DNA of 64,000 nucleotides from Eledone cirrhosa (GCA_964016885.1 OZ024740.1:393266001-393330000), one strand, 5' to 3'. Counted from the stretch's first letter, positions 1 through 64,000 are shown. Notes: a model not told the origin generated them from the sequence alone. Made by a program: numbers and translations.

Positions 1-1449
1 TTGTCCTAGATCAATGTTCAACACTGGCCACTTCAGAAGACATTAAGAGACATGACTAGAGGCTATCTAACGCCATTGAAAAAGGAAAAGAAAAAAAGAT
101 GAAATAAAAGTTTAGCTAATACTATAAATTTACTTTACATAGTTATATATTTACTTTACATAATATATTCTCAAAATTGGAGATTTTCTTTTTTTTTTTT
201 GCATGGAATACCTCTAGTGGGAAGGTGTTTTTGATAATCTGCAGCAAGGCATACAGCCAGCAGTAGTGTCATGCTGTGGATGTGTAGCATGTCTGCAACT
301 CTTTCAATCCACTGCTGGCATGGTTTTTAGTGTCACTAATGCTGTGGATTGGCAGAATTGTTAGACGAAATGTGTTGCTGTTTATGCTTCACCTCTTTCA
401 TTCTAAGATCATATCCCACTGTTGCAAAGGATAGGTAGTGAGTCAATGCCACCACCTAACACTTGAGTGCCTTTAGAAGAGTTTTCTCTGTTGCAAACAT
501 TTGACCCAGATTTCTATTTTGAGGATACTTTCTTCCCATCTTTCCACCATTCGTAAACACTCTGAAAAGGGTCATGTGCATTACCCTTTCCTTCCCAACT
601 AAATACTAAAGAAACATGCAAATATACATATCTGTATTTAGGCAAAGACATCGATAGGCATATGTAAAATATAAATTTATTTTAACAATGAAGTGAACAG
701 CTGTATTAAGAATTTAAACATTTTGTCCATGGACATATAAGCACAGAACTTGAACTGCTGACAAATAGTGATTAAGAGAACCACTGCTGGTTAGTAAGAT
801 GATACTTATATCTCTTTTGGCCCTTTGCCTTCTGAGTTCAACTGTGATGTCACTAGAGTAAGCTGTATCAGCCCTTGACTTTCCTGTGAACAACTTCAGT
901 GGTATGGAAATAGAATAACTGCATGCAGAGATGACTGCTTGTCTTTCACAAAAAACCTGATGGAGAATTTTTCATGTGTAAGTTGGTGCTCATTCAAAGC
1001 AAACTGGGGCCATGTGTTGGTTTTTTTAAAGTTATGTATCTGTTTATGAATAGATACATCATATCCCTGCATGTCGTAAGAAGCAACTAAAATAGTCGGT
1101 GTCAGGAAGGGCATCAGACTGTAAAACACTGCCTCAAAATATCATTTCCCACCTATGCCATCATGGAAAAGTCAACGTAAAAATGATGTTGATGATGATA
1201 ATTATGATGATGAGTGGGTACATTTTACTTCACTATTTTCTTCTCTAGAAGAGTAAATAGATGGGATGCAATTTGAACTAATGGCATCAACAAGTTCAAT
1301 TAAAATTACTTAACGACTAATGAGAAAACATTTTAACTTGCAAGAAACAGCAGTAAAATTTTCCTCAAATCATCCCCTACATTCTAAAAGAGGAAATAAC
1401 ACATAAGATAATACAGTACTGGAGGAAAAAATATAACATGGTGTTGGAA

Positions 1450-1655
1450 TGTTGGCTTAATCAGGGATGACTTGGAGAGTGCCATCAAGATCTCAATCAT
1501 CCTTAGACTCCGTACAGCTGACCTCAGTAAAATCTGAATGACAGCACTCCACCTGAAGAAGGAGCCCCATGACATGAGGTTGCTGTTGCAGCAGGTGTCA
1601 CTGGCCATTGTCCACAACAATGCTTTTGTCATTTTGTCTGTGGGGCACAGCTGAA
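1450..1655 (+). mobile_element. Decayed 3' end of a CRE/RLE-type non-LTR retrotransposon ORF
   Basis: Plus frame reads ...KKEPHDMRLLLQQVSLAIVHNNAFVILSVGHS*, resembling the C-terminal 'L.QR.SLA..RGNA..IL' motif of RLE-encoding (CRE-like) LINEs. In-frame stop upstream. Confidence 0.45.
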
Positions 1656-2649
1656 ACACAACTCTGACTTAGGTGTAGAGTCTGTCACCCTCTCCCCTTC
1701 CCCTTTTCTTATGTTGCTTAATAATCCTAGCCCTTTCTCTCCTTTTCCCCTCATAGTTTTTTGCAATGCTAATTTCTTTTTCTTTCATGAATATTCAAAA
1801 GAAAGAAATCAATAGAAATCAATTATATATATTGTTTTGAATATTCATTATATATATATATATATATCACATAAATTGTGTTTATATGTACAAAATGGAA
1901 TAAATAAATATGTATGCCCCCCTCCCCCCAAAAAATAATTGCAAGAACAAAAAGGGATTTTTTCCTCATAGGCCACAAAACATTACAGATTTTAAGTGGA
2001 GTTATAAGGGAAAGGGTTAAACATTTTTGTTACTTCTGCCTTTACTAAAGGCATTAACAAACAGAATGAAATGAATTAACATCAGTCCATTGTAAGAAGC
2101 TGGGAGGAGGGGGATATCAATAAAAAGCAGCCCTGGGGCCCTCAGTTATTGGGTATTATATCCATGCCTGCTTTTCAAAAGGGCAATTCTTAAATGAAAT
2201 GGCTTGAAACTAAAAAAGAATCAGATACAGGGTTGTTGATTGGGGAATCAGGTAGGTAGCTAGCTAGATAGGTAAGTGGTCTAGACCAGACTGTTGTTGC
2301 TGCTGCTACTACTACTACAACAATTGCTGCTGCTGCTACTACTACTACTACTACTACTATGATAATAAATCACACCATTTCAATTCTTGGTAACAACCAC
2401 AAAATGACACATCCTTTCTCACCAGTAGGTGTCATAAGAGGTAATCAGAGGAGGTGGGGAAAGGAATATTATAAAAGATGTGAGACTAGAGGATGTGCAA
2501 TAGTGACACAGGGAGTGGGAGAGAAGAGTGGCATGTTTATATAACAACCAGGAAAAAATAAGAGTAATAATAACAATAATATCAATAATAAAAAATAAGA
2601 ATAATAACTCTCTCACACCATAAATTATTTCCAACTATATAACTAAAGG

Positions 2650-2688
<39 letters not shown>

Positions 2689-2711
2689 ACAATAATAATA
2701 ATATTAATAAT

Positions 2712-2898
2712 TGTTTCTACTTTTGGCACAAGGCCAGCAATTACCCAGTGCAATACTGGTACTTTATTTTATCGACCCCGTAAGGATGAAAGGCAAAGTC
2801 AACCTCGGCAGGATTTGAACTCAGATCGTAAAGGGACGTAACTATGCTGGAAAGCATGGTGTCCGACCCTCTACCGATACTGCCAATCCACCACCCCT
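2712..2898 (-). mobile_element. tRNA-derived SINE with Meta-like central domain
   Basis: Minus strand: A box TGGCAGTATCGG, B box GAGTTCAAATCC, core GCCTTTCATCCTTACGGGGTCGATAAAATAAAGTACCAG. 16-bp TSD TAATAATATTAATAAT at 2696-2711 and 2899-2914. Many copies in the window. Confidence 0.85.
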
Positions 2899-2914
2899 TA
2901 ATAATATTAATAAT

Positions 2915-3890
2915 GATTTCATTTATTAGCCACAAGGGCCGACATGTAGGGGACAATACAAAGACAGGGACAGTGGGGTTTACAATAAGGTCGAGTAAAA
3001 GTGCACAATGGCAAGACTAATTTAACAATGAAGATATAAAAAATATATAATAAACTATGCATAAATATAACAAAATAAATTCCCCCCCCGATAGGGAGTG
3101 GACGACCCTGGGGTGACTCGGGTACCCCACCAATCCTGAACCACCCTGCGCTTCTAGGGCACCCAGGGAGAGCACCCCTCTCCTCAAGTTAGCTAGCTTA
3201 TAGGCGCATGGTCAGAGTAGGCCCATTCACACGAGCCATTCTCGCCACATTCACCCACCTTTTAGCAAATGTACTGGGGGGCAGCACTTCTCTCTCCACC
3301 CTCACCTTCCTTTCCAGGTGAAACTTGAAGAAGTTGATGAGGGATTGGCTGGAGAGAAAAGTGTCTGTCTTCAGTCTTTTTAACCTGGTCCACCATATAA
3401 CCTCTTTCGCAACTGCCACCAGACAGAGGAAAATTTCCTGCTCTTCCTGACCTAAGGAAGGCGGCGGGTCGATCTTCACTATGGACTCGGCCGATAGCCG
3501 GATTCGTTCCACACACGACAGTAGCTGTTCGACATAACTCCACAAGTCAGTAATGCACGGACATTGGACAAGTGCGTGCAGAACGGTTTCGTCGTTCTGT
3601 GCGCATCTTGGGCAGGTCCGTCTGACAGCACTTCCGTGCCTGTAGAGTTTATCCCGAACCGGCAGTGCCCCCCAGTAGCACTGCCAAGCGAGGGATTTCT
3701 GGAAATTGTCCATCGTCCCCGGCTCAAAAGTCCTCCGGTACAGACTGGTCAGTTCGACTTCGTCGAGGCCCAAAGCTTCTTCTCGCACTTGCCCACCACT
3801 AATCCTCTATAAAACTCGAGAGTGGAAGTTCCACTCATCGCATTTCCCACTTGGTAGAGGGCAGTGAGTGCCTGGCAACATTCCAGGTGC
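2915..3890 (-). mobile_element. Tx1/L1-like LINE, 3' fragment (ORF2 C-terminus and 3' UTR)
   Basis: ORF 3198-3788 has W...GALPVRDKL and the CCHC knuckle CPRC...ETVLHALVQC...W, typical of L1/Tx1 ORF2 ends. ATT-rich tail near 2900-2915. Confidence 0.8.
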
Positions 3891-3899
3891 CAGTCACCC

Positions 3900-3900
<1 letters not shown>

Positions 3901-3932
<32 letters not shown>

Positions 3933-4530
3933 CTTTCTTTATTAACCACAAGGGTTTAGACAAAGTAGACATTAAGGACAGTACAGGACAATACAGGACG
4001 GTACAAAAGGGCATTTCTACGTGTAAAAAAACAAAAAAACAGAGGATGTAATAAAAGAACAATGAAAAATTCCCCAAATAGGGGGGAGACTTCCGAGGGC
4101 CATCGTGGAGAAAGCCCATTAAAAAAACCCACGGTGACCCTGACCACCAGGGCAATTGTCCTCTCCCAGTTTTCCACCTTCAATTTACAGGCATATACTC
4201 AGAGTAGGTCCATTCACTCGGGCGATTCTTGCCTCTCTCACCCATCTTTCAACAAAATGCTGGGAAGAGAGCACCTCTCTCTCTACCCTGATTTTCCTTT
4301 TCAAATGAAATTGGAAAAAGTCAATCAGGGCATCAGCGAAGAGGTAAGTGCTCGTCTTCAGCCCTTTCAGATGCGTGCACCATACTATCTCTTTCGCCAT
4401 GGCCACCAGACAGATAAAAACTGCCTGCCCTTCCCGGCTAAAGTAAGAGGGCGGGGCAATCCTCACAATGGACTCAGCTGATATTCGGATCCGTTCTATA
4501 CGCGACAGCAGGTGTTCGACATAAACCCCT
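3901..4530 (-). mobile_element. Second Tx1/L1-like LINE 3' fragment (related subfamily)
   Basis: ORF 4185-4466 aligns with the C-terminus of ORF 3198-3788 (CLVA.AKE..W.T...FF.FHL.RK.RVEREVL...ARVNGPTL). (TAA)n tail at 3901-3930. Confidence 0.8.
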
Positions 4531-4783
4531 GATAACTATAATAATACTATATTAGTAATCTCTTTTATTTGCCAGAGGGTCATCAAATGGAAGAGGATAT
4601 AACAAAGACAGATTACATAAAGTGTAGGTTTACATAGAATCAAAACAAGGAAAATATCGATGAGATAAAAATGTATGTATGTATATATATATATATATCA
4701 TATGTATGTGTGTATGTATGTATATATATATATATATATATATACATATGTGTGTGTGTGTGTATGTATGTGTGTGTGTGTGT

Positions 4784-5992
4784 CATCATCATCATGATCA
4801 TCATCATCGTTTAACGTCTATCTTCCATGCTAGCATGGGTCTAGACGGGAATTTTCCCACTTGAGGCAAGATTGGTTGTCTTGCTCAGGACTGTCTGGCG
4901 GGTTTTCTACGGCTGGGTGCCCTTCCCAACACCAACCACGTTTACAGTGTGTACTGGGAGGTTTTTACCGTGTTACCTACACGGCCACATTACAGCGTGG
5001 ACTGTTTTTTTTTTGTCGTGACACTTATATGACCTCATTTATTTAGGACTGGATGTTGTGGCACCAGCATAACTTTACATCGAAAGGGTGGTGTAGATGG
5101 GGGTGGGGTAGGGGTAGTGGGACGGGGTGTATTTTTTGCTAGGAGGTGCCTACTGACTGTAGGTTTCGCTTTGTACTTAGGCAAAGTGGGTCTTCTGTAT
5201 TACTGTGTAGCGCCAAAGATCTCGGTCCAGTGACATTGTCTTGGAGAGATGTAAGTGTGCGAGGTCGGAATTTATCAAGTTGTCCCAGGTTTTTTCTGGG
5301 TCTGCCTACTCCGTAGCTACTGTCTATTTTGATCGCCCTCCACTTTTTTATACAGCTGTCATCTTTCATGCGCATCACGTGACCATACCAACGTAGTCTT
5401 CTCTCGAGTAAACAGCATCTGATCCCTCTTATTCCTAATTTCTCACTTAGTTCATTTATGCTTTGCCGTTCGTGTATATTACTATTACACATCCAACGAA
5501 GCATGCAAGCTTCATTCCTCTCCAGTCTGCGTAGATCCTCTGCACACAATGCCCATGTCTTACTGCAATGTCTGCCTTTCATTTTTAGAGAGAAACCTTT
5601 AGCGGCCAATAGTGGTATAAGCTCTCTGAACTTTTTCCATCCCATTCTTTCGGAGCACCCTCCCCCACTGTTGATTTTGTCACCCAGGTAACGGAAGGTG
5701 TCCACTATTTCTATAGAACTATCTGTGCAATGGAATGAGCTAGTATTCTGTGGGCATTTACTGCTACTTATTGCACCTGAGCACCGGCCACATATAAAAG
5801 CTATATTCTTAGTTAGCCTACCTGTGATCCCACTACATCTTTTATGCACCCATACTTTGCATTTGGGACATAAAATGGAGTTTCTGCCTACTCCTTTCCT
5901 CCACATGGCTATTTCTCAGATGGGACCAGTGCCCTATTTTCCTTCCTACATATTAAAACTTTAGTCTTGGACAAGTTAATTTTAAGGCCTTT
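4784..5992 (-). mobile_element. RTE-clade LINE family A, 5'-truncated, frameshifted copy
   Basis: ORF 5139-5906 is close to the C-terminal third of the 41219-43687 ORF (RRLRWYGHVMRM, GRPRK). Same 3' UTR and (GAT)n tail. Confidence 0.92.
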
Positions 5993-6057
5993 TAAAGAGC
6001 GTGAAACTAATAAACCTTTGTTTGTACTGCCTCTCTGTTTTGTTCCCGTTCCAATTT

Positions 6058-6487
<430 letters not shown>

Positions 6488-6558
6488 ATATACATATATA
6501 TATATATAAAATAATTAAGTCAAATATGTAAAATTTGGCTTCGTAATTTAAAAATATT

Positions 6559-6613
6559 ACTGCTATATATATTTCGGTGACAGCCATCATTGGCTGAGAC
6601 CTCTTCAGGCAGT
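6559..6613 (-). ncRNA. Minimal type I hammerhead ribozyme (left arm)
   Basis: Reverse complement: ACTGC CTGAAGA GGTCTCAGCCA ATGA TGGCTGTCACC GAAA T ATAT ATA GCAGT. Confidence 0.8.
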
Positions 6614-6836
6614 CAGAATTGGTGTGGGAAAGACAAGTACACATGTTGTTGAAGTGTGTTTTACTCCGTCAATACATCGATATGTCCAGCTCCTGGTTGT
6701 GTTGTCATTCCTCTAAGGAACTGGATTCATATGGTTCCAGTTCTTCAAAGGAACCAGGAGCTGGACATATCGATGTATTGACGGAGTAAAACACACTTCA
6801 ACAACATGTGTACCTGTCTTTTAGACACCAATTCGG

Positions 6837-6891
6837 ACTGCCTGAAGAGGTCACAGCCAATGATGGCTGTCATCGAAATATATATAGCAGT
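6837..6891 (+). ncRNA. Minimal type I hammerhead ribozyme (right arm)
   Basis: Stem I ACTGC/GCAGT; core CTGAAGA 6842-6848; stem II ACAGCCA/TGGCTGT; GAAA 6875-6878; minimal stem III with palindromic ATAT loop; cleavage triplet AUA 6884-6886. Confidence 0.85.
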
Positions 6892-7039
6892 AATTTTTTA
6901 ATTTAAAATAAACAAAGCCAAATTTTACATATTTGACTTAATTATTTTACATTACTCCGGAGTAAACAAACCAGCTTGCGTACTTCGTCGAGTGCTCCAA
7001 TCTGCATACTGAGGTGTTTGTAAACAACCAACATATACT

Positions 7040-7072
<33 letters not shown>

Positions 7073-7254
7073 AGAGTATTGAAGTTTGCTTGAAGCATTA
7101 TATATATATATATATATATATATATGATACAACAGTTACCTGATAGAGGTGAGCCTCCAAATAGGGATGATTGAGGAATCTCCATAAATCTATGTTTACC
7201 CTAACCACCAAAAGCAAGAGCTTTCTTCCAGTTATCTTTCCCCAACTGACAGGC

Positions 7255-8105
7255 TAATATTTGCCCATTTTCACTACACTCATTCACCTTCTAAAGAAAT
7301 CACTGGAGGAGAGCATTTGATTCTCTCTACCCTCACGTTCAAGTGGAATCTGAAAGGTTGGTGAGAGGTTGACTGAATAAGGAAGTGTCTGTCCTCAGTC
7401 TTAAACTCATCCACTTCCCAACTTCATTCACCATAGAAAAACTACCTTTCTTCATTGCTGAAAGATGGCAGCCAAGCGATTTTCCTAATGGAATCAGATG
7501 ATTGCTGGATCACATGCTACGTGTGAAAATAAGTATTCTATATAACTTCACATGTCAGTAATCCTCAGACACTGAATGAGTGTATGCAAAATGGTTTCAA
7601 TGCTCTTTATACTTCTCAGACAGTTAAGTCTCATGGTACCACCATGCCTTTTTATCTCAAACCAACTGGTAGCGCTGGCAAGATAAAGAGTTTTGGGAAG
7701 TTCTCTATAGTAATTCAAGGTTTGTGTCCTCTGAACAAAGGGATGCTCTTCAGCAGCTTCAGCTTTTGAAGAAGTGGAGAAAAAGCTGTTCACTTTGACA
7801 ACTGAACAAATGTTGCTGTACATTGCAGCAATCCAGTCCTTGAAAATACAACTAAAACTGCCTGCTTTGATGACAGACACTATGTATCAATGGTTGATCC
7901 TATAAAAAGCTTTTGATTGATCAAATTCTATCAGAGTCTCACTAAAGTCAGGTCTCTGACCAAAATTCTCTATGATGTTTGAAGTAGTGGATGGACCTAT
8001 TCAAGATCACATATGCTTGCATATCCTCAACCAGAACAATGATGAGAAGCACCAACCTCTTTGCTAACATAATGGCCAAAGTCTTAAACTCTGTATTCAG
8101 CAGAG
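7255..8105 (-). mobile_element. Old, internally deleted Tx1/L1-like LINE
   Basis: Minus-strand remnants LNTEFKTLAIMLAKRL, DQSKAFYRINH and WIAAMYSNICSVVKVN (RT) are joined to C-terminal C..S...ETILHTLIQC. Many stops. Confidence 0.65.
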
Positions 8106-8985
8106 TTCTTCTTCTTCACTCACTTATTCCTGAGAGGGTCATGGGGTAGAGTCCTCAAACACTCCTACCAGCGGGTCCTGTCAGAAGCAACCATCTCCAA
8201 TAGATCCGGTTTAGGCCCTAAGTGAAACAAGCCAAGCTCATGGATATTATCCAACCATCTTTCCCTGGGTCTCCTGCCAGTTGGTTTTGCCTGTAAAATC
8301 TGTCCAACAGTTCTTTCCTGAGACATTCTAGCGGCTCTACCTGGAGTGACTCTCTGCTCTCCTAGCTACATATTCTATCAAGTAATGTTACTTCAAAGAC
8401 CTTTCGTAGAAACCCTATTTCGGCCGCTTTTATTCGTGATAGTATTCTTTCAGTCATTACCCAAGATTCATGACCATAGGTAAGGGTTGGCACAAATACC
8501 GAATTGAAGATAGTGAGTTTGGCTTTTACACCTACCTATCTCCTAATTACCGACTGCTGGAGCTGGCGCATTACTGCACTAGCTCCTGCAATTCTTGCAC
8601 TTAATTTAGCCTCCTGCCTTCCATCGCTCATGAACACAGCCCTGAGATACTTGAACCTCTCTACCTGCTTCGGTGGAACATCATTCACATGTAGAGTGCA
8701 CTGCACAGACTTCCTTGAGAGGACAAGTGTCTCAGTTTTCACAGCACTGATTTTCATTCCAGCCATGCAGCACACGGCATCAAATCTACCAAGTACAAGT
8801 CAGAGATCACCTTCTGTCGAGTTAAGAAAAACCATGTCATCTGCAAATTCCAGCCGACTGATTCCAAACCCATCAGTCATAATACCACTTTCAACCCGAG
8901 TGTGCATGTCAATTCTGTTCATGAAAATAATGGTGACAGTATACACCCTTGGTGGAGTCTGACTCCCACATTGAATGGTTTCAAT
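8106..8985 (-). mobile_element. RTE-clade LINE family D (Expander/Rex3-like) 3' fragment
   Basis: Minus-strand EFADDMV and GMKISAVKTETLV...QVERFKYL...ARIAGASAVMRQL. (GAA)n tail at about 8106-8117. Homologous copy at 37.2-37.6 kb. Confidence 0.8.
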
Positions 8986-10545
8986 TTAGCACAATTTATC
9001 AGTTATTGACTGAAAATTGTCTAATAAGTTTCCCTTGTTGGTATTCTTTCTTAGCAACTTGGCCCATGGAACTGGAAATCCTACTGCCAGTTGTGGAAAA
9101 CATCTGACAAAAATTTGCTGAACAAGTCTTATATGATCTCTCAAAGGCTCATATGGAAAATCCTCAAAACTGAGCAACTTGCAAGTATGAGGCTAGAAAT
9201 TTGGAAGGAGAGATTAGTTGATTATGGTACGTTTATTTCATTGCCTCCAGAAAGACAAAGTTGACCTTAGTGGAATTTGAACTTAGTCAGCAGTGATCTC
9301 AAACAAATACCACAAGGCATAAGGTATCCTAGTCATATATATATGTATGTGTGTATCAATATTTTTTTTTTTGTAACTTATCTACTCTCTTCATCATTTT
9401 CTTGTCATTTATCAATGGAACACAGCTCTTAACATTATAAAAGTTTGTTCTAATACATATGGTTATAGGCACATATATTTCCTCCCATAAGCAAGTTGTA
9501 GGTAAAAATAAAACCTGTGAAAAGAACTATATACCCAACTGCACATTTGTTTACATGGAAATATTAATATAGAAATACACTCCCTACCATGCACAAATAC
9601 ATTTCTTTATGCTAGAATGTTATAAATTTAAAAAAGACATGCATACTTGCACATACATGGTAACACAAACAAACACACTGCTTCAAATATAAGTAGAGTG
9701 GGGGATGAGAAGTTTTGACTTTCATGATTATTTCACAGTCATTTCATTGACAACAATAAAACTGAATAGAAAAATATATTGCCGGCTTGATTTATCACGA
9801 ATTAACTGTCACAAATTATGTAAAAACAAGCGCACACACACACACATACATCCACCCATATCGAGTCAATGAGAGAACCTGCTATGCAGTTGCTCGAAAT
9901 GCCAGAAATAGCAATCAAATTCTCTTCAACTCACATGCTGCATAGTTAAAAAAAGGAAGGACATAGTGGGTAATGTAGGTATGGGTATAAAAAATATGGG
10001 ATGTTCGTGTTTGTAGCATTTTACATTGTTATGCCAGCTTCATCAGAGATAATTTTGGGTAGAACAACATTATCACACCCACAGACACATGTATACCCAT
10101 TGTAATGCTTGATTGAACTCATGATGCTATGGTCAGTCGTCCAGCACCTTAACCTTAACCAATATAGTACATTGTGTTAGTTGTAAATGCTGAAGAAGTC
10201 AACTAGAAATCATATCCACATATGTATGTATCTATCCAAAAATGCCTGCCTATCTCTCTACCCCATCTTCTTTTACACACACACACACATACATATAAAG
10301 AACCTGTGATAATAAATAGTTTGGATTTATTTGTGTAGCATGTGCATGTATTGTTTGTTGTAATAGCAATGAAACAGAGTCTGTTTAATCAGAAGCATTG
10401 TTCTGATTCTATGGACCAAAGGAATTTAAGAGATATATTTAACTCCAGTGCAAGAGCCGAGAATACGAACATTTTCATTATTCTATGACGCATATAATTT
10501 GAGTGTGCATTGACCAGAACTTCAGCTATCAGTGACATGGCTGGT

Positions 10546-10579
<34 letters not shown>

Positions 10580-13500
10580 CTCTGTTATACAGAAGAGGTG
10601 TAAAGATAGCTGAGCATTTTTAAAAACAACTAAATCAATCACGCATCACATACAGATATTGTTGCAATGCAGTGAGTTTGAAGAAGTGGTAGTGCAACAT
10701 ACTATATGTCTTACGGCATTTATCATTGCATCTCTACGTTCTCAGTTCTAATCCAGCTTACAGTTGACTTTGCATTTCCTTCAGTTAAGATCATCTAAGA
10801 TCTACCACTCATGTATAGAGATAAATTCAAACAACTATGCAGCTCTCCTACATATTTGCAACTGTCTGCCAAAGTAATGACTCAATATTTATTAATATTA
10901 GAAGTTGGAGGAGTGACAGAAACAGTAGATTGCTTAACTAAATATTTTAGCCTATCTAGGCCTGTTCCTGTAGGTTCTTTATCGTGAGTTCAAATTCACT
11001 TTAGATCAAAGAAATTAGTATTAGTTATGAATTGAGATTGATTAAAGACATTACTTTACAAATATATTGCCCAGTACCTATGTAAAACAAACCAATGAAT
11101 CAATTTTTATGAAGGTTCGTGTTCTAGTAGTTAAGGTGTTGGGTTCATGAACATAAGATCGTAGGTTTAATTCCTGGATTGTATGTCACATTGTGTCCTT
11201 GAGCAAAACACTTTATTTCACATTGCTCCAGTCTACTCAGCCAATGAAAATGAGTACTAGCAGCATCTTGGGAAGTGAGATCGCTAATCTGAATATACTT
11301 TGTGCTTTCAGATGCTTACTGTCACCATGAAAAAGCTCCAGTCTGATGGACCTCTAAGCTCATGTTTTGTAACCATCTACTGACTGGAAAAGACCTGGGA
11401 TGATGAGATCTTAGAGCCACAATGTGCATTCATCTTCATTGAACACTGCCATAGGTATTCTCCATCAGTGTTGACTAAACAGCAACATAAGGTGTATATT
11501 GTATATAGTAAAGAACTATACTATCTACAATACCTACTCATAGCTAGGGGGACTTAGTTTAATTAGGTTTTAAGTACCAAGGCACGAACCATTAACCTCT
11601 CAGCTGGTTGTCTGTTATTCTATCATATGAGTCGGCCATGATTATCTGTGATTAATGATATAATACCAGGCAAATACTGAGTTGATTTAATTAACTACAC
11701 TCTTCTCCTACACATTTGTAGTAAAGCGCCAGTGTAAGAAATCATAATTATTAACATAAGCCTTGTTCATCACAATCCAGATTTTTGGATTTGCTTGTGC
11801 TACATTCCTAAGAATAATATCTATTAATTCTCTTCACGCCTCTCTTAGTGGTTAGGTCTTATAGGAGGACAAATGCAAAAATATAAAGACATGTTATGTT
11901 AGAGGTACCAACCACAATTTGGCATCTCATTAAAAAAAATTTCATTTAGCACAATGAACCCATGTGCCTAAACGAGAAATGATTATTGAGAGGCTGGAGT
12001 TTAAGTTCCAAAGAATGGTTTTCACAAGTAAGAGAGAAATATTTTACTGTGTTTCAATTAAGTAGCTGACTTTGTCAGAAATGTAAAGCCAGATGGAGTG
12101 AAAAGCATGAATAGATAGGTAAAGTATTTCACTCATAAACACGAGGAGCTAAATCAGAAAACATAAATCATCTTTATATATTCTTCTTGGCTGCTTTTCA
12201 GGAGTAAATGGAAGACGGTTCTTTAGTTGTATAATGTGTGTGTGAATGATTTATTGACTGATATGATGTGGTGAATTTGAAACTAATAAACTTCCCCTCT
12301 TGTTCATCTGACTATGTGGTTGGCTTGCATGCAGTTCCTAATCCTTCAAGCTAGTGAAGTTTTACATGATAGCTTGTTGCACACACCAGCTATCGCATTC
12401 AGCCTGACAAGGCTAACCAACGGGACTGAAGAGATTGATCATTGAGTGTGTACAGTAGCTAATTATTTCTCAACCAGAAATATTTATAAGGCTATATATA
12501 ATCAACTCTGTGACATTAAGAAAATGAGAGATAAATCTCCCTTGGTAGAGAATGCTGGATTACTGCAGATAGATACTATTTAAAGAAAGAAAGAGGAATT
12601 GAATTCAGCATCAAAGACAGCAAAGCATGGCACAGAAGCTATTTACAATGATGAACTATACTTTTGACAATAGCTCCCTGAATTTTGCTATTGTGAGTTA
12701 AGGCAATTGGTCATTGACACTTTGAAGTATCATTGATTGAACACAATCTGTTAAATATTAAACTGCTATTCTGACATAATATCCACCCAAGGATACTTTT
12801 TGTCACTATCTACTTTGGGATAAAAGGGCAGTGCCCATGGCCATTTTCAAGGCTTCCATTATTAGTGAGAAGGTGGAAAGAAGGTATATCGAACCCAAAT
12901 GGTTGTGACAGAGAGATATCTACTAAAAGCACCTAAGAGTTAGATCGTAATGTTAAACCAGGCAACAGACAAACCATTTTGTGACTATATTTCTAGTGAA
13001 ATACACTTTATTTCAATTCATTAATGAAGAATTTCGAGGGATTTACTAAAATTATTAATTATTTCATTACTAAGATTGTAACTTAGCATATGGTTCTTAT
13101 ATAAAATTATGTAGGAAGATTTTTATTTAAATAGAAAATCTTTAAATTTAAAGGTTTTGATTCATAGAAACGGAGTGAGTTTGGACTAGATTGGTATCAA
13201 AAAGGTTACATTGACCATTGAAGGAGGCCAGCAGAATTCGAATTCAGAATGAAAAGAGCTGAATGGTAAGACATCTTGTTTGATCCTCTAACAATTCTGC
13301 TAATCCACCACTCTGGACTGATATATGATTTTATCAACCTTGAAAAGAATAAAATATAAAAATGAACTTAGAGGGATTTGAACTCGGAGCACAGACAGCT
13401 GGAGCAAATGCCACAAGACATGTTCCATTATATTTTAACAAGTCTGTCAACTCTATGCTCTTATCTATTTCCTTATTTTACAACATAAATCATCTAGATG

Positions 13501-14077
13501 AGCACCAAACTTCCCAATGAGGATGATATTGGTGATGATGTTGAGGGAAATAATGGTGATTTTATACATTGACAAAGGCTACAAATATATGTGTAGAGGG
13601 TGGAGATGAGAAACAGTGAATCAGCCCCTATTACATGACTGATATTAATGCCATTGATCCTGGTAGGATTTAAACTCAGATAGTGACAACAACAACAATC
13701 ACAACAGTCATTTCTTACATATATTGATTTCATACAAATTACAATAATAATAACAGTAGCATCAACATCAACAGCAATGGTGACAATCATAAAACTCCAG
13801 AAAACAACAACTACAAAATGACAAAACTCTTATTTATTTATATGATTTTTGCCAGAGAGGAATGGGAGTTCTGTGAGTTAATCCATAACATTTTGCTTCA
13901 TGCCATTAATTTGATATTCCTGATATGACTGGCTTGAATGGTTAGGAACTATGAACCAGCTGGAACATTTGGGGATTAATGGGAGGATAAGTTGGATAGT
14001 TGTGTTACCAACCCCAATCAGCCAATAAATCACACATACACACAACACTATACAAACATACACACACACAGACACAC

Positions 14078-14151
<74 letters not shown>

Positions 14152-15005
14152 AGTGTGTAAATACAATGCATTCCTTTACCTTAGTAACATCATCAACTCA
14201 AGGGATATACACACTTCATGTGTGTGTGTATGTAAATCACAAACACAATATTAGCAAATAAAAAAAGGAGAATAAATGTTACACATGTGCGCATGCACAC
14301 ACACACACACATACATGCATATATATGCATAAATATACATATCTATGTAAACACATATACATATATCCATATATACACACACCTACATATAAGGCAGTGA
14401 ATTGGTAAAAGCCGAGAATCATTAAGGTGTTGGATAAAATTCTTTGCAGTAACTGTTCTGGTTGTCTACGCTCTGAGTTCAAATCCCACCTAAGTCAAAT
14501 TTGTCTATCACCCTTTCATGGCTGATAAAAAAAGTAGTGCTGGTGCCATGAGAAAATGCACCAAGTAGACTCTGTAAAGAGTTTGGTATTAGGAAGAGCA
14601 CCCAGCTGTAGAAATCATTCCTAAAATGGAATGTATGAGCAATACATGGTCCCCTTTGGGCATTCTAGTTTTGGACCATGATTATGATATTTTGATCACA
14701 ACAGTATTTTGAACTTGCAACAATACAATTGGAGTTCTTGCTTGAATCTAATGTCACATGACAGGTAATTTCTTGTAGCATGTATCCACAACATTATATT
14801 AGGGCCTCTGCAAAAGTTGAACAGACACAATGCTTATATATATCATCATCACCATTTTATGTCCATTTTTCCATGCTATCATGGGTTAGACAAGTTGTCC
14901 TGTTGTGGGCAATGCCAGGTCAAGTGATCATGTCTTACTCATACAGAACTGATTTAGGCTTTATTTCTATAGCTGGATGCCCTTCCTAACGCTAACCTCA
15001 TTTAC

Positions 15006-15450
15006 TAAGAAATGTGCTAGTAGCTGAAGTGTACAATAAAGTTATATCTGTATACATTCAGAGTGGGTAACCAAGACTGCATCAATGTGTCTATAAATAT
15101 ACACATATTTAATACGTAGGTATGTAAACATACCAGAAAATACAAATTTCCCTGAGAATTGAAAACAATCAAGTTCCCTATTAGGTAAAAAAATTGATTA
15201 AAAGTGTTTATAATTTTTCCGGTTTATGGGAAAATTCGTATATTTTTTCATGTTTACATGCCAACATATTAAATATGTGTATATTTCTATAAACATTGAT
15301 GCAGTCTTGGTTACCCACTCTGTATGTTTACTGATATAACTTTATCATACACTTCTACTGCTACTGCATTTCTTAATATATATCTTAATTACCATCACGA
15401 GCACTAATTATATGCAAATTAGTATATCCTTTACAGAATAATACTAAGAA
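15006..15450 (+). mobile_element. Older fold-back element (probable PLE end, no intact hammerhead)
   Basis: Diverged inverted arms about 15006-15152 and 15228-15375 (AGAGTGGGTAACCAAGACTGCATCAATG / CATTGATGCAGTCTTGGTTACCCACTCT), then a tail containing GAGCAC. Partial related copy about 15760-15880. Confidence 0.55.
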
Positions 15451-15463
15451 CAAATGGGTATAT

Positions 15464-15689
15464 CTCTCACTCTGATCAATCGACAAGATCCCAAACCTCG
15501 TCAAATTGGACCAAGGAAACAGTGTTTCCATTGGTCTTTCCATTGCTGATACTATCTACTGGTTGCAACTTCTGGCAGAAAGAGCAATGTGAAATAAAGT
15601 GTCTTGCTCAAGGACATAACGCATCACCCGACCCGAGAATTGAACTCACAACTTCATGATTGTGAATACAATTCTCAAACCATTAAGCC
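15464..15689 (-). mobile_element. CORE-type SINE with a different 3' tail
   Basis: Same tRNA head and CORE as 6180-6487. 14-bp TSD ACAAATGGGTATAT at 15450-15463 and 15690-15703. Confidence 0.75.
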
Positions 15690-15908
15690 ACAAATGGGTA
15701 TATAACCCCATCAAATACACATTTCCTTGTAGTCGATTGCATGAGACACATACATTTTCACGAGGGCCCAATTAGGTTTGAAAATCGATTAAATTAATAT
15801 TTTCTGGCATGTTTCCATGCCCACAAATTAAATATGTGTATATTCATATACACATCGATGCAGTCTCAGTTACCCACTCTTAATATATATATTTTTTATC
15901 CATAACAT

Positions 15909-15976
15909 CTCTGTCTGATGACCGATCCAGACGTATATTAATATTGTCTGGGATCCAGAAACCTTTGGTAATGGAG
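15909..15976 (+). ncRNA. Solo type I hammerhead ribozyme motif
   Basis: Stem I CTCTGT/ATGGAG (two G-U); CTGATGA 15915-15921; stem II GATCCAGAC...GTCTGGGATC; GAAA 15958-15961; CC-TTT-G-GTA cleavage region. Between TA runs. Confidence 0.7.
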
Positions 15977-16048
15977 TAGTTATATCTTGTGTTGTTCACT
16001 TTCTAATTAATATATATATATATATATATATAGTTTTAATATAGATGA

Positions 16049-16097
16049 GATTCTACAGGATTAGGACTGTTTCATTCTTTAGAAATCATCAGGAATC
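16049..16097 (-). ncRNA. Type I hammerhead ribozyme motif (left arm)
   Basis: Reverse complement: GATTC CTGATGA TTTC TAAA GAAT GAAA CAG TCCTAATC CTG TA GAATC. 5-bp stem I, 4-bp stem III, GUA triplet, weak stem II. Confidence 0.7.
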
Positions 16098-16102
16098 ATC
16101 AG

Positions 16103-16151
16103 GAATCCTGATGATTTCTAAAGAATGAAACAGTTCTAGTCCTGTAGAATC
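16103..16151 (+). ncRNA. Type I hammerhead ribozyme motif (right arm)
   Basis: GAATC CTGATGA TTTC TAAA GAAT GAAA CAG TTCTAGTC CTG TA GAATC. One mismatch in stem I. Confidence 0.62.
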
Positions 16152-17753
16152 TCATCTATATTAAAACTTTTATACTCTGCTATGTATTGAGTACCTGACT
16201 TACTGTGGTTACCTCCGATTCAACCCGGAATAACTTACCTATATATATATATATATATTTATATGCACACACACAAAGCGCGAGAGGGAGATAGACAGAG
16301 AGAGAGATCGGTGTTCATGGAGGTCTTATATAATTTATGATATATACAGCCACACAAACACATGTAAAAGATATACAGCAGAATACATATTTTCGGGTTT
16401 GCCACAATATACCAAAGAATCAAATTACAGTCACATCCAAAGAAAAAATACAAGAAGTGGGGAAAAATAATAAAAGAATAGAATCAATAAATTTCTACCA
16501 CCTTTACAGCATGATAAACAACAACAATAAAAGCTTGCAGGAATCTTTTTTCATACTAAATGTTTGTATGGTCCCACAACTCATAAAAGAGTCATGGGGC
16601 ACTGTATTGACATAAGGCATTTCTAGGTCATTTAAAAAAAATCTGACAAGGCTCATCTCCTCTCCAGGTCTAAATACAACAGATTTCTTCCAGATAAGGG
16701 TAGAGAGAATGAGGGACAAATACACAACCAGAATTTAGAATTTAAAATTTAAGCAAAATAAAATAAACTAAAAAATAAAAAAAACAATAACAAATAAATT
16801 AAATTAAATTAAAAAGTGAAATAAAAATAAAAATAAAAATAAAATAAAATAAGATAAAAAATGAAATAGAAATAAAATGAAATGAAAATAAAAAATAGAT
16901 AAATGAAAGAATAAAAAAAAATTGATAAATAAAATGAAGAAAAAACAACTTAAATCTAAGGTAGATCGAAAGTTAAAAGAGGTAACCACACACACACACA
17001 CATACTTACATATGTATGTATATATATACACATACACACACTGGGGCAGTATATATATAGGGCAAGCCATATATCGTTTGAGAAACATAGTATTTTATAC
17101 ACATAAAGCAAATAATATTCAGGAAAATGTACATACTTTAAGGTGGGAAAAGCCATCTTTTCACCTTAAGCTTTCTTCAGAGTTAAAAAAAAAACGAAGC
17201 GATCAATTGATCTAAGTATTGAATTATCGATTTTGGTAAAGCAACAGAAGACAAGAACTAAAAATCAGAGGTATTGTCTTTAAATATGTTCCAAACTGTA
17301 CAAAATACCCATACAATCTATATTTTCATGAATTAGTACATGCAATATAGGTGTATTTTAACTATAAACCTAGCAAACAGACCATAATTTAATAGCATCT
17401 AAGTGGTTTTATTAGTCCTTTAAGCAATACATGAGCCTTCCCATATCTATTGACATTTATACTATGATGCAAAAATGACATATGGCTATGTATAGTAATA
17501 AAGTTGCATTTAGCGACTTAGACTGTACATTATACATCCCTAATTTGCAAGCGTAATTTACATGGTCATATAAGAGTTAAAAATTAATATAATATATATA
17601 TATCAGATATTGAGTTAGAAACTCAAAATAGTCTCTTACCATTAAATAGCTCCAAGAAAGAAGTTTTTCTGAGCCGTGTAATATAATTGAATATACAAGA
17701 GAGATAAACACAAATATAAACATACATTTTATATATATATATATACCACAGAT

Positions 17754-19439
17754 AAGTACCACAGACGCTCTTTTCATTGTACGACAACTACAGGAGCAGT
17801 ACCTAGCTAAAAGTAAACCCCTATACTTAGCTTTTGTCGACTTGGAGAAAGCCTTCGACAGAGTCCCCCGTTCCATTATCTGGTGGGCTCTTAGAAAACT
17901 AGGTGTTGACGAATGGCTTGTGAGAGCTATACAAGCCATGTATAAAGAAACAGTCAGCAAGGTTAGAATTAACAACGAATATAGTGAAGAGTTTAGCGTA
18001 AAAGTTGGCGTCCATCAGGGCTCTGTTCTCAGCCCCCTACTATTTATTATTGCCCTTCAGGCTATAACAGAGGAGTTCAAGACCGGCTGCCCATGGGAAC
18101 TCCTATACGCAGATGACCTAACACTCATAGCTGAATCAATGGCCGAGCTAGAGAAGAAATTCCAAACATGGAAGCACAGTCTAGAATCAAAAGGCCTTAA
18201 AATTAACCTGGCTAAGACCAAAGTTCTAGTTTGTAGGAAAGAAAATAAGGCGGCGGTCCCTTCCGGGAAGTGCCATGCTCAGTGTGTAGGAAAGGCGTGG
18301 TAGAAACTCCATTTTGTGTCCGAAATGCAAAGTATGGGTGCATAAAAGATGTAGTGGGATTACAGGTAAGCTAACTAAGAACATAGATTTCACATGTGGC
18401 CGGTGCTCTGGTGCAATAAGTAGCAGCAAGTGCCCACAAAATACTAGCTCTTTCAACTGCGCAGAGGGCTCTATAAAAATAGTGGACAGCTTCCGTTACC
18501 TGGGTGACAAAATCAGCAGTGGGGGAGGGTGCTCAGAAAGTACAGTAGCTAGAGTCAGAACTGGATGGAAAAAGTTCAGAGAGCTTATACCACTATTAGC
18601 CGCTAAAGGGTTCTCCCTAAAAATGAAAGGCAGGTTGTATGATGCCTGCATACGAACAGCAATGTTGCATGGCAGTGAGACCTGGGCATTGTGTGCAGAG
18701 GATATACGCAGACTAGAGAGGAACGAAGCTTGCATGCTCCGCTGGATGTGTAATAGTAATATACGTGAACGGCAAAGCATAAACGAACTAAGGAAAAAAT
18801 TAGAAATAAGAGGGATCAGATGTTGTTTACTCGAGAGAAGGCTACGTTGGTATGGACACGTGATGCGCATGAAAGACGATAGCTGTATAACAAAGTGCAG
18901 GGCAATAAAGATAGACGGTAGCCACGGAATAGGCAGACCCAGAAAAGCCTGGGACGAGCTGATAAACTCCGACCTCACACACTTACACCTCTCCAAGACA
19001 ATGTCACTGGACCGAGACCTTTGGCGGTACTCAGTAATAGAGAAGACCCGCCTTACCTAAATACATAGTAAAACCTACTACAGTCAGTAGGCATCTCTAA
19101 CAAAATACACCCCCGTCCCACCCCCCACCCCATCCATACAACCCCCTTCCATGTAAAGTTATGTTGGTGCCATACCATCCAGGCCGAAACAAATGAGATC
19201 GTGTAGGTGTCACGACAAAAAAACACACAGTCCACGCTGTAATGTGGCCGTGTAGGCAACACGGTAAAAACCTCCCAGCCCCACACTGTAAATGTGGTTG
19301 GTGTTAGGAAGGGCATCCAGCTGTAGAAAACTGCCAGACAGTCCCATGCGAGCAAGACAATCACTCTTGCCTCAAGTGGGAAAACCCCCGTCCAAACCCA
19401 TGCAAGCATGGAACACGGACGTTAAACGTTGATGATGAT
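17754..19439 (+). mobile_element. RTE-clade LINE family A, 5'-truncated copy
   Basis: ORFs 17842-18303 (DLEKAFD, QGSVLSP, YADD) and 18314-19060 are separated by small frameshifts and are near-identical to the 41219-43687 ORF. 3' UTR and (GAT)n tail. (TA)n on both sides. Confidence 0.95.
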
Positions 19440-20148
19440 ATATATACACACACAAACATATCTGAACACATCTATACTTATGTAATCCATTGTAAAAATA
19501 TGCTTGCTTGTTAAACACATCCCTAAACCAACAACACTAATTATATGGTGATCTTTAATTCATTAAGTAATACAATTATAAATAGACACGCTGTAACACA
19601 GGGCAAAAATTAAACTGATTAATTTACAATTAGAAACACTGTTAAGTTCAACAACGCCACTTCCCAGTTTAAATTTACCGTGAGAAATCAGAATTTTGAA
19701 TGCCTAATATTTCCAAAAAAATATGATGTCTTCTACTTCTGATCTTCATTTATATTCGAAAAATGAACTTGACTAATAATAGTAAGTATGTTCCTACATA
19801 TATATCCATTAACACCGAAACTAATTACTATCACTACCACTGAACTATTTTCGCTTCACTTCCTGCTTTTTACTCTTCTCTCTATGTATATTATTTATCC
19901 ATGAGCAATGAACATTTTTCTAACAATTACAAGAAATAATATTATTAATATTAATAATGATGTACTGTCTTTTACTTCAATCTAAAAATACAATTTTTTA
20001 CAACTTTGTACTTTTACCTTGCTTTGCTTACGTTCATTTTGTGTTTGTTAATGCCCAACATTGGATACTGCATTTGTTTTTGAAATTTGTATTTAGCTAA
20101 ATTCTATCCCTTTTTATAATTCCTGATGATATGCAGATGTTATATTAA

Positions 20149-20364
20149 CCCTTTAGCATTTACATTACTCTATATATACTATTGTATTTTTGTGGTAAAG
20201 ACTTTATCTTACATAATATCTCACATAATATCAAATCTATGAGATTTTGATGTTATTTTGAGAAAATTACCTTAACATCAGTATGAGTGGCCAGTTATAG
20301 CCAGTTTGAAGAGAAAGAGGTGAGTAAACTTTGGCTGGATATGGCCGGTTTAAATGCTAAAGGG
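20149..20364. mobile_element. piggyBac-type MITE (family 1)
   Basis: TTAA-CCCTTTAGCATTTA ... TAAATGCTAAAGGG-TTAA. Second copy 58595-58788. Confidence 0.8.
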
Positions 20365-20414
20365 TTAATTGTGTTTTATGTAAATAATTGTTAATTGACT
20401 GTATCTGATTAACT

Positions 20415-20692
20415 TTAAACAGCCACATAAAACATGCCATGACTGAAACATGGGTTTGTCAGATCTATACCAATAGTTTGAAAATTTGACCTTGACTCTT
20501 ATTGATGCTCATGGCAAAGCATGGTCTCACTAGGAACTGCAGCCTCTTAAATGTAAAAGGCAACTTACTATCACTTGGTATAAGTGGAATCCTCGGAATG
20601 AGAAGAGCCTGACCTTTGTAAGCCCTGAATATAATGGGTGCTTCAATCAAGTTCTCATGCAATCTTGTTACAACACATCTTGTTCCATTTAT
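20415..20692 (-). pseudogene. Helitron RepHel PIF1-like helicase C-terminal fragment
   Basis: NGTRCVV...LLIPRIPLIPSDSKLPFTFKRLQFLVRPCFAMSINKSQGQ...CFSHGMFYVAV, with a stop or frameshift. Confidence 0.9.
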
Positions 20693-21127
20693 TGGCCAAC
20701 ATTTTCACTATAGGGGGTTTAATTCCCATTAGGGTGTCTTAATATTGAAATTTGCTGAAATTTTGTGAATAGGCATCATATCTTGTCATTTACCTATGGT
20801 TTAAATTTCATATAAATCGAAGGGAAAACATTTTCAGCAGGTGTTTGTGCCCCCGGAGATCCCTTTGATTAAAATGAAATATACTTATCCAAGTACCCTG
20901 GGAAATGTAGTTTCAGAATATATATGGTTATGGGGGCCTATCTCCAAAACCATAGGAGGAGTTTGTGAACAAACAAAAAAAACCAAAAAAAAAAAACAGA
21001 CAGAAACTACAACTTTATATATATATATATATATAAAGTTTACACAGATTAGCAATACAGTAGGATTTATTTTTAGCATTTACATATGTTTCATTGCCGT
21101 CGAATTAGAGTAATTGAAAACAATATC

Positions 21128-21185
<58 letters not shown>

Positions 21186-22177
21186 TGCACAGATGGTTCT
21201 ATAGAAATAATGGATACCTTCTGTTACTTGGGTGACAAAATCACCAGTGGTGGAGGGTGCTCTGAAAGTACAGTAGCTAGAATCAGAATGGGATGGAAAA
21301 AGTTCAGAGAGCTTATACCACTATTGGCTGCTAAAGGGTTCTCTCTAAAAATGAAAGGCAGGCTGTATGATGCCTGCATACAAACAGCAATGTTACATGG
21401 CAGTGAGACTTGGGCATTGTGTGCAGAGGATATACGCAGACTGGAGAGGAATGAAGCTTGCATGCTCCGCTGGATGTGTAATAGTAATATATGTGAATGG
21501 AAAAGCATAAACGAACTAAGGGAGAAATTAGGAATAAGAGGGATAAGATGTTGTTTACTTGAGAGAAGACTACGTTGGTACGGTCACGTGATGTGCATGA
21601 AAGACGACAGCTGTATAAAAAAGTGCAGGGCGATAAAAATAGATGGTAGCCACGGAATAGGTAGACCCAGAAAAACCTGGGACGACTTGATAAATTCCGA
21701 CCTCACGCACTTACACCTCTCCAAGACAATGTCACTGGACTGGGATCTTTGGCGTTACACAGTAATACAGAAGACCCGCCTTGCCTAAGTACAAAGTGAA
21801 ACCTACAGTCAGTAGGCACCTCTAACAAAAATACACCCCCGTCCCACTACCCCCACCCCATCCACACTACCCCTTTCAATATAAAGTTATGTTGGTACCA
21901 CAACATCCAGGCCAAAACAAATGAGGTCGTGTAGGTGTCACGACAAAAAAAAACACACACAGTCCACGCTGTAATGTGGCCGTGTAGGTAACACAGTAAA
22001 AACCTCCCAGTCCACACTGTAAACGTGGTTGGTGTTAGAAAGGGCATCCAGCCGTAGAAAACCCGCCAGACAGTCCTATGCGAGCAAGTCAACCAATCTT
22101 GCCTCAAGTGGGAAAATTCCCGTCCAAACCCATGCAGACGTGAAAGATGGACGTTAAACGATGATGATGATGATGAT
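21186..22177 (+). mobile_element. RTE-clade LINE family A, short 3' copy
   Basis: ORF ending 21788 matches the family A C-terminus. 3' UTR, (GAT)n tail, (TA)n flanks. Confidence 0.93.
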
Positions 22178-22499
22178 ATATATATATATGTGTGTATGGA
22201 GTATGTTTGTGTGGTTAGGGAGTTTGCTTCACAACTATGTGGTTATGTGTTCAGCTTTACTGCATGGCACCTTGGGCAAGTCTCTTCTACTATAGCTTCA
22301 GGTTGACCGGTGCCTTGTGAGCGAAATTTGATAAACAGAAAGTGAAAAGTTCTGTGTATATGATGGGTAACATTTGTCTATATTTGTATGGTTTAGCAAA
22401 AAGGAGATTGATAAATTAATTATCAGGCACGAAAAATAAGTACTGACATTAATATGATTGACTAAATCAAGGTGGCCGCAGTTTGATGATAGAAACCAG

Positions 22500-23757
22500 T
22501 AAAATAATATATTTAAGGTCCTAGTAAGTAGAAGGGAAAACAGGACCCTGATCCTCCCAGAGAAATGCTCATGCTCAGTATGCAAGTATGTGTAGGTAGA
22601 AATTTGATCATCTGTCCCAAATGCAAACTATGGGATAGATGTCTTGGGATCTCAGGCAGCTTAGCTAAGAACGTAGGGTTTATGTGGCCATTGCACAGGA
22701 GCAGTAAGCAAAAGGTTCCCACAGGAAAGAAGCTCTATCAAATTTTTGGAGGGTTCCATAGAAGCAGTAGACAGCTACCTGGGTGACCAAATCAGCAGTG
22801 GAGGTGGATGTTCTGAAAGTACTGTAGCTAGAGTAAGAATGGGATGGGAAACGTTCAGGGAGTTACTACCACTGCTAGCTACTAAAGGGTTTCTCAAAAT
22901 ATGAAGGACAGATTGTATAATGCATGTATATGAACAGCTATGTTGCATGGTAGCAAGGTCTTGGCACTGTGTGCAGTGGACCTGCGAAGAGTGGAAAGAA
23001 ATGAAGCTTGCATGTTTTGATGGATGTGTAATATAAATGAATGGCAAAGCATAAATGAACTGAGAGAGAAAAAAATTGGGCATAAGAGGAATCAGATGCA
23101 GTGAGCAGGGGAGGAGATTGCGTTGGTATGGACATGTGATGTGTATGAAGGATGAGAGCTGTATAAAAAAGTGCGGAGTGCTCAAAGTTGATGGAAGCTA
23201 TGGAGTAGGAAGACCTAGGAAGACTTGGGATGAGGTGATAAAAGCTGACGTTGCACAATTGAACTTCTCAAAGGTGATGACATAGGACTGAGATCTTTAG
23301 CCTTTAGCGTTATACAGTAATACAGAAGACCCATCTTCCACCACCCCATACTCAGGTTGTAACATACATCTAGTGTGCACCTTCACCTCCCAGGTCCTAA
23401 CACCCCACCCTATCACCCATGTCCTAGATCTACCCCAATCCCCACCCAAGTCCTCAGTTCACACTGTAAAGTGTTCGTGTAGGTGCCACAACAAAAAGCA
23501 CCCAGCACACACTGTAAAGTAGTTGTGTATGTGTCATGACAAAAAGCACCCAAGCACCCAGTACACACTGTAAATGTGGTTGGTGTTAGGAAGGGCATCT
23601 AGCTGTAGAAGCCAAGCCAGAGCCAGTTCTGTATGAGCAAGTTATGGTCACCTTATCTGACTTGTCTCAGAATGGGGCAACTCATCTAACCCATGGTAGC
23701 ATGGAAAAATGGATGTTAAACAGTGATGATGGTGGCAGCGGTGACAATGATGACGAT
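22500..23757 (+). mobile_element. Older degenerate RTE copy
   Basis: GIRGIRC...RRLRWYGHVM...GRPRKTWDEVIK with many stops and frameshifts. Related 3' UTR, degenerate (GAT)n tail. Confidence 0.85.
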
Positions 23758-23809
23758 ATTTATATATATATATATATATATAATTAAAAGATGGTTAAAA
23801 AGTTCCATG

Positions 23810-23880
23810 TATTTTATTATGCGCATTTCAAAAACAAATATCATCCAGGGACGATATTTGTGTTCTCAGCAGATAAAATA
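23810..23880 (-). ncRNA. Minimal type I hammerhead motif with CUGCUGA (A6C) core
   Basis: Reverse complement: TATTTTAT CTGCTGA GAACACAAATATCGTCC CT GGATGATATTTGTTTTT GAAA T GCGC ATA ATAAAATA. 8-bp stem I, long stem II, palindromic GCGC loop. Confidence 0.78.
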
Positions 23881-23932
23881 GGGAGACATGATATGAAGCT
23901 TAAAAAAACACTTGTGAGCAAGGTAGTGTCTA

Positions 23933-24004
<72 letters not shown>

Positions 24005-24090
24005 TAGACACTACCTTGCTCACAAGTGTTTTTTTAAGCTTCATATCATGTCTCTCTATTTTATCTGCTGAGAACACAAATATCGTCCAT

Positions 24091-24433
24091 GGAGGCACAT
24101 GGCTTAGTGGTTAGAGCATTGGCCTTGCAATCGAAAGATTGTGAGTTCAATTCTCAGACCAGGTGATGTGTTGTTTCCTTGAGCAAGACACTTTATTTCA
24201 CATTGCTCCAGTTTACTCAGCTGTAGAAATGAGATGATAGGGACTGGGGTCCATATCATTCCACTGCAAAGTGGTCGTGTAGGTGCCACGGCAAAAAAGC
24301 ACCCAGCACTCACTATAAATGAGGTTGGTGTTAGGAAGGGCATCCAGCTGTAGAAATCAAGCCAGAATCAGTTCCCGTCCCACCCTTGAAAGCAGGGAAA
24401 AGCGGACGTAAAATGATGATGATGATGATGATG
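24091..24433 (+). mobile_element. CORE-type SINE with RTE-like tail, full length
   Basis: Same family as 6180-6487, ends in (GAT)n. Interrupts the stem II apex of the right-arm hammerhead (24057-24465). Confidence 0.9.
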
Positions 24434-27096
24434 ATATTTGTTTTTGAAATGCGCATAATAAAATACATGGAACTTTTTAACCATCTTTTAATTTCTTCTT
24501 ATATATATAGATACATAGATAGAGAGAGAGATTTGTTCTACCTCTGAGTTCAAATCCCCCCAGAGTGAATTTAGCTTTTCCTCCTTCTGAGTTTGATAAA
24601 ATAACCTGTCAGATATTGGGGTTGATAAAATGATTTCCCACCCTAATTGTGCCCAAATTAGAAAATGTCATTGTATTCTTACCAAAACAACAACACAACA
24701 TTTTCAATATATACTTTCTGAAATAACAGATATCCACAGAGCTGTGTGGTTTCATATCAATCTAAGATCCTAAGGTCTGAAACAGTTATGATACTACATA
24801 TTGCTGTCCATCTTACTCTCAGTTTGGTTGTCTATCATCATATTTAACTATCTAACAATTTTATTTTTCATTCCCAATACATCTATAAACATGATACATC
24901 ATCATTGATTTAACAACTTAATAATGAGCCTCTCTAGATATTTTATAGTATTTAGTTATATTTATGACATATATAAAAATGTGATTGTGCATGACTTTGT
25001 GGTAAGGGCATTCAACTCACAATCGTAAGGTCATGAGTTCGATTCTTGGTGGGGCATTTTGTCCTTGAGCAAGACACTTTATTTCACCTTGCTCCAGTCA
25101 ACTCAGCTGGCAAAAATGAGTTGTACCAGTAATTCGAAGGACTAGCTTTGTCACATTCTGTCATGCTGAATCTCTCTGAGAACTAAGAGAAGAGTACGCA
25201 TGTTTGTGGAATGTTCGGTGACTTGTAGGTTAATTTCATGAGCAGGCTGTTCCATTAATCATATCAACTGGAACATTTGTCATAACTGACGGAGTGCCAC
25301 TACTACTACTATTTAGTTATACCTTTTTTATGTTGAGTTCAAATAATTGGATTTTCCTTTTATCTTTCCAGGGTTGGTAAAATAAGTACCAGTTATACAC
25401 TGCAGACAAATTAATGGACTATATCCACCTCACACTATGTGCTTATGTTAGAAATAATTTTTCACTTTGAGAGTACAAATTATAAACGTATAGCAATTAA
25501 TGTTGATATATATTATTCATAATTCATTTGATATTGTTTGCAGATCAATCCTCATCTGAGTAGCTAAACAATATATCATATGCCTGCCTCATATAATTAC
25601 ACATTAGAAGAAATGGTAAACATAGGCTTTTCATACAATAGTATTAAAGCTCCAATAACCACTGTAAACCAATGAACCATTGATTGGCCTGTTAGACATC
25701 TTTGTTATTATCCAACAAGGTAATTGCTCATGCATGCCTGTAACAAGATCTTCCACATTCAAACACATCTAATTATTATAGAACACACATAAAAAGAGAC
25801 ACAACATGCACATACACATGCATGTGTATGTGTGTATCTGTTTATATGTGCGTTCTACAATAGTTAGATGTGTTGGAATGTGGAAGATCTGCAGAGATTG
25901 GTTAGAAAATAGTTGAGTATGGTTTATTGGATATGAAATGCAAACTTGCATGTAAGCCAAAGTGCAAAGAAGCTAGATAGAAGTTGAGCATTGAAAGTAT
26001 TAGTTGATGTATTCGAGAGATAAGAACCATATAAGAACCATATAAAACAAATTGATGATGAGTGCTTGATGAAAATTGTTGTGTAAGAGCCAACAGTGAA
26101 AATTATAACACACATAAATATATATGAGGAAGACAAAAAGATAAAGCATGGGCAGTTATGATGGGATGAAATCTCAGGAGTGGGTGTATGTTGAGTGGGT
26201 GTATGTTGTCCATTGTATGATGGTGGTGGTATGGAAAAATGAACATTAAAACAATGCTGATGATGCTGATTAGTTGTTCAATGCTGAGGTCAGATCTTAT
26301 CAATAACAAGTGACTGGGAAGGGGGGAGTGAAAGTGAAACCAACCCATAACCCATTTATGTGCTTTGTGTATGTATGAGAGATGTGTATATGAGAGAGAT
26401 AGAGGGAGAGAGTGAAAGAGGGAGAGAGATAGAAAGAGAGACAGAGTGAAAAGTGTAAGGAGGAAGAACACAGAGGGGTACGTGATGTGATTATTTGTTA
26501 AAAAAAATTATGTATAGTTATAATTAGTGATATTTTGATATAAATCTTCATATAAATGTATAAGCACGTATGACTATAATATCCTCATTCTTTCTTATAA
26601 TTTATTTATATAACCATACGACCTCTGCATGTGCCATTATCATTTGATTAGTTTTTCTCTTTGTCTATCTAACCATTTCATTGTCCGTTGACTTAACTGT
26701 TTCTCTCCAACTGTTCATTTACTTATTTATCTGTCTAACTTTCTATCAATATATCTATCTACTTTATATTAATGAAAATTACATCAAATTACCTATTTAT
26801 CAATCCTGGAGATCTTAGATTAGAAGTCCATCATGCTTATCAATATATTATAGATGGATGATTCATAGAATTCAACCCACGTTATGGATCTCTAAGATGA
26901 TGTGTATTCTAGTCACTGGGAATTTTCATTGCCAACTACATTGTGTGGCACAAAACCAATAAAATTAAGGTATTGAATTAATCTAGTAGCAGGAGTAGCA
27001 TATGCAATGTGCCCTGAATTTTAAAGGGACCTAGGTTAAATACGTTGTTACTATAGTACTACTGCCTTCAAGTTTTATGAACAACTAGGTAGTTAA

Positions 27097-27506
27097 CCCT
27101 TTTGATACCAACCCTTCGAAAATTGTCTCTGGTTTTATGGTACAAAACTGCTCATTTTAAAATGTTCATATCTAAATTAAAACTTTCCAAAAATAAGTTT
27201 TTGCTAAGTAATGTTCCAAATATCTTAGCAGCAGTGCTGGATTTACCATTGTGCTTAAGCATAGGGCCCAGTTGGCTATTACGGGGCATCTTCATGCCAA
27301 AAATGTTTTTTTAACTCCTTCAGGGTCCAAGTAAGGAGTATCATAACTTAACTAGCACAGGGCCTCATTTGTCCTAAATCTGGCACTGCCTATCAGCAAT
27401 GAAAAAGTTAAGCAATGTTGCTGAATTCCTGAAAAATTTTACATCATTTTCCAAATAAATTGAAACATAGGCTATATATTTCATTAGAAATATTTTAATG
27501 AAAGGG
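27097..27506. mobile_element. piggyBac-type MITE (family 2) with nested insertion
   Basis: TTAA-CCCTTTTGATACCAACC ... AATGAAAGGG-TTAA. Related copy 60580-60799; fragments near 13.0-13.2, 45.7-45.9 and 58.9-59.1 kb. Confidence 0.7.
27232..27388. mobile_element. hAT-like MITE nested in piggyBac MITE
   Basis: TIRs CAGTGCTGGATTTA / TAAATCTGGCACTG. Imperfect 8-bp TSD CTTAGCAG / CCTATCAG. Confidence 0.6.
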
Positions 27507-30355
27507 TTAAAGCTGATCCAATTCTCACAGTACTTCTGAGATTGAATTAATTCTAGATTAGATGTTTGCACGTTATCAATTATAATCCAGTGATTCTGTA
27601 TATGCTCTGGTACTGTAATAAAATACTACCTTTAACTTTTATGAACAAGTGTGTGCTTAAGGTTGATCCAATACTGTGGACATTTCTGAATCCAATACAC
27701 TTTAAATTAAACAAATTAAAATCATCAAATTGACTAGCAACAGCAAATGGGTGCTAATTAATAGACATACCATTTTATTTCTCTGTTTTGATGCATTAAA
27801 CTCATAATACAATAATTGTGCTTAATTATTAATTTTCTCATAAATAAGATTGGTTGAATGAATCACACATTAGATTTTCCCACCTGGCCAGTGTGTGACA
27901 CTAACATTGTAAGTGTTAGTGTTGGCTATGCAATTAGGGTGTTTCCTTCATTTGAATGCCATGATATGTACATATGTATGTATGTCTATGTATGTACACA
28001 TGCATACAGACACACATACATATTTGTACATATAGACACATTTATGCCCACCAACAAACACAGTGACATGTCTACAAAATTAAATGTGTTCCTGCTGTAG
28101 GCTAGGATTTACTCACAATCTTCTCTTCTTCGGCCTTAGAATGATACCTACTACACTATGCTGACTGATTGACCCATATCTATCCCCTTTACCATCTCCC
28201 ATTATTTACTGGCATCACTTATTTGTATCATTCCCCATCCCATCATCACCATTTACGTCCATTCTTCCACACTAGCATGGGTTTAATCTCTATTTCCCAC
28301 CACTACTACCCCCCCCCCCCATGCATGAGACTCTCTGCCAACATGATTTCCACTTACCTATAGTAGCAATAACTCACTCATCCATACCTTGGCATCCCTA
28401 TTGGTATCTTGTCATACTGCTCATGCTGCTTTCCCTAATTAACTTTTCTGCTGAACTCCCTACCCACCATTTGGCAACCAGCTCTTATCTATGGCTTTAC
28501 AAACTCTCTGCATTTGGCTGTGCACCACCTTCTAGCAACAGCATTGACAGACTGGCTAAACTGGACTGATTGTGGAAGACGGGTCTTAAATTCTCAGTGA
28601 AACTCTTTCAAGGCTTGTCATCTTGTGTATATGAAGGCTGGATTCCCAATGGGTAGAACGGTACTAACTAGCAATGACATGTCACTCGATCCTTGGTATG
28701 GTTCAATCTGTGTTGGCTCACCTTCCAAGTGGTCCATGAAATCAGGAAGAAAGAGTGATTCCAGTGCAAGTCAGGACTCAAACTACTTCTTGGAACCACA
28801 AACAGATGACAAACCTCATTTCAGGCATTGGTAAGAAATTGAATAGTGACAGAGGAAATTCATTATCATTCTTTTTGACAAAACTCTACTACATGTATTT
28901 AATACTCTTTCTTTCATTTATACTTCTAAATTGTTAAACATGTGTGTGTCTATATATATGGACAAAAAAAGAAAGAGAGAGTGAGAAAGTGAGAGACACA
29001 CACATACACAGAGAATCACCTAAATTCTTTTGGTTGTTATCTTCACTGCTCCACCAACTTCTCTAAACTCCAGATGAGACTGAAAGAGAAGAAACTACCT
29101 CACAGTTTTCTTGACTTGACTTCTTTTTTCAATTTTTCTGCTTTTTTATTGGTGTCAACTGTGCAATCTTCCTGACACTTTCGACAGATGTTTAGCTGTG
29201 CAAGAAACATTATTTCCTTATTATTATTGCTGAAAGAATACATACTGGTAACCTCCTTCTCCTCACACAGTCATCATCACCATAGCATGGCCCTCACCAC
29301 ACCCTAGACACATTGAAGAAAGTGGCATGAGGTCTGGCGGTGCTACTTTATCAGGCTTTATCAGCTGTGAAGAGATTTCAGCTGCACATGAACACACATA
29401 TACAAATAGTCAAAACATATACACACAAACACATATGGACTCAAACAGAAACTCACACAGACACATACACACACACACACATTCATTCATAGTATAACTG
29501 AACTGAAGCATGGGTGGTAAGCTTCTCATCTCCTGTCCCTGTGTACTGAATATGAGATGACCAGGTATAATTGGTGATAGTAACAGATTTCTTAAACATT
29601 TGTGAGTCTTCCACATTCTGGCTAATATGCTTAAGAAAGGCATACATATCACAACTTCCATTTCACTTATTGGAATCAATACAAGCTAATATATACCTCA
29701 ATGTGATTATATACTGTTTATTGTAAAAAATACACTCACGTGTTTCTGTTTGAGATTGTATGCGTTGGTTGTGTATATGTCTGTGTATTTGGCTGGATAA
29801 ATATGTTTGTATGCTTGGGTGCAACTGATAAAGCTAGATATGTACATATATATGATTCTATATGTGTATGTAAGTTCTGATTCATTATCAGCATTAATGT
29901 ATGTTCATTTTTCCATGCTTGCATGAGTTGAACAGATCTTCTCCAGCAAATATGCCAAAACCAGCCTCTGGTTCTATGATATAAAGCTTTTTATTTTAAA
30001 GTGTTTATATTTATTGAAAAACCTTCCATCATAAATCTATGTAAGAACCATTGGTAAGTTATGTCCAAACACCAACTTGATAATAAAAAAGTTACTTATA
30101 TCTCTAAGTCAGGTCATTTCAAATTGTTAATTTTAGTAGCTAGAAAAATTAACTAAACTGTTTCCTAATGATTCTGAGGAAGCTACGTAACTATCTTTTT
30201 CTTTCTCTCACTGTATGTGTGTATATATATATATATACACACATATAAGTTGAACTTTCACACAATCTTTACCTAGTTCAATCTATTTTTATTATTTGTT
30301 GTACTCTATTTGGTTTCTATGTGAAAGCACACTAGTTGAGTGATTGTGGCAATAA

Positions 30356-30540
30356 TTGTTTCTACTTTAGGCACAAGGCCAGCAATTACCCAGTGCATTA
30401 CTGGTACTTTATTTTATCGACCTCGTAAGGATAAAAGGCAAAGTCAACCTCGGCGGGATTTGAACTCAGATCGTAAAGGGACGTAACTAAGCTGGAAAGC
30501 ATGGCGTCCGACCCTCTACCGATACTGCCAATCCACCGTT
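30356..30540 (-). mobile_element. Meta-like SINE
   Basis: Near-identical to 2712-2898. Flanked by GCAATAAT repeats. Confidence 0.85.
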
Positions 30541-30951
30541 GCAATAATGATATTTTTTCAATGTGAATTTTTTTTGCCAACATGATTCCCTGTTTGGACA
30601 GAACTGGCTTACCTCCTCCTTAATGTGATATCACACATCGCTAGGGAGCTTACTGCTACTACCATTTGCCACTGGCAAATGAGAGAGCTTAGCACGCCAT
30701 TTTGTGTCTTTCCTAAACAGAGAGGTGACCTCCTGCTGACAAAGCGGCCCCATGCCAATATTCGTAATGTGTACTGTCATTACCTAATATTCTGCACATG
30801 ACTGCACCTTTCAGCGCACGACCAGCAGTTTGGGACCATGGAAACTGTTATAGCAGTCCGAGTACCATATCATCTTACCCACACAAAGCCGTTTCCCTTG
30901 CAGTTTAATGAAAGTGTGCAGTCTGGCCAGCTGGGTTCGAATTTTAATAAT

Positions 30952-31139
30952 TGTTTCTATTTTAGGCACAAGGCCAGCAATTACCCAGTACATTACTGGT
31001 ACTTTATTTTATCGACCCCGTAAGGATGAAAGGCAAAGTTAACCTCAGCGAGATTTGAACTCAGATCATAAAGGGACGTAACTCTATGCTTCAAAGCATG
31101 GTCTCCGACTCTCTACCGATACTGCCAATCCGCCGTCCT
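30952..31139 (-). mobile_element. Meta-like SINE
   Basis: 17-bp TSD GTTCGAATTTTAATAAT at 30935-30951 and 31140-31156. Confidence 0.88.
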
Positions 31140-31515
31140 GTTCGAATTTTAATAATACGAACTTAGTTTTCCATTGAGTGAGTAAAGAAATGGTTGAAGC
31201 TATGTCGGTTCTATTCAACTTGCTTCATTTCCTAATTATATATATAGAAAGAGAGAGAGAGAGAGAAGAAGAAGGAAATTCTGGTCAGAAGCAATGAGAG
31301 TGGATCTCATGATATTGAACTTTACAGAAGAGGTGATGAAGGAACACAGTAGGTAGAAGGCAGCTATGCTGGAAAAGACCCCAAATTCCCATGCAAGCAT
31401 GGAAAAATTGATGTAAAATGATGATATATATATATATAAAGAATAAAGATAGAGAAGTACACACATGCATGCACACTCACGCATATATACATACATAAAT
31501 ATATACAAATACAAT

Positions 31516-32094
31516 TGTTTATACTTTTGGCACAAGGCCAAAAGTGCATGACTGGTGCAATTACCCTACTGCATTACTGGTACTTTATTTTATCAACCCC
31601 GTAAGGATGAAAGACAAAGTTAACATCAGTGGGATTTAAACTCAGAACGTAAAGGGCACAACTCTATGCTGCAAAGCATGGTGTCTGACGCTCCACCGAT
31701 ACTGCCATTCCACCACAGTTTTACAAATATAATTGTTTCTACTTTTGGCACAAGGCCGGCAATTTTCCCAGTGTATTACTGGTACTTTATTTTATCGACC
31801 CCGTAAGGATGAAAGGCAAAGTTAACCTCGGCGGGATTTGAACTCAGACCATAAAGGGCCGTAACTCTATGCTGCAAAGTATGGTGTCCGACTCTCTACC
31901 GATACTGCTAATCCACCGCCCTTAATAATAAACCAACCCCAGTGCATGACTGGTACTTTATTTTATCAACCCTGTAAGGATGAAAGGCAAAGTTAACCTC
32001 GGCGGGATTTGAACTCAGACCATAAAGGGCTGTAACTCTTTGCTGCAAAGCATGTCGTCCGACCCTCTACCGATACTGCCAAACCACTGCCTAT
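31516..32094 (-). mobile_element. Three head-to-tail Meta-like SINE units
   Basis: Units about 31516-31716, 31734-31923 and 31937-32094. The last two are bracketed by 17-bp AGTTTTACAAATATAAT at 31717-31733 and 32095-32111. Confidence 0.85.
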
Positions 32095-32819
32095 AGTTTT
32101 ACAAATATAATAGCATTAAGAATGGGAGACTTTGTGTAGAGAGACAAAGTGAAGCTTTAGCCTTGAATAAACCTTGCTACACATAATGAACAGCCCCTTT
32201 TCTCTTGTTTGCACACCTACACACCTAAACACATGAGAAATTCTGCAAAAGTGGAGCAATGTTAACAGGCTAATGCCTCATCCTGAAACATCTCACACTT
32301 TCTTGAGTCTGTTATCTTTCTCACTATCTCTTATTTTCTCTCCTATCGCTCTCACCCACTCTATCTCCTTGTATCTATCATTCTATCCCTCTCTTTACTA
32401 ATGGGCCTAGGTAATTTAATACAAGTCAGAGTTTCCTGGTAAACAGTGCGAACTACAGCAAAGTCTTAATGCTTTGTTAATTCCCAATGGCTGTTTACTG
32501 CTGGAACTATTCACTGTGGGCGGAGTGGTGTGTTTGGGTGCAGTGGGTGGTGAATGGGATGGCAAGGTGGAAGAAAAAGTGAGGATTTCTAACCCGATTG
32601 TTGCAAGAGTTAGATTAGTTTTAAGAGAAAGGTAATGATAAAATGATATAGAAACACATACATATATACATACACACACACACACACACACATATACACA
32701 TATATACACATACACATATATACACACAAGCACATATATATACACACACACACACATATATACATACACACACACATATATATACATACACACACACACA
32801 TATAATATATATATATATG

Positions 32820-33068
32820 CACACACACACAAGCATATATCTATATATATATATATATATATACACACAGACATATATCTATATATATATATACACACAG
32901 ACGTATATCTATATATATACACACACAGACATATATCTATATATATACACACCGACATATATCTATATATATATACACACAGACGTATATCTATATATAT
33001 ACACACACAGACATATATCTATATATATATATATATACACACACACAGACATATATCTATATATATAC
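32820..33068. repeat. Microsatellite-derived minisatellite, unit about ACACACAGACATATATCT(AT)n
   Basis: About eight variable-length units directly visible. Confidence 0.8.
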
Positions 33069-35500
33069 ATTGTTATACTTTGGGAGGGTCATACTGCCAA
33101 TAAAAACCCATGCACCAGTTAATTTTTACTTCAATTTATTATTATAATTTCCTATTGGTTAGTTTAATACCCAGATGGTTGTTTAGTTGTTGATAGTTAA
33201 AGCTCTTTCCTCCCTACTTTTATTACTTTGTGTCTTTTCTTTGTTCTGTTTTACACCTTCTTGTCTGTGTGAGTTGTGCAGCTGAACTGCGCATGCGTTA
33301 CATCCGGGTGTGTGTTTTTATTTATTTGTTTATATATTTATTTTTCTCTCTTCTCTCTTTTCTACTTGTCACTTTTTAGTTAATTGTTGTCTTGGTTTTT
33401 GTATTCTCTATATGTGTGATTGTGGTGGGGAAGTCTGTCTATGTATCTTATTAGTTTTGTTTTTGTCTTTATATTGTCCTTAGTTACTATGTTATGAGGT
33501 TGTTACTATTCCATTAATACTTTCTATTTAGGTTTGGTCAAAGTTCATCAATGTTTGCAGCTTCTGTAATCTGTTGGAACATTGGGTCTGTTCTATGTGT
33601 AGATATAATTTGTATCTCAATATTCTCTAGTGAACCCCCCCATGTTACATTTTGGTATGTTGGTGGAGAACCAATGAGTTTTTGTTGTTTTGGAGTTCTC
33701 GGCAGTGTTATGGGTTGTCCCATCTATGTGTGTTGTGTTCCTAGTCTTAAACTGTATCTCCATGCATCATATTCTATATACTACATTCCTAGTTTTACAG
33801 TTAATATGAGGGTTTAAGCTGCAGACTATATCTTTTCTATCAGTGTAAGGGGTTTTCTTAAAAGAGTACATTCTGCTAATCAGGGTTTTTATGCAAATTC
33901 CTGGTTTTTCTACTATCTTAATATCTAATTCTAATTTCTCTAAAACCCTTCTAAATCTATATGCTGTTCACCTCTTGGGGTAGCATTGACAAACATTACA
34001 CTCTGGTATTTGTTGCTATGAGTTTATCTTATTTATCTTCTTCACTCTCTCTATCCTATTCCAAAATTTGCTCCTATGCATGGGGCCAGTCCAACTCACA
34101 TTATTTTCTATAATATGTCTGGCCTTGTGCCAAAAGTAGAAATAATTATTTTCTATAATATTCATCCATTTAGCTCTGGCTCCTTTGTACACCCTGATCC
34201 TGTCTCTTTGGTGGTAACCAGAGAACAGCATGGAACAGTGGATGAAGTGTTGGATGCGTCTCTCTAATTCTTTAGGATCACACATGTAGGACACAGTCTT
34301 CATCACTCTTACTAAGTTTACAATAAGTATGTCAACTTTTACATTATCCAAAATGGTTGAGTTTCGGTGGATCTGGTACTTGGTGGCCATGAGTTTGGCA
34401 TAATGTGAACAGAGGATCTGTGTTTTATTATCAATAGCTTCTTACCAGAGTTCTGTATCTAACACAGGTAGTCTATGATTGGGGTGTTTGGTTGGGTAGT
34501 CTACAGTAGCTTTAATACTCTGGTGGATGGAGTTAGCTATTTGCTGGATGCTTTCCATTGTGTTCCTTTCTACTTCCTGACTGTTCTCTTTTGTGGGTGT
34601 TCTAACTACTATATTGATGCTGTCTATGTAGCTGGAGTACATAGTCAGGGCTGTAGAGTTCTCTACTAGGTGTTCCTTAAGTTTTCTATCTCACCATACC
34701 ATAAAGACCTTGGCCACATCACCATCAATGCTGATGCCAATGGCCATCACCTCTTCCTGGCTATATGCTTTGCATTTGAACTTAAACATATATCTCTTAA
34801 GAGTTAGTCTTATACTGGCCCCCACTGCATGTGCAATCATTTTCCTTACTTGGTTCACATACTCTATTTTTCTATGGGTTATTTTTGGCCATTGAGGTAA
34901 TGGTAAGTGGTATACCTCTCCCTGGCCTGGTAGAACAGAGGCTGCTAAAGTCATATCTAAGTATTCCCTAATTCATATATGTCTAAGTGGGAGTCCCAGC
35001 TCACTGGTGTTAATTCCACAGAATTCTACCTTGCTCTCACTGATCATCTCCACACCTTTTTTTGCAGCAAAGTCTATGTCAATGGATGAGTATAGGGTCA
35101 CTACAACCATGCTACATATTATACAGTCAATGAGGTCCCCAATAGGTTGAATTTATTAATTCTACTAAGGAGGTCTTCTGTGTTGTCACACACATCTGGG
35201 ACATTTTAAATATGGGGCGCATGATCATGGAGAGGAAGTAGGAGAGTCTGTAGTTGCTGGCAATGTTGACCCCTCAGACTGGCAGTGTTGGTGGTCCTGT
35301 AACTGGATCACTATTTGTTTTATGGTCTTTACAAAGTCCAAACAGCATTGGTATGTCATTGTTCCAGGTCTGAAAATTGTTAGCTGTATGCTTGTTTGGT
35401 TGCATAATGCTAGACTACTTTATCATGTGAGTATTGAGGGGTTTTTCCTTCCATCATGCTCTTGTGGTACTGTTTCTCTTGTATTGATGATGTAGTGTCG
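33069..35500 (-). mobile_element. Decayed Penelope-like element (Neptune-type layout: RT, Cys linker, C-terminal GIY-YIG)
   Basis: Minus-strand remnants in order: DIDFAAK, AIGISIDGDVAKVFMVW, YIDSIN, DYPTKHPNHRLPVLDTELW, HYAKLMATKYQIHRNS, SVMFVNATPRGE, NCKTRNVVYRI, DPMFQQITEAANI, PNLNRK. 3' end abuts TA-rich repeat. 5' boundary approximate. Confidence 0.8.
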
Positions 35501-36423
35501 CATTGCCTGAATGTAGTTTGGCAAGATTGTCTCTCAAAAATACAACTCATAAGAACATTACACCTTATTTCTAATATTGTACAATTTATTATCTACTAAT
35601 AATTGTAATAATAATATTTAGTGAGAGAGTTAATTGAAAGAGTAATTAGAGAATCAGCAGAAATGTCTTGGAGTATTTGTTCTAGTTCTTTATATTCTGA
35701 GTTCAAATACTGCTGCAATTTGCCTTTCATCCTTCTGAGGTCATAAAATAAAATACCAATCAAGAACTGGGTCAATTGAAACTTCTGATTTCTTGCTCAA
35801 ATTAGAAACTATTATTGTTAGAGAAGGTTGCAAATTGACAGATACGTTAGACCATCAGATAAAATAACTTGAAGTATTTGTTTCATCTCTCTGTGCTGTG
35901 AGTTTAAAACCTGCTGTGGTCAACTTCACCTTTCATAAGAGTTAATAAAATAAAGTCAAATACTGGGGTCAATATAATTGACTGTTTCCTTCCCACCTGA
36001 GATTTCCATTCTTATGTATATGAAAGAAATTACTATTACGTTAGTAGGATGTCAACTATTGAAGCAAAGATGATTGATGTGAGCCTGCAGCTAAAGTGTC
36101 TACAATGCGTTCTAAGGTAGAATACATTGGAATATTTCTCTATTGTCTTCTGCAAGTTCTTCAGCAGTTGACTTCACCTAACGCATAACGTCCTGTACTA
36201 CATGAAACCACATTACCAAGACATTTTTGAAAAGTATAAAAAACAACACTATGATAGCATCAGATTAAACATTTTTTCACAAACATTTGAATTAACAAAT
36301 CCATTTTTAGATATATTCTTCTAACTCATTACAGGATGTAAAGAGTTAATGAAACAATCACTTCTAAATATACAGTACTCTCTCCCTATATCTATATTTG
36401 AGTGACCGCCTTTGTTAACATAA

Positions 36424-36600
36424 TTGTTTCTACTTTTGGCACAAGGCCATCAATTACCCAGTGCATTACTGGTACTTTATTTTATCGACCCCGTAAGGAT
36501 GAAAGGCAAAGTTAACCTCGGTGGGATTTGAACTCAGACCACAAAGGGACGTAACTATGCTGGAAAGCATGGCGTCCGACCCTCTACCGATACTGCCAAA
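36424..36600 (-). mobile_element. Meta-like SINE
   Basis: Near-identical to 2712-2898. Confidence 0.85.
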
Positions 36601-36775
36601 TGCAGTTAAGAATAGTAGGTGCAGTGAGTTATCGCTAGCTGGCTATAGAAACATAATAGATTGTCAACTGAAGAGTCCTGGGTTTATATCATGTCTCCAT
36701 TGTAACATTGTGTTTGTGGATGAACCATTCAACACAGTTCACCCTGTTTGTAAATTATTGTAAGCATGAAATAAT

Positions 36776-36994
36776 TATTTCTACATTTGGCACAAGGCCA
36801 GCAATTTGAAGAGGAAGGGAAGTTGATTAAAATGACCCAGTATGTTACTGATACTTTACTTTATCAACCTCATAAGGATGAAAGGCAAAGTTAACCCTAG
36901 AGGGATTTGAAGTCAGAATGTAAAGAGCTGAACTATATGCCACAAAGCATGTTGGCTGACACACATTCAATATTGCCAATCCATCGCCCTAAAG
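36776..36994 (-). mobile_element. Meta-like SINE, longer older subfamily
   Basis: Extra about 25-nt segment in the tail. 14-bp TSD AAGCATGAAATAAT at 36762-36775 and 36995-37008. Confidence 0.8.
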
Positions 36995-37171
36995 AAGCAT
37001 GAAATAATAGATATAAAAATGCCAAACTTTATAAAGCAGTAGTTTCCAAAATTATTTTGTTGTTGATCCCTCACAGAATTTTCTAAAAATCAGAGCTCAT
37101 GCCCATATTTTACACACAATCCCCACCACCTTAATTTTAATGAGCCCTTAAATAAAATGAAAAATGTTTTT

Positions 37172-37575
37172 TCTCTTCTTCGCCCACTTATTCCAGTGGG
37201 TCCTGTCAGAATCAACCATCTCCAACTGATCTGGCTGGATCTTCAAGCGAGACCAGCCAAGCTCATGGAGGTTATCCAACCATTTTGCTCGGGGTTTACC
37301 CCCAAGTTTCCTGTCGGTTGGTTTTGCCTGTAAAATCAGTCCAGTGATTCTTTCCTGAGATATTCTAACGACATGCCCATATTATTGGAGGGACTCTCTG
37401 ATCTCTGAGCTATTCACTCTATCGAGTAACATTACTCCCAAAATCCTTAGGAGGAACCCTATTTCGGCTGCTTGTATTCACGATCATATTCTTTCGGTCA
37501 TTACCCAAGATTCATGACCCTAGATAAGAGTAGACATGAATACCAAATTGAAAATAGCAAGTTTGGCTATCTTCC
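37172..37575 (-). mobile_element. RTE family D 3' fragment
   Basis: Colinear with 8106-8525 (shared TTCTTTC.GTCATTACCCAAGATTCATGACC and GGTTTTGCCTGTAAAATC). Confidence 0.8.
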
Positions 37576-38637
37576 TTTTGGGAAAATGCTTTACAGAGAA
37601 AATATATTCATACATTTACATACTTGCAAAACCCACTTTAGTAAACACTGTTACAGAATAGACAAATAAACTCCTAGCAGAATTTAACAGTAATGAGGTT
37701 TCAATACCCACTTGTAGACATTTAAATTAATCACTAATTCCTTCTCAAGGAAAACAAGAAGCATGAATGACACACAACTTAATTCCTCTTCTTTATTATA
37801 AATATACCTATGTAAAGAAGCATTAGTAATGGATAAAGGTTGGCCTTATCACTTGTATGGAAAGGAAATAATAAAATGATTATGAAGGCAACAAAAAATA
37901 TAATAACCCTTACCCCCCCCAAAAGCAGAAGTAAAGAAGGGAGAAGCAAACAAAATGGGATAAAAAATATATAAGTACTATACAATAAACCAATTGTTTT
38001 CTCTTTAGCATCATTTTCTTGTTAGCAATTTTATGGAGACTTCAGTAATTTCTTCTCCATTTCTATTCAATTCTAAGCAGGTAAGGGATCTGATGGAGGC
38101 TTGAAAACAGTTACAGAGATATTTTAAACAGAATTAGTGTATTTACAGCCGGGATTCTCTTCCAACTCAGCCTATTGCTTAACAATAAAGATAACAAAAA
38201 CAAATAAATAAATAAAATAAAACTTGGCAGGCAATGAGTCTGTTTTCTTAATTTTGATTATAGATTTAGATTATTCTTGGAGGACTTTCTCTTAAATCAA
38301 TTAAAAAAGTCTAAAAAAACAAAAACAAACCCCAAATATCCAAGAAATGCAAGATTTGGAATGAAGAAATTTGTGAGCTTTAAAGAAGAAAGAATGTAAA
38401 AGAAAAACAAATTTGGTATGTATGTGTATAGAATAGAATGGATAAAGATGGGATAAAATTTGTAGTGATTTAAAGTAAAAGAAGCTATGGCATGGTTTAC
38501 AAATGATGGATCACAAATAGAAGTTACACTGCCGGATGGAACAAGTTAACAACTATGTGTGTGCATATGTGTATATTTCTATCAACAGAAATATAAGTGT
38601 ATATATGTATGTATGCATAGACACATTTGTGTGTGAG

Positions 38638-38684
<47 letters not shown>

Positions 38685-38687
<3 letters not shown>

Positions 38688-39257
38688 TCATCATCATCAC
38701 CGTTTTACGTCCGTTCTTCCACGCTAGCATGGGTTAGACGAGTTGTCCTGTTGTGGGCAGTGTCTGGTCGGCTGACCATGCCTTGTTCATACAGGAACTG
38801 ATTTTGGCTTGATTTCTACAGCTGGATGCCCTTCCTAACACCACCTCATTTACAGTGAGTGCTGGGTGTTTTTCGTGGCGCCTACACGTCCACTTTACAG
38901 TGTGGGCTGGGTGCTTTTTTGCCATGGCACCTCCACGACCACCTTGCAGTGGGAGGGTGTGGGGGCATATTGTCTATATGCTTCAGCTTGTACCCATGGG
39001 GGGTCGGGTACTCTGTATTACTGCGTGACGCCAGAGGTCACGGTCGTGTGTCATCGCCTTTGAGAGGTGTAATTGGGTAAAGTCGGCTTTTATCACCTCC
39101 TCCCAGGTCTTCTTTGGTCTCCCCACTCCGCGGTTTCCATTGACTTCTAGTGCTCTGCACCTTTTTATGCAGCTGTCATCCTTCATACGCATCACATGTC
39201 CATACCAACGCAACCACCTCTCTTGCACACAGCATTTGATTCCTCTTATGCTCAGTC
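38685..39257 (-). mobile_element. RTE family B, short 3' copy
   Basis: WLRWYGHVMRM...GRPKKTWEEVIK...RPPMGTS*. Matches the 3' end of 55357-57836. (GAT)n tail, (TA)n on both sides. Confidence 0.92.
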
Positions 39258-39268
39258 TATATATATAT

Positions 39269-39510
39269 AATGCTCTATCTATTCCCCTGTCAATTTTATC
39301 TTTGCAACAATCCAATACACATTGTAATGTGGTTGGTGATAGGAATGGCATCCAGCCATAGAAAGCTTGCCAAACAAAGGGTTGGGAGGACCATTCAGTT
39401 GTGTCAAAGACATGACAACCTCTCTAGTGTACTTGGTGGAATGTGAGACCATACATAAGCAAGACACAGATCCCTGGCCTGTCTTGGAGGTCAGTAGCCT
39501 TGCTTCAGTA
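39269..39510. repeat. Inverted duplicate of 43812-44058
   Basis: Reverse complement is almost identical over about 240 bp, apart from one indel region. Bounded by (TA)n. Confidence 0.92.
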
Positions 39511-39521
39511 TATATATATAT

Positions 39522-40318
39522 AATTGTTATATAGAAAGGTGCATTATTGGTTGTGTCATACGGTCCAATAAACTTTTGTTAGCAATATTAAATTCTCCAC
39601 GCTTTTGTATATCTCCAATTCCATTTATGGGAACAGCTAGATGATGTAACATGGAGTATTTGTATCAAAATAAAGATCCAAAGGCATGGTAAAAATTTCC
39701 AATCATTTTAATCACGACACGTTTCTATAAGAGATAGATCGATTGTGCGGCCATGATTGATTATCACTGATCTCGGCAGGTGAAAATGAATTGTATAGGA
39801 TTGCGGTTGACCCAATTTCTCCAATTTACATTGTCAAATTGAGATTTGACCAATATAACATTTGTTGTTTTGTAAACTAACTTTTGGTGAATACTATGTT
39901 GGTATATATATATATATTTTTTCTTCGACTTCGCGTCGGTGTGTGTGAGTGTATGTGTACTCACTCACACTAACTGTGACCGACTGTAATTCTAAAGATT
40001 TGATGTTGAGATTAGACCCGTCCAGCGTCTTTTACAGCTATTGAGAGATAGACTTGATAGTTTTATGACCCTAACTGAGGACGATAACAGTCGGCGTGTT
40101 TTGGCTGCTAAATCTTCCTATGGGGGACAAAACTCTAGTGAGTGAACATCGTTAAATTTTCTCCCTCATATCAAGGATTTGAAGACAATTCATTTTCACC
40201 TGACAAGATCAGTGATAATCGATCATGGCCGCACAATCGATATATCTCTTATTGAAACATGTGTCGTGATTAAAATGATTGGAAATTTATACCATGCCTT
40301 CGGATCTTTATTTTGATA
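39522..40318 (-). mobile_element. Fold-back element with decayed hammerhead in each arm (PLE-like)
   Basis: Arms 39663-39794 and 40185-40318; unpaired tail 39522-39662; spacer contains (TA)n. Confidence 0.75.
40196..40269 (+). ncRNA. Decayed minimal type I hammerhead (mirror copy 39712-39783 on minus)
   Basis: TCAC CTGACAA ...long stem II... GAAAC ATGT GTC GTGA. The mirror has CTGCCGA and GAAACGTGTC. Together they reconstruct CTGACGA...GAAAC ACGT GTC. Confidence 0.62.
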
Positions 40319-40667
40319 TGGAGGCACATGGTTGGTGGTTAGAGCATTGGCCTTGCAATCGAAAGGTTGTGTGTTCAATTCTCAGACCGGGTGATGTGTT
40401 GTTTCCTTGAGTAAGACACTTTATGTCACATTGTTCCAGTTTACTCAGCTGTAGAAATGAGATGATAGGGACTGGGGTCCATATCATTCCACTGCAAAGT
40501 GGTCGTGGAGGTGCCACGGCAAAAAAGCACCCAGCACTCACTATAAATGAGGTTGGTGTTAGGAAGGGCATCCAGCTGTAGAAATCAAGCCAGAATCAGT
40601 TCCCGTCCCACCCCTGCAAGCAGGGAAAAAGCGGACGTAAAATGAAATGATGATGAAATAATGATGA

Positions 40668-40670
<3 letters not shown>
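40319..40670 (+). mobile_element. CORE-type SINE with RTE-like tail
   Basis: Near-identical to 24091-24433. Confidence 0.9.
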
Positions 40671-40688
<18 letters not shown>

Positions 40689-40709
<21 letters not shown>

Positions 40710-43689
40710 CATCATCATCATCATCATCATCAGGTTTAGCGTCCGTGTTCCACGCTTGCATGGGTTTGGATGGGGGTTTTCCCACTTGAGGCAAGAGTGG
40801 TTGTCTTGCTCGCATAGGACTGTCTGGCGGGTTTTCTACAGTTGGATGCCCTTCCTAACACCAACCACATTTACAGTGTGGGGCTGGGAGGTTTTTACCG
40901 TGTTGCCTACACGGCCACATTACAGCGTGGACTGTCTGGCGGGTTTTCTACAGCTGGATGCCCTTCCTAACACCAACCACATTTACAGTGTGGGGCTGGG
41001 AGGTTTTTACCGTGTTGCCTACACGGCCACATTTACAGCGTGGACTGTGTGTTTTTTTGTCGTGACACCTACACGATCTCATTTGTTTCGGCCTGGATGT
41101 TGTGGGACCAACATAACTTTACATTGAAAGGGGCGGTGTGGGTGGGGTGGAGGGTGGTGGGACGGGGGTGTGTTTTGATAGAGATGCCTACTGACTGTAG
41201 TAGGTTTTTACTTTGTATTTAGGTAAGGCGGGTCTTCTCTATTACTGAGTACCGCCAAAGGTCTCGGTCCAGTGACATTGTCTTGGAGAGGTGTAAGCGT
41301 GTGAGGTCGGAATTTATCAGCTCGTCCCATGTTTTTCTGGGTCTGCCTACTCCGTGGCTACCGTCTATCTTTATTGCCCTGCACTTTGTTATACAGCTGT
41401 CGTCTTTCATGCGCATCACGTGACCGTACCAACGTAGCCTTCTCTCGAGTAAACAACATCTGATCCCTCTTATTTCTAATTTTTTCCTTAGTTCGTTTAT
41501 GCTTTGCCGTTCACGTATATTACTATTGCACATCCAGCGGAGCATGCAAGCTTCGTTCCTCTCTAGTCTGCGTATATCCTCTGCACACAATGCCCAGGTC
41601 TCACTGCCATGCAGCATTGCTGTTCGTATGCAGGCATCGTATAACCTGCCTTTCATTTTTAGGGAGAACCCTCTAGCGGCTAATAGTGGTATAAGCTCTC
41701 TGAACTTTTTCCATCCAGTTCTGACTCTAGCTACTGTACTTTCAGAGCACCCTCCCCCACTGCTGATTTTGTCACCCAGATAACGGAAGCTGTCCACTAT
41801 TTCTATAGAACCCTCTGCGCAGTTGAAGGAGCTAGTATTTTGTGGGCACTTGCTGCTACTTATTGCACCAGAGCACCGGCCACATGTAAAATCTATGTTC
41901 TTAGTTAGCTTACCTGTGATCCCACTACATCTTTTATGCACCCATACTTTGCATTTGGGACATAAAATGGAGTTTCTACCTACGCCTTTCCTACACACTG
42001 AGCATGGCCATTTCCCCGATGGGACCGCCGCCTTATTTTCTTTCCTACAAACTAGAACTTTAGTCTTAGCCAGGTTAATTTTAAGGCCTTTTGATTCTAG
42101 GCCGTGCTTCCACGTTTGGAATTTCTTCTCTAGTTCGGTCATTGATTCAGCTATGAGCGTTAGATCATCTGCGTATAGGAGTTCCCATGGGCAGCCGGTC
42201 TTGAACTCCTCTGTTATAGCCTGAAGGGCAATAATAAATAGTAGGGGGCTAAGAACAGAGCCCTGATGGACACCAACTTTTACGCTAAACTCTTCACTAT
42301 ATTCGTTGTTAATTCTAACCTTACTGACTGTTTCTTTATACATGGCTTGTATAGCTCTCACAAGCCATTCGTCAACACCTAGTTTTCTAAGAGACCACCA
42401 GATAATGGAACGGGGGACTCTGTCGAAGGCTTTCTCCAAGTCGACGAAAGCTAAGTATAGGGGTTTACTTTTAGCTAGGTACTTCTCCTGTAGTTGTCGT
42501 ACAATGAAAAGAGCGTCTGTGGTACTTTTGCCTGACACAAACCCGAACTGCATTTCATCTAGATCAATTCTCTCTCTGATTAGTTGCGCTATTACTTTTT
42601 CCGTGACCTTCATGACCTGGTCGATTAATTTAATGCCTCTATAGTTACTCCTATCTAGGGCATCTCCTTTTCCCTTATAGCAGTTAACGATGATGCTGCT
42701 ACGCCATTCCTTCGGAACAACCCCATTCTGTACGACTTGGTTAACTATCCGGGTGACCATGGTGTGTCCCACCGAACCAGATGCCTTCAGCATCTCAGCA
42801 ACTATTTCCGAAGGCCCAGCCGCCTTACCCGTCTTCATATCTTTGATTGCCTTACTTATTATACTACCTTCAACTAACACTGCTGGTCCCTCTATTGGAT
42901 CGATCTGGAGGAGACTGTCTTTCTCCCATTTGTTCTCCTCATTTAGAAGCCTTTCGTAGTGACACTTCCAAGCTACCTTCTTATCAGCGTCGGTGATGGC
43001 TAGTATGCCATCATCGTTAAGTACACACTTCTCCCCGACAATATCACGGTTTTCCTTGACACATTGCCTGGCAATCCTGAACACCTCACGTTTTTGGTCC
43101 TCACGTTGTAGAACATGCTTGAACTTTCTTTCCTCTGCTTCCCTTCTTGCGAAGTACACTTGTCTCCTAGCTTCCCTCCTGGCCACTTGATAGTCTTCTC
43201 TACTTCCCCCATCCCGCCATACTTTCCAAGCCTGCTTTTTGGCCTTAATTGACTCCTCCACCTTACTGTTCCACCACCATGTTACTCTCCTCCTACCTAC
43301 AGGCCTGCTCCAGCCACAGACTTCGTCTGCCGCCATCAGCAGGTTTGCTCTCAGGAATTCCCACTGTTCCTCTATATTATACGACTCTAATTGCTCTTCC
43401 TTACTGTCGAAAGCGTCAAGTAATATGCTTTGGAATTTATTTCTGGCTATGGGGTCCTTTAGCTTCCATATTTTTCTCCTGAGGATAGTCCTCTTCCGCT
43501 GTCTAGTACGTCTCGTCCTGACTATGAGGTCGCTAATTATCAGTCTATGTTGGGAGGTGAATTCTTCATGGGGGTGGGATTTAGTGTTAACAACAGACAC
43601 TCTGTCACGTCTTCTGGTAAGGATATAATCTACCTGGCTTGTGTGTTCCCCCGATCTATAGGTGATCAAGTGATTGTCTCGTTTTTTGA
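40689..43689 (-). mobile_element. RTE-clade LINE family A, longest copy (5'-truncated within the endonuclease)
   Basis: Open ORF2, 3' UTR with a 112-bp tandem duplication (40817-40928 / 40929-41041), (GAT)n tail, (TA)n on both sides. Confidence 0.96.
41219..43687 (-). CDS. RTE LINE ORF2, partial: APE endonuclease C-terminus, reverse transcriptase, PHD-type finger
   Basis: 822 uninterrupted codons: TYRSG..SQVDYIL...SQHRL (APE), NYRGIKL, QFGF, FVDLEKAFD, GVHQGSVLSP, YADD, FRYLG, RRLRWYGHV. The first 23 aa of the listed 845-aa ORF are microsatellite, so there is no native start. Confidence 0.93.
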   Translation of the reverse strand, partial: KKRDNHLITYRSGEHTSQVDYILTRRRDRVSVVNTKSHPHEEFTSQHRLIISDLIVRTRRTRQRKRTILRRKIWKLKDPIARNKFQSILLDAFDSKEEQLESYNIEEQWEFLRANLLMAADEVCGWSRPVGRRRVTWWWNSKVEESIKAKKQAWKVWRDGGSREDYQVARREARRQVYFARREAEERKFKHVLQREDQKREVFRIARQCVKENRDIVGEKCVLNDDGILAITDADKKVAWKCHYERLLNEENKWEKDSLLQIDPIEGPAVLVEGSIISKAIKDMKTGKAAGPSEIVAEMLKASGSVGHTMVTRIVNQVVQNGVVPKEWRSSIIVNCYKGKGDALDRSNYRGIKLIDQVMKVTEKVIAQLIRERIDLDEMQFGFVSGKSTTDALFIVRQLQEKYLAKSKPLYLAFVDLEKAFDRVPRSIIWWSLRKLGVDEWLVRAIQAMYKETVSKVRINNEYSEEFSVKVGVHQGSVLSPLLFIIALQAITEEFKTGCPWELLYADDLTLIAESMTELEKKFQTWKHGLESKGLKINLAKTKVLVCRKENKAAVPSGKWPCSVCRKGVGRNSILCPKCKVWVHKRCSGITGKLTKNIDFTCGRCSGAISSSKCPQNTSSFNCAEGSIEIVDSFRYLGDKISSGGGCSESTVARVRTGWKKFRELIPLLAARGFSLKMKGRLYDACIRTAMLHGSETWALCAEDIRRLERNEACMLRWMCNSNIRERQSINELRKKLEIRGIRCCLLERRLRWYGHVMRMKDDSCITKCRAIKIDGSHGVGRPRKTWDELINSDLTRLHLSKTMSLDRDLWRYSVIEKTRLT

Positions 43690-45081
43690 TGTATATATAT
43701 ATATGTGTATATATATATATGTATATATATATTATATTATCATCATCATCTAACATCTACTTTCCATGCTAACAAGGGTTGAATGAGTCTACATAGGCCA
43801 AGCCAACTCAGTACTGCAGCAAGGCTACTGACCTCCAAGACAGGCCAGGGATCTGTGTCTTGCTTATGTATGGTCTCACATTCCACCAAGTACACTAGAG
43901 AGGTTGTCATGTCTTTGACACAACTGAATGGTCCTCCCAACCCTTTGTTTGGCAAGCTTTCTATGGCTGGATGCCATTCCTATCACCAACCACATTATAT
44001 CACCAACGACATTACAATATTGCAAAGATAAAATTGACAGGGGAATAGATAGAGCATTGATAAATTAGTTGACTAATTATTGTATATTTTGTATGAATAA
44101 TTATGTTTGCAATATTAATGTCTGTGTGTGTTTATACATAGAAAGGGATAAAGGTAGAGAAGAAAGAGCGCAAGAGAAAGTGAGAATAAGGATGAGAGCT
44201 GAAATTGATTGTGTTGTGAGAGAGAGTAAAAGGAGAGTAAAAAAGAAGTGAAATCTGTAAAAAAAGTTTTAGACAGAAATATTTCTTTATTTCTTTCTCT
44301 TTTATATTTTCATTAAGATACTTTTGTTTATGACTTTTTTCTTCATCTTTAGAAAATATCAACAGAAAAGAGTAATGTTTATATATATGCATAAATACAT
44401 ATCTACATGTATAGATAGATGTATACACATATGTGTGTTTGTTTATATATAAACACACATATATTTTTATATGTATGCATTCATACACACACTTCACAAA
44501 ATAGTGGCAAGGCTGTCTCTCTTTGTGAAGAATTAAATCAGGGAAGAGACTGTATAAGTTTTGACAGAATTGAACTGAAAACAGGAGTCAGATTAGTTGA
44601 GTTGAAATGATTATAGTAATCTTAAACATCTGGTGAAGTTTGGAGGCAAAATAAAAAGTAAATGAATAAGAAAAAAATAACAACAACAAAAGTCAGACTC
44701 CTGAAAAAAACACACACAAAACAAGACAAAACGAAAGAGTAACAGCTACAACAACAAAACTCTCTTGGAAAAACAACAATAAGTACCTTAGCAACAATTG
44801 AAGAAGAAAAATAGGTGCACAGCACCAGCAGCCTTATTAAAGAGTAATCAGCTGTGACAAAGTGCCATAGTCAGCCCTGCATCACACAAAGGAGAAATGA
44901 TGTAGATGTGAAGAAATATGCAGTGATGTGCAGCCGTGTGTAAAACAATGTTAAATTATTGAAACTGGTTACTTACGCACACATATTGCCCCCACAAAAA
45001 GAAGAAAAAAAAAATGAGGGGTTTCTGAATATATATATATATATATATTTAGTATGAGCAAAGTTTCATACATTTAACATG

Positions 45082-45172
45082 TATGTGCTACCATTGGTTT
45101 CCAGGTCCAGTCATGGCCACAACTGTATAATGGAGGAGGTAATTTTAAAATGCCCCTTCATTCAGGCACATA
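45082..45172 (-). ncRNA. Type I hammerhead motif, CUGAAUGA core (left arm, stem II more decayed)
   Basis: Reverse complement: TATGTGC CTGAATGA AGGGGC...GGACCTG GAAAC CAATG GTA GCACATA. Confidence 0.6.
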
Positions 45173-45190
45173 GACAAAGATATTTTTGTC

Positions 45191-45281
45191 TATGTGCCTG
45201 AATGAAGGGCCAGTTTAAAAATGCCTCCTCCATTATACAGTGGTGGCCATGGCTGGCCCCCGAAACCAGTGGTAGCACATA
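45191..45281 (+). ncRNA. Type I hammerhead motif with one extra core nucleotide (CUGAAUGA)
   Basis: 7-bp stem I TATGTGC/GCACATA; CTGAATGA 45198-45205; stem II GGGCCAG/CTGGCCC; GAAA 45262-45265; C-CAGTG-GTA cleavage region. Confidence 0.72.
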
Positions 45282-46499
45282 CATGTTAAGTGTATGAAAC
45301 TTTGTTTATACTATACAAGCTCTCTTCCAACAGATTGAGCACTGTTTTCCTTTGTCTTTCATTTATGGATTTCTACCAACACACACACATATATACTCTT
45401 TTACTTGTTCCAGTCATCCGGCTGAGGCCATGTTGGGGTATATATATATATATAATAGATGGCATGGCATGCTGATAAGATAAGTTCATTCTTGTTCCAT
45501 TCAAATACTCTTACTATTTATACTACAGCTACTACTACTACTGTTACTATTCTCTGGTTCTCCATGTGGCTGTGGCCTCTGAAGTGTCATGTAATTGTAG
45601 TCACGCACCTCTTCAATCACCTTTGGACAATGATGATGGTTAACAATGTGACCATGTATATTCAGTTTATTGTTGTTGAGCCATGCGTTAGTCCTAATCA
45701 ATAAAACCTATCCTTAACCCTTTCATCATCATATGTCTAATGAAAGGCACTGCCTATGATCCACCATTAATTTTGAAAATAAAATAAAAATTGATGGGAT
45801 TTTGAAATATAACTTATTTTCTTATTATTAATTTGATGTTTGGAACATAACAAAGATTCTTAGATTTTTGTAATGTTGAACCAGGGGCAATTCTAGGCAG
45901 TTTGGTATCAATAAGCTGAAGGCATTCCAGCCACAAGCAACCATGTCTTTTGTTCAGGCATATCATATCAAAGATTATATTAGTTTTTTTAAAGACAATA
46001 CATTGTGATTTTATGTAAATTGCTATAAATCTAGTAGCTTGAGTAACTCTGAGAGGCTTTCTTATCAGCTTGCTTTGCCTCCCTTTACAGTTCATTTAGA
46101 CTCCCTTGAGTCAGGAATTTGTCTTGAGTCCCTCCTGACTATTTTTCTAGAGCAGTTTTTTCCAACCTTTAAGCAGAACCTCTCCCTAAAACACTTAGAT
46201 ATTTATGACCATACCTCCAACGTTTACTCTTATGTACTAAAGATAGTGGCTGTATTTAAACTTAAAATGTAAACAAGGTTGTTTTAAGTTCAATGCTTGC
46301 TATGTGGAGCAAGATGCCAGATCTATGCTGATGATGTTTTGGTCTTAGAGCACAGAATGCACTCTGGTATTAATAATAACATATTGAGACATCCATACAT
46401 TTTTGAAGCAAACGTTTTAAAAATAAAATTAAAAATCTATTAGAATATAATCTAATTTAGCAGCATAGTCTGTTTTTCCCTTATCTTTACTTCACTGAT

Positions 46500-46795
46500 T
46501 CCTCACACCACTTTCAAACCTTTCAACAATTCTCTTTCCTGACCACTTATATATGAGCAACAATACCATCTAATGTGTTCTTGCATCCTTTAAAACCTAC
46601 ATGCTTCCTGTGATTCGCCAACACTACACCTGATGTCGCCCCCCCCCCATACTCACGTACGCATGTATTTCATGACTCGTACACTGTTCATTTTCCTGAC
46701 ATTTGTACATTATTCTATGTACTATACATGCACCTTTGAAGAGTTGTAGTGGACCTGAGCACTGTACACAATAATTTCATTATTATTATTATTAT
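46500..46795 (+). mobile_element. Probable CR1/L2-group LINE 3' end
   Basis: Decayed NS.FP...N..P..V...FK-like remnant, then a UTR ending in (ATT)n. Confidence 0.4.
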
Positions 46796-47299
46796 TCAAG
46801 ATGGCAGTGTGTGATTTGAGGGTAATTTGTTTGGTATTTTCAGCAGGTCATATAGCCCTCATTGTCTCATATTTTCCTGCTGTTACGGTTGGTGGTTTAT
46901 TATGATAACAATAGTGGTGCACAGATAAGATTTCAAATATCCTGATATATAATTTCCAAAGTTTCCAGTTTGTAAATATGCTCTGCTTACATATTCAGTC
47001 ATAAATCTATCTTAAATCTCAGTAGTCAGTAGTCTCTGTGTTGTTAGATAACTTGTCATAAAATATAGCTACCCAATGTATCGCTAATGAAATAAATAAT
47101 TGATACATCAATCAATACTTCCCTGGTCAAATGAGGTTACTTAACATGCTGTAATCTTAGGACAGATATGAGAGGTTAACCAGATTTTAAATCCCCTTCA
47201 AGACACTTTTATTCACTTTTGGTTAAGATCTAATATTCTAACAAGAATTATTTCATGTGTTATTGGCATATATTATTATAGCATGTTTACAGAAAGCAA

Positions 47300-47460
47300 T
47301 AGACGGCAAATTGGCAGAGTCGTTAGAATGTCGGATAGTATGCTTTATGGTATTTGTTCCAGCTCTCTGCTCTCTGAGTTCAAATCCCGCCGAGATCAAT
47401 TTTGCCTTTCATCCTTTCGAGGTTGATAAAAAAAGTACCAGTCTAGTACTGGGGTGGATT
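47300..47460 (+). mobile_element. Meta-like SINE (older copy)
   Basis: TGGCAGAGTCGTTAGA ... GAGTTCAAATCC ... TTTGCCTTTCATCCTTTCGAGGTTGATAAAA. Further decayed copies near 9.2, 10.7, 13.2-13.4, 14.4, 24.5, 25.3, 35.6-36.0, 48.5, 49.5 and 54.6 kb. Confidence 0.75.
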
Positions 47461-50249
47461 TTCCCTCTATATCTCTTTCAAATTTCCTCTCTCTTACTTT
47501 CTATCTTTCTCTGGAAGAAATCTGCTATACTCAGGCCTGGAGAGGGATGGGCTCTGCCAAGCTTAAAATGCCCAAGAAATGCCATATGTCAGTACAATGC
47601 CCCTATGACTATCAGGAGTTACAAGACCATACATACATACAGAAAGCATTAAACTCCTCTACAACATTTATTATCAGGGAAAGTTAAAATAATAATGAAA
47701 TAGCATAAAAATGTTAGAAATTCTTGGAAAATTTATAATAAATGAGCATAAAACACAAAGGGAAATTATTTCTCATTTACCTACTGCTACTGAAATCAAA
47801 GCTAAGCCTGAGTTTTAGGGGCCATTGGTTAATGAGAGCCTTGTATTTTTTTTTTTCTTTTTTTACTAAATAGAACAGAAAATATTTTGTTCTGAATTAA
47901 AAGAAATAATTGACAAAAACGTAAATGTTCATTTATACCAGTAATAGCCTGACCCCGAGTAACAGAAAAAAACTGTTAGAGCATTAATAATAATCAATAC
48001 AAAATGTATTGAGTCTCTTCAGCCAATCTATTTTGATTAATAGCCAATTAATTCTTTATTAGCTATCAAACTAATCAGCTTTAATAGGTCCTAAAATTGA
48101 GATATTTTAATGCACTCAAGCTATTTATTATATAAACTACAACCTGCAACAGAATGCTACAAGATAATAGGTAAGTTTCATTATCTATATGACTTAATCA
48201 ATACATCCAAAACAGCAGTAGCAGCTGAATTAGCTGACAGTATCTCAGTTCTGAAATAACAGCAAGTATAGGAGTACTTTCTCTCTTTCTTTTTTTTTTT
48301 TCAAATCTCAAGCTTATAGGGATTCACTTGATTTTTGTTGTGTTGTACTGTACATAAGACTGTATTTAGGTGGTCCAGGAGCACATCATTTTTACTATGA
48401 GAAGTGATTGCTAATCCTTGGCTCAACTCTTCACCATTTCTTGTAAAAGGATGCTGTGAATGGTGTCCCACAACACTTCTCATGGTGCAACGTAACACAT
48501 TTTGAAAGAGGGAGAGAGAAAATAAACACGTACTTCACTGGTACTTTAGTTATTGACACCAAAAGGGGGAAAGGCAAAGTTTACCTCAATTTTGAGCACA
48601 GAGAGCTGAAACAAATATCACAGGGCACTCTATTAGATGTTCTAATTCACTGTCATTCATAGTGATAAAAAAGGTTTCATGAAGTGTGTTTGAAATATGA
48701 TACAACATTAATGTAAAATGACTAAAACATCTACCGTGAAATGAAATATATACCATCTACTTTATATAACGAGAATAGAAAAGACAGAGTTTTAAAATCT
48801 CAATTAAGAATGAAAGTTATCAAAAAATCTTTTTTTCTTTTTAATGGCTTGGATGTGAGGTTGAAGTCTTTGTAAATAGACAATGAATAAATGTTGAAAA
48901 TTATGATGGGTGAGTGAGTTATATCAGGAAAGAAAGAAACATAATAAAGCAAAACATAAAAAAAGCACTAGAGCTTAAGGCACTAGTGATTGGAATGAAG
49001 CATTCAGGATTTTATTCTGTATGGTGATCAACACTCATAAATTCTGGTGAATGGAAAATTATTATAGCAATAATTAGATTCTATCCGCAATGTAGTCTAT
49101 GTAGAGCAGCACAACAGAGATAAGGGTATCAATGAGGCAGGTCCCCTAACTTTGAGTCTTGGAGATAATCATTTCATTTCACTTATGTTACTAAAATGCT
49201 CTTAGGGAAGTCAAGAATATTGAAACATCTATCCTATAAATGTGAAGCCTTCAACAGATAAAAATCATATAAATTTCTTACTTTAAATCTAGTTATTACA
49301 GAAACCATAAAACATACAATTATATATTCAGTAATTTTGTAATACAAACTATATAAAAGGATTTTTTTAAAAGAGAAGAACTGAGAAGTACTCTATCAGA
49401 TGAATTTGAATAGTGTTTATAAGATATAAATGTGTTTGATTCTCAAGTATAATATGCATTGATACTGATTTTTAACATAGGATGAGAAGTGGTGGTAAAT
49501 TAGCAGAAGTGTTAAAGCAGTATTTATTCTGGCTCTTTGCACTCTGAGTTCAAATCTCACAAGCATAAATTTTACATTTCAACCTTTTGAGTTTGGGATA
49601 TAAAATACCTGTAAAGAGTGTTGGACTGGTGTGTTCATTAGAACACTGTACAGGTTATCATGAACTATTTATTCTGCTTCTTTGCATTCTGAGTTCCAAT
49701 CCTGCTGTGGTCTACCAGCTGCCATAGGCATGTACCTTATTTAGAGTACCATCATGTATACACTTGTAGTTAACTATGGACAATAGACAGTATCTGATAT
49801 TGATCACCATATTAATGTGGTAGTGGAGTGGTATGCTTCTAGTATGTTAAGTTAGAAATGTGGGTTTGATTCCTGGTTGAGCATGTTCAATTTACATATT
49901 CCTAATATTTGTCATGTTTGTCCATATTAAAATAGCTAAGGAGATTGGTGGTCTCCATTGAGCTGACTTGTCTATGATACAGTATGATACATAACCAGAG
50001 ACAGAAACCTTTTGTCATGATCCAATGATGTATTAAATATTACAGGGTATTTTCATTGATGAAAATAAACTTGACAGATTTATATGACTAAATTAATATA
50101 CTCACTGACCTATATTTTAAAATGAATAAGTTTTTAGATAATATAACAATTAAACAAAAAGGTAGAATTTTTAAAATTTGAAATATAATTAACAGTAGAA
50201 CACTGAAATATAATTAACAGTAGAATAAAATCAACAAAAGAATTTATAC

Positions 50250-50740
50250 AAAGCCTGAATCCAACTAAATCTAAGGGTAAACCATCATCTTTCGACAAAG
50301 AAAACCTCTTCATAAATATCTCAGCAGATTCCACAATAGACTTTATCAAACAAATGTACAATAATTGTACAAGACTGAAACATCTGTTCATTGTACAAAA
50401 CACACACTTGCTTGTTAAAAGTGTGTATCACAGAAGAACCATTCCATAGGCCAACTAACAAGCTCTATCTTTAGACAGATGGAATGTTAACAGATCCTCC
50501 CATGGGACTTTTATTCACTGTATTATAGATAGAAGTGAGGAACTGAAAAACAAAGCAATTCTAACTAAAAACCCTAAAATACTTTGTAGGTATGTCAATA
50601 ACATGTCTGTTTATGTAACAAATATGAAACAATTACTTAACTAAAAAATAAAAATAAACAAATTCTATATAACAATTCTTAAATGAAATAAAGCAAATAA
50701 AAAATTTCCTGTTTTAGATTATAAGAATGTAAAAAAAACC
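50250..50740 (+). pseudogene. Decayed Penelope/Poseidon-type reverse transcriptase fragment
   Basis: SSFDKENLFINISADSTIDFI, LLKVCITEEPFHRPTNKLYL*TDGMLTDPPMGLLF and LCRYVNNM correspond to the PLE RT motifs SLDV.SLFTNVP, Q.DG..MGSPLG and RYVDD. Confidence 0.65.
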
Positions 50741-53700
50741 CTCATATATTATCAGTGTTTACATTAAAAAAGTCTCTGGGAAATTACATCTTTCAACATG
50801 TAAATATCCATTCATTTAGATTCAAAATATCAATCCCAAAATTACTTCTCAGAATAGCAGCACAGTTAATAAGCTACACTAACTAATCTGTCACTACACA
50901 CATTTCTACAGAAATTCATATAAATAATCTAGTTCTGTGTATAATACTACAATGTGACCACAACATAACTATATATGAGCCAATATATACTGTTTACTGT
51001 AAATACTATTTATAGAATAAGATTAAATTGAATGATTTACTCAAGTTTGTTGCATACTAAACAAAATTAATAAATTAAGGAATAGCTTACTGAGAAATAG
51101 GCAGTACAATTCTGCATATTAATTTCAATATATAATAGGAAAACTGACTCATGAAATAGTTACATATTTTCTTGATTGGAAATACTATGAAAAACACATT
51201 AAGTTTTGTGTTGTACTTGAATGGTGAATAATTTGATCAGGGATTGTGTGTTCAAACTAAAACAACTGCAGCATGATGGAGTCACAGTAAGGTCTTAAAA
51301 CACTCATATATGGTTATTTTAAGTTTTGCTTTATTTTCAAATAACGTTATTTGCTATCAAAATATTTTGTCATATATCTATAACATAACCACTGTATTTT
51401 ATTGCTGAATGGTTAAGAGGTCCAAGGTTTCTATTCCAATATATTGCATTGTGGTCTTTTACTAATGCCTTGAGAATGTAATTGGGTAGCCAGAAACTGA
51501 ATGGTAGTCTATTGCATAAATTGTACCTGTAATACAAAGGTCCAGTCTTGGTACACACTGTCATACTGATTCTACCTGAGTATCACATTAAAAGACACAT
51601 ATCTTTGGAATACTCAATTATTTATAAACTGATCCAAATGAGAAGGTATTCAGTTGATTGAGAAACTAGAATACTCATCTTCCAAACAGAGATACATTTA
51701 CTTACTTCACTATATTTTAGAGATACTGTTATTAGGCATCATAGAAGAGTGACTAGGTCAAGCATGTATAATGGAGGACTTTCATACCTTATGATTTGTA
51801 CTATTATTACAAATAATACCCACTTTACATTGTATGCCACAGAGCCATTCCGAGCCAATCATATAACACAACTTGCTCCAGTTTACCTGGCTCTTACACA
51901 AGGAAAGTAGTTACAACTCTGAAGTTGAAAGTTCTTCTTTATATTCAAAGGAGGGATATAACTCAACACTGCAAGCATTTGTGACCTTATTTCAATTTCA
52001 AAGTAGAATCATTTTAACTAGCATTATTTAAACACAATTCTCTTGGAACTCCACCTTCAGACATTAAACATTTGGCAGTTAACTTGACACCAGTGACTAA
52101 GACACTCCTTTCATTCAGGATAGAATAAACATAACTATTTTCAAAACAGTAATGTTAATTGTTTTTATGATATAAAGTGTTTAAGGTCTTAAAGCAGCTG
52201 TTTTACATTTGTATTTACTTTTTATAAAACATTCTCCAATTCTTCCATGAATATATTGTGAGTAACATGAAGCATACTGAGTAACATCTCAATGGTTTCA
52301 AAGAAACCTTTGAGAGCCTGTGTTTTAGAGCACTTAGCAACAAATAAATGTTTCTGTACATGGACACACTGCCAACCTATCACAAGAAAAATTCCATGAT
52401 AAGAGAGACTGATAGAAATCTGGCTGCTGTTTTTAGCATTATGCTCATGTCATGTCATGGTAAGTAACTGAGTCTTTGGAACACCTCTTTCTTTTTCTTA
52501 TCTCCTTGGAAAGAGTATAAGAGGAGTCAGGTATAGTGTGCAAGAATAAAGATTGCACTGGAAGACATGTAAAGTGTATTGATGAAGATTGTGGGGTGAA
52601 GAAATACAAGGAGTTTTAAATGGAAGAAAGATGGGCTAGAGGTTGGCCAAGGAAGGTCTTAGCAGAGGTGGAGAAAGCAGAAATCAGAATAACAAAGGAG
52701 ATGAGACAAGTAGAGGGAAGTTGTGCTTGAGAGAACATGGACATAAATGATAATGATGATGATAGTTTAAAATTATATATATTTAGGCACATTTGTATCC
52801 ATGTTTAGATAGCTTTGTGTGGAATCTCAGGCTATGTTACTGTATATTTTGCATATATTTTATTACATTTATTATATGTACATTTCTATTTACTTCTTGT
52901 ATAATCACAAGGTATCCACTATTTGTCTTCAATTTTTTTACCTCATATAGTTTTATATTTTATACCCTGCTGTGTCACTTATTTTATTGTATGTTTCTGA
53001 CTATACTTTAATTTAATTTATGTTTAATTCATATTCATGTGTCACCTTCATATGTTTACTTTAAGTTACCCTGTGTCAGCCTCCACTATTTAATTATTTA
53101 CAGCACTCACTAATAGCTTCTTATTGGTTAGACACATTGGTCCGGAGATCTTGATCAGTTTCACTGCTGTCTACTGCAAGGAAACATTCCTACTGTCCAC
53201 AACTCACCCCAAACATTCCCTTTAAATTGAAATATTACACTGACATTACATTTAGTGAGTGCATGAATCTCCTAGGCTGTGTCTATGGACAGGTGGATGA
53301 ACTCCATTGAGCTATAGTTAAATGTGGACCTCATGAAGAAGGGCTCATACACATTATAGCAGTTTATAGCCCAGTTAAACTTTAACTTTAAAACAACTAG
53401 TTTATATACTTTATTTTCTAGCTAACCTATAGCGTTATCTATTTTAATTATATCCATTCAATTTAATTTATTGTAAGTTTTCTTCTTGATTTTAGTTATA
53501 GTATTCCAACCCCTCATTCACAGTTATCCCCTCCTCACCCATATAACCTTAATGGTTGGTAGTGTTGCAGACGAAGTTGACCACTGGGGTGGGAGGAGAT
53601 ATCTGTCAAAACAGTGGAAGTGTCATGAGACAGGGGCAGACCAACACTTCCGCCATAGTGTTAGGGGTCATAAAGGGGCTGGCGGACATAGAAACCACAT

Positions 53701-53834
53701 CAACACATACACCTGGTCCCTTGTATCATAAAAAGAAAATTTTCTAAGAGAATCTTTTGAAAATTGTTTGGAGAACATTTTTTGATAATTTTAAAGATTT
53801 TTAAGTTGTGTGAAATTGTTTAAAGATTTTTATA

Positions 53835-54080
53835 ACATCTGATGAGCTTAAGCTAGTGGTATGGGTAGGAAGAAAACCTCCTAACTGACAACTTCAGCAA
53901 AATATGTATCATAGAGATGAAAATAAACCTGAATACAACTGTATATGGCCTTCGATCTGTTTAATATGCTATAATGCTCTGGCTTGCACCATTTATACAT
54001 GCTGTTGAGCCCTTCATTTTATCTGCATCACAACCAGCTGACTAAAATGTAGTTTGCATATTCCTGGTTGGTTAGTCCCA
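53835..54080 (+). mobile_element. Old PLE-like 3' end with decayed hammerhead
   Basis: CTGATGA-GCT...AGC-AAAA-T-ATGT-ATC (GAAA mutated, stem I poor), then AATAAA and a tail ending at (TA)n. Confidence 0.4.
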
Positions 54081-55356
54081 TACATATATATATATATATA
54101 TATATGTATGGGAGAGAGTGGGAGAAAAGAAAGAGCGATATCCTATTTACTTGCTGGATGGAACTTTATGAAAAAAAGATTTCTATATACAATATGTGTT
54201 TGTTATTCCTACCTCCTTACACCCTGTATAATGTTTGTGCAGTTGTTTCTGGGATCTTTCACAAAGATCAATTGTCAAATAGACTTATAGCATTTCCTTG
54301 TCATATAAATCTTTCTCCATCTGTCACATTTTCTTTTTTTTTTCTTCTTAAGAACATTTAACTTAACATTCTCAATTATATTAATGTTGACAGCATGCCT
54401 TATTCATCAACTTGTATGAGAACAAAATTCAATATCTACTATACTATACCACAGCAATGTATTGTTGTCTCTTCTTCCTTAACTATTTTACTTGCAGATG
54501 ATAAGTAGACAAATAGATAATACCTTGACCAGATCACAATTAATAGAAAATTGGTAAAAGTTTTCGATCAGTGAACAAAATGCCTTGTATTTTTTATTTT
54601 GGCTCTTTGCATTTTAAGTTCAAATTCCAGCAAGATCAACTTTGCCTGTTGGCAAAGAAAGACTAGCAGAACTGAATAAAATGCTCTGAGAAAATTGCTC
54701 TAATTCTTTGTGTCTTAAATTTCAAATTTCGCCATGACTTGCTTGGGTGCTAGACTTAATACATCACCAGTTAAGAAAGCAAAAAATGTTCATGGACACT
54801 ATATTTTCCCCTGACTAAGTGCCCCACCCCCAAAAATTCTGCACTAGTGACTTCATTCACCAATGCCCACATCCTATGAGGTGAAATGACTAAACAACTT
54901 TTCAAAGAGAACATACTAAAACAGTTAAAACTATGAGGTGTAACACAACTGGTACATCACTGGAAATGGTGGAGCGTAATACAATATTTAATTTTTGTTT
55001 TTCTTTGTTCATTGTTTGGTATGATAACATAAAGTGTACTAGTCATGTATATTGTGCCAATGTGAAAAACCATTATCAAAATTATTAGAATAAGTTTCAG
55101 GGTTGAAGCATCTGAAGGAGAGAGAGAGAGAGATTGGTAACTATTTGAAGCACTATGTTATGCTTCTTTACTACACTCTATTGCATCACATTACACTTCT
55201 GCAATAGACTACACTTCTGTGACACTATGAGTCAATGAAGGAGCTTCTACATGGCTACTCACTGTTAGAAATAGCTTCATATTCCATCCTGTTGTCCTAA
55301 TAAAGGAGAGACATGTTGGATAAAATCCTAGGCACAATATGTCAAACAAATAGAAT

Positions 55357-57836
55357 TCATCATTATCAACGTTTTACGTCCGTTCTTCCACGCTAGCATG
55401 GGTTAGACGGGTTGTCCTGTTGTGGGCAGTGTCTAGTCGGCTGACCATGCCTTGCTCATACAGGAACTGATTTGGCTTGATTTCTACAGCTGGATGCCCT
55501 TCCTAACACCAACCTCATTTACAGTGAGTGCTGGGTGCTTTTTCGTGGCGCCTACACGTCCACTTTACAGTGTGGGCTGGGTGCTTATTTGCCATGGCAC
55601 CTCCACGACCACCTTGCGGTGGGGGGGGGGGGGCATATTGTCTATATGCTTCAGCTTGTACCCATGGGAGGTCGGGTACTCTGTATTACTGCGTGACGCC
55701 AGAGGTCACGGTCGTGTGTCATTGCCTTTGAGAGGTGTAGTTGGGTAAGGTTGGCTTTTATCACCTCATCCCAGGTCATCTTGGGTCTCCCCACTCCGCG
55801 GTTTCCATCAACTTCTAGTGCTCTGCACCTTTTTATGCAGCAGTCATCCTTCATACGCATCACATGCACATACCAGCGCAACCGCCTCTCCTGCACACAG
55901 CATTTGATTCCACTTATGCTCAGTCTCTCTCTCAATTCATTTATGCTTTGTCGTTCACGTATATTACTGTTACACATCCATTGGAGCATGCAGGCTTTGT
56001 TTCTTTCTAATCTACGTAAGTCTTCCACCTTCAGCGCCCAGGTCTCACTACCATGCAACATTGCTGTTCGGATACACGCATCATACAGTCTGCCTTTCAT
56101 TCTGAGGGAGAAGCCTTTTGCAGCTAGCAGTGGTAGTAGTTCCCTAAACTTCTTCCATCCCGTTCTTACCCTAGTTATTGTACTTTCTGAACACCTACCT
56201 CCGCTGCTAATTCAGTCACCTAGGTAGCAGAAGCTGTCTACTGTTTCTACAGAGCCCTCCCAGAGATTGGTGGTACTTGTTTCCTGTGGCTGTTTGCTGC
56301 TTGCTGTCTCAGCACAGCTGCTGCATGTGAAGCCTACATTCTTAATTAAGCTTCCTGAGATCCCGCTACATCTCTTGTGTACCCATTGTTTGCATTTGGG
56401 GCAGAGAATGGAGTTCCTACCTACACCTTTCCTACATACTGAGCAAGGCCATTTCTCTGAGGGGATCTGGGTTCTGTTTTCTAGTCTACTTACAAGGACC
56501 TTAGTCTTTGTCATGTTGACTTTGAGACCCTTTCTTTCTAGTCCCTGCTTCCAAGTTTGGAATTTATTCTCTAGTTCTACCATAGATTCAGCTATGAGTG
56601 CGAGGTCATCAGCATACAGGAGTTCCCATGGGCATCCGGTCTTAAACTCCTCCGTTATTGCCTGCAGGACTATGATGAACAGGAGGGGGCTAAGAACAGA
56701 GCCCTGGTGGACCCCAACCTGTACGCTAAATTCCTCGCTATACTCATTGCTAATCCTAACTTTGCTGACTGCTCCCCTATACATGGCTTGTACCGCTTTA
56801 ACAAGCCATTCATCTACTCCTAGTTTTCTAAGAGCCCACCAGATTACAGTACGTGGAACTCTGTCAAAGGCTTTCTCAAGGTCGACAAATGCCAAGTAGA
56901 GTGGCTTACTTTTAGCTAGGTACTTTTGCTGTAACTGCCTCACAAGGAATAGGGTATCAGTGGTGCCTCTTCCTGGTACAAACCCAAATTGCATCTCGTC
57001 TATTTTCACCCGGTCCCTAATCAGCTGTGCTATAACTCTTTCTGTTACTTTCATGACCTGGTCCATCAACTTTATACCTCTATAGTTTCCTCTATCTAGT
57101 GCATCGCCTTTACCTTTGTAGCAGTTGACAATGATGCTACTGCACCAATCTTTTGGTATGACACCTTCTAGTATTACCTGGTTAACAATACGTGTGGTTA
57201 TAGTGTGACCTACAGACCCAGATGCCTTCAGCATCTCGGCAGCTATATCCGATGGACCGGTTGCCTTCCCCATCTTCATATCTTTGATTGCCTTACTTAC
57301 TACGTTGCTGCTAACTTGTACTGCTGGCCCCTCTATAGGGTCTACTTGGGGTAGGGTCTCTTCTTCCCATGCATTCTCCTCATTTAGTAATCTATCATAA
57401 TGACTCTTCCATGCATCTTTCTTCTCAGCACTTGTGAGGGCAAGCTCACCTTTATCATTCCGGATACACTTCTCTCCAATGACATCACAACTATCTCTGA
57501 CACACTGCCTCACAATCTTGAATACCTCCTGTTTCTGGTCCTCACATTGCAAAACATGCTTGAATTTTCTATCCTCTGCTTCCCTCCTAGCTAAGTATAC
57601 TTGTCACCTAGCTTCCCTCTTGGTCTCTATGTAATGTACCCTGCTCCCCCCGTTCTTCCATTCTTTCCATGCCTGTCTCTTGGCCTTAACTGCTTCATCT
57701 ACCTTATTGTTCCACCACCAAGTCACTCTCCTCCTGCTTGAGGTCTTACTCCAGCCACAGACCTCATCCGTCGCCTCTAGTAAATTATTTTTTAGGAACT
57801 CCCAGTTCTCTTCTACATTAAATGTCTCTATCTGTT
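55357..57836 (-). mobile_element. RTE-clade LINE family B, 5'-truncated
   Basis: ORFs 56212-57552 (complete RT core and PHD-type finger) and 55651-56100, with in-frame stops. Clearly related to family A but with a distinct 3' UTR. Confidence 0.95.
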
Positions 57837-58594
57837 CTTATGCTTAATTATGCTATATTATTCTAATATATGCTGTTCTTATGCTTAATTATGCTATATC
57901 ATTCTAAACAATATTGCACTATATCTGAAGATTGCTACATCTCAATATTTCATCTATATCTAGAAAACTGTTTACAACAAAATAAAACAAATTTGAATTA
58001 TACAGCTTTTCTACTGAGTGACACCTTATCCATCAGACAACAAATATCCTTAGGCACTTCTTACAAATATTACATGTACCTATTCTGACTGTCATGTCTT
58101 GGGAATTTACCACTTTTTCTATGCATACAGTAGCTGTCAGCACTCATTATGGGTTATTAAATATAATAATTCTGACCGAAAGGATATAAAGAGAAAGAAA
58201 AAATAAGCCAAAAGTGAGGTGTGTTACTTTATGGTAAATAGAAGAGGAAATATGTAATATTTTCGTTAGTATACTTCATTTTCTAACGAGGAAATATCAG
58301 AGAATGAAAGGTTCTGCACTTTCCTGCTTGAAATATTAGATATTCCTTATCTTTAAAATAAACTGACACACACACACATTATATATGTGTGTGTGTGTGT
58401 CAGTATAATAGGCTATATATGAAATGAAGGAATTCGCAATGTAGGTGGATCGTTAAATCAAGGATTGCATGCAATGTTTGATGATTGATTTAAAGGAAAT
58501 GAAAGAGATGGAGAGAGAAAAGAAGAGAAATATAAACAGACAAACAAACTGTGTATGGCCAGAAGCAGAAAAAGTTAGAACTGGAGTGTTTTAA

Positions 58595-58788
58595 CCCTTT
58601 AGCATTTACATTACTCTATATTTACTATTATATCTTAATAGTAAAGGATTTACCTCACATAATATGGGATCTATAAGATTTTGATATTATTTATTTTTAA
58701 ATAAGTATGAGCGGCTGGTTTCAGCCAGTTTGAACAGAAAGAGGTGAGAGAATTCTGGCCAGATATGGCCGGGTTGAATGATAAAGGG
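58595..58788. mobile_element. piggyBac-type MITE (family 1)
   Basis: TTAA-CCCTTTAGCATTTA ... TGAATGATAAAGGG-TTAA. Colinear with 20149-20364. Confidence 0.8.
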
Positions 58789-60317
58789 TTAAGTAGAGTT
58801 CTGGTGCAGTCAGTAAGTTCCAATGAGAAGAGTCTGCTAAAAGTAAGGAAGAAGATGTATCCCACTTATTTAAGATTTTTGTTACCATATTTCTAATGAA
58901 TAACAAAGTTTCAAATAATTTTGAAAATAGTTAAGAATTTGTAGGGATTTTGAAAAATAACTATCTCAATATAAAGCTGGTGTTCAGAATAGACTTCACA
59001 AAAAATTATGATGGAAAGTTTTTAAAACAGTTTTTAACCATAGAGCCAAGAGTTGTTTCTGGCAGTTTGGTATCAAAAGTGTTAACCTTAATCTCAAATG
59101 CCAACACATTAGATTGCAAGGTGATAGCAATGACAAAAGTGAAGTTGCACTGGGAGGTAGCACAAACAAACCCTGGAGCAAGAAGTTTGTAGGGTCTAAT
59201 GGCAAGCATTATATTGGTTCAGCCTGATCCCCCATGCATTTGTTAGTTTCAAGTTGGGGACTGTACCAAACAAAGACTGCTATAGTTCAGCCATACCAAA
59301 GATGATAATAACAAAATCATAGAAACTTACTGTATATACTCGTATATAAGACTTATATCAACATATACACGAGGTTTGGATTTTTGCCCATTTTTCAGAC
59401 ATACAATGAAGGTGGGAGTGGGGGAAGTTATATTCAAGTGAAAATGTTAAGTTTATCTCACGGGGAAGGACATATAACTGTGAATCATGAAGCACCAAAA
59501 GAAGAAAGAAAATAGCCCTGCCTAAAAACTGACACAGCAAAGCAATAGGCCAGAGACTTTAATTTTTCAGAGAACACAGATGCCTGAGTCATTTAAGGCT
59601 CCTGACAATTGACAGAGAAGTTACAGCTTTGTATCATGTTACTGGCTTAACATTTTTGCTAGCATATTTCTTAATGAAATACATTGCCTATATGCTTCAA
59701 TTAATTTTGAAAGTAATAAAGAATTTGAAGGAATTTAGTATATTAAACTATGTTCAGAGCATTAATTACTTAACAAAAAGTTTTTAGATAGAGTGAAAAT
59801 GAACACTTAAAAAAAAATCAATAAAAGCAGGGGCAGTTTTGGGCAGGTTCGTGGTATTTTTGTTGTACATAATACTGGTTCAATTTACAAATCCTGTGAA
59901 TATCTTTCACTAATACCTCTACACACATGCACATTTAATGAGTGGTTCATTAACAAGCAGTGCTGGTTACCACTCCATATGTGGGTGTAGCTGCAAAAAG
60001 GAAAGTGCTTTGCCAAGCTCTCTGGCTTTAGATATACTAAACAATGATGATGATGCTAAAGTCTTCAGTGTTGCTCATTTCAACAGAATGATGTCAATCC
60101 ACCACCTTGGGCTTATACTTTATTTATCACTCCTGTAAGGTTGACCTTGGTAAGATTTAAACTCAGAGCACAGATGGCTTGAACAGTTTTAAGTGTGTTT
60201 GATTTGATGAGAGAAAAAAATGGACACAGTATAAAGACTGTAGTTTGTTCATTCATTCAAAATGACATTGTCATTCTCTCTCTACTCTAAGTTTCTTATT
60301 TCTTCATGCTCTTAGAG

Positions 60318-60464
60318 AAGTCATGGGCAAACTGCAGCAAGTTTGGCTTTCTGAATGGCACACCTAATTTCAAAATTGCCTTGACCTTTTTAGTAGTACG
60401 GCTTGCCTTATGAAGAGCCACATCCTATGTGGCTCACTGCTTGGAAAAGGTTGGCCCATGCCTG
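60318..60464. mobile_element. hAT (Charlie-like) MITE
   Basis: Perfect 8-bp TSD TCTTAGAG at 60310-60317 and 60465-60472. TIR cores CATGGGC / GCCCATG. Confidence 0.7.
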
Positions 60465-60579
60465 TCTTAGAGGCAATTTGTGGTAGATTCAGATTTTTGA
60501 TGGCCATTAAATCTTTGTTCATTTGTTTGACTTATGGTTATGGGTCAGTTATCTAGGTGAAAATTACAGCTATACTTAA

Positions 60580-60799
60580 CCTTTTTTGATACCAACCTGC
60601 TCACAGCTGGCTCTAGTTCTATGAAATAAAACCACCCAATTTGAAAGGGTTCCTATTTAAATTAGAATCTTCCAACATAATTTTATATGAGAGTTATATG
60701 TTGAATTCCTATATTAGCAAGGAAATAAAATAAATTAAATAAATTGTTCAAAATTATTCATTAATTGGTTGAAATATAGAAATATGGTAATGAAAAGGG
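60580..60799. mobile_element. piggyBac-type MITE (family 2)
   Basis: TTAA-CCTTTTTTGATACCAACC ... AATGAAAAGGG-TTAA. Confidence 0.68.
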
Positions 60800-61344
60800 T
60801 TAACTATAGTTGAAAAGGATGGTCTTGCAGTATCCTGTTCTTTTCTTACATATGATTATCTATTAGTAGTCTGCTCCCACTTGGTTATATGTGGTAGTCC
60901 AACAGCAATCTGTTCCCTCATGGTCACATGGTGTTTCAGTAGTAGTCTGTTCCCTTCTGGTCACATGTGGTGTTCCATTAGCAACAGACCTGCCACCAGA
61001 CTTTGTGGCTCAGTGGGGCTTCAGAATATTCAGGGTGGGTACTCTAATTTGCTATAATTCTAAGGCAGAGTTTCAGAATAAGAATATCACTGTAAAAATT
61101 TCTAAATCTGAAGATGTGCAATTGAAAATTACAGGGGCAGTGCCATCCAGTGCTCTCCAGCCCACTTTGACAATCTGTTCCCCACATCACGTGGTTCAGT
61201 TGCAGTATGTTTCCCACCACATGTAGAATTTTATTCCATTTGTAATTGCAAAATTTATTTTTTTCAAAAGATTGGTAAATTATTGGGAGAGTGTAACAGT
61301 TTTATGAAGAACAACTGCTATAGTTCTCTGTATTATTAGTAAGC

Positions 61345-61535
61345 ACCGGACATTATGCTTAGTGGCATAGAGTTATGGCCCTTTATGTTCTGAGTTCAAA
61401 TCTCGCTGAGGTTATCTTTATCTTTCATCTTTACAGGGTTGATAAAATAAAGTACCAGTAATGCAGTGGTGTCGATTTAATCGACTTTCCCCTCTCCCCA
61501 AATTGCTGGCTTTGTGCCTATTGTACAGATCATTA
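61345..61535 (+). mobile_element. Meta-like SINE (long-tail subfamily)
   Basis: B box GAGTTCAAATC, core GATAAAATAAAGTACCAG, tail AATTGCTGGCTTTGTGCC. Confidence 0.75.
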
Positions 61536-62446
61536 TTAGTAGTATTGCTATTTTCCCGCAGAGACCATTGATAGATTTCTCTGATTCTACTCTTTTACTG
61601 TGTAGCAGTAGTTTAGCACCATCCCATTTTTTTGTTATAAGCATCTAGAATTATATTATCCAATGTGTCCAATTTAAAAAAAAGAATAGTAAGTATTGAC
61701 TTGAAGAATATTTGGATATTGTTTCTAATAGGTTGAGCTACCAGATACAAGTTCATTTGGGTATTGCTGCAAAGGGTGGTTTCGGGGGTAAAATATTTTA
61801 CAATTTTATGCCTCAATAGTGAAAGTTTTACTGGAATTATATTAGCTTTTTCAACAAGGTTAACTGAGGCAAATAGTATAAAAAAATTGCTAGTATACAA
61901 GAGACTACTGTAGGGAAAGCTTGTTTGTTTGTTTTTGTCTTCAGCAGCCCAGCATCATTATCAAACACAAACCCACCCAACCAGCAACAACACTTAATAT
62001 TTCACAACATAAATATATTGGTTGACAGCCCTTCAACAAGGGATCAAGAAAAAAAAAAAAAAAAAAAAAAATAGAAAAAGTAGCAGAGAAAAATAAAAGG
62101 GGACATAACAGCAGCAGTAGCAGCAACAACAACAATATAACAACAACACAAAGACAAAAGTGTTGCCTATTTTGAATGGTAGAGCGCAATAGTTTAGATA
62201 TTGGAAACATTTTAAAAGTACATGTTCCAAGTGTTTTGGACATTATATCCACCAAAGCTCCAAGCAAAACACACCATCAGGCAAATCTCTAATGGTTTTA
62301 TGTTCATAATTTACGAGAGGAATTTAAGATAAACACACACACACATATATATATAGAAAAAGTGAAAAGAAAAGCAAACATAATCACAAACACACATATA
62401 CATATATATATACACACACACATGTATATATATATATATATATATG

Positions 62447-62477
<31 letters not shown>

Positions 62478-62576
62478 GTATGTATATATACATATATATA
62501 CATATGTATGTATATATACATATATATACATATGTATGTGTATATATATATATGTGTATGAATGTATATGTATATA

Positions 62577-62609
<33 letters not shown>

Positions 62610-62626
62610 GTAAGTATGTATGTGTA

Positions 62627-63016
62627 TCATCACCATCATCATCATCATCATTTTACGTCCGCTTTTCCCTGCTTGCAAGGGTGGGACGGGAACTGATTCT
62701 GGCTTGATTTCTACAGCTGGATGCCCTTCCTAACACCAACCACATTTACAGTGAGTGCTTTTTTTTTTCCGTGGTGCCTACATGTCCAGTTTACAGTGTG
62801 GGCTGGGTGCTTTTTTGCCGTGGCACCTCCCCGACCACTTTGCAGTGGAATGATAGGGAACCCAGTCCTATCATCTCATTTTTACAGCTGAGTAAACTGG
62901 AGCAATGTGAAATAAAGTGTCTTGCTCAAGGAAACAACACATCACCCGGTCTGAGAATTGAACTCATAACCTTTGGATTGCAAGGCCAATGCTCTAACCA
63001 CTAAACCATGTGATCC
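62627..63016 (-). mobile_element. CORE-type SINE with RTE-like tail (longer variant)
   Basis: Reverse complement of the 24091-24433 family with one extra internal unit. Embedded in TA-rich microsatellites. Confidence 0.88.
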
Positions 63017-63162
63017 AGGTGTATGTGTATATATATATATATAATATAAATATGTATGTATATATGTATGTTTGTATGTATATATATATATATATATATA
63101 AATATGTATGTATATATGTATGTTTGTATGTATATATATATATATATATATAAATATGTATG

Positions 63163-63196
<34 letters not shown>

Positions 63197-63220
63197 TATA
63201 TATATATATATATATATTAT

Positions 63221-63825
63221 GTCAGGTCACCAGTTGGTGCTACTGGTAACATGTATCCCAGTACAACCTGTCTCATGGTCGGGTCGTTGGCGACTAAACT
63301 GGCAACCCCACCAAGGTTTCTTGGTGAGGAGGGTGACTTTGGACATCCTGCAGGACTAAAAACAAAACCTGTCAAAGGGAAAAAGAGCTCTTAAGAGTCA
63401 ATGGCCATCCAAAATCACCGGGAGAGATGACCCCTTCGCCTTTGTCAAGGCAGAATTCTAGGAGAAGGAAAACTCTGATATAACACCTGCAACTCTGATG
63501 GTATCCAATGATGTTGAGATGTTCTTCTTTTTGGTAAATATCAACTTGGTTAAGAGAGTGGGACTGGCTTTGTGCAGTGCCTTTGCTCACTATAAAAGCT
63601 TCACGGCACAGGCATTGCTTTATATCTGGAGATCTCTCTGCACTTGTCGTCACATGGTACCATGGGCCCAGCACTATGTATCAATAATTGTCACAAGTGT
63701 AGTGTTTGTACCAGAGTTTTCAAGTCGCTGGCTGGACTAAAAAGTCACACTCGTTCAGCGCATCGGTAGGAGTTCTACATGGATATAAAGTAGTAGCCGT
63801 ACTCGAAAACGAGTTGGCAGCCACC
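63221..63825 (+). mobile_element. Bipartite non-autonomous RTE-like element (5' UTR fused to ORF2 3' end with C2H2 finger)
   Basis: RTE 5' UTR-type motif CTAGGAGAAGGAAAACTCTGA at 63458-63478. C-terminal CSVCTRVFKSLAGLKSHTRSAHR* at 63698-63769. (TA)n on both sides. Confidence 0.65.
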
Positions 63826-63857
<32 letters not shown>

Positions 63858-63921
63858 GTATGTGTATATATATATATATATATGTGTATGTATATATGTA
63901 TGTATGTATATATATATATAT

Positions 63922-64000
63922 CATCATCATCATCATCGTTTAACGTCCATCTTCCACGCTTGCATGGGTTTGGACGGGAATTTTCCCACTTGAGGCAAGA
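63922..64000 (-). mobile_element. 3' terminus of another RTE family A copy (continues beyond window)
   Basis: (CAT)n CGTTTAACGTCCATCTTCCACGCTTGCATGGGTTTGGACGGG, as at 4784 and 40689. Confidence 0.85.

Follow-up and report, generated by a model that had tools for sequence, protein, structure and literature searches.

The five inverted repeats that lie in a 64,000-nucleotide stretch of the Eledone cirrhosa genome (hereafter the window, with the repeats numbered E1 to E5 in window order) are almost certainly the short head-to-head ends of five Penelope-like element (PLE) families with Hydra-clade protein motifs. The copies as a whole are best explained, with a probability of roughly 0.7, by such a Penelope-like origin combined with two-ended priming at fixed sites. 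The objects themselves belong to a known class, as the inverted pseudo-LTR, the one-sided tail, the hammerhead and the (TA)n target are already published. What is added here is a set of mechanistic clues drawn from the copies (two fixed ends, an RCTC motif and a 5' wall), so that what is otherwise ordinary debris of a known class has value as a natural record of mechanism.

Window fold-backs and predicted hammerheads

A preliminary description of the window had reported fold-backs at 6507-7042, 16032-16240, 23782-24500, 39522-40318 and 45051-45380, and all five were found in place as inverted repeats. Also borne out was the lack of primary similarity among them (best E 0.45 between E1-E5 sequences). 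Single-copy arms, named there as a finding that would speak against the proposal, were not what the genome returned: each family has 1,612-3,023 candidates in the 3.0-Gb genome, these being first-look matches and not copy numbers. The features of the five repeats are as follows, with family positions counted from the hammerhead C3.

6507..6733, minus strand: E1 tail-less arm, family position -125 to +110, TA run outside
6559..6613, minus strand: E1 predicted type I hammerhead (descriptor match), CUGAAGA, long stem II, palindromic loop III
6728..6733, no strand: E1 junction, a CATATG palindrome common to both arms, at the family's 5' wall
6727..7042, plus strand: E1 tailed arm with a predicted hammerhead at 6837-6891 and a tail at ~6953-7042 (ACTC hairpin at its start)
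16032..16097, minus strand: E2 tail-less arm, predicted hammerhead 16049-16097
16098..16103, no strand: E2 junction filler, which varies among copies
16104..16240, plus strand: E2 tailed arm, core at 16108 with a stem I mismatch, tail 16169-16240
23782..23938, minus strand: E3 tail-less arm, predicted hammerhead 23810-23880, core CUGCUGA
23939..23998, no strand: E3 junction (AT)30, at the family's CATATG wall
23999..24500, plus strand: E3 second arm, ending at the short end without the family tail, loop II interrupted by a SINE
24094..24437, plus strand: later SINE insertion with a tRNA-like head (further copies at 6180-6486 and 40319-40670)
39522..39794, minus strand: E4 tailed arm, -15 to +261, tail ~39522-39660, decayed hammerhead with core at 39779
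39792..40318, plus strand: E4 tail-less arm, -407 to +118, 390 nt of upstream sequence and a decayed hammerhead with core at 40200
45051..45183, minus strand: E5 tail-less arm, predicted hammerhead with an 8-nt core (CUGAAUGA), core at 45165
45180..45380, plus strand: E5 tailed arm with its core at 45198 and a tail at 45314-45380 (GCTC hairpin at its start)
45180-45183, no strand: E5 junction ATAT, where the arms meet

Two traits that had been attributed to all five repeats hold for most of them. The unpaired one-sided tail is present in E1, E2, E4 and E5 and missing from E3, which lacks the 80-nt tail of its family: both E3 arms stop near the family's short end, with a difference between them of only ~7-14 nt. 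The TA-repeat flanks hold family-wide, with a TA run at 342 of 389 arm ends classed as short or long (see below), and break down at the right flanks of E4, where the tail-less arm is directly followed by a SINE, and of E5, where (CA)n precedes a short TA run. In E4 the tail sits on the left arm, and the 390 nt at the centre come from further upstream in the element itself and are part of the tail-less right arm, which puts the inversion point 407 nt from the right-arm ribozyme. The (AT)30 at the E3 junction is likely an expansion of the central ATAT. Within the window we saw neither a head-to-tail array of hammerhead units nor a reverse transcriptase (RT)/GIY-YIG ORF linked to these families, the ORF-bearing copies lying outside it.

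A type I hammerhead in both arms of each repeat, reading outward, had also been proposed, and an outward motif can indeed be recognized in 10 of 10 arms, although our own type I descriptor passes only six of them (both arms of E1 and E5, the left arms of E2 and E3). Its background, measured on 40 shuffles of the window, was 0.2 hits per shuffle, and divergent pairs were absent. The E2 right arm fails on a stem I mismatch, the E3 right arm on a ~345-nt SINE in loop II, and the two E4 arms on altered cores (CTGCCGA and CTGACAA vs. CTGACGA in the family) together with a bulged stem I. The E3 core CUGCUGA likewise departs from the family's CUGAUGA, with the identical change in both arms. An Rfam scan of the window returned no hammerhead family, and only TA-driven microRNA matches and partial tRNA hits within the SINEs. 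Covariation, to which the preliminary description had looked for confirmation, was evaluated for the E2 family (88 arms, truncated ones included, 81 of them distinct) and gave a divided answer: 87.5% of stem cells are paired, and comparison between subfamilies shows covariation in stem I (38 double-change cells vs. 19.2 on shuffling, a level that 0 of 500 shuffles attained), but the pair-count and pair-type measures show no excess over shuffles. Folding z-scores of single arms (-1.5, 0.0, -3.6, -1.1 and -1.5 for E1 to E5) are weak save for E3. By the same descriptor, the terminal-repeat hammerhead is predicted to lie in sense to the ORF, and the ribozyme is plausibly a passenger of the terminal repeat. 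Near the hammerhead, candidate donor/acceptor pairs were noted by eye in E4 (38-47 nt) and E2 (62 nt) as putative introns.

Links to Penelope-like reading frames

Two readings had been left side by side at the outset, i.e., minimal retrotransposed ends of many PLE families or dedicated ribozyme-only elements. The former agrees with the genome, where each of the five families joins an RT/GIY-YIG ORF (E1 at loci L221-L223 and L325, E2 at L230, E3 at L155, L326 and L328, E4 at L152, E5 at L258, L331 and L332). At L230 the E2 tail reaches an ATG after 44 nt, followed by RT and endonuclease, with the 3 kb from the stop to the far repeat outside the E2 reading; L152 is organized as repeat-ORF-repeat, and the E5 link passes through subfamilies 72-82% identical to the reference. 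The latter reading fares poorly, given that half-element queries found an inverted partner within the reference span in only 61 of 126 copies (E5 being undercounted through de-duplication), that junctions vary, and that in none of the five families is an allele fixed in one arm type. Copies recruited by half-element queries sometimes extend far upstream, and whole-element queries returned dozens of near full-length palindromes.

Translations of these decayed copies carry the RT N-terminal motif RWR (E1 and E2), RWV (E3), GWK (E4) or RWK (E5), and a DKT motif in all five families. A CxCX5C linker is present in E1-E4 and degenerate in the E5 copy read, and the endonuclease is C-terminal and, by eye, without CCHH. 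These protein motifs are the grounds on which a Hydra clade assignment is suggested. Pfam searches with five ORF pieces gave weak GIY-YIG matches only, all below the cut-off; the best of them (E 0.00044) was set aside as coming from a neighboring, different element in L155 and not from the E1-E5 families. The genomic copies are likely dead.

The Hydra clade is described as having a single RT plus C-terminal GIY-YIG ORF with RWK-type and DKT motifs and a CxCX5C linker, and as targeting (TA)n (PMC8557442); among the families in the supplement of the same paper is one from Octopus, Hydra-1_Obim, which prefers (TA)n. As far as that description goes, our families share with the clade the ORF type, the RT motifs, the linker, the terminal-repeat hammerhead, the (TA)n target, the inverted 5'-truncated copy and the one-sided tail, whereas their tails are longer (~65-140 nt in the E1-E5 families vs. 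30-40). By eye, E5 has stem III sequence and RT segments in common with Hydra-1_Obim, and none of the five hammerheads equals the one given for that family in the supplement. When set against metazoan PLE hammerheads (PMC4209133), ours are similarly of type I with an enlarged helix II and a short palindromic helix III, and differ from those reported there in the predicted 8-nt core of E5, a U-U pair at the stem II base of E2 and stem II spans of up to 47-56 nt in E4 and E5. Dual minimal hammerheads, one on each strand and ~100-700 bp from each other, have been reported in Schistosoma (Cervera and De la Pena, 2014, PMC4209133), and an inverted terminal repeat with a tail has been published for PLEs (PMC3846280, PMC8557442).

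Two other candidate identities were rejected, namely a fold-back or MITE DNA transposon, on account of the unequal ends, the variable junctions and the roughly half of copies without inversion, and a non-LTR retrozyme array, as the units here are head-to-head pairs or single arms and not head-to-tail tandems. The short units share with non-LTR retrozymes a non-coding nature, a type I hammerhead and an origin from PLE terminal repeats, but retrozymes, as characterized in the preprint consulted (bioRxiv 10.64898/2026.07.22.740005), are head-to-tail tandems, whereas the pairs and single arms seen here are continuous with ORF-bearing copies. Annotating such repeats guards against misfiling them as fold-back DNA transposons, microRNA precursors or new ribozyme elements.

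Fixed 3' ends, the RCTC motif and the 5' wall

Arms end at one of two fixed 3' positions, a short and a long one, located respectively at +110 and +203 (E1), ~+62 and +130 (E2), +105 and +185 (E3), +124 and +261 (E4), and +119 and +182 (E5) from hammerhead C3. Among 167 inverted pairs, 140 combine a short with a long end, 6 are long+long, 3 short+short (the window E3 is one of these nine) and 18 unclassed, in a sample made of top BLAST hits that, for E1, E2 and E5, came partly from whole-fold-back queries favoring short+long symmetric copies, and in which the automatic calls on some very short arms (L092, L021, L133 and L170) are doubtful. Single, non-inverted copies end at either fixed site.

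The 5' reach of the arms was compared for 138 short+long pairs with close junctions: the two arms agree within 15 nt in 94 pairs, and where one of them leads by >15 nt on the upstream side it is the tail-less arm in 25 pairs and the tailed arm in 19. Overlap between the arms is altogether lacking in some copies (L118, L093 and L245), each arm holding sequence absent from its partner, which suggests that both arms were templated by RNA, since a folded-back cDNA cannot yield a partner holding sequence that the cDNA lacks. Ten ORF-selected copies had both ends readable; eight of them pair a long tail-less arm with a short, inverted and tailed one, the remaining two having the reverse layout and a short+short arrangement. 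For E3, the inverted tailed arm has its end between +68 and +145 in 7 of 10 cases, i.e., near the short site at +105, as would be expected if one RNA serves both primers. Tailed-arm ends gather at the short site in this way in E3 and likewise in E2, and do so in 0 of 6 ORF-selected E1/E5 copies.

An RCTC motif was found 5-10 nt 3' of all 9 readable fixed sites (5 short and 4 long, the E3 long site being excluded), and none of 20,000 random draws shared any comparable 4-mer. At 7 of these 9 sites the motif is the 5' strand of a hairpin in the predicted fold, and a sixth family, searched later, has an RCTC hairpin 5 nt beyond its short end (by eye).

At the opposite side of the repeat, 5' ends pile up at a wall located at -124 (E1), -6 (E2), -71 (E3), -82 (E4) and -18 (E5). 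The commonest class of half-query arms (69 of 155) ends ≤6 nt from this wall and only 12 of 155 end in the 125 nt upstream of it, counts that include E2 and E3 half-queries started at the wall itself; the wall is weak for E4 (6 of 32 arms) and for bystander E3 copies (2 of 14). Four of the walls read TCATAT, as does that of the sixth family (by eye), and the E2 wall lies ~32 nt below TATAAATA. Junctions often fall on an ATAT/CATATG palindrome, with overlaps of 1-13 nt.

Judging from the sequences, the 5' wall is probably the transcript start, and run-off at a transcript start would account for the wall. In the available accounts, transcription of Drosophila Penelope begins 46 nt ahead of an intron of 75 nt (PMC2377424), and the end of this intron adjoins hammerhead helix I (PMC4209133), a start-to-hammerhead spacing close to that of the E1 wall. 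Rather less likely, the wall could mark cDNA ends that anneal mutually or to the TA target through ATAT microhomology, as four walls hold an ATAT that is self-complementary and matches the target. However, the E2 wall is sharp without any ATAT, other ATAT sites (E1 -75, E4 -32) are not comparable hot spots, and the ends are skewed downstream, with few arms found upstream of the wall.

The ribozyme itself seems to have little direct part in setting these ends. A link between its position and the inversion point had been put forward, and it survives only in an indirect form, in that the wall stands 5-124 nt upstream of the core. The cut site is rarely an end: a mere 2 of 54 internally truncated arms start ≤4 nt from the cleavage site, and arms read through this site uncut, which rules out cleaved RNA as the template.

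Formation of the inversion and comparison with known systems

Arms are more alike within a copy than between copies, with divergences of 5.3 vs. 7.6% (E1), 2.7 vs. 4.8% (E2), 3.1 vs. 7.8% (E3), 3.4 vs. 4.2% (E4) and 14.1 vs. 17.0% (E5). Minor alleles common to both arms number 107, 23, 48, 9 and 28 for E1 to E5, against permutation means of 13.4, 2.1, 6.1, 1.2 and 9.4, and in each family exceed all 1000 permutations, with or without CpG sites. Sharing is incomplete at subfamily-diagnostic sites, where the arms are discordant in 42 of 142 cases involving a minor allele (E1 26 of 69, E2 5 of 24, E3 3 of 25, E5 8 of 24), and many shared alleles occur in one copy only (55 of 70 for E1). Such copy-private sharing could also result from conversion between arms at a later time, and mixed templates or arm conversion may be involved instead of a strict single template. 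Based on the fixed end pairs, the ability of either arm to reach further and the minor alleles common to both arms, the inversion likely arises anew at each insertion, primed from both target strands.

Priming by both cut target strands is, on balance, the more probable route, and could proceed as follows. First would come an endonuclease cut in each strand of (TA)n; of the two target ends so made, one would prime at the short site and its counterpart at the long one, the tail being the stretch between. The two fixed 3' ends, which are seen in the copies, would thereby act as start sites, with RCTC, which usually stands at the start of a predicted hairpin, positioning the enzyme. Both cDNAs would then run 5'-ward through an uncut hammerhead: an RNA transcribed from a promoter within the repeat would let them run off at its start, while a read-through RNA would take them on into the 3' UTR and the ORF. 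Both size classes, wall-ended and ORF-reaching, are present among the copies. Finally, the two cDNA ends would be joined head to head via microhomology (often the ATAT of the wall) or filler, by a putative repair route.

A stricter version, which we hold tentatively and at slightly less than even odds, is that twin priming is programmed. In it, a duplicated RCTC hairpin would dock two reverse transcriptases on uncut RNA, at two fixed sites, with the two strands of the cut (TA)n serving as their respective primers; the tail would equal one duplication unit, and the tiny fold-backs would be run-off pairs, i.e., "strong-stop"-like cDNAs ending at a TCATAT initiator and annealing via ATAT. If true, a single rule would account, throughout the PLE class, for the inverted repeat, for a tail on one side only and for where the inversion falls.

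The main competitor is a published view in which priming occurs once, the cDNA or RNA then snaps back or self-primes at a palindrome, and the tail is set by endonuclease resolution (as presented in PMC3846280 and PMC8557442); a template switch could be added to it. It would fit the frequent junctions on ATAT/CATATG, the similarity of arms within a copy and the 94 pairs of near-equal 5' reach. Yet a copy made by snap-back is a sub-part of its template, which sits badly with the 25 pairs in which the tail-less arm reaches further upstream while its partner alone is tailed, and with the copies whose arms do not overlap; nor does it lead one to expect non-inverted single copies ending at either fixed site, or one motif following both sites. 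We thus consider it improbable.

Still less credible is the idea that the short forms propagate by themselves, as non-autonomous retrozyme- or SINE-like RNAs with an internal promoter that use Hydra-type proteins in trans, an idea compatible with an inversion formed upon insertion. Wall-starting copies are the commonest, Penelope has an internal promoter (according to PMC2377424) and retrozymes derive from such repeats (according to bioRxiv 10.64898/2026.07.22.740005); but the short forms have their sequence and ends in common with ORF-bearing copies, short E2 copies lack the family's putative TATA box, whose place is upstream of the wall, and neither a head-to-tail array in the window nor arm-type-specific alleles were seen. 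That the palindrome is a functional unit copied whole, whether as a fold-back element or as a dsRNA/ribozyme switch, we regard as very improbable indeed: the dozens of near full-length palindromes retrieved by whole-element queries are what such a unit would leave, but junctions vary, an inverted arm is missing from about half of the copies retrieved with half-element queries, variants recur in mirror image inside a copy and are not inherited by arm, and the window copies are decayed or SINE-interrupted. A role as dsRNA switch or ADAR/Dicer substrate, also suggested in the preliminary description, is an idea that no present observation demands.

Priming of one RNA by both target strands has a counterpart in LINE-1 twin priming, which Ostertag and Kazazian are said to have described in 2001 and in which the second target strand reportedly primes on the same RNA to give a 5' inversion joined by microhomology. 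The second LINE-1 priming site is a random microhomology, and the resulting segments do not overlap. The PLE sites differ in that both are fixed, and in that the arms usually overlap, giving a palindrome.

Closer to our elements, the PLE Poseidon PAc has been shown in vitro to cut and extend both strands of AT-rich DNA, to start at two internal sites bounding the tail, and to use uncut RNA, hammerhead cleavage not being needed (Frangieh et al., 2024, PMC11167929). Poseidon PAc is from another clade, and in the available part of that study inverted insertions are left unexplained and no strand difference in start site was seen. The formation of tandem and inverted PLE structures was called unresolved by Craig et al. 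(2021, PMC8557442), in which, as far as the text available to us goes, no two-ended priming, start-site motif or 5' wall is described. More generally, within the portion of the literature covered we found no paper proposing two-ended or twin priming, a start-site motif or a 5' wall for PLEs. The two fixed ends, the RCTC motif and the 5' wall offer exact positions for mutation and measurement, for which an in vitro system exists (PMC11167929).

By eye, the Poseidon PAc template as given in PMC11167929 has a CUC...GAG hairpin ~8 nt past one start region, and not clearly past the other. Separately, an unnamed consensus that precedes Hydra-1_Obim in the PMC8557442 supplement ends in a similar GCTC...GAGC stretch (by eye).

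Permuted E1 copy

An ORF-bearing copy of E1, the first of the five Penelope-like (PLE) hammerhead families in window order, was located as follows:

G000:C5:43277500-43286000 (3.0-Gb source genome), minus strand: E1 ORF copy (locus L325, with L351)

At L325, this copy begins at +104 (counted from hammerhead C3), immediately preceded by a TA run, and extends to +110. It represents exactly one permuted unit, running from one short site to the next; its 5' end carries the tail (the stretch between the short and long fixed 3' ends) in direct orientation.

Further hammerheads and other palindromes

window 15889-16010, plus strand: single tail-less arm of a sixth hammerhead family, core at 15915
window 45165 (minus strand) and 45198 (plus strand): predicted E5 hammerheads
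window 15000-15381: older 382-nt palindrome, arm identity 76%
window 25746-25890: 145-nt palindrome, 84%

The TA run at the left end of E2 is common to E2 and the sixth-family arm, which the preliminary description had overlooked in listing five families. A genome search returned 2,909 first-look candidates for this sixth family (candidates, not copy numbers), and its copies elsewhere in the genome include both inverted and tailed forms. Read by eye, the family carries the TCATAT wall (the fixed 5' position where arms pile up) and its tail starts with a GCTC hairpin. For the predicted E5 hammerheads, an 8-nt core (CUGAAUGA) is the family norm, and stem II is branched, spanning about 56 nt.

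Sequence related to the 382-nt palindrome lies at 15791-15889, and locus L334 contains matches to it. This palindrome yielded no hammerhead in the type I descriptor search, and is possibly a decayed DNA-type fold-back. The 145-nt palindrome had no match among the genomic loci retrieved.

Neighbouring retroelements and stacking in TA runs

L155:1830-3859, plus strand: decayed Neptune-like PLE ORF with CCHH-type endonuclease
window 4743-5993, 17754-19484, 21186-23731, 40929-43398 and 55357-57839, both orientations: several related LINE-like fragments
window 6180-6486, 24094-24437, 40319-40670 and 62590-63012: tRNA-headed SINE family

The Neptune-like ORF lies beside an E3 copy, the two being on opposite strands. 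The LINE-like fragments are putatively RTE-type, judged by resemblance; two of them (17754-19344 and 40929-42527) are 96% identical in inverted relative orientation. The tRNA-headed SINEs are inserted into or beside the fold-back elements and the TA runs around them; hammerhead loop II of E3 contains one such copy. Different families are also stacked in the same TA runs at many loci (e.g., L005, L096, L177, L278x), and the flanks of one family's matches often contain arms of another.
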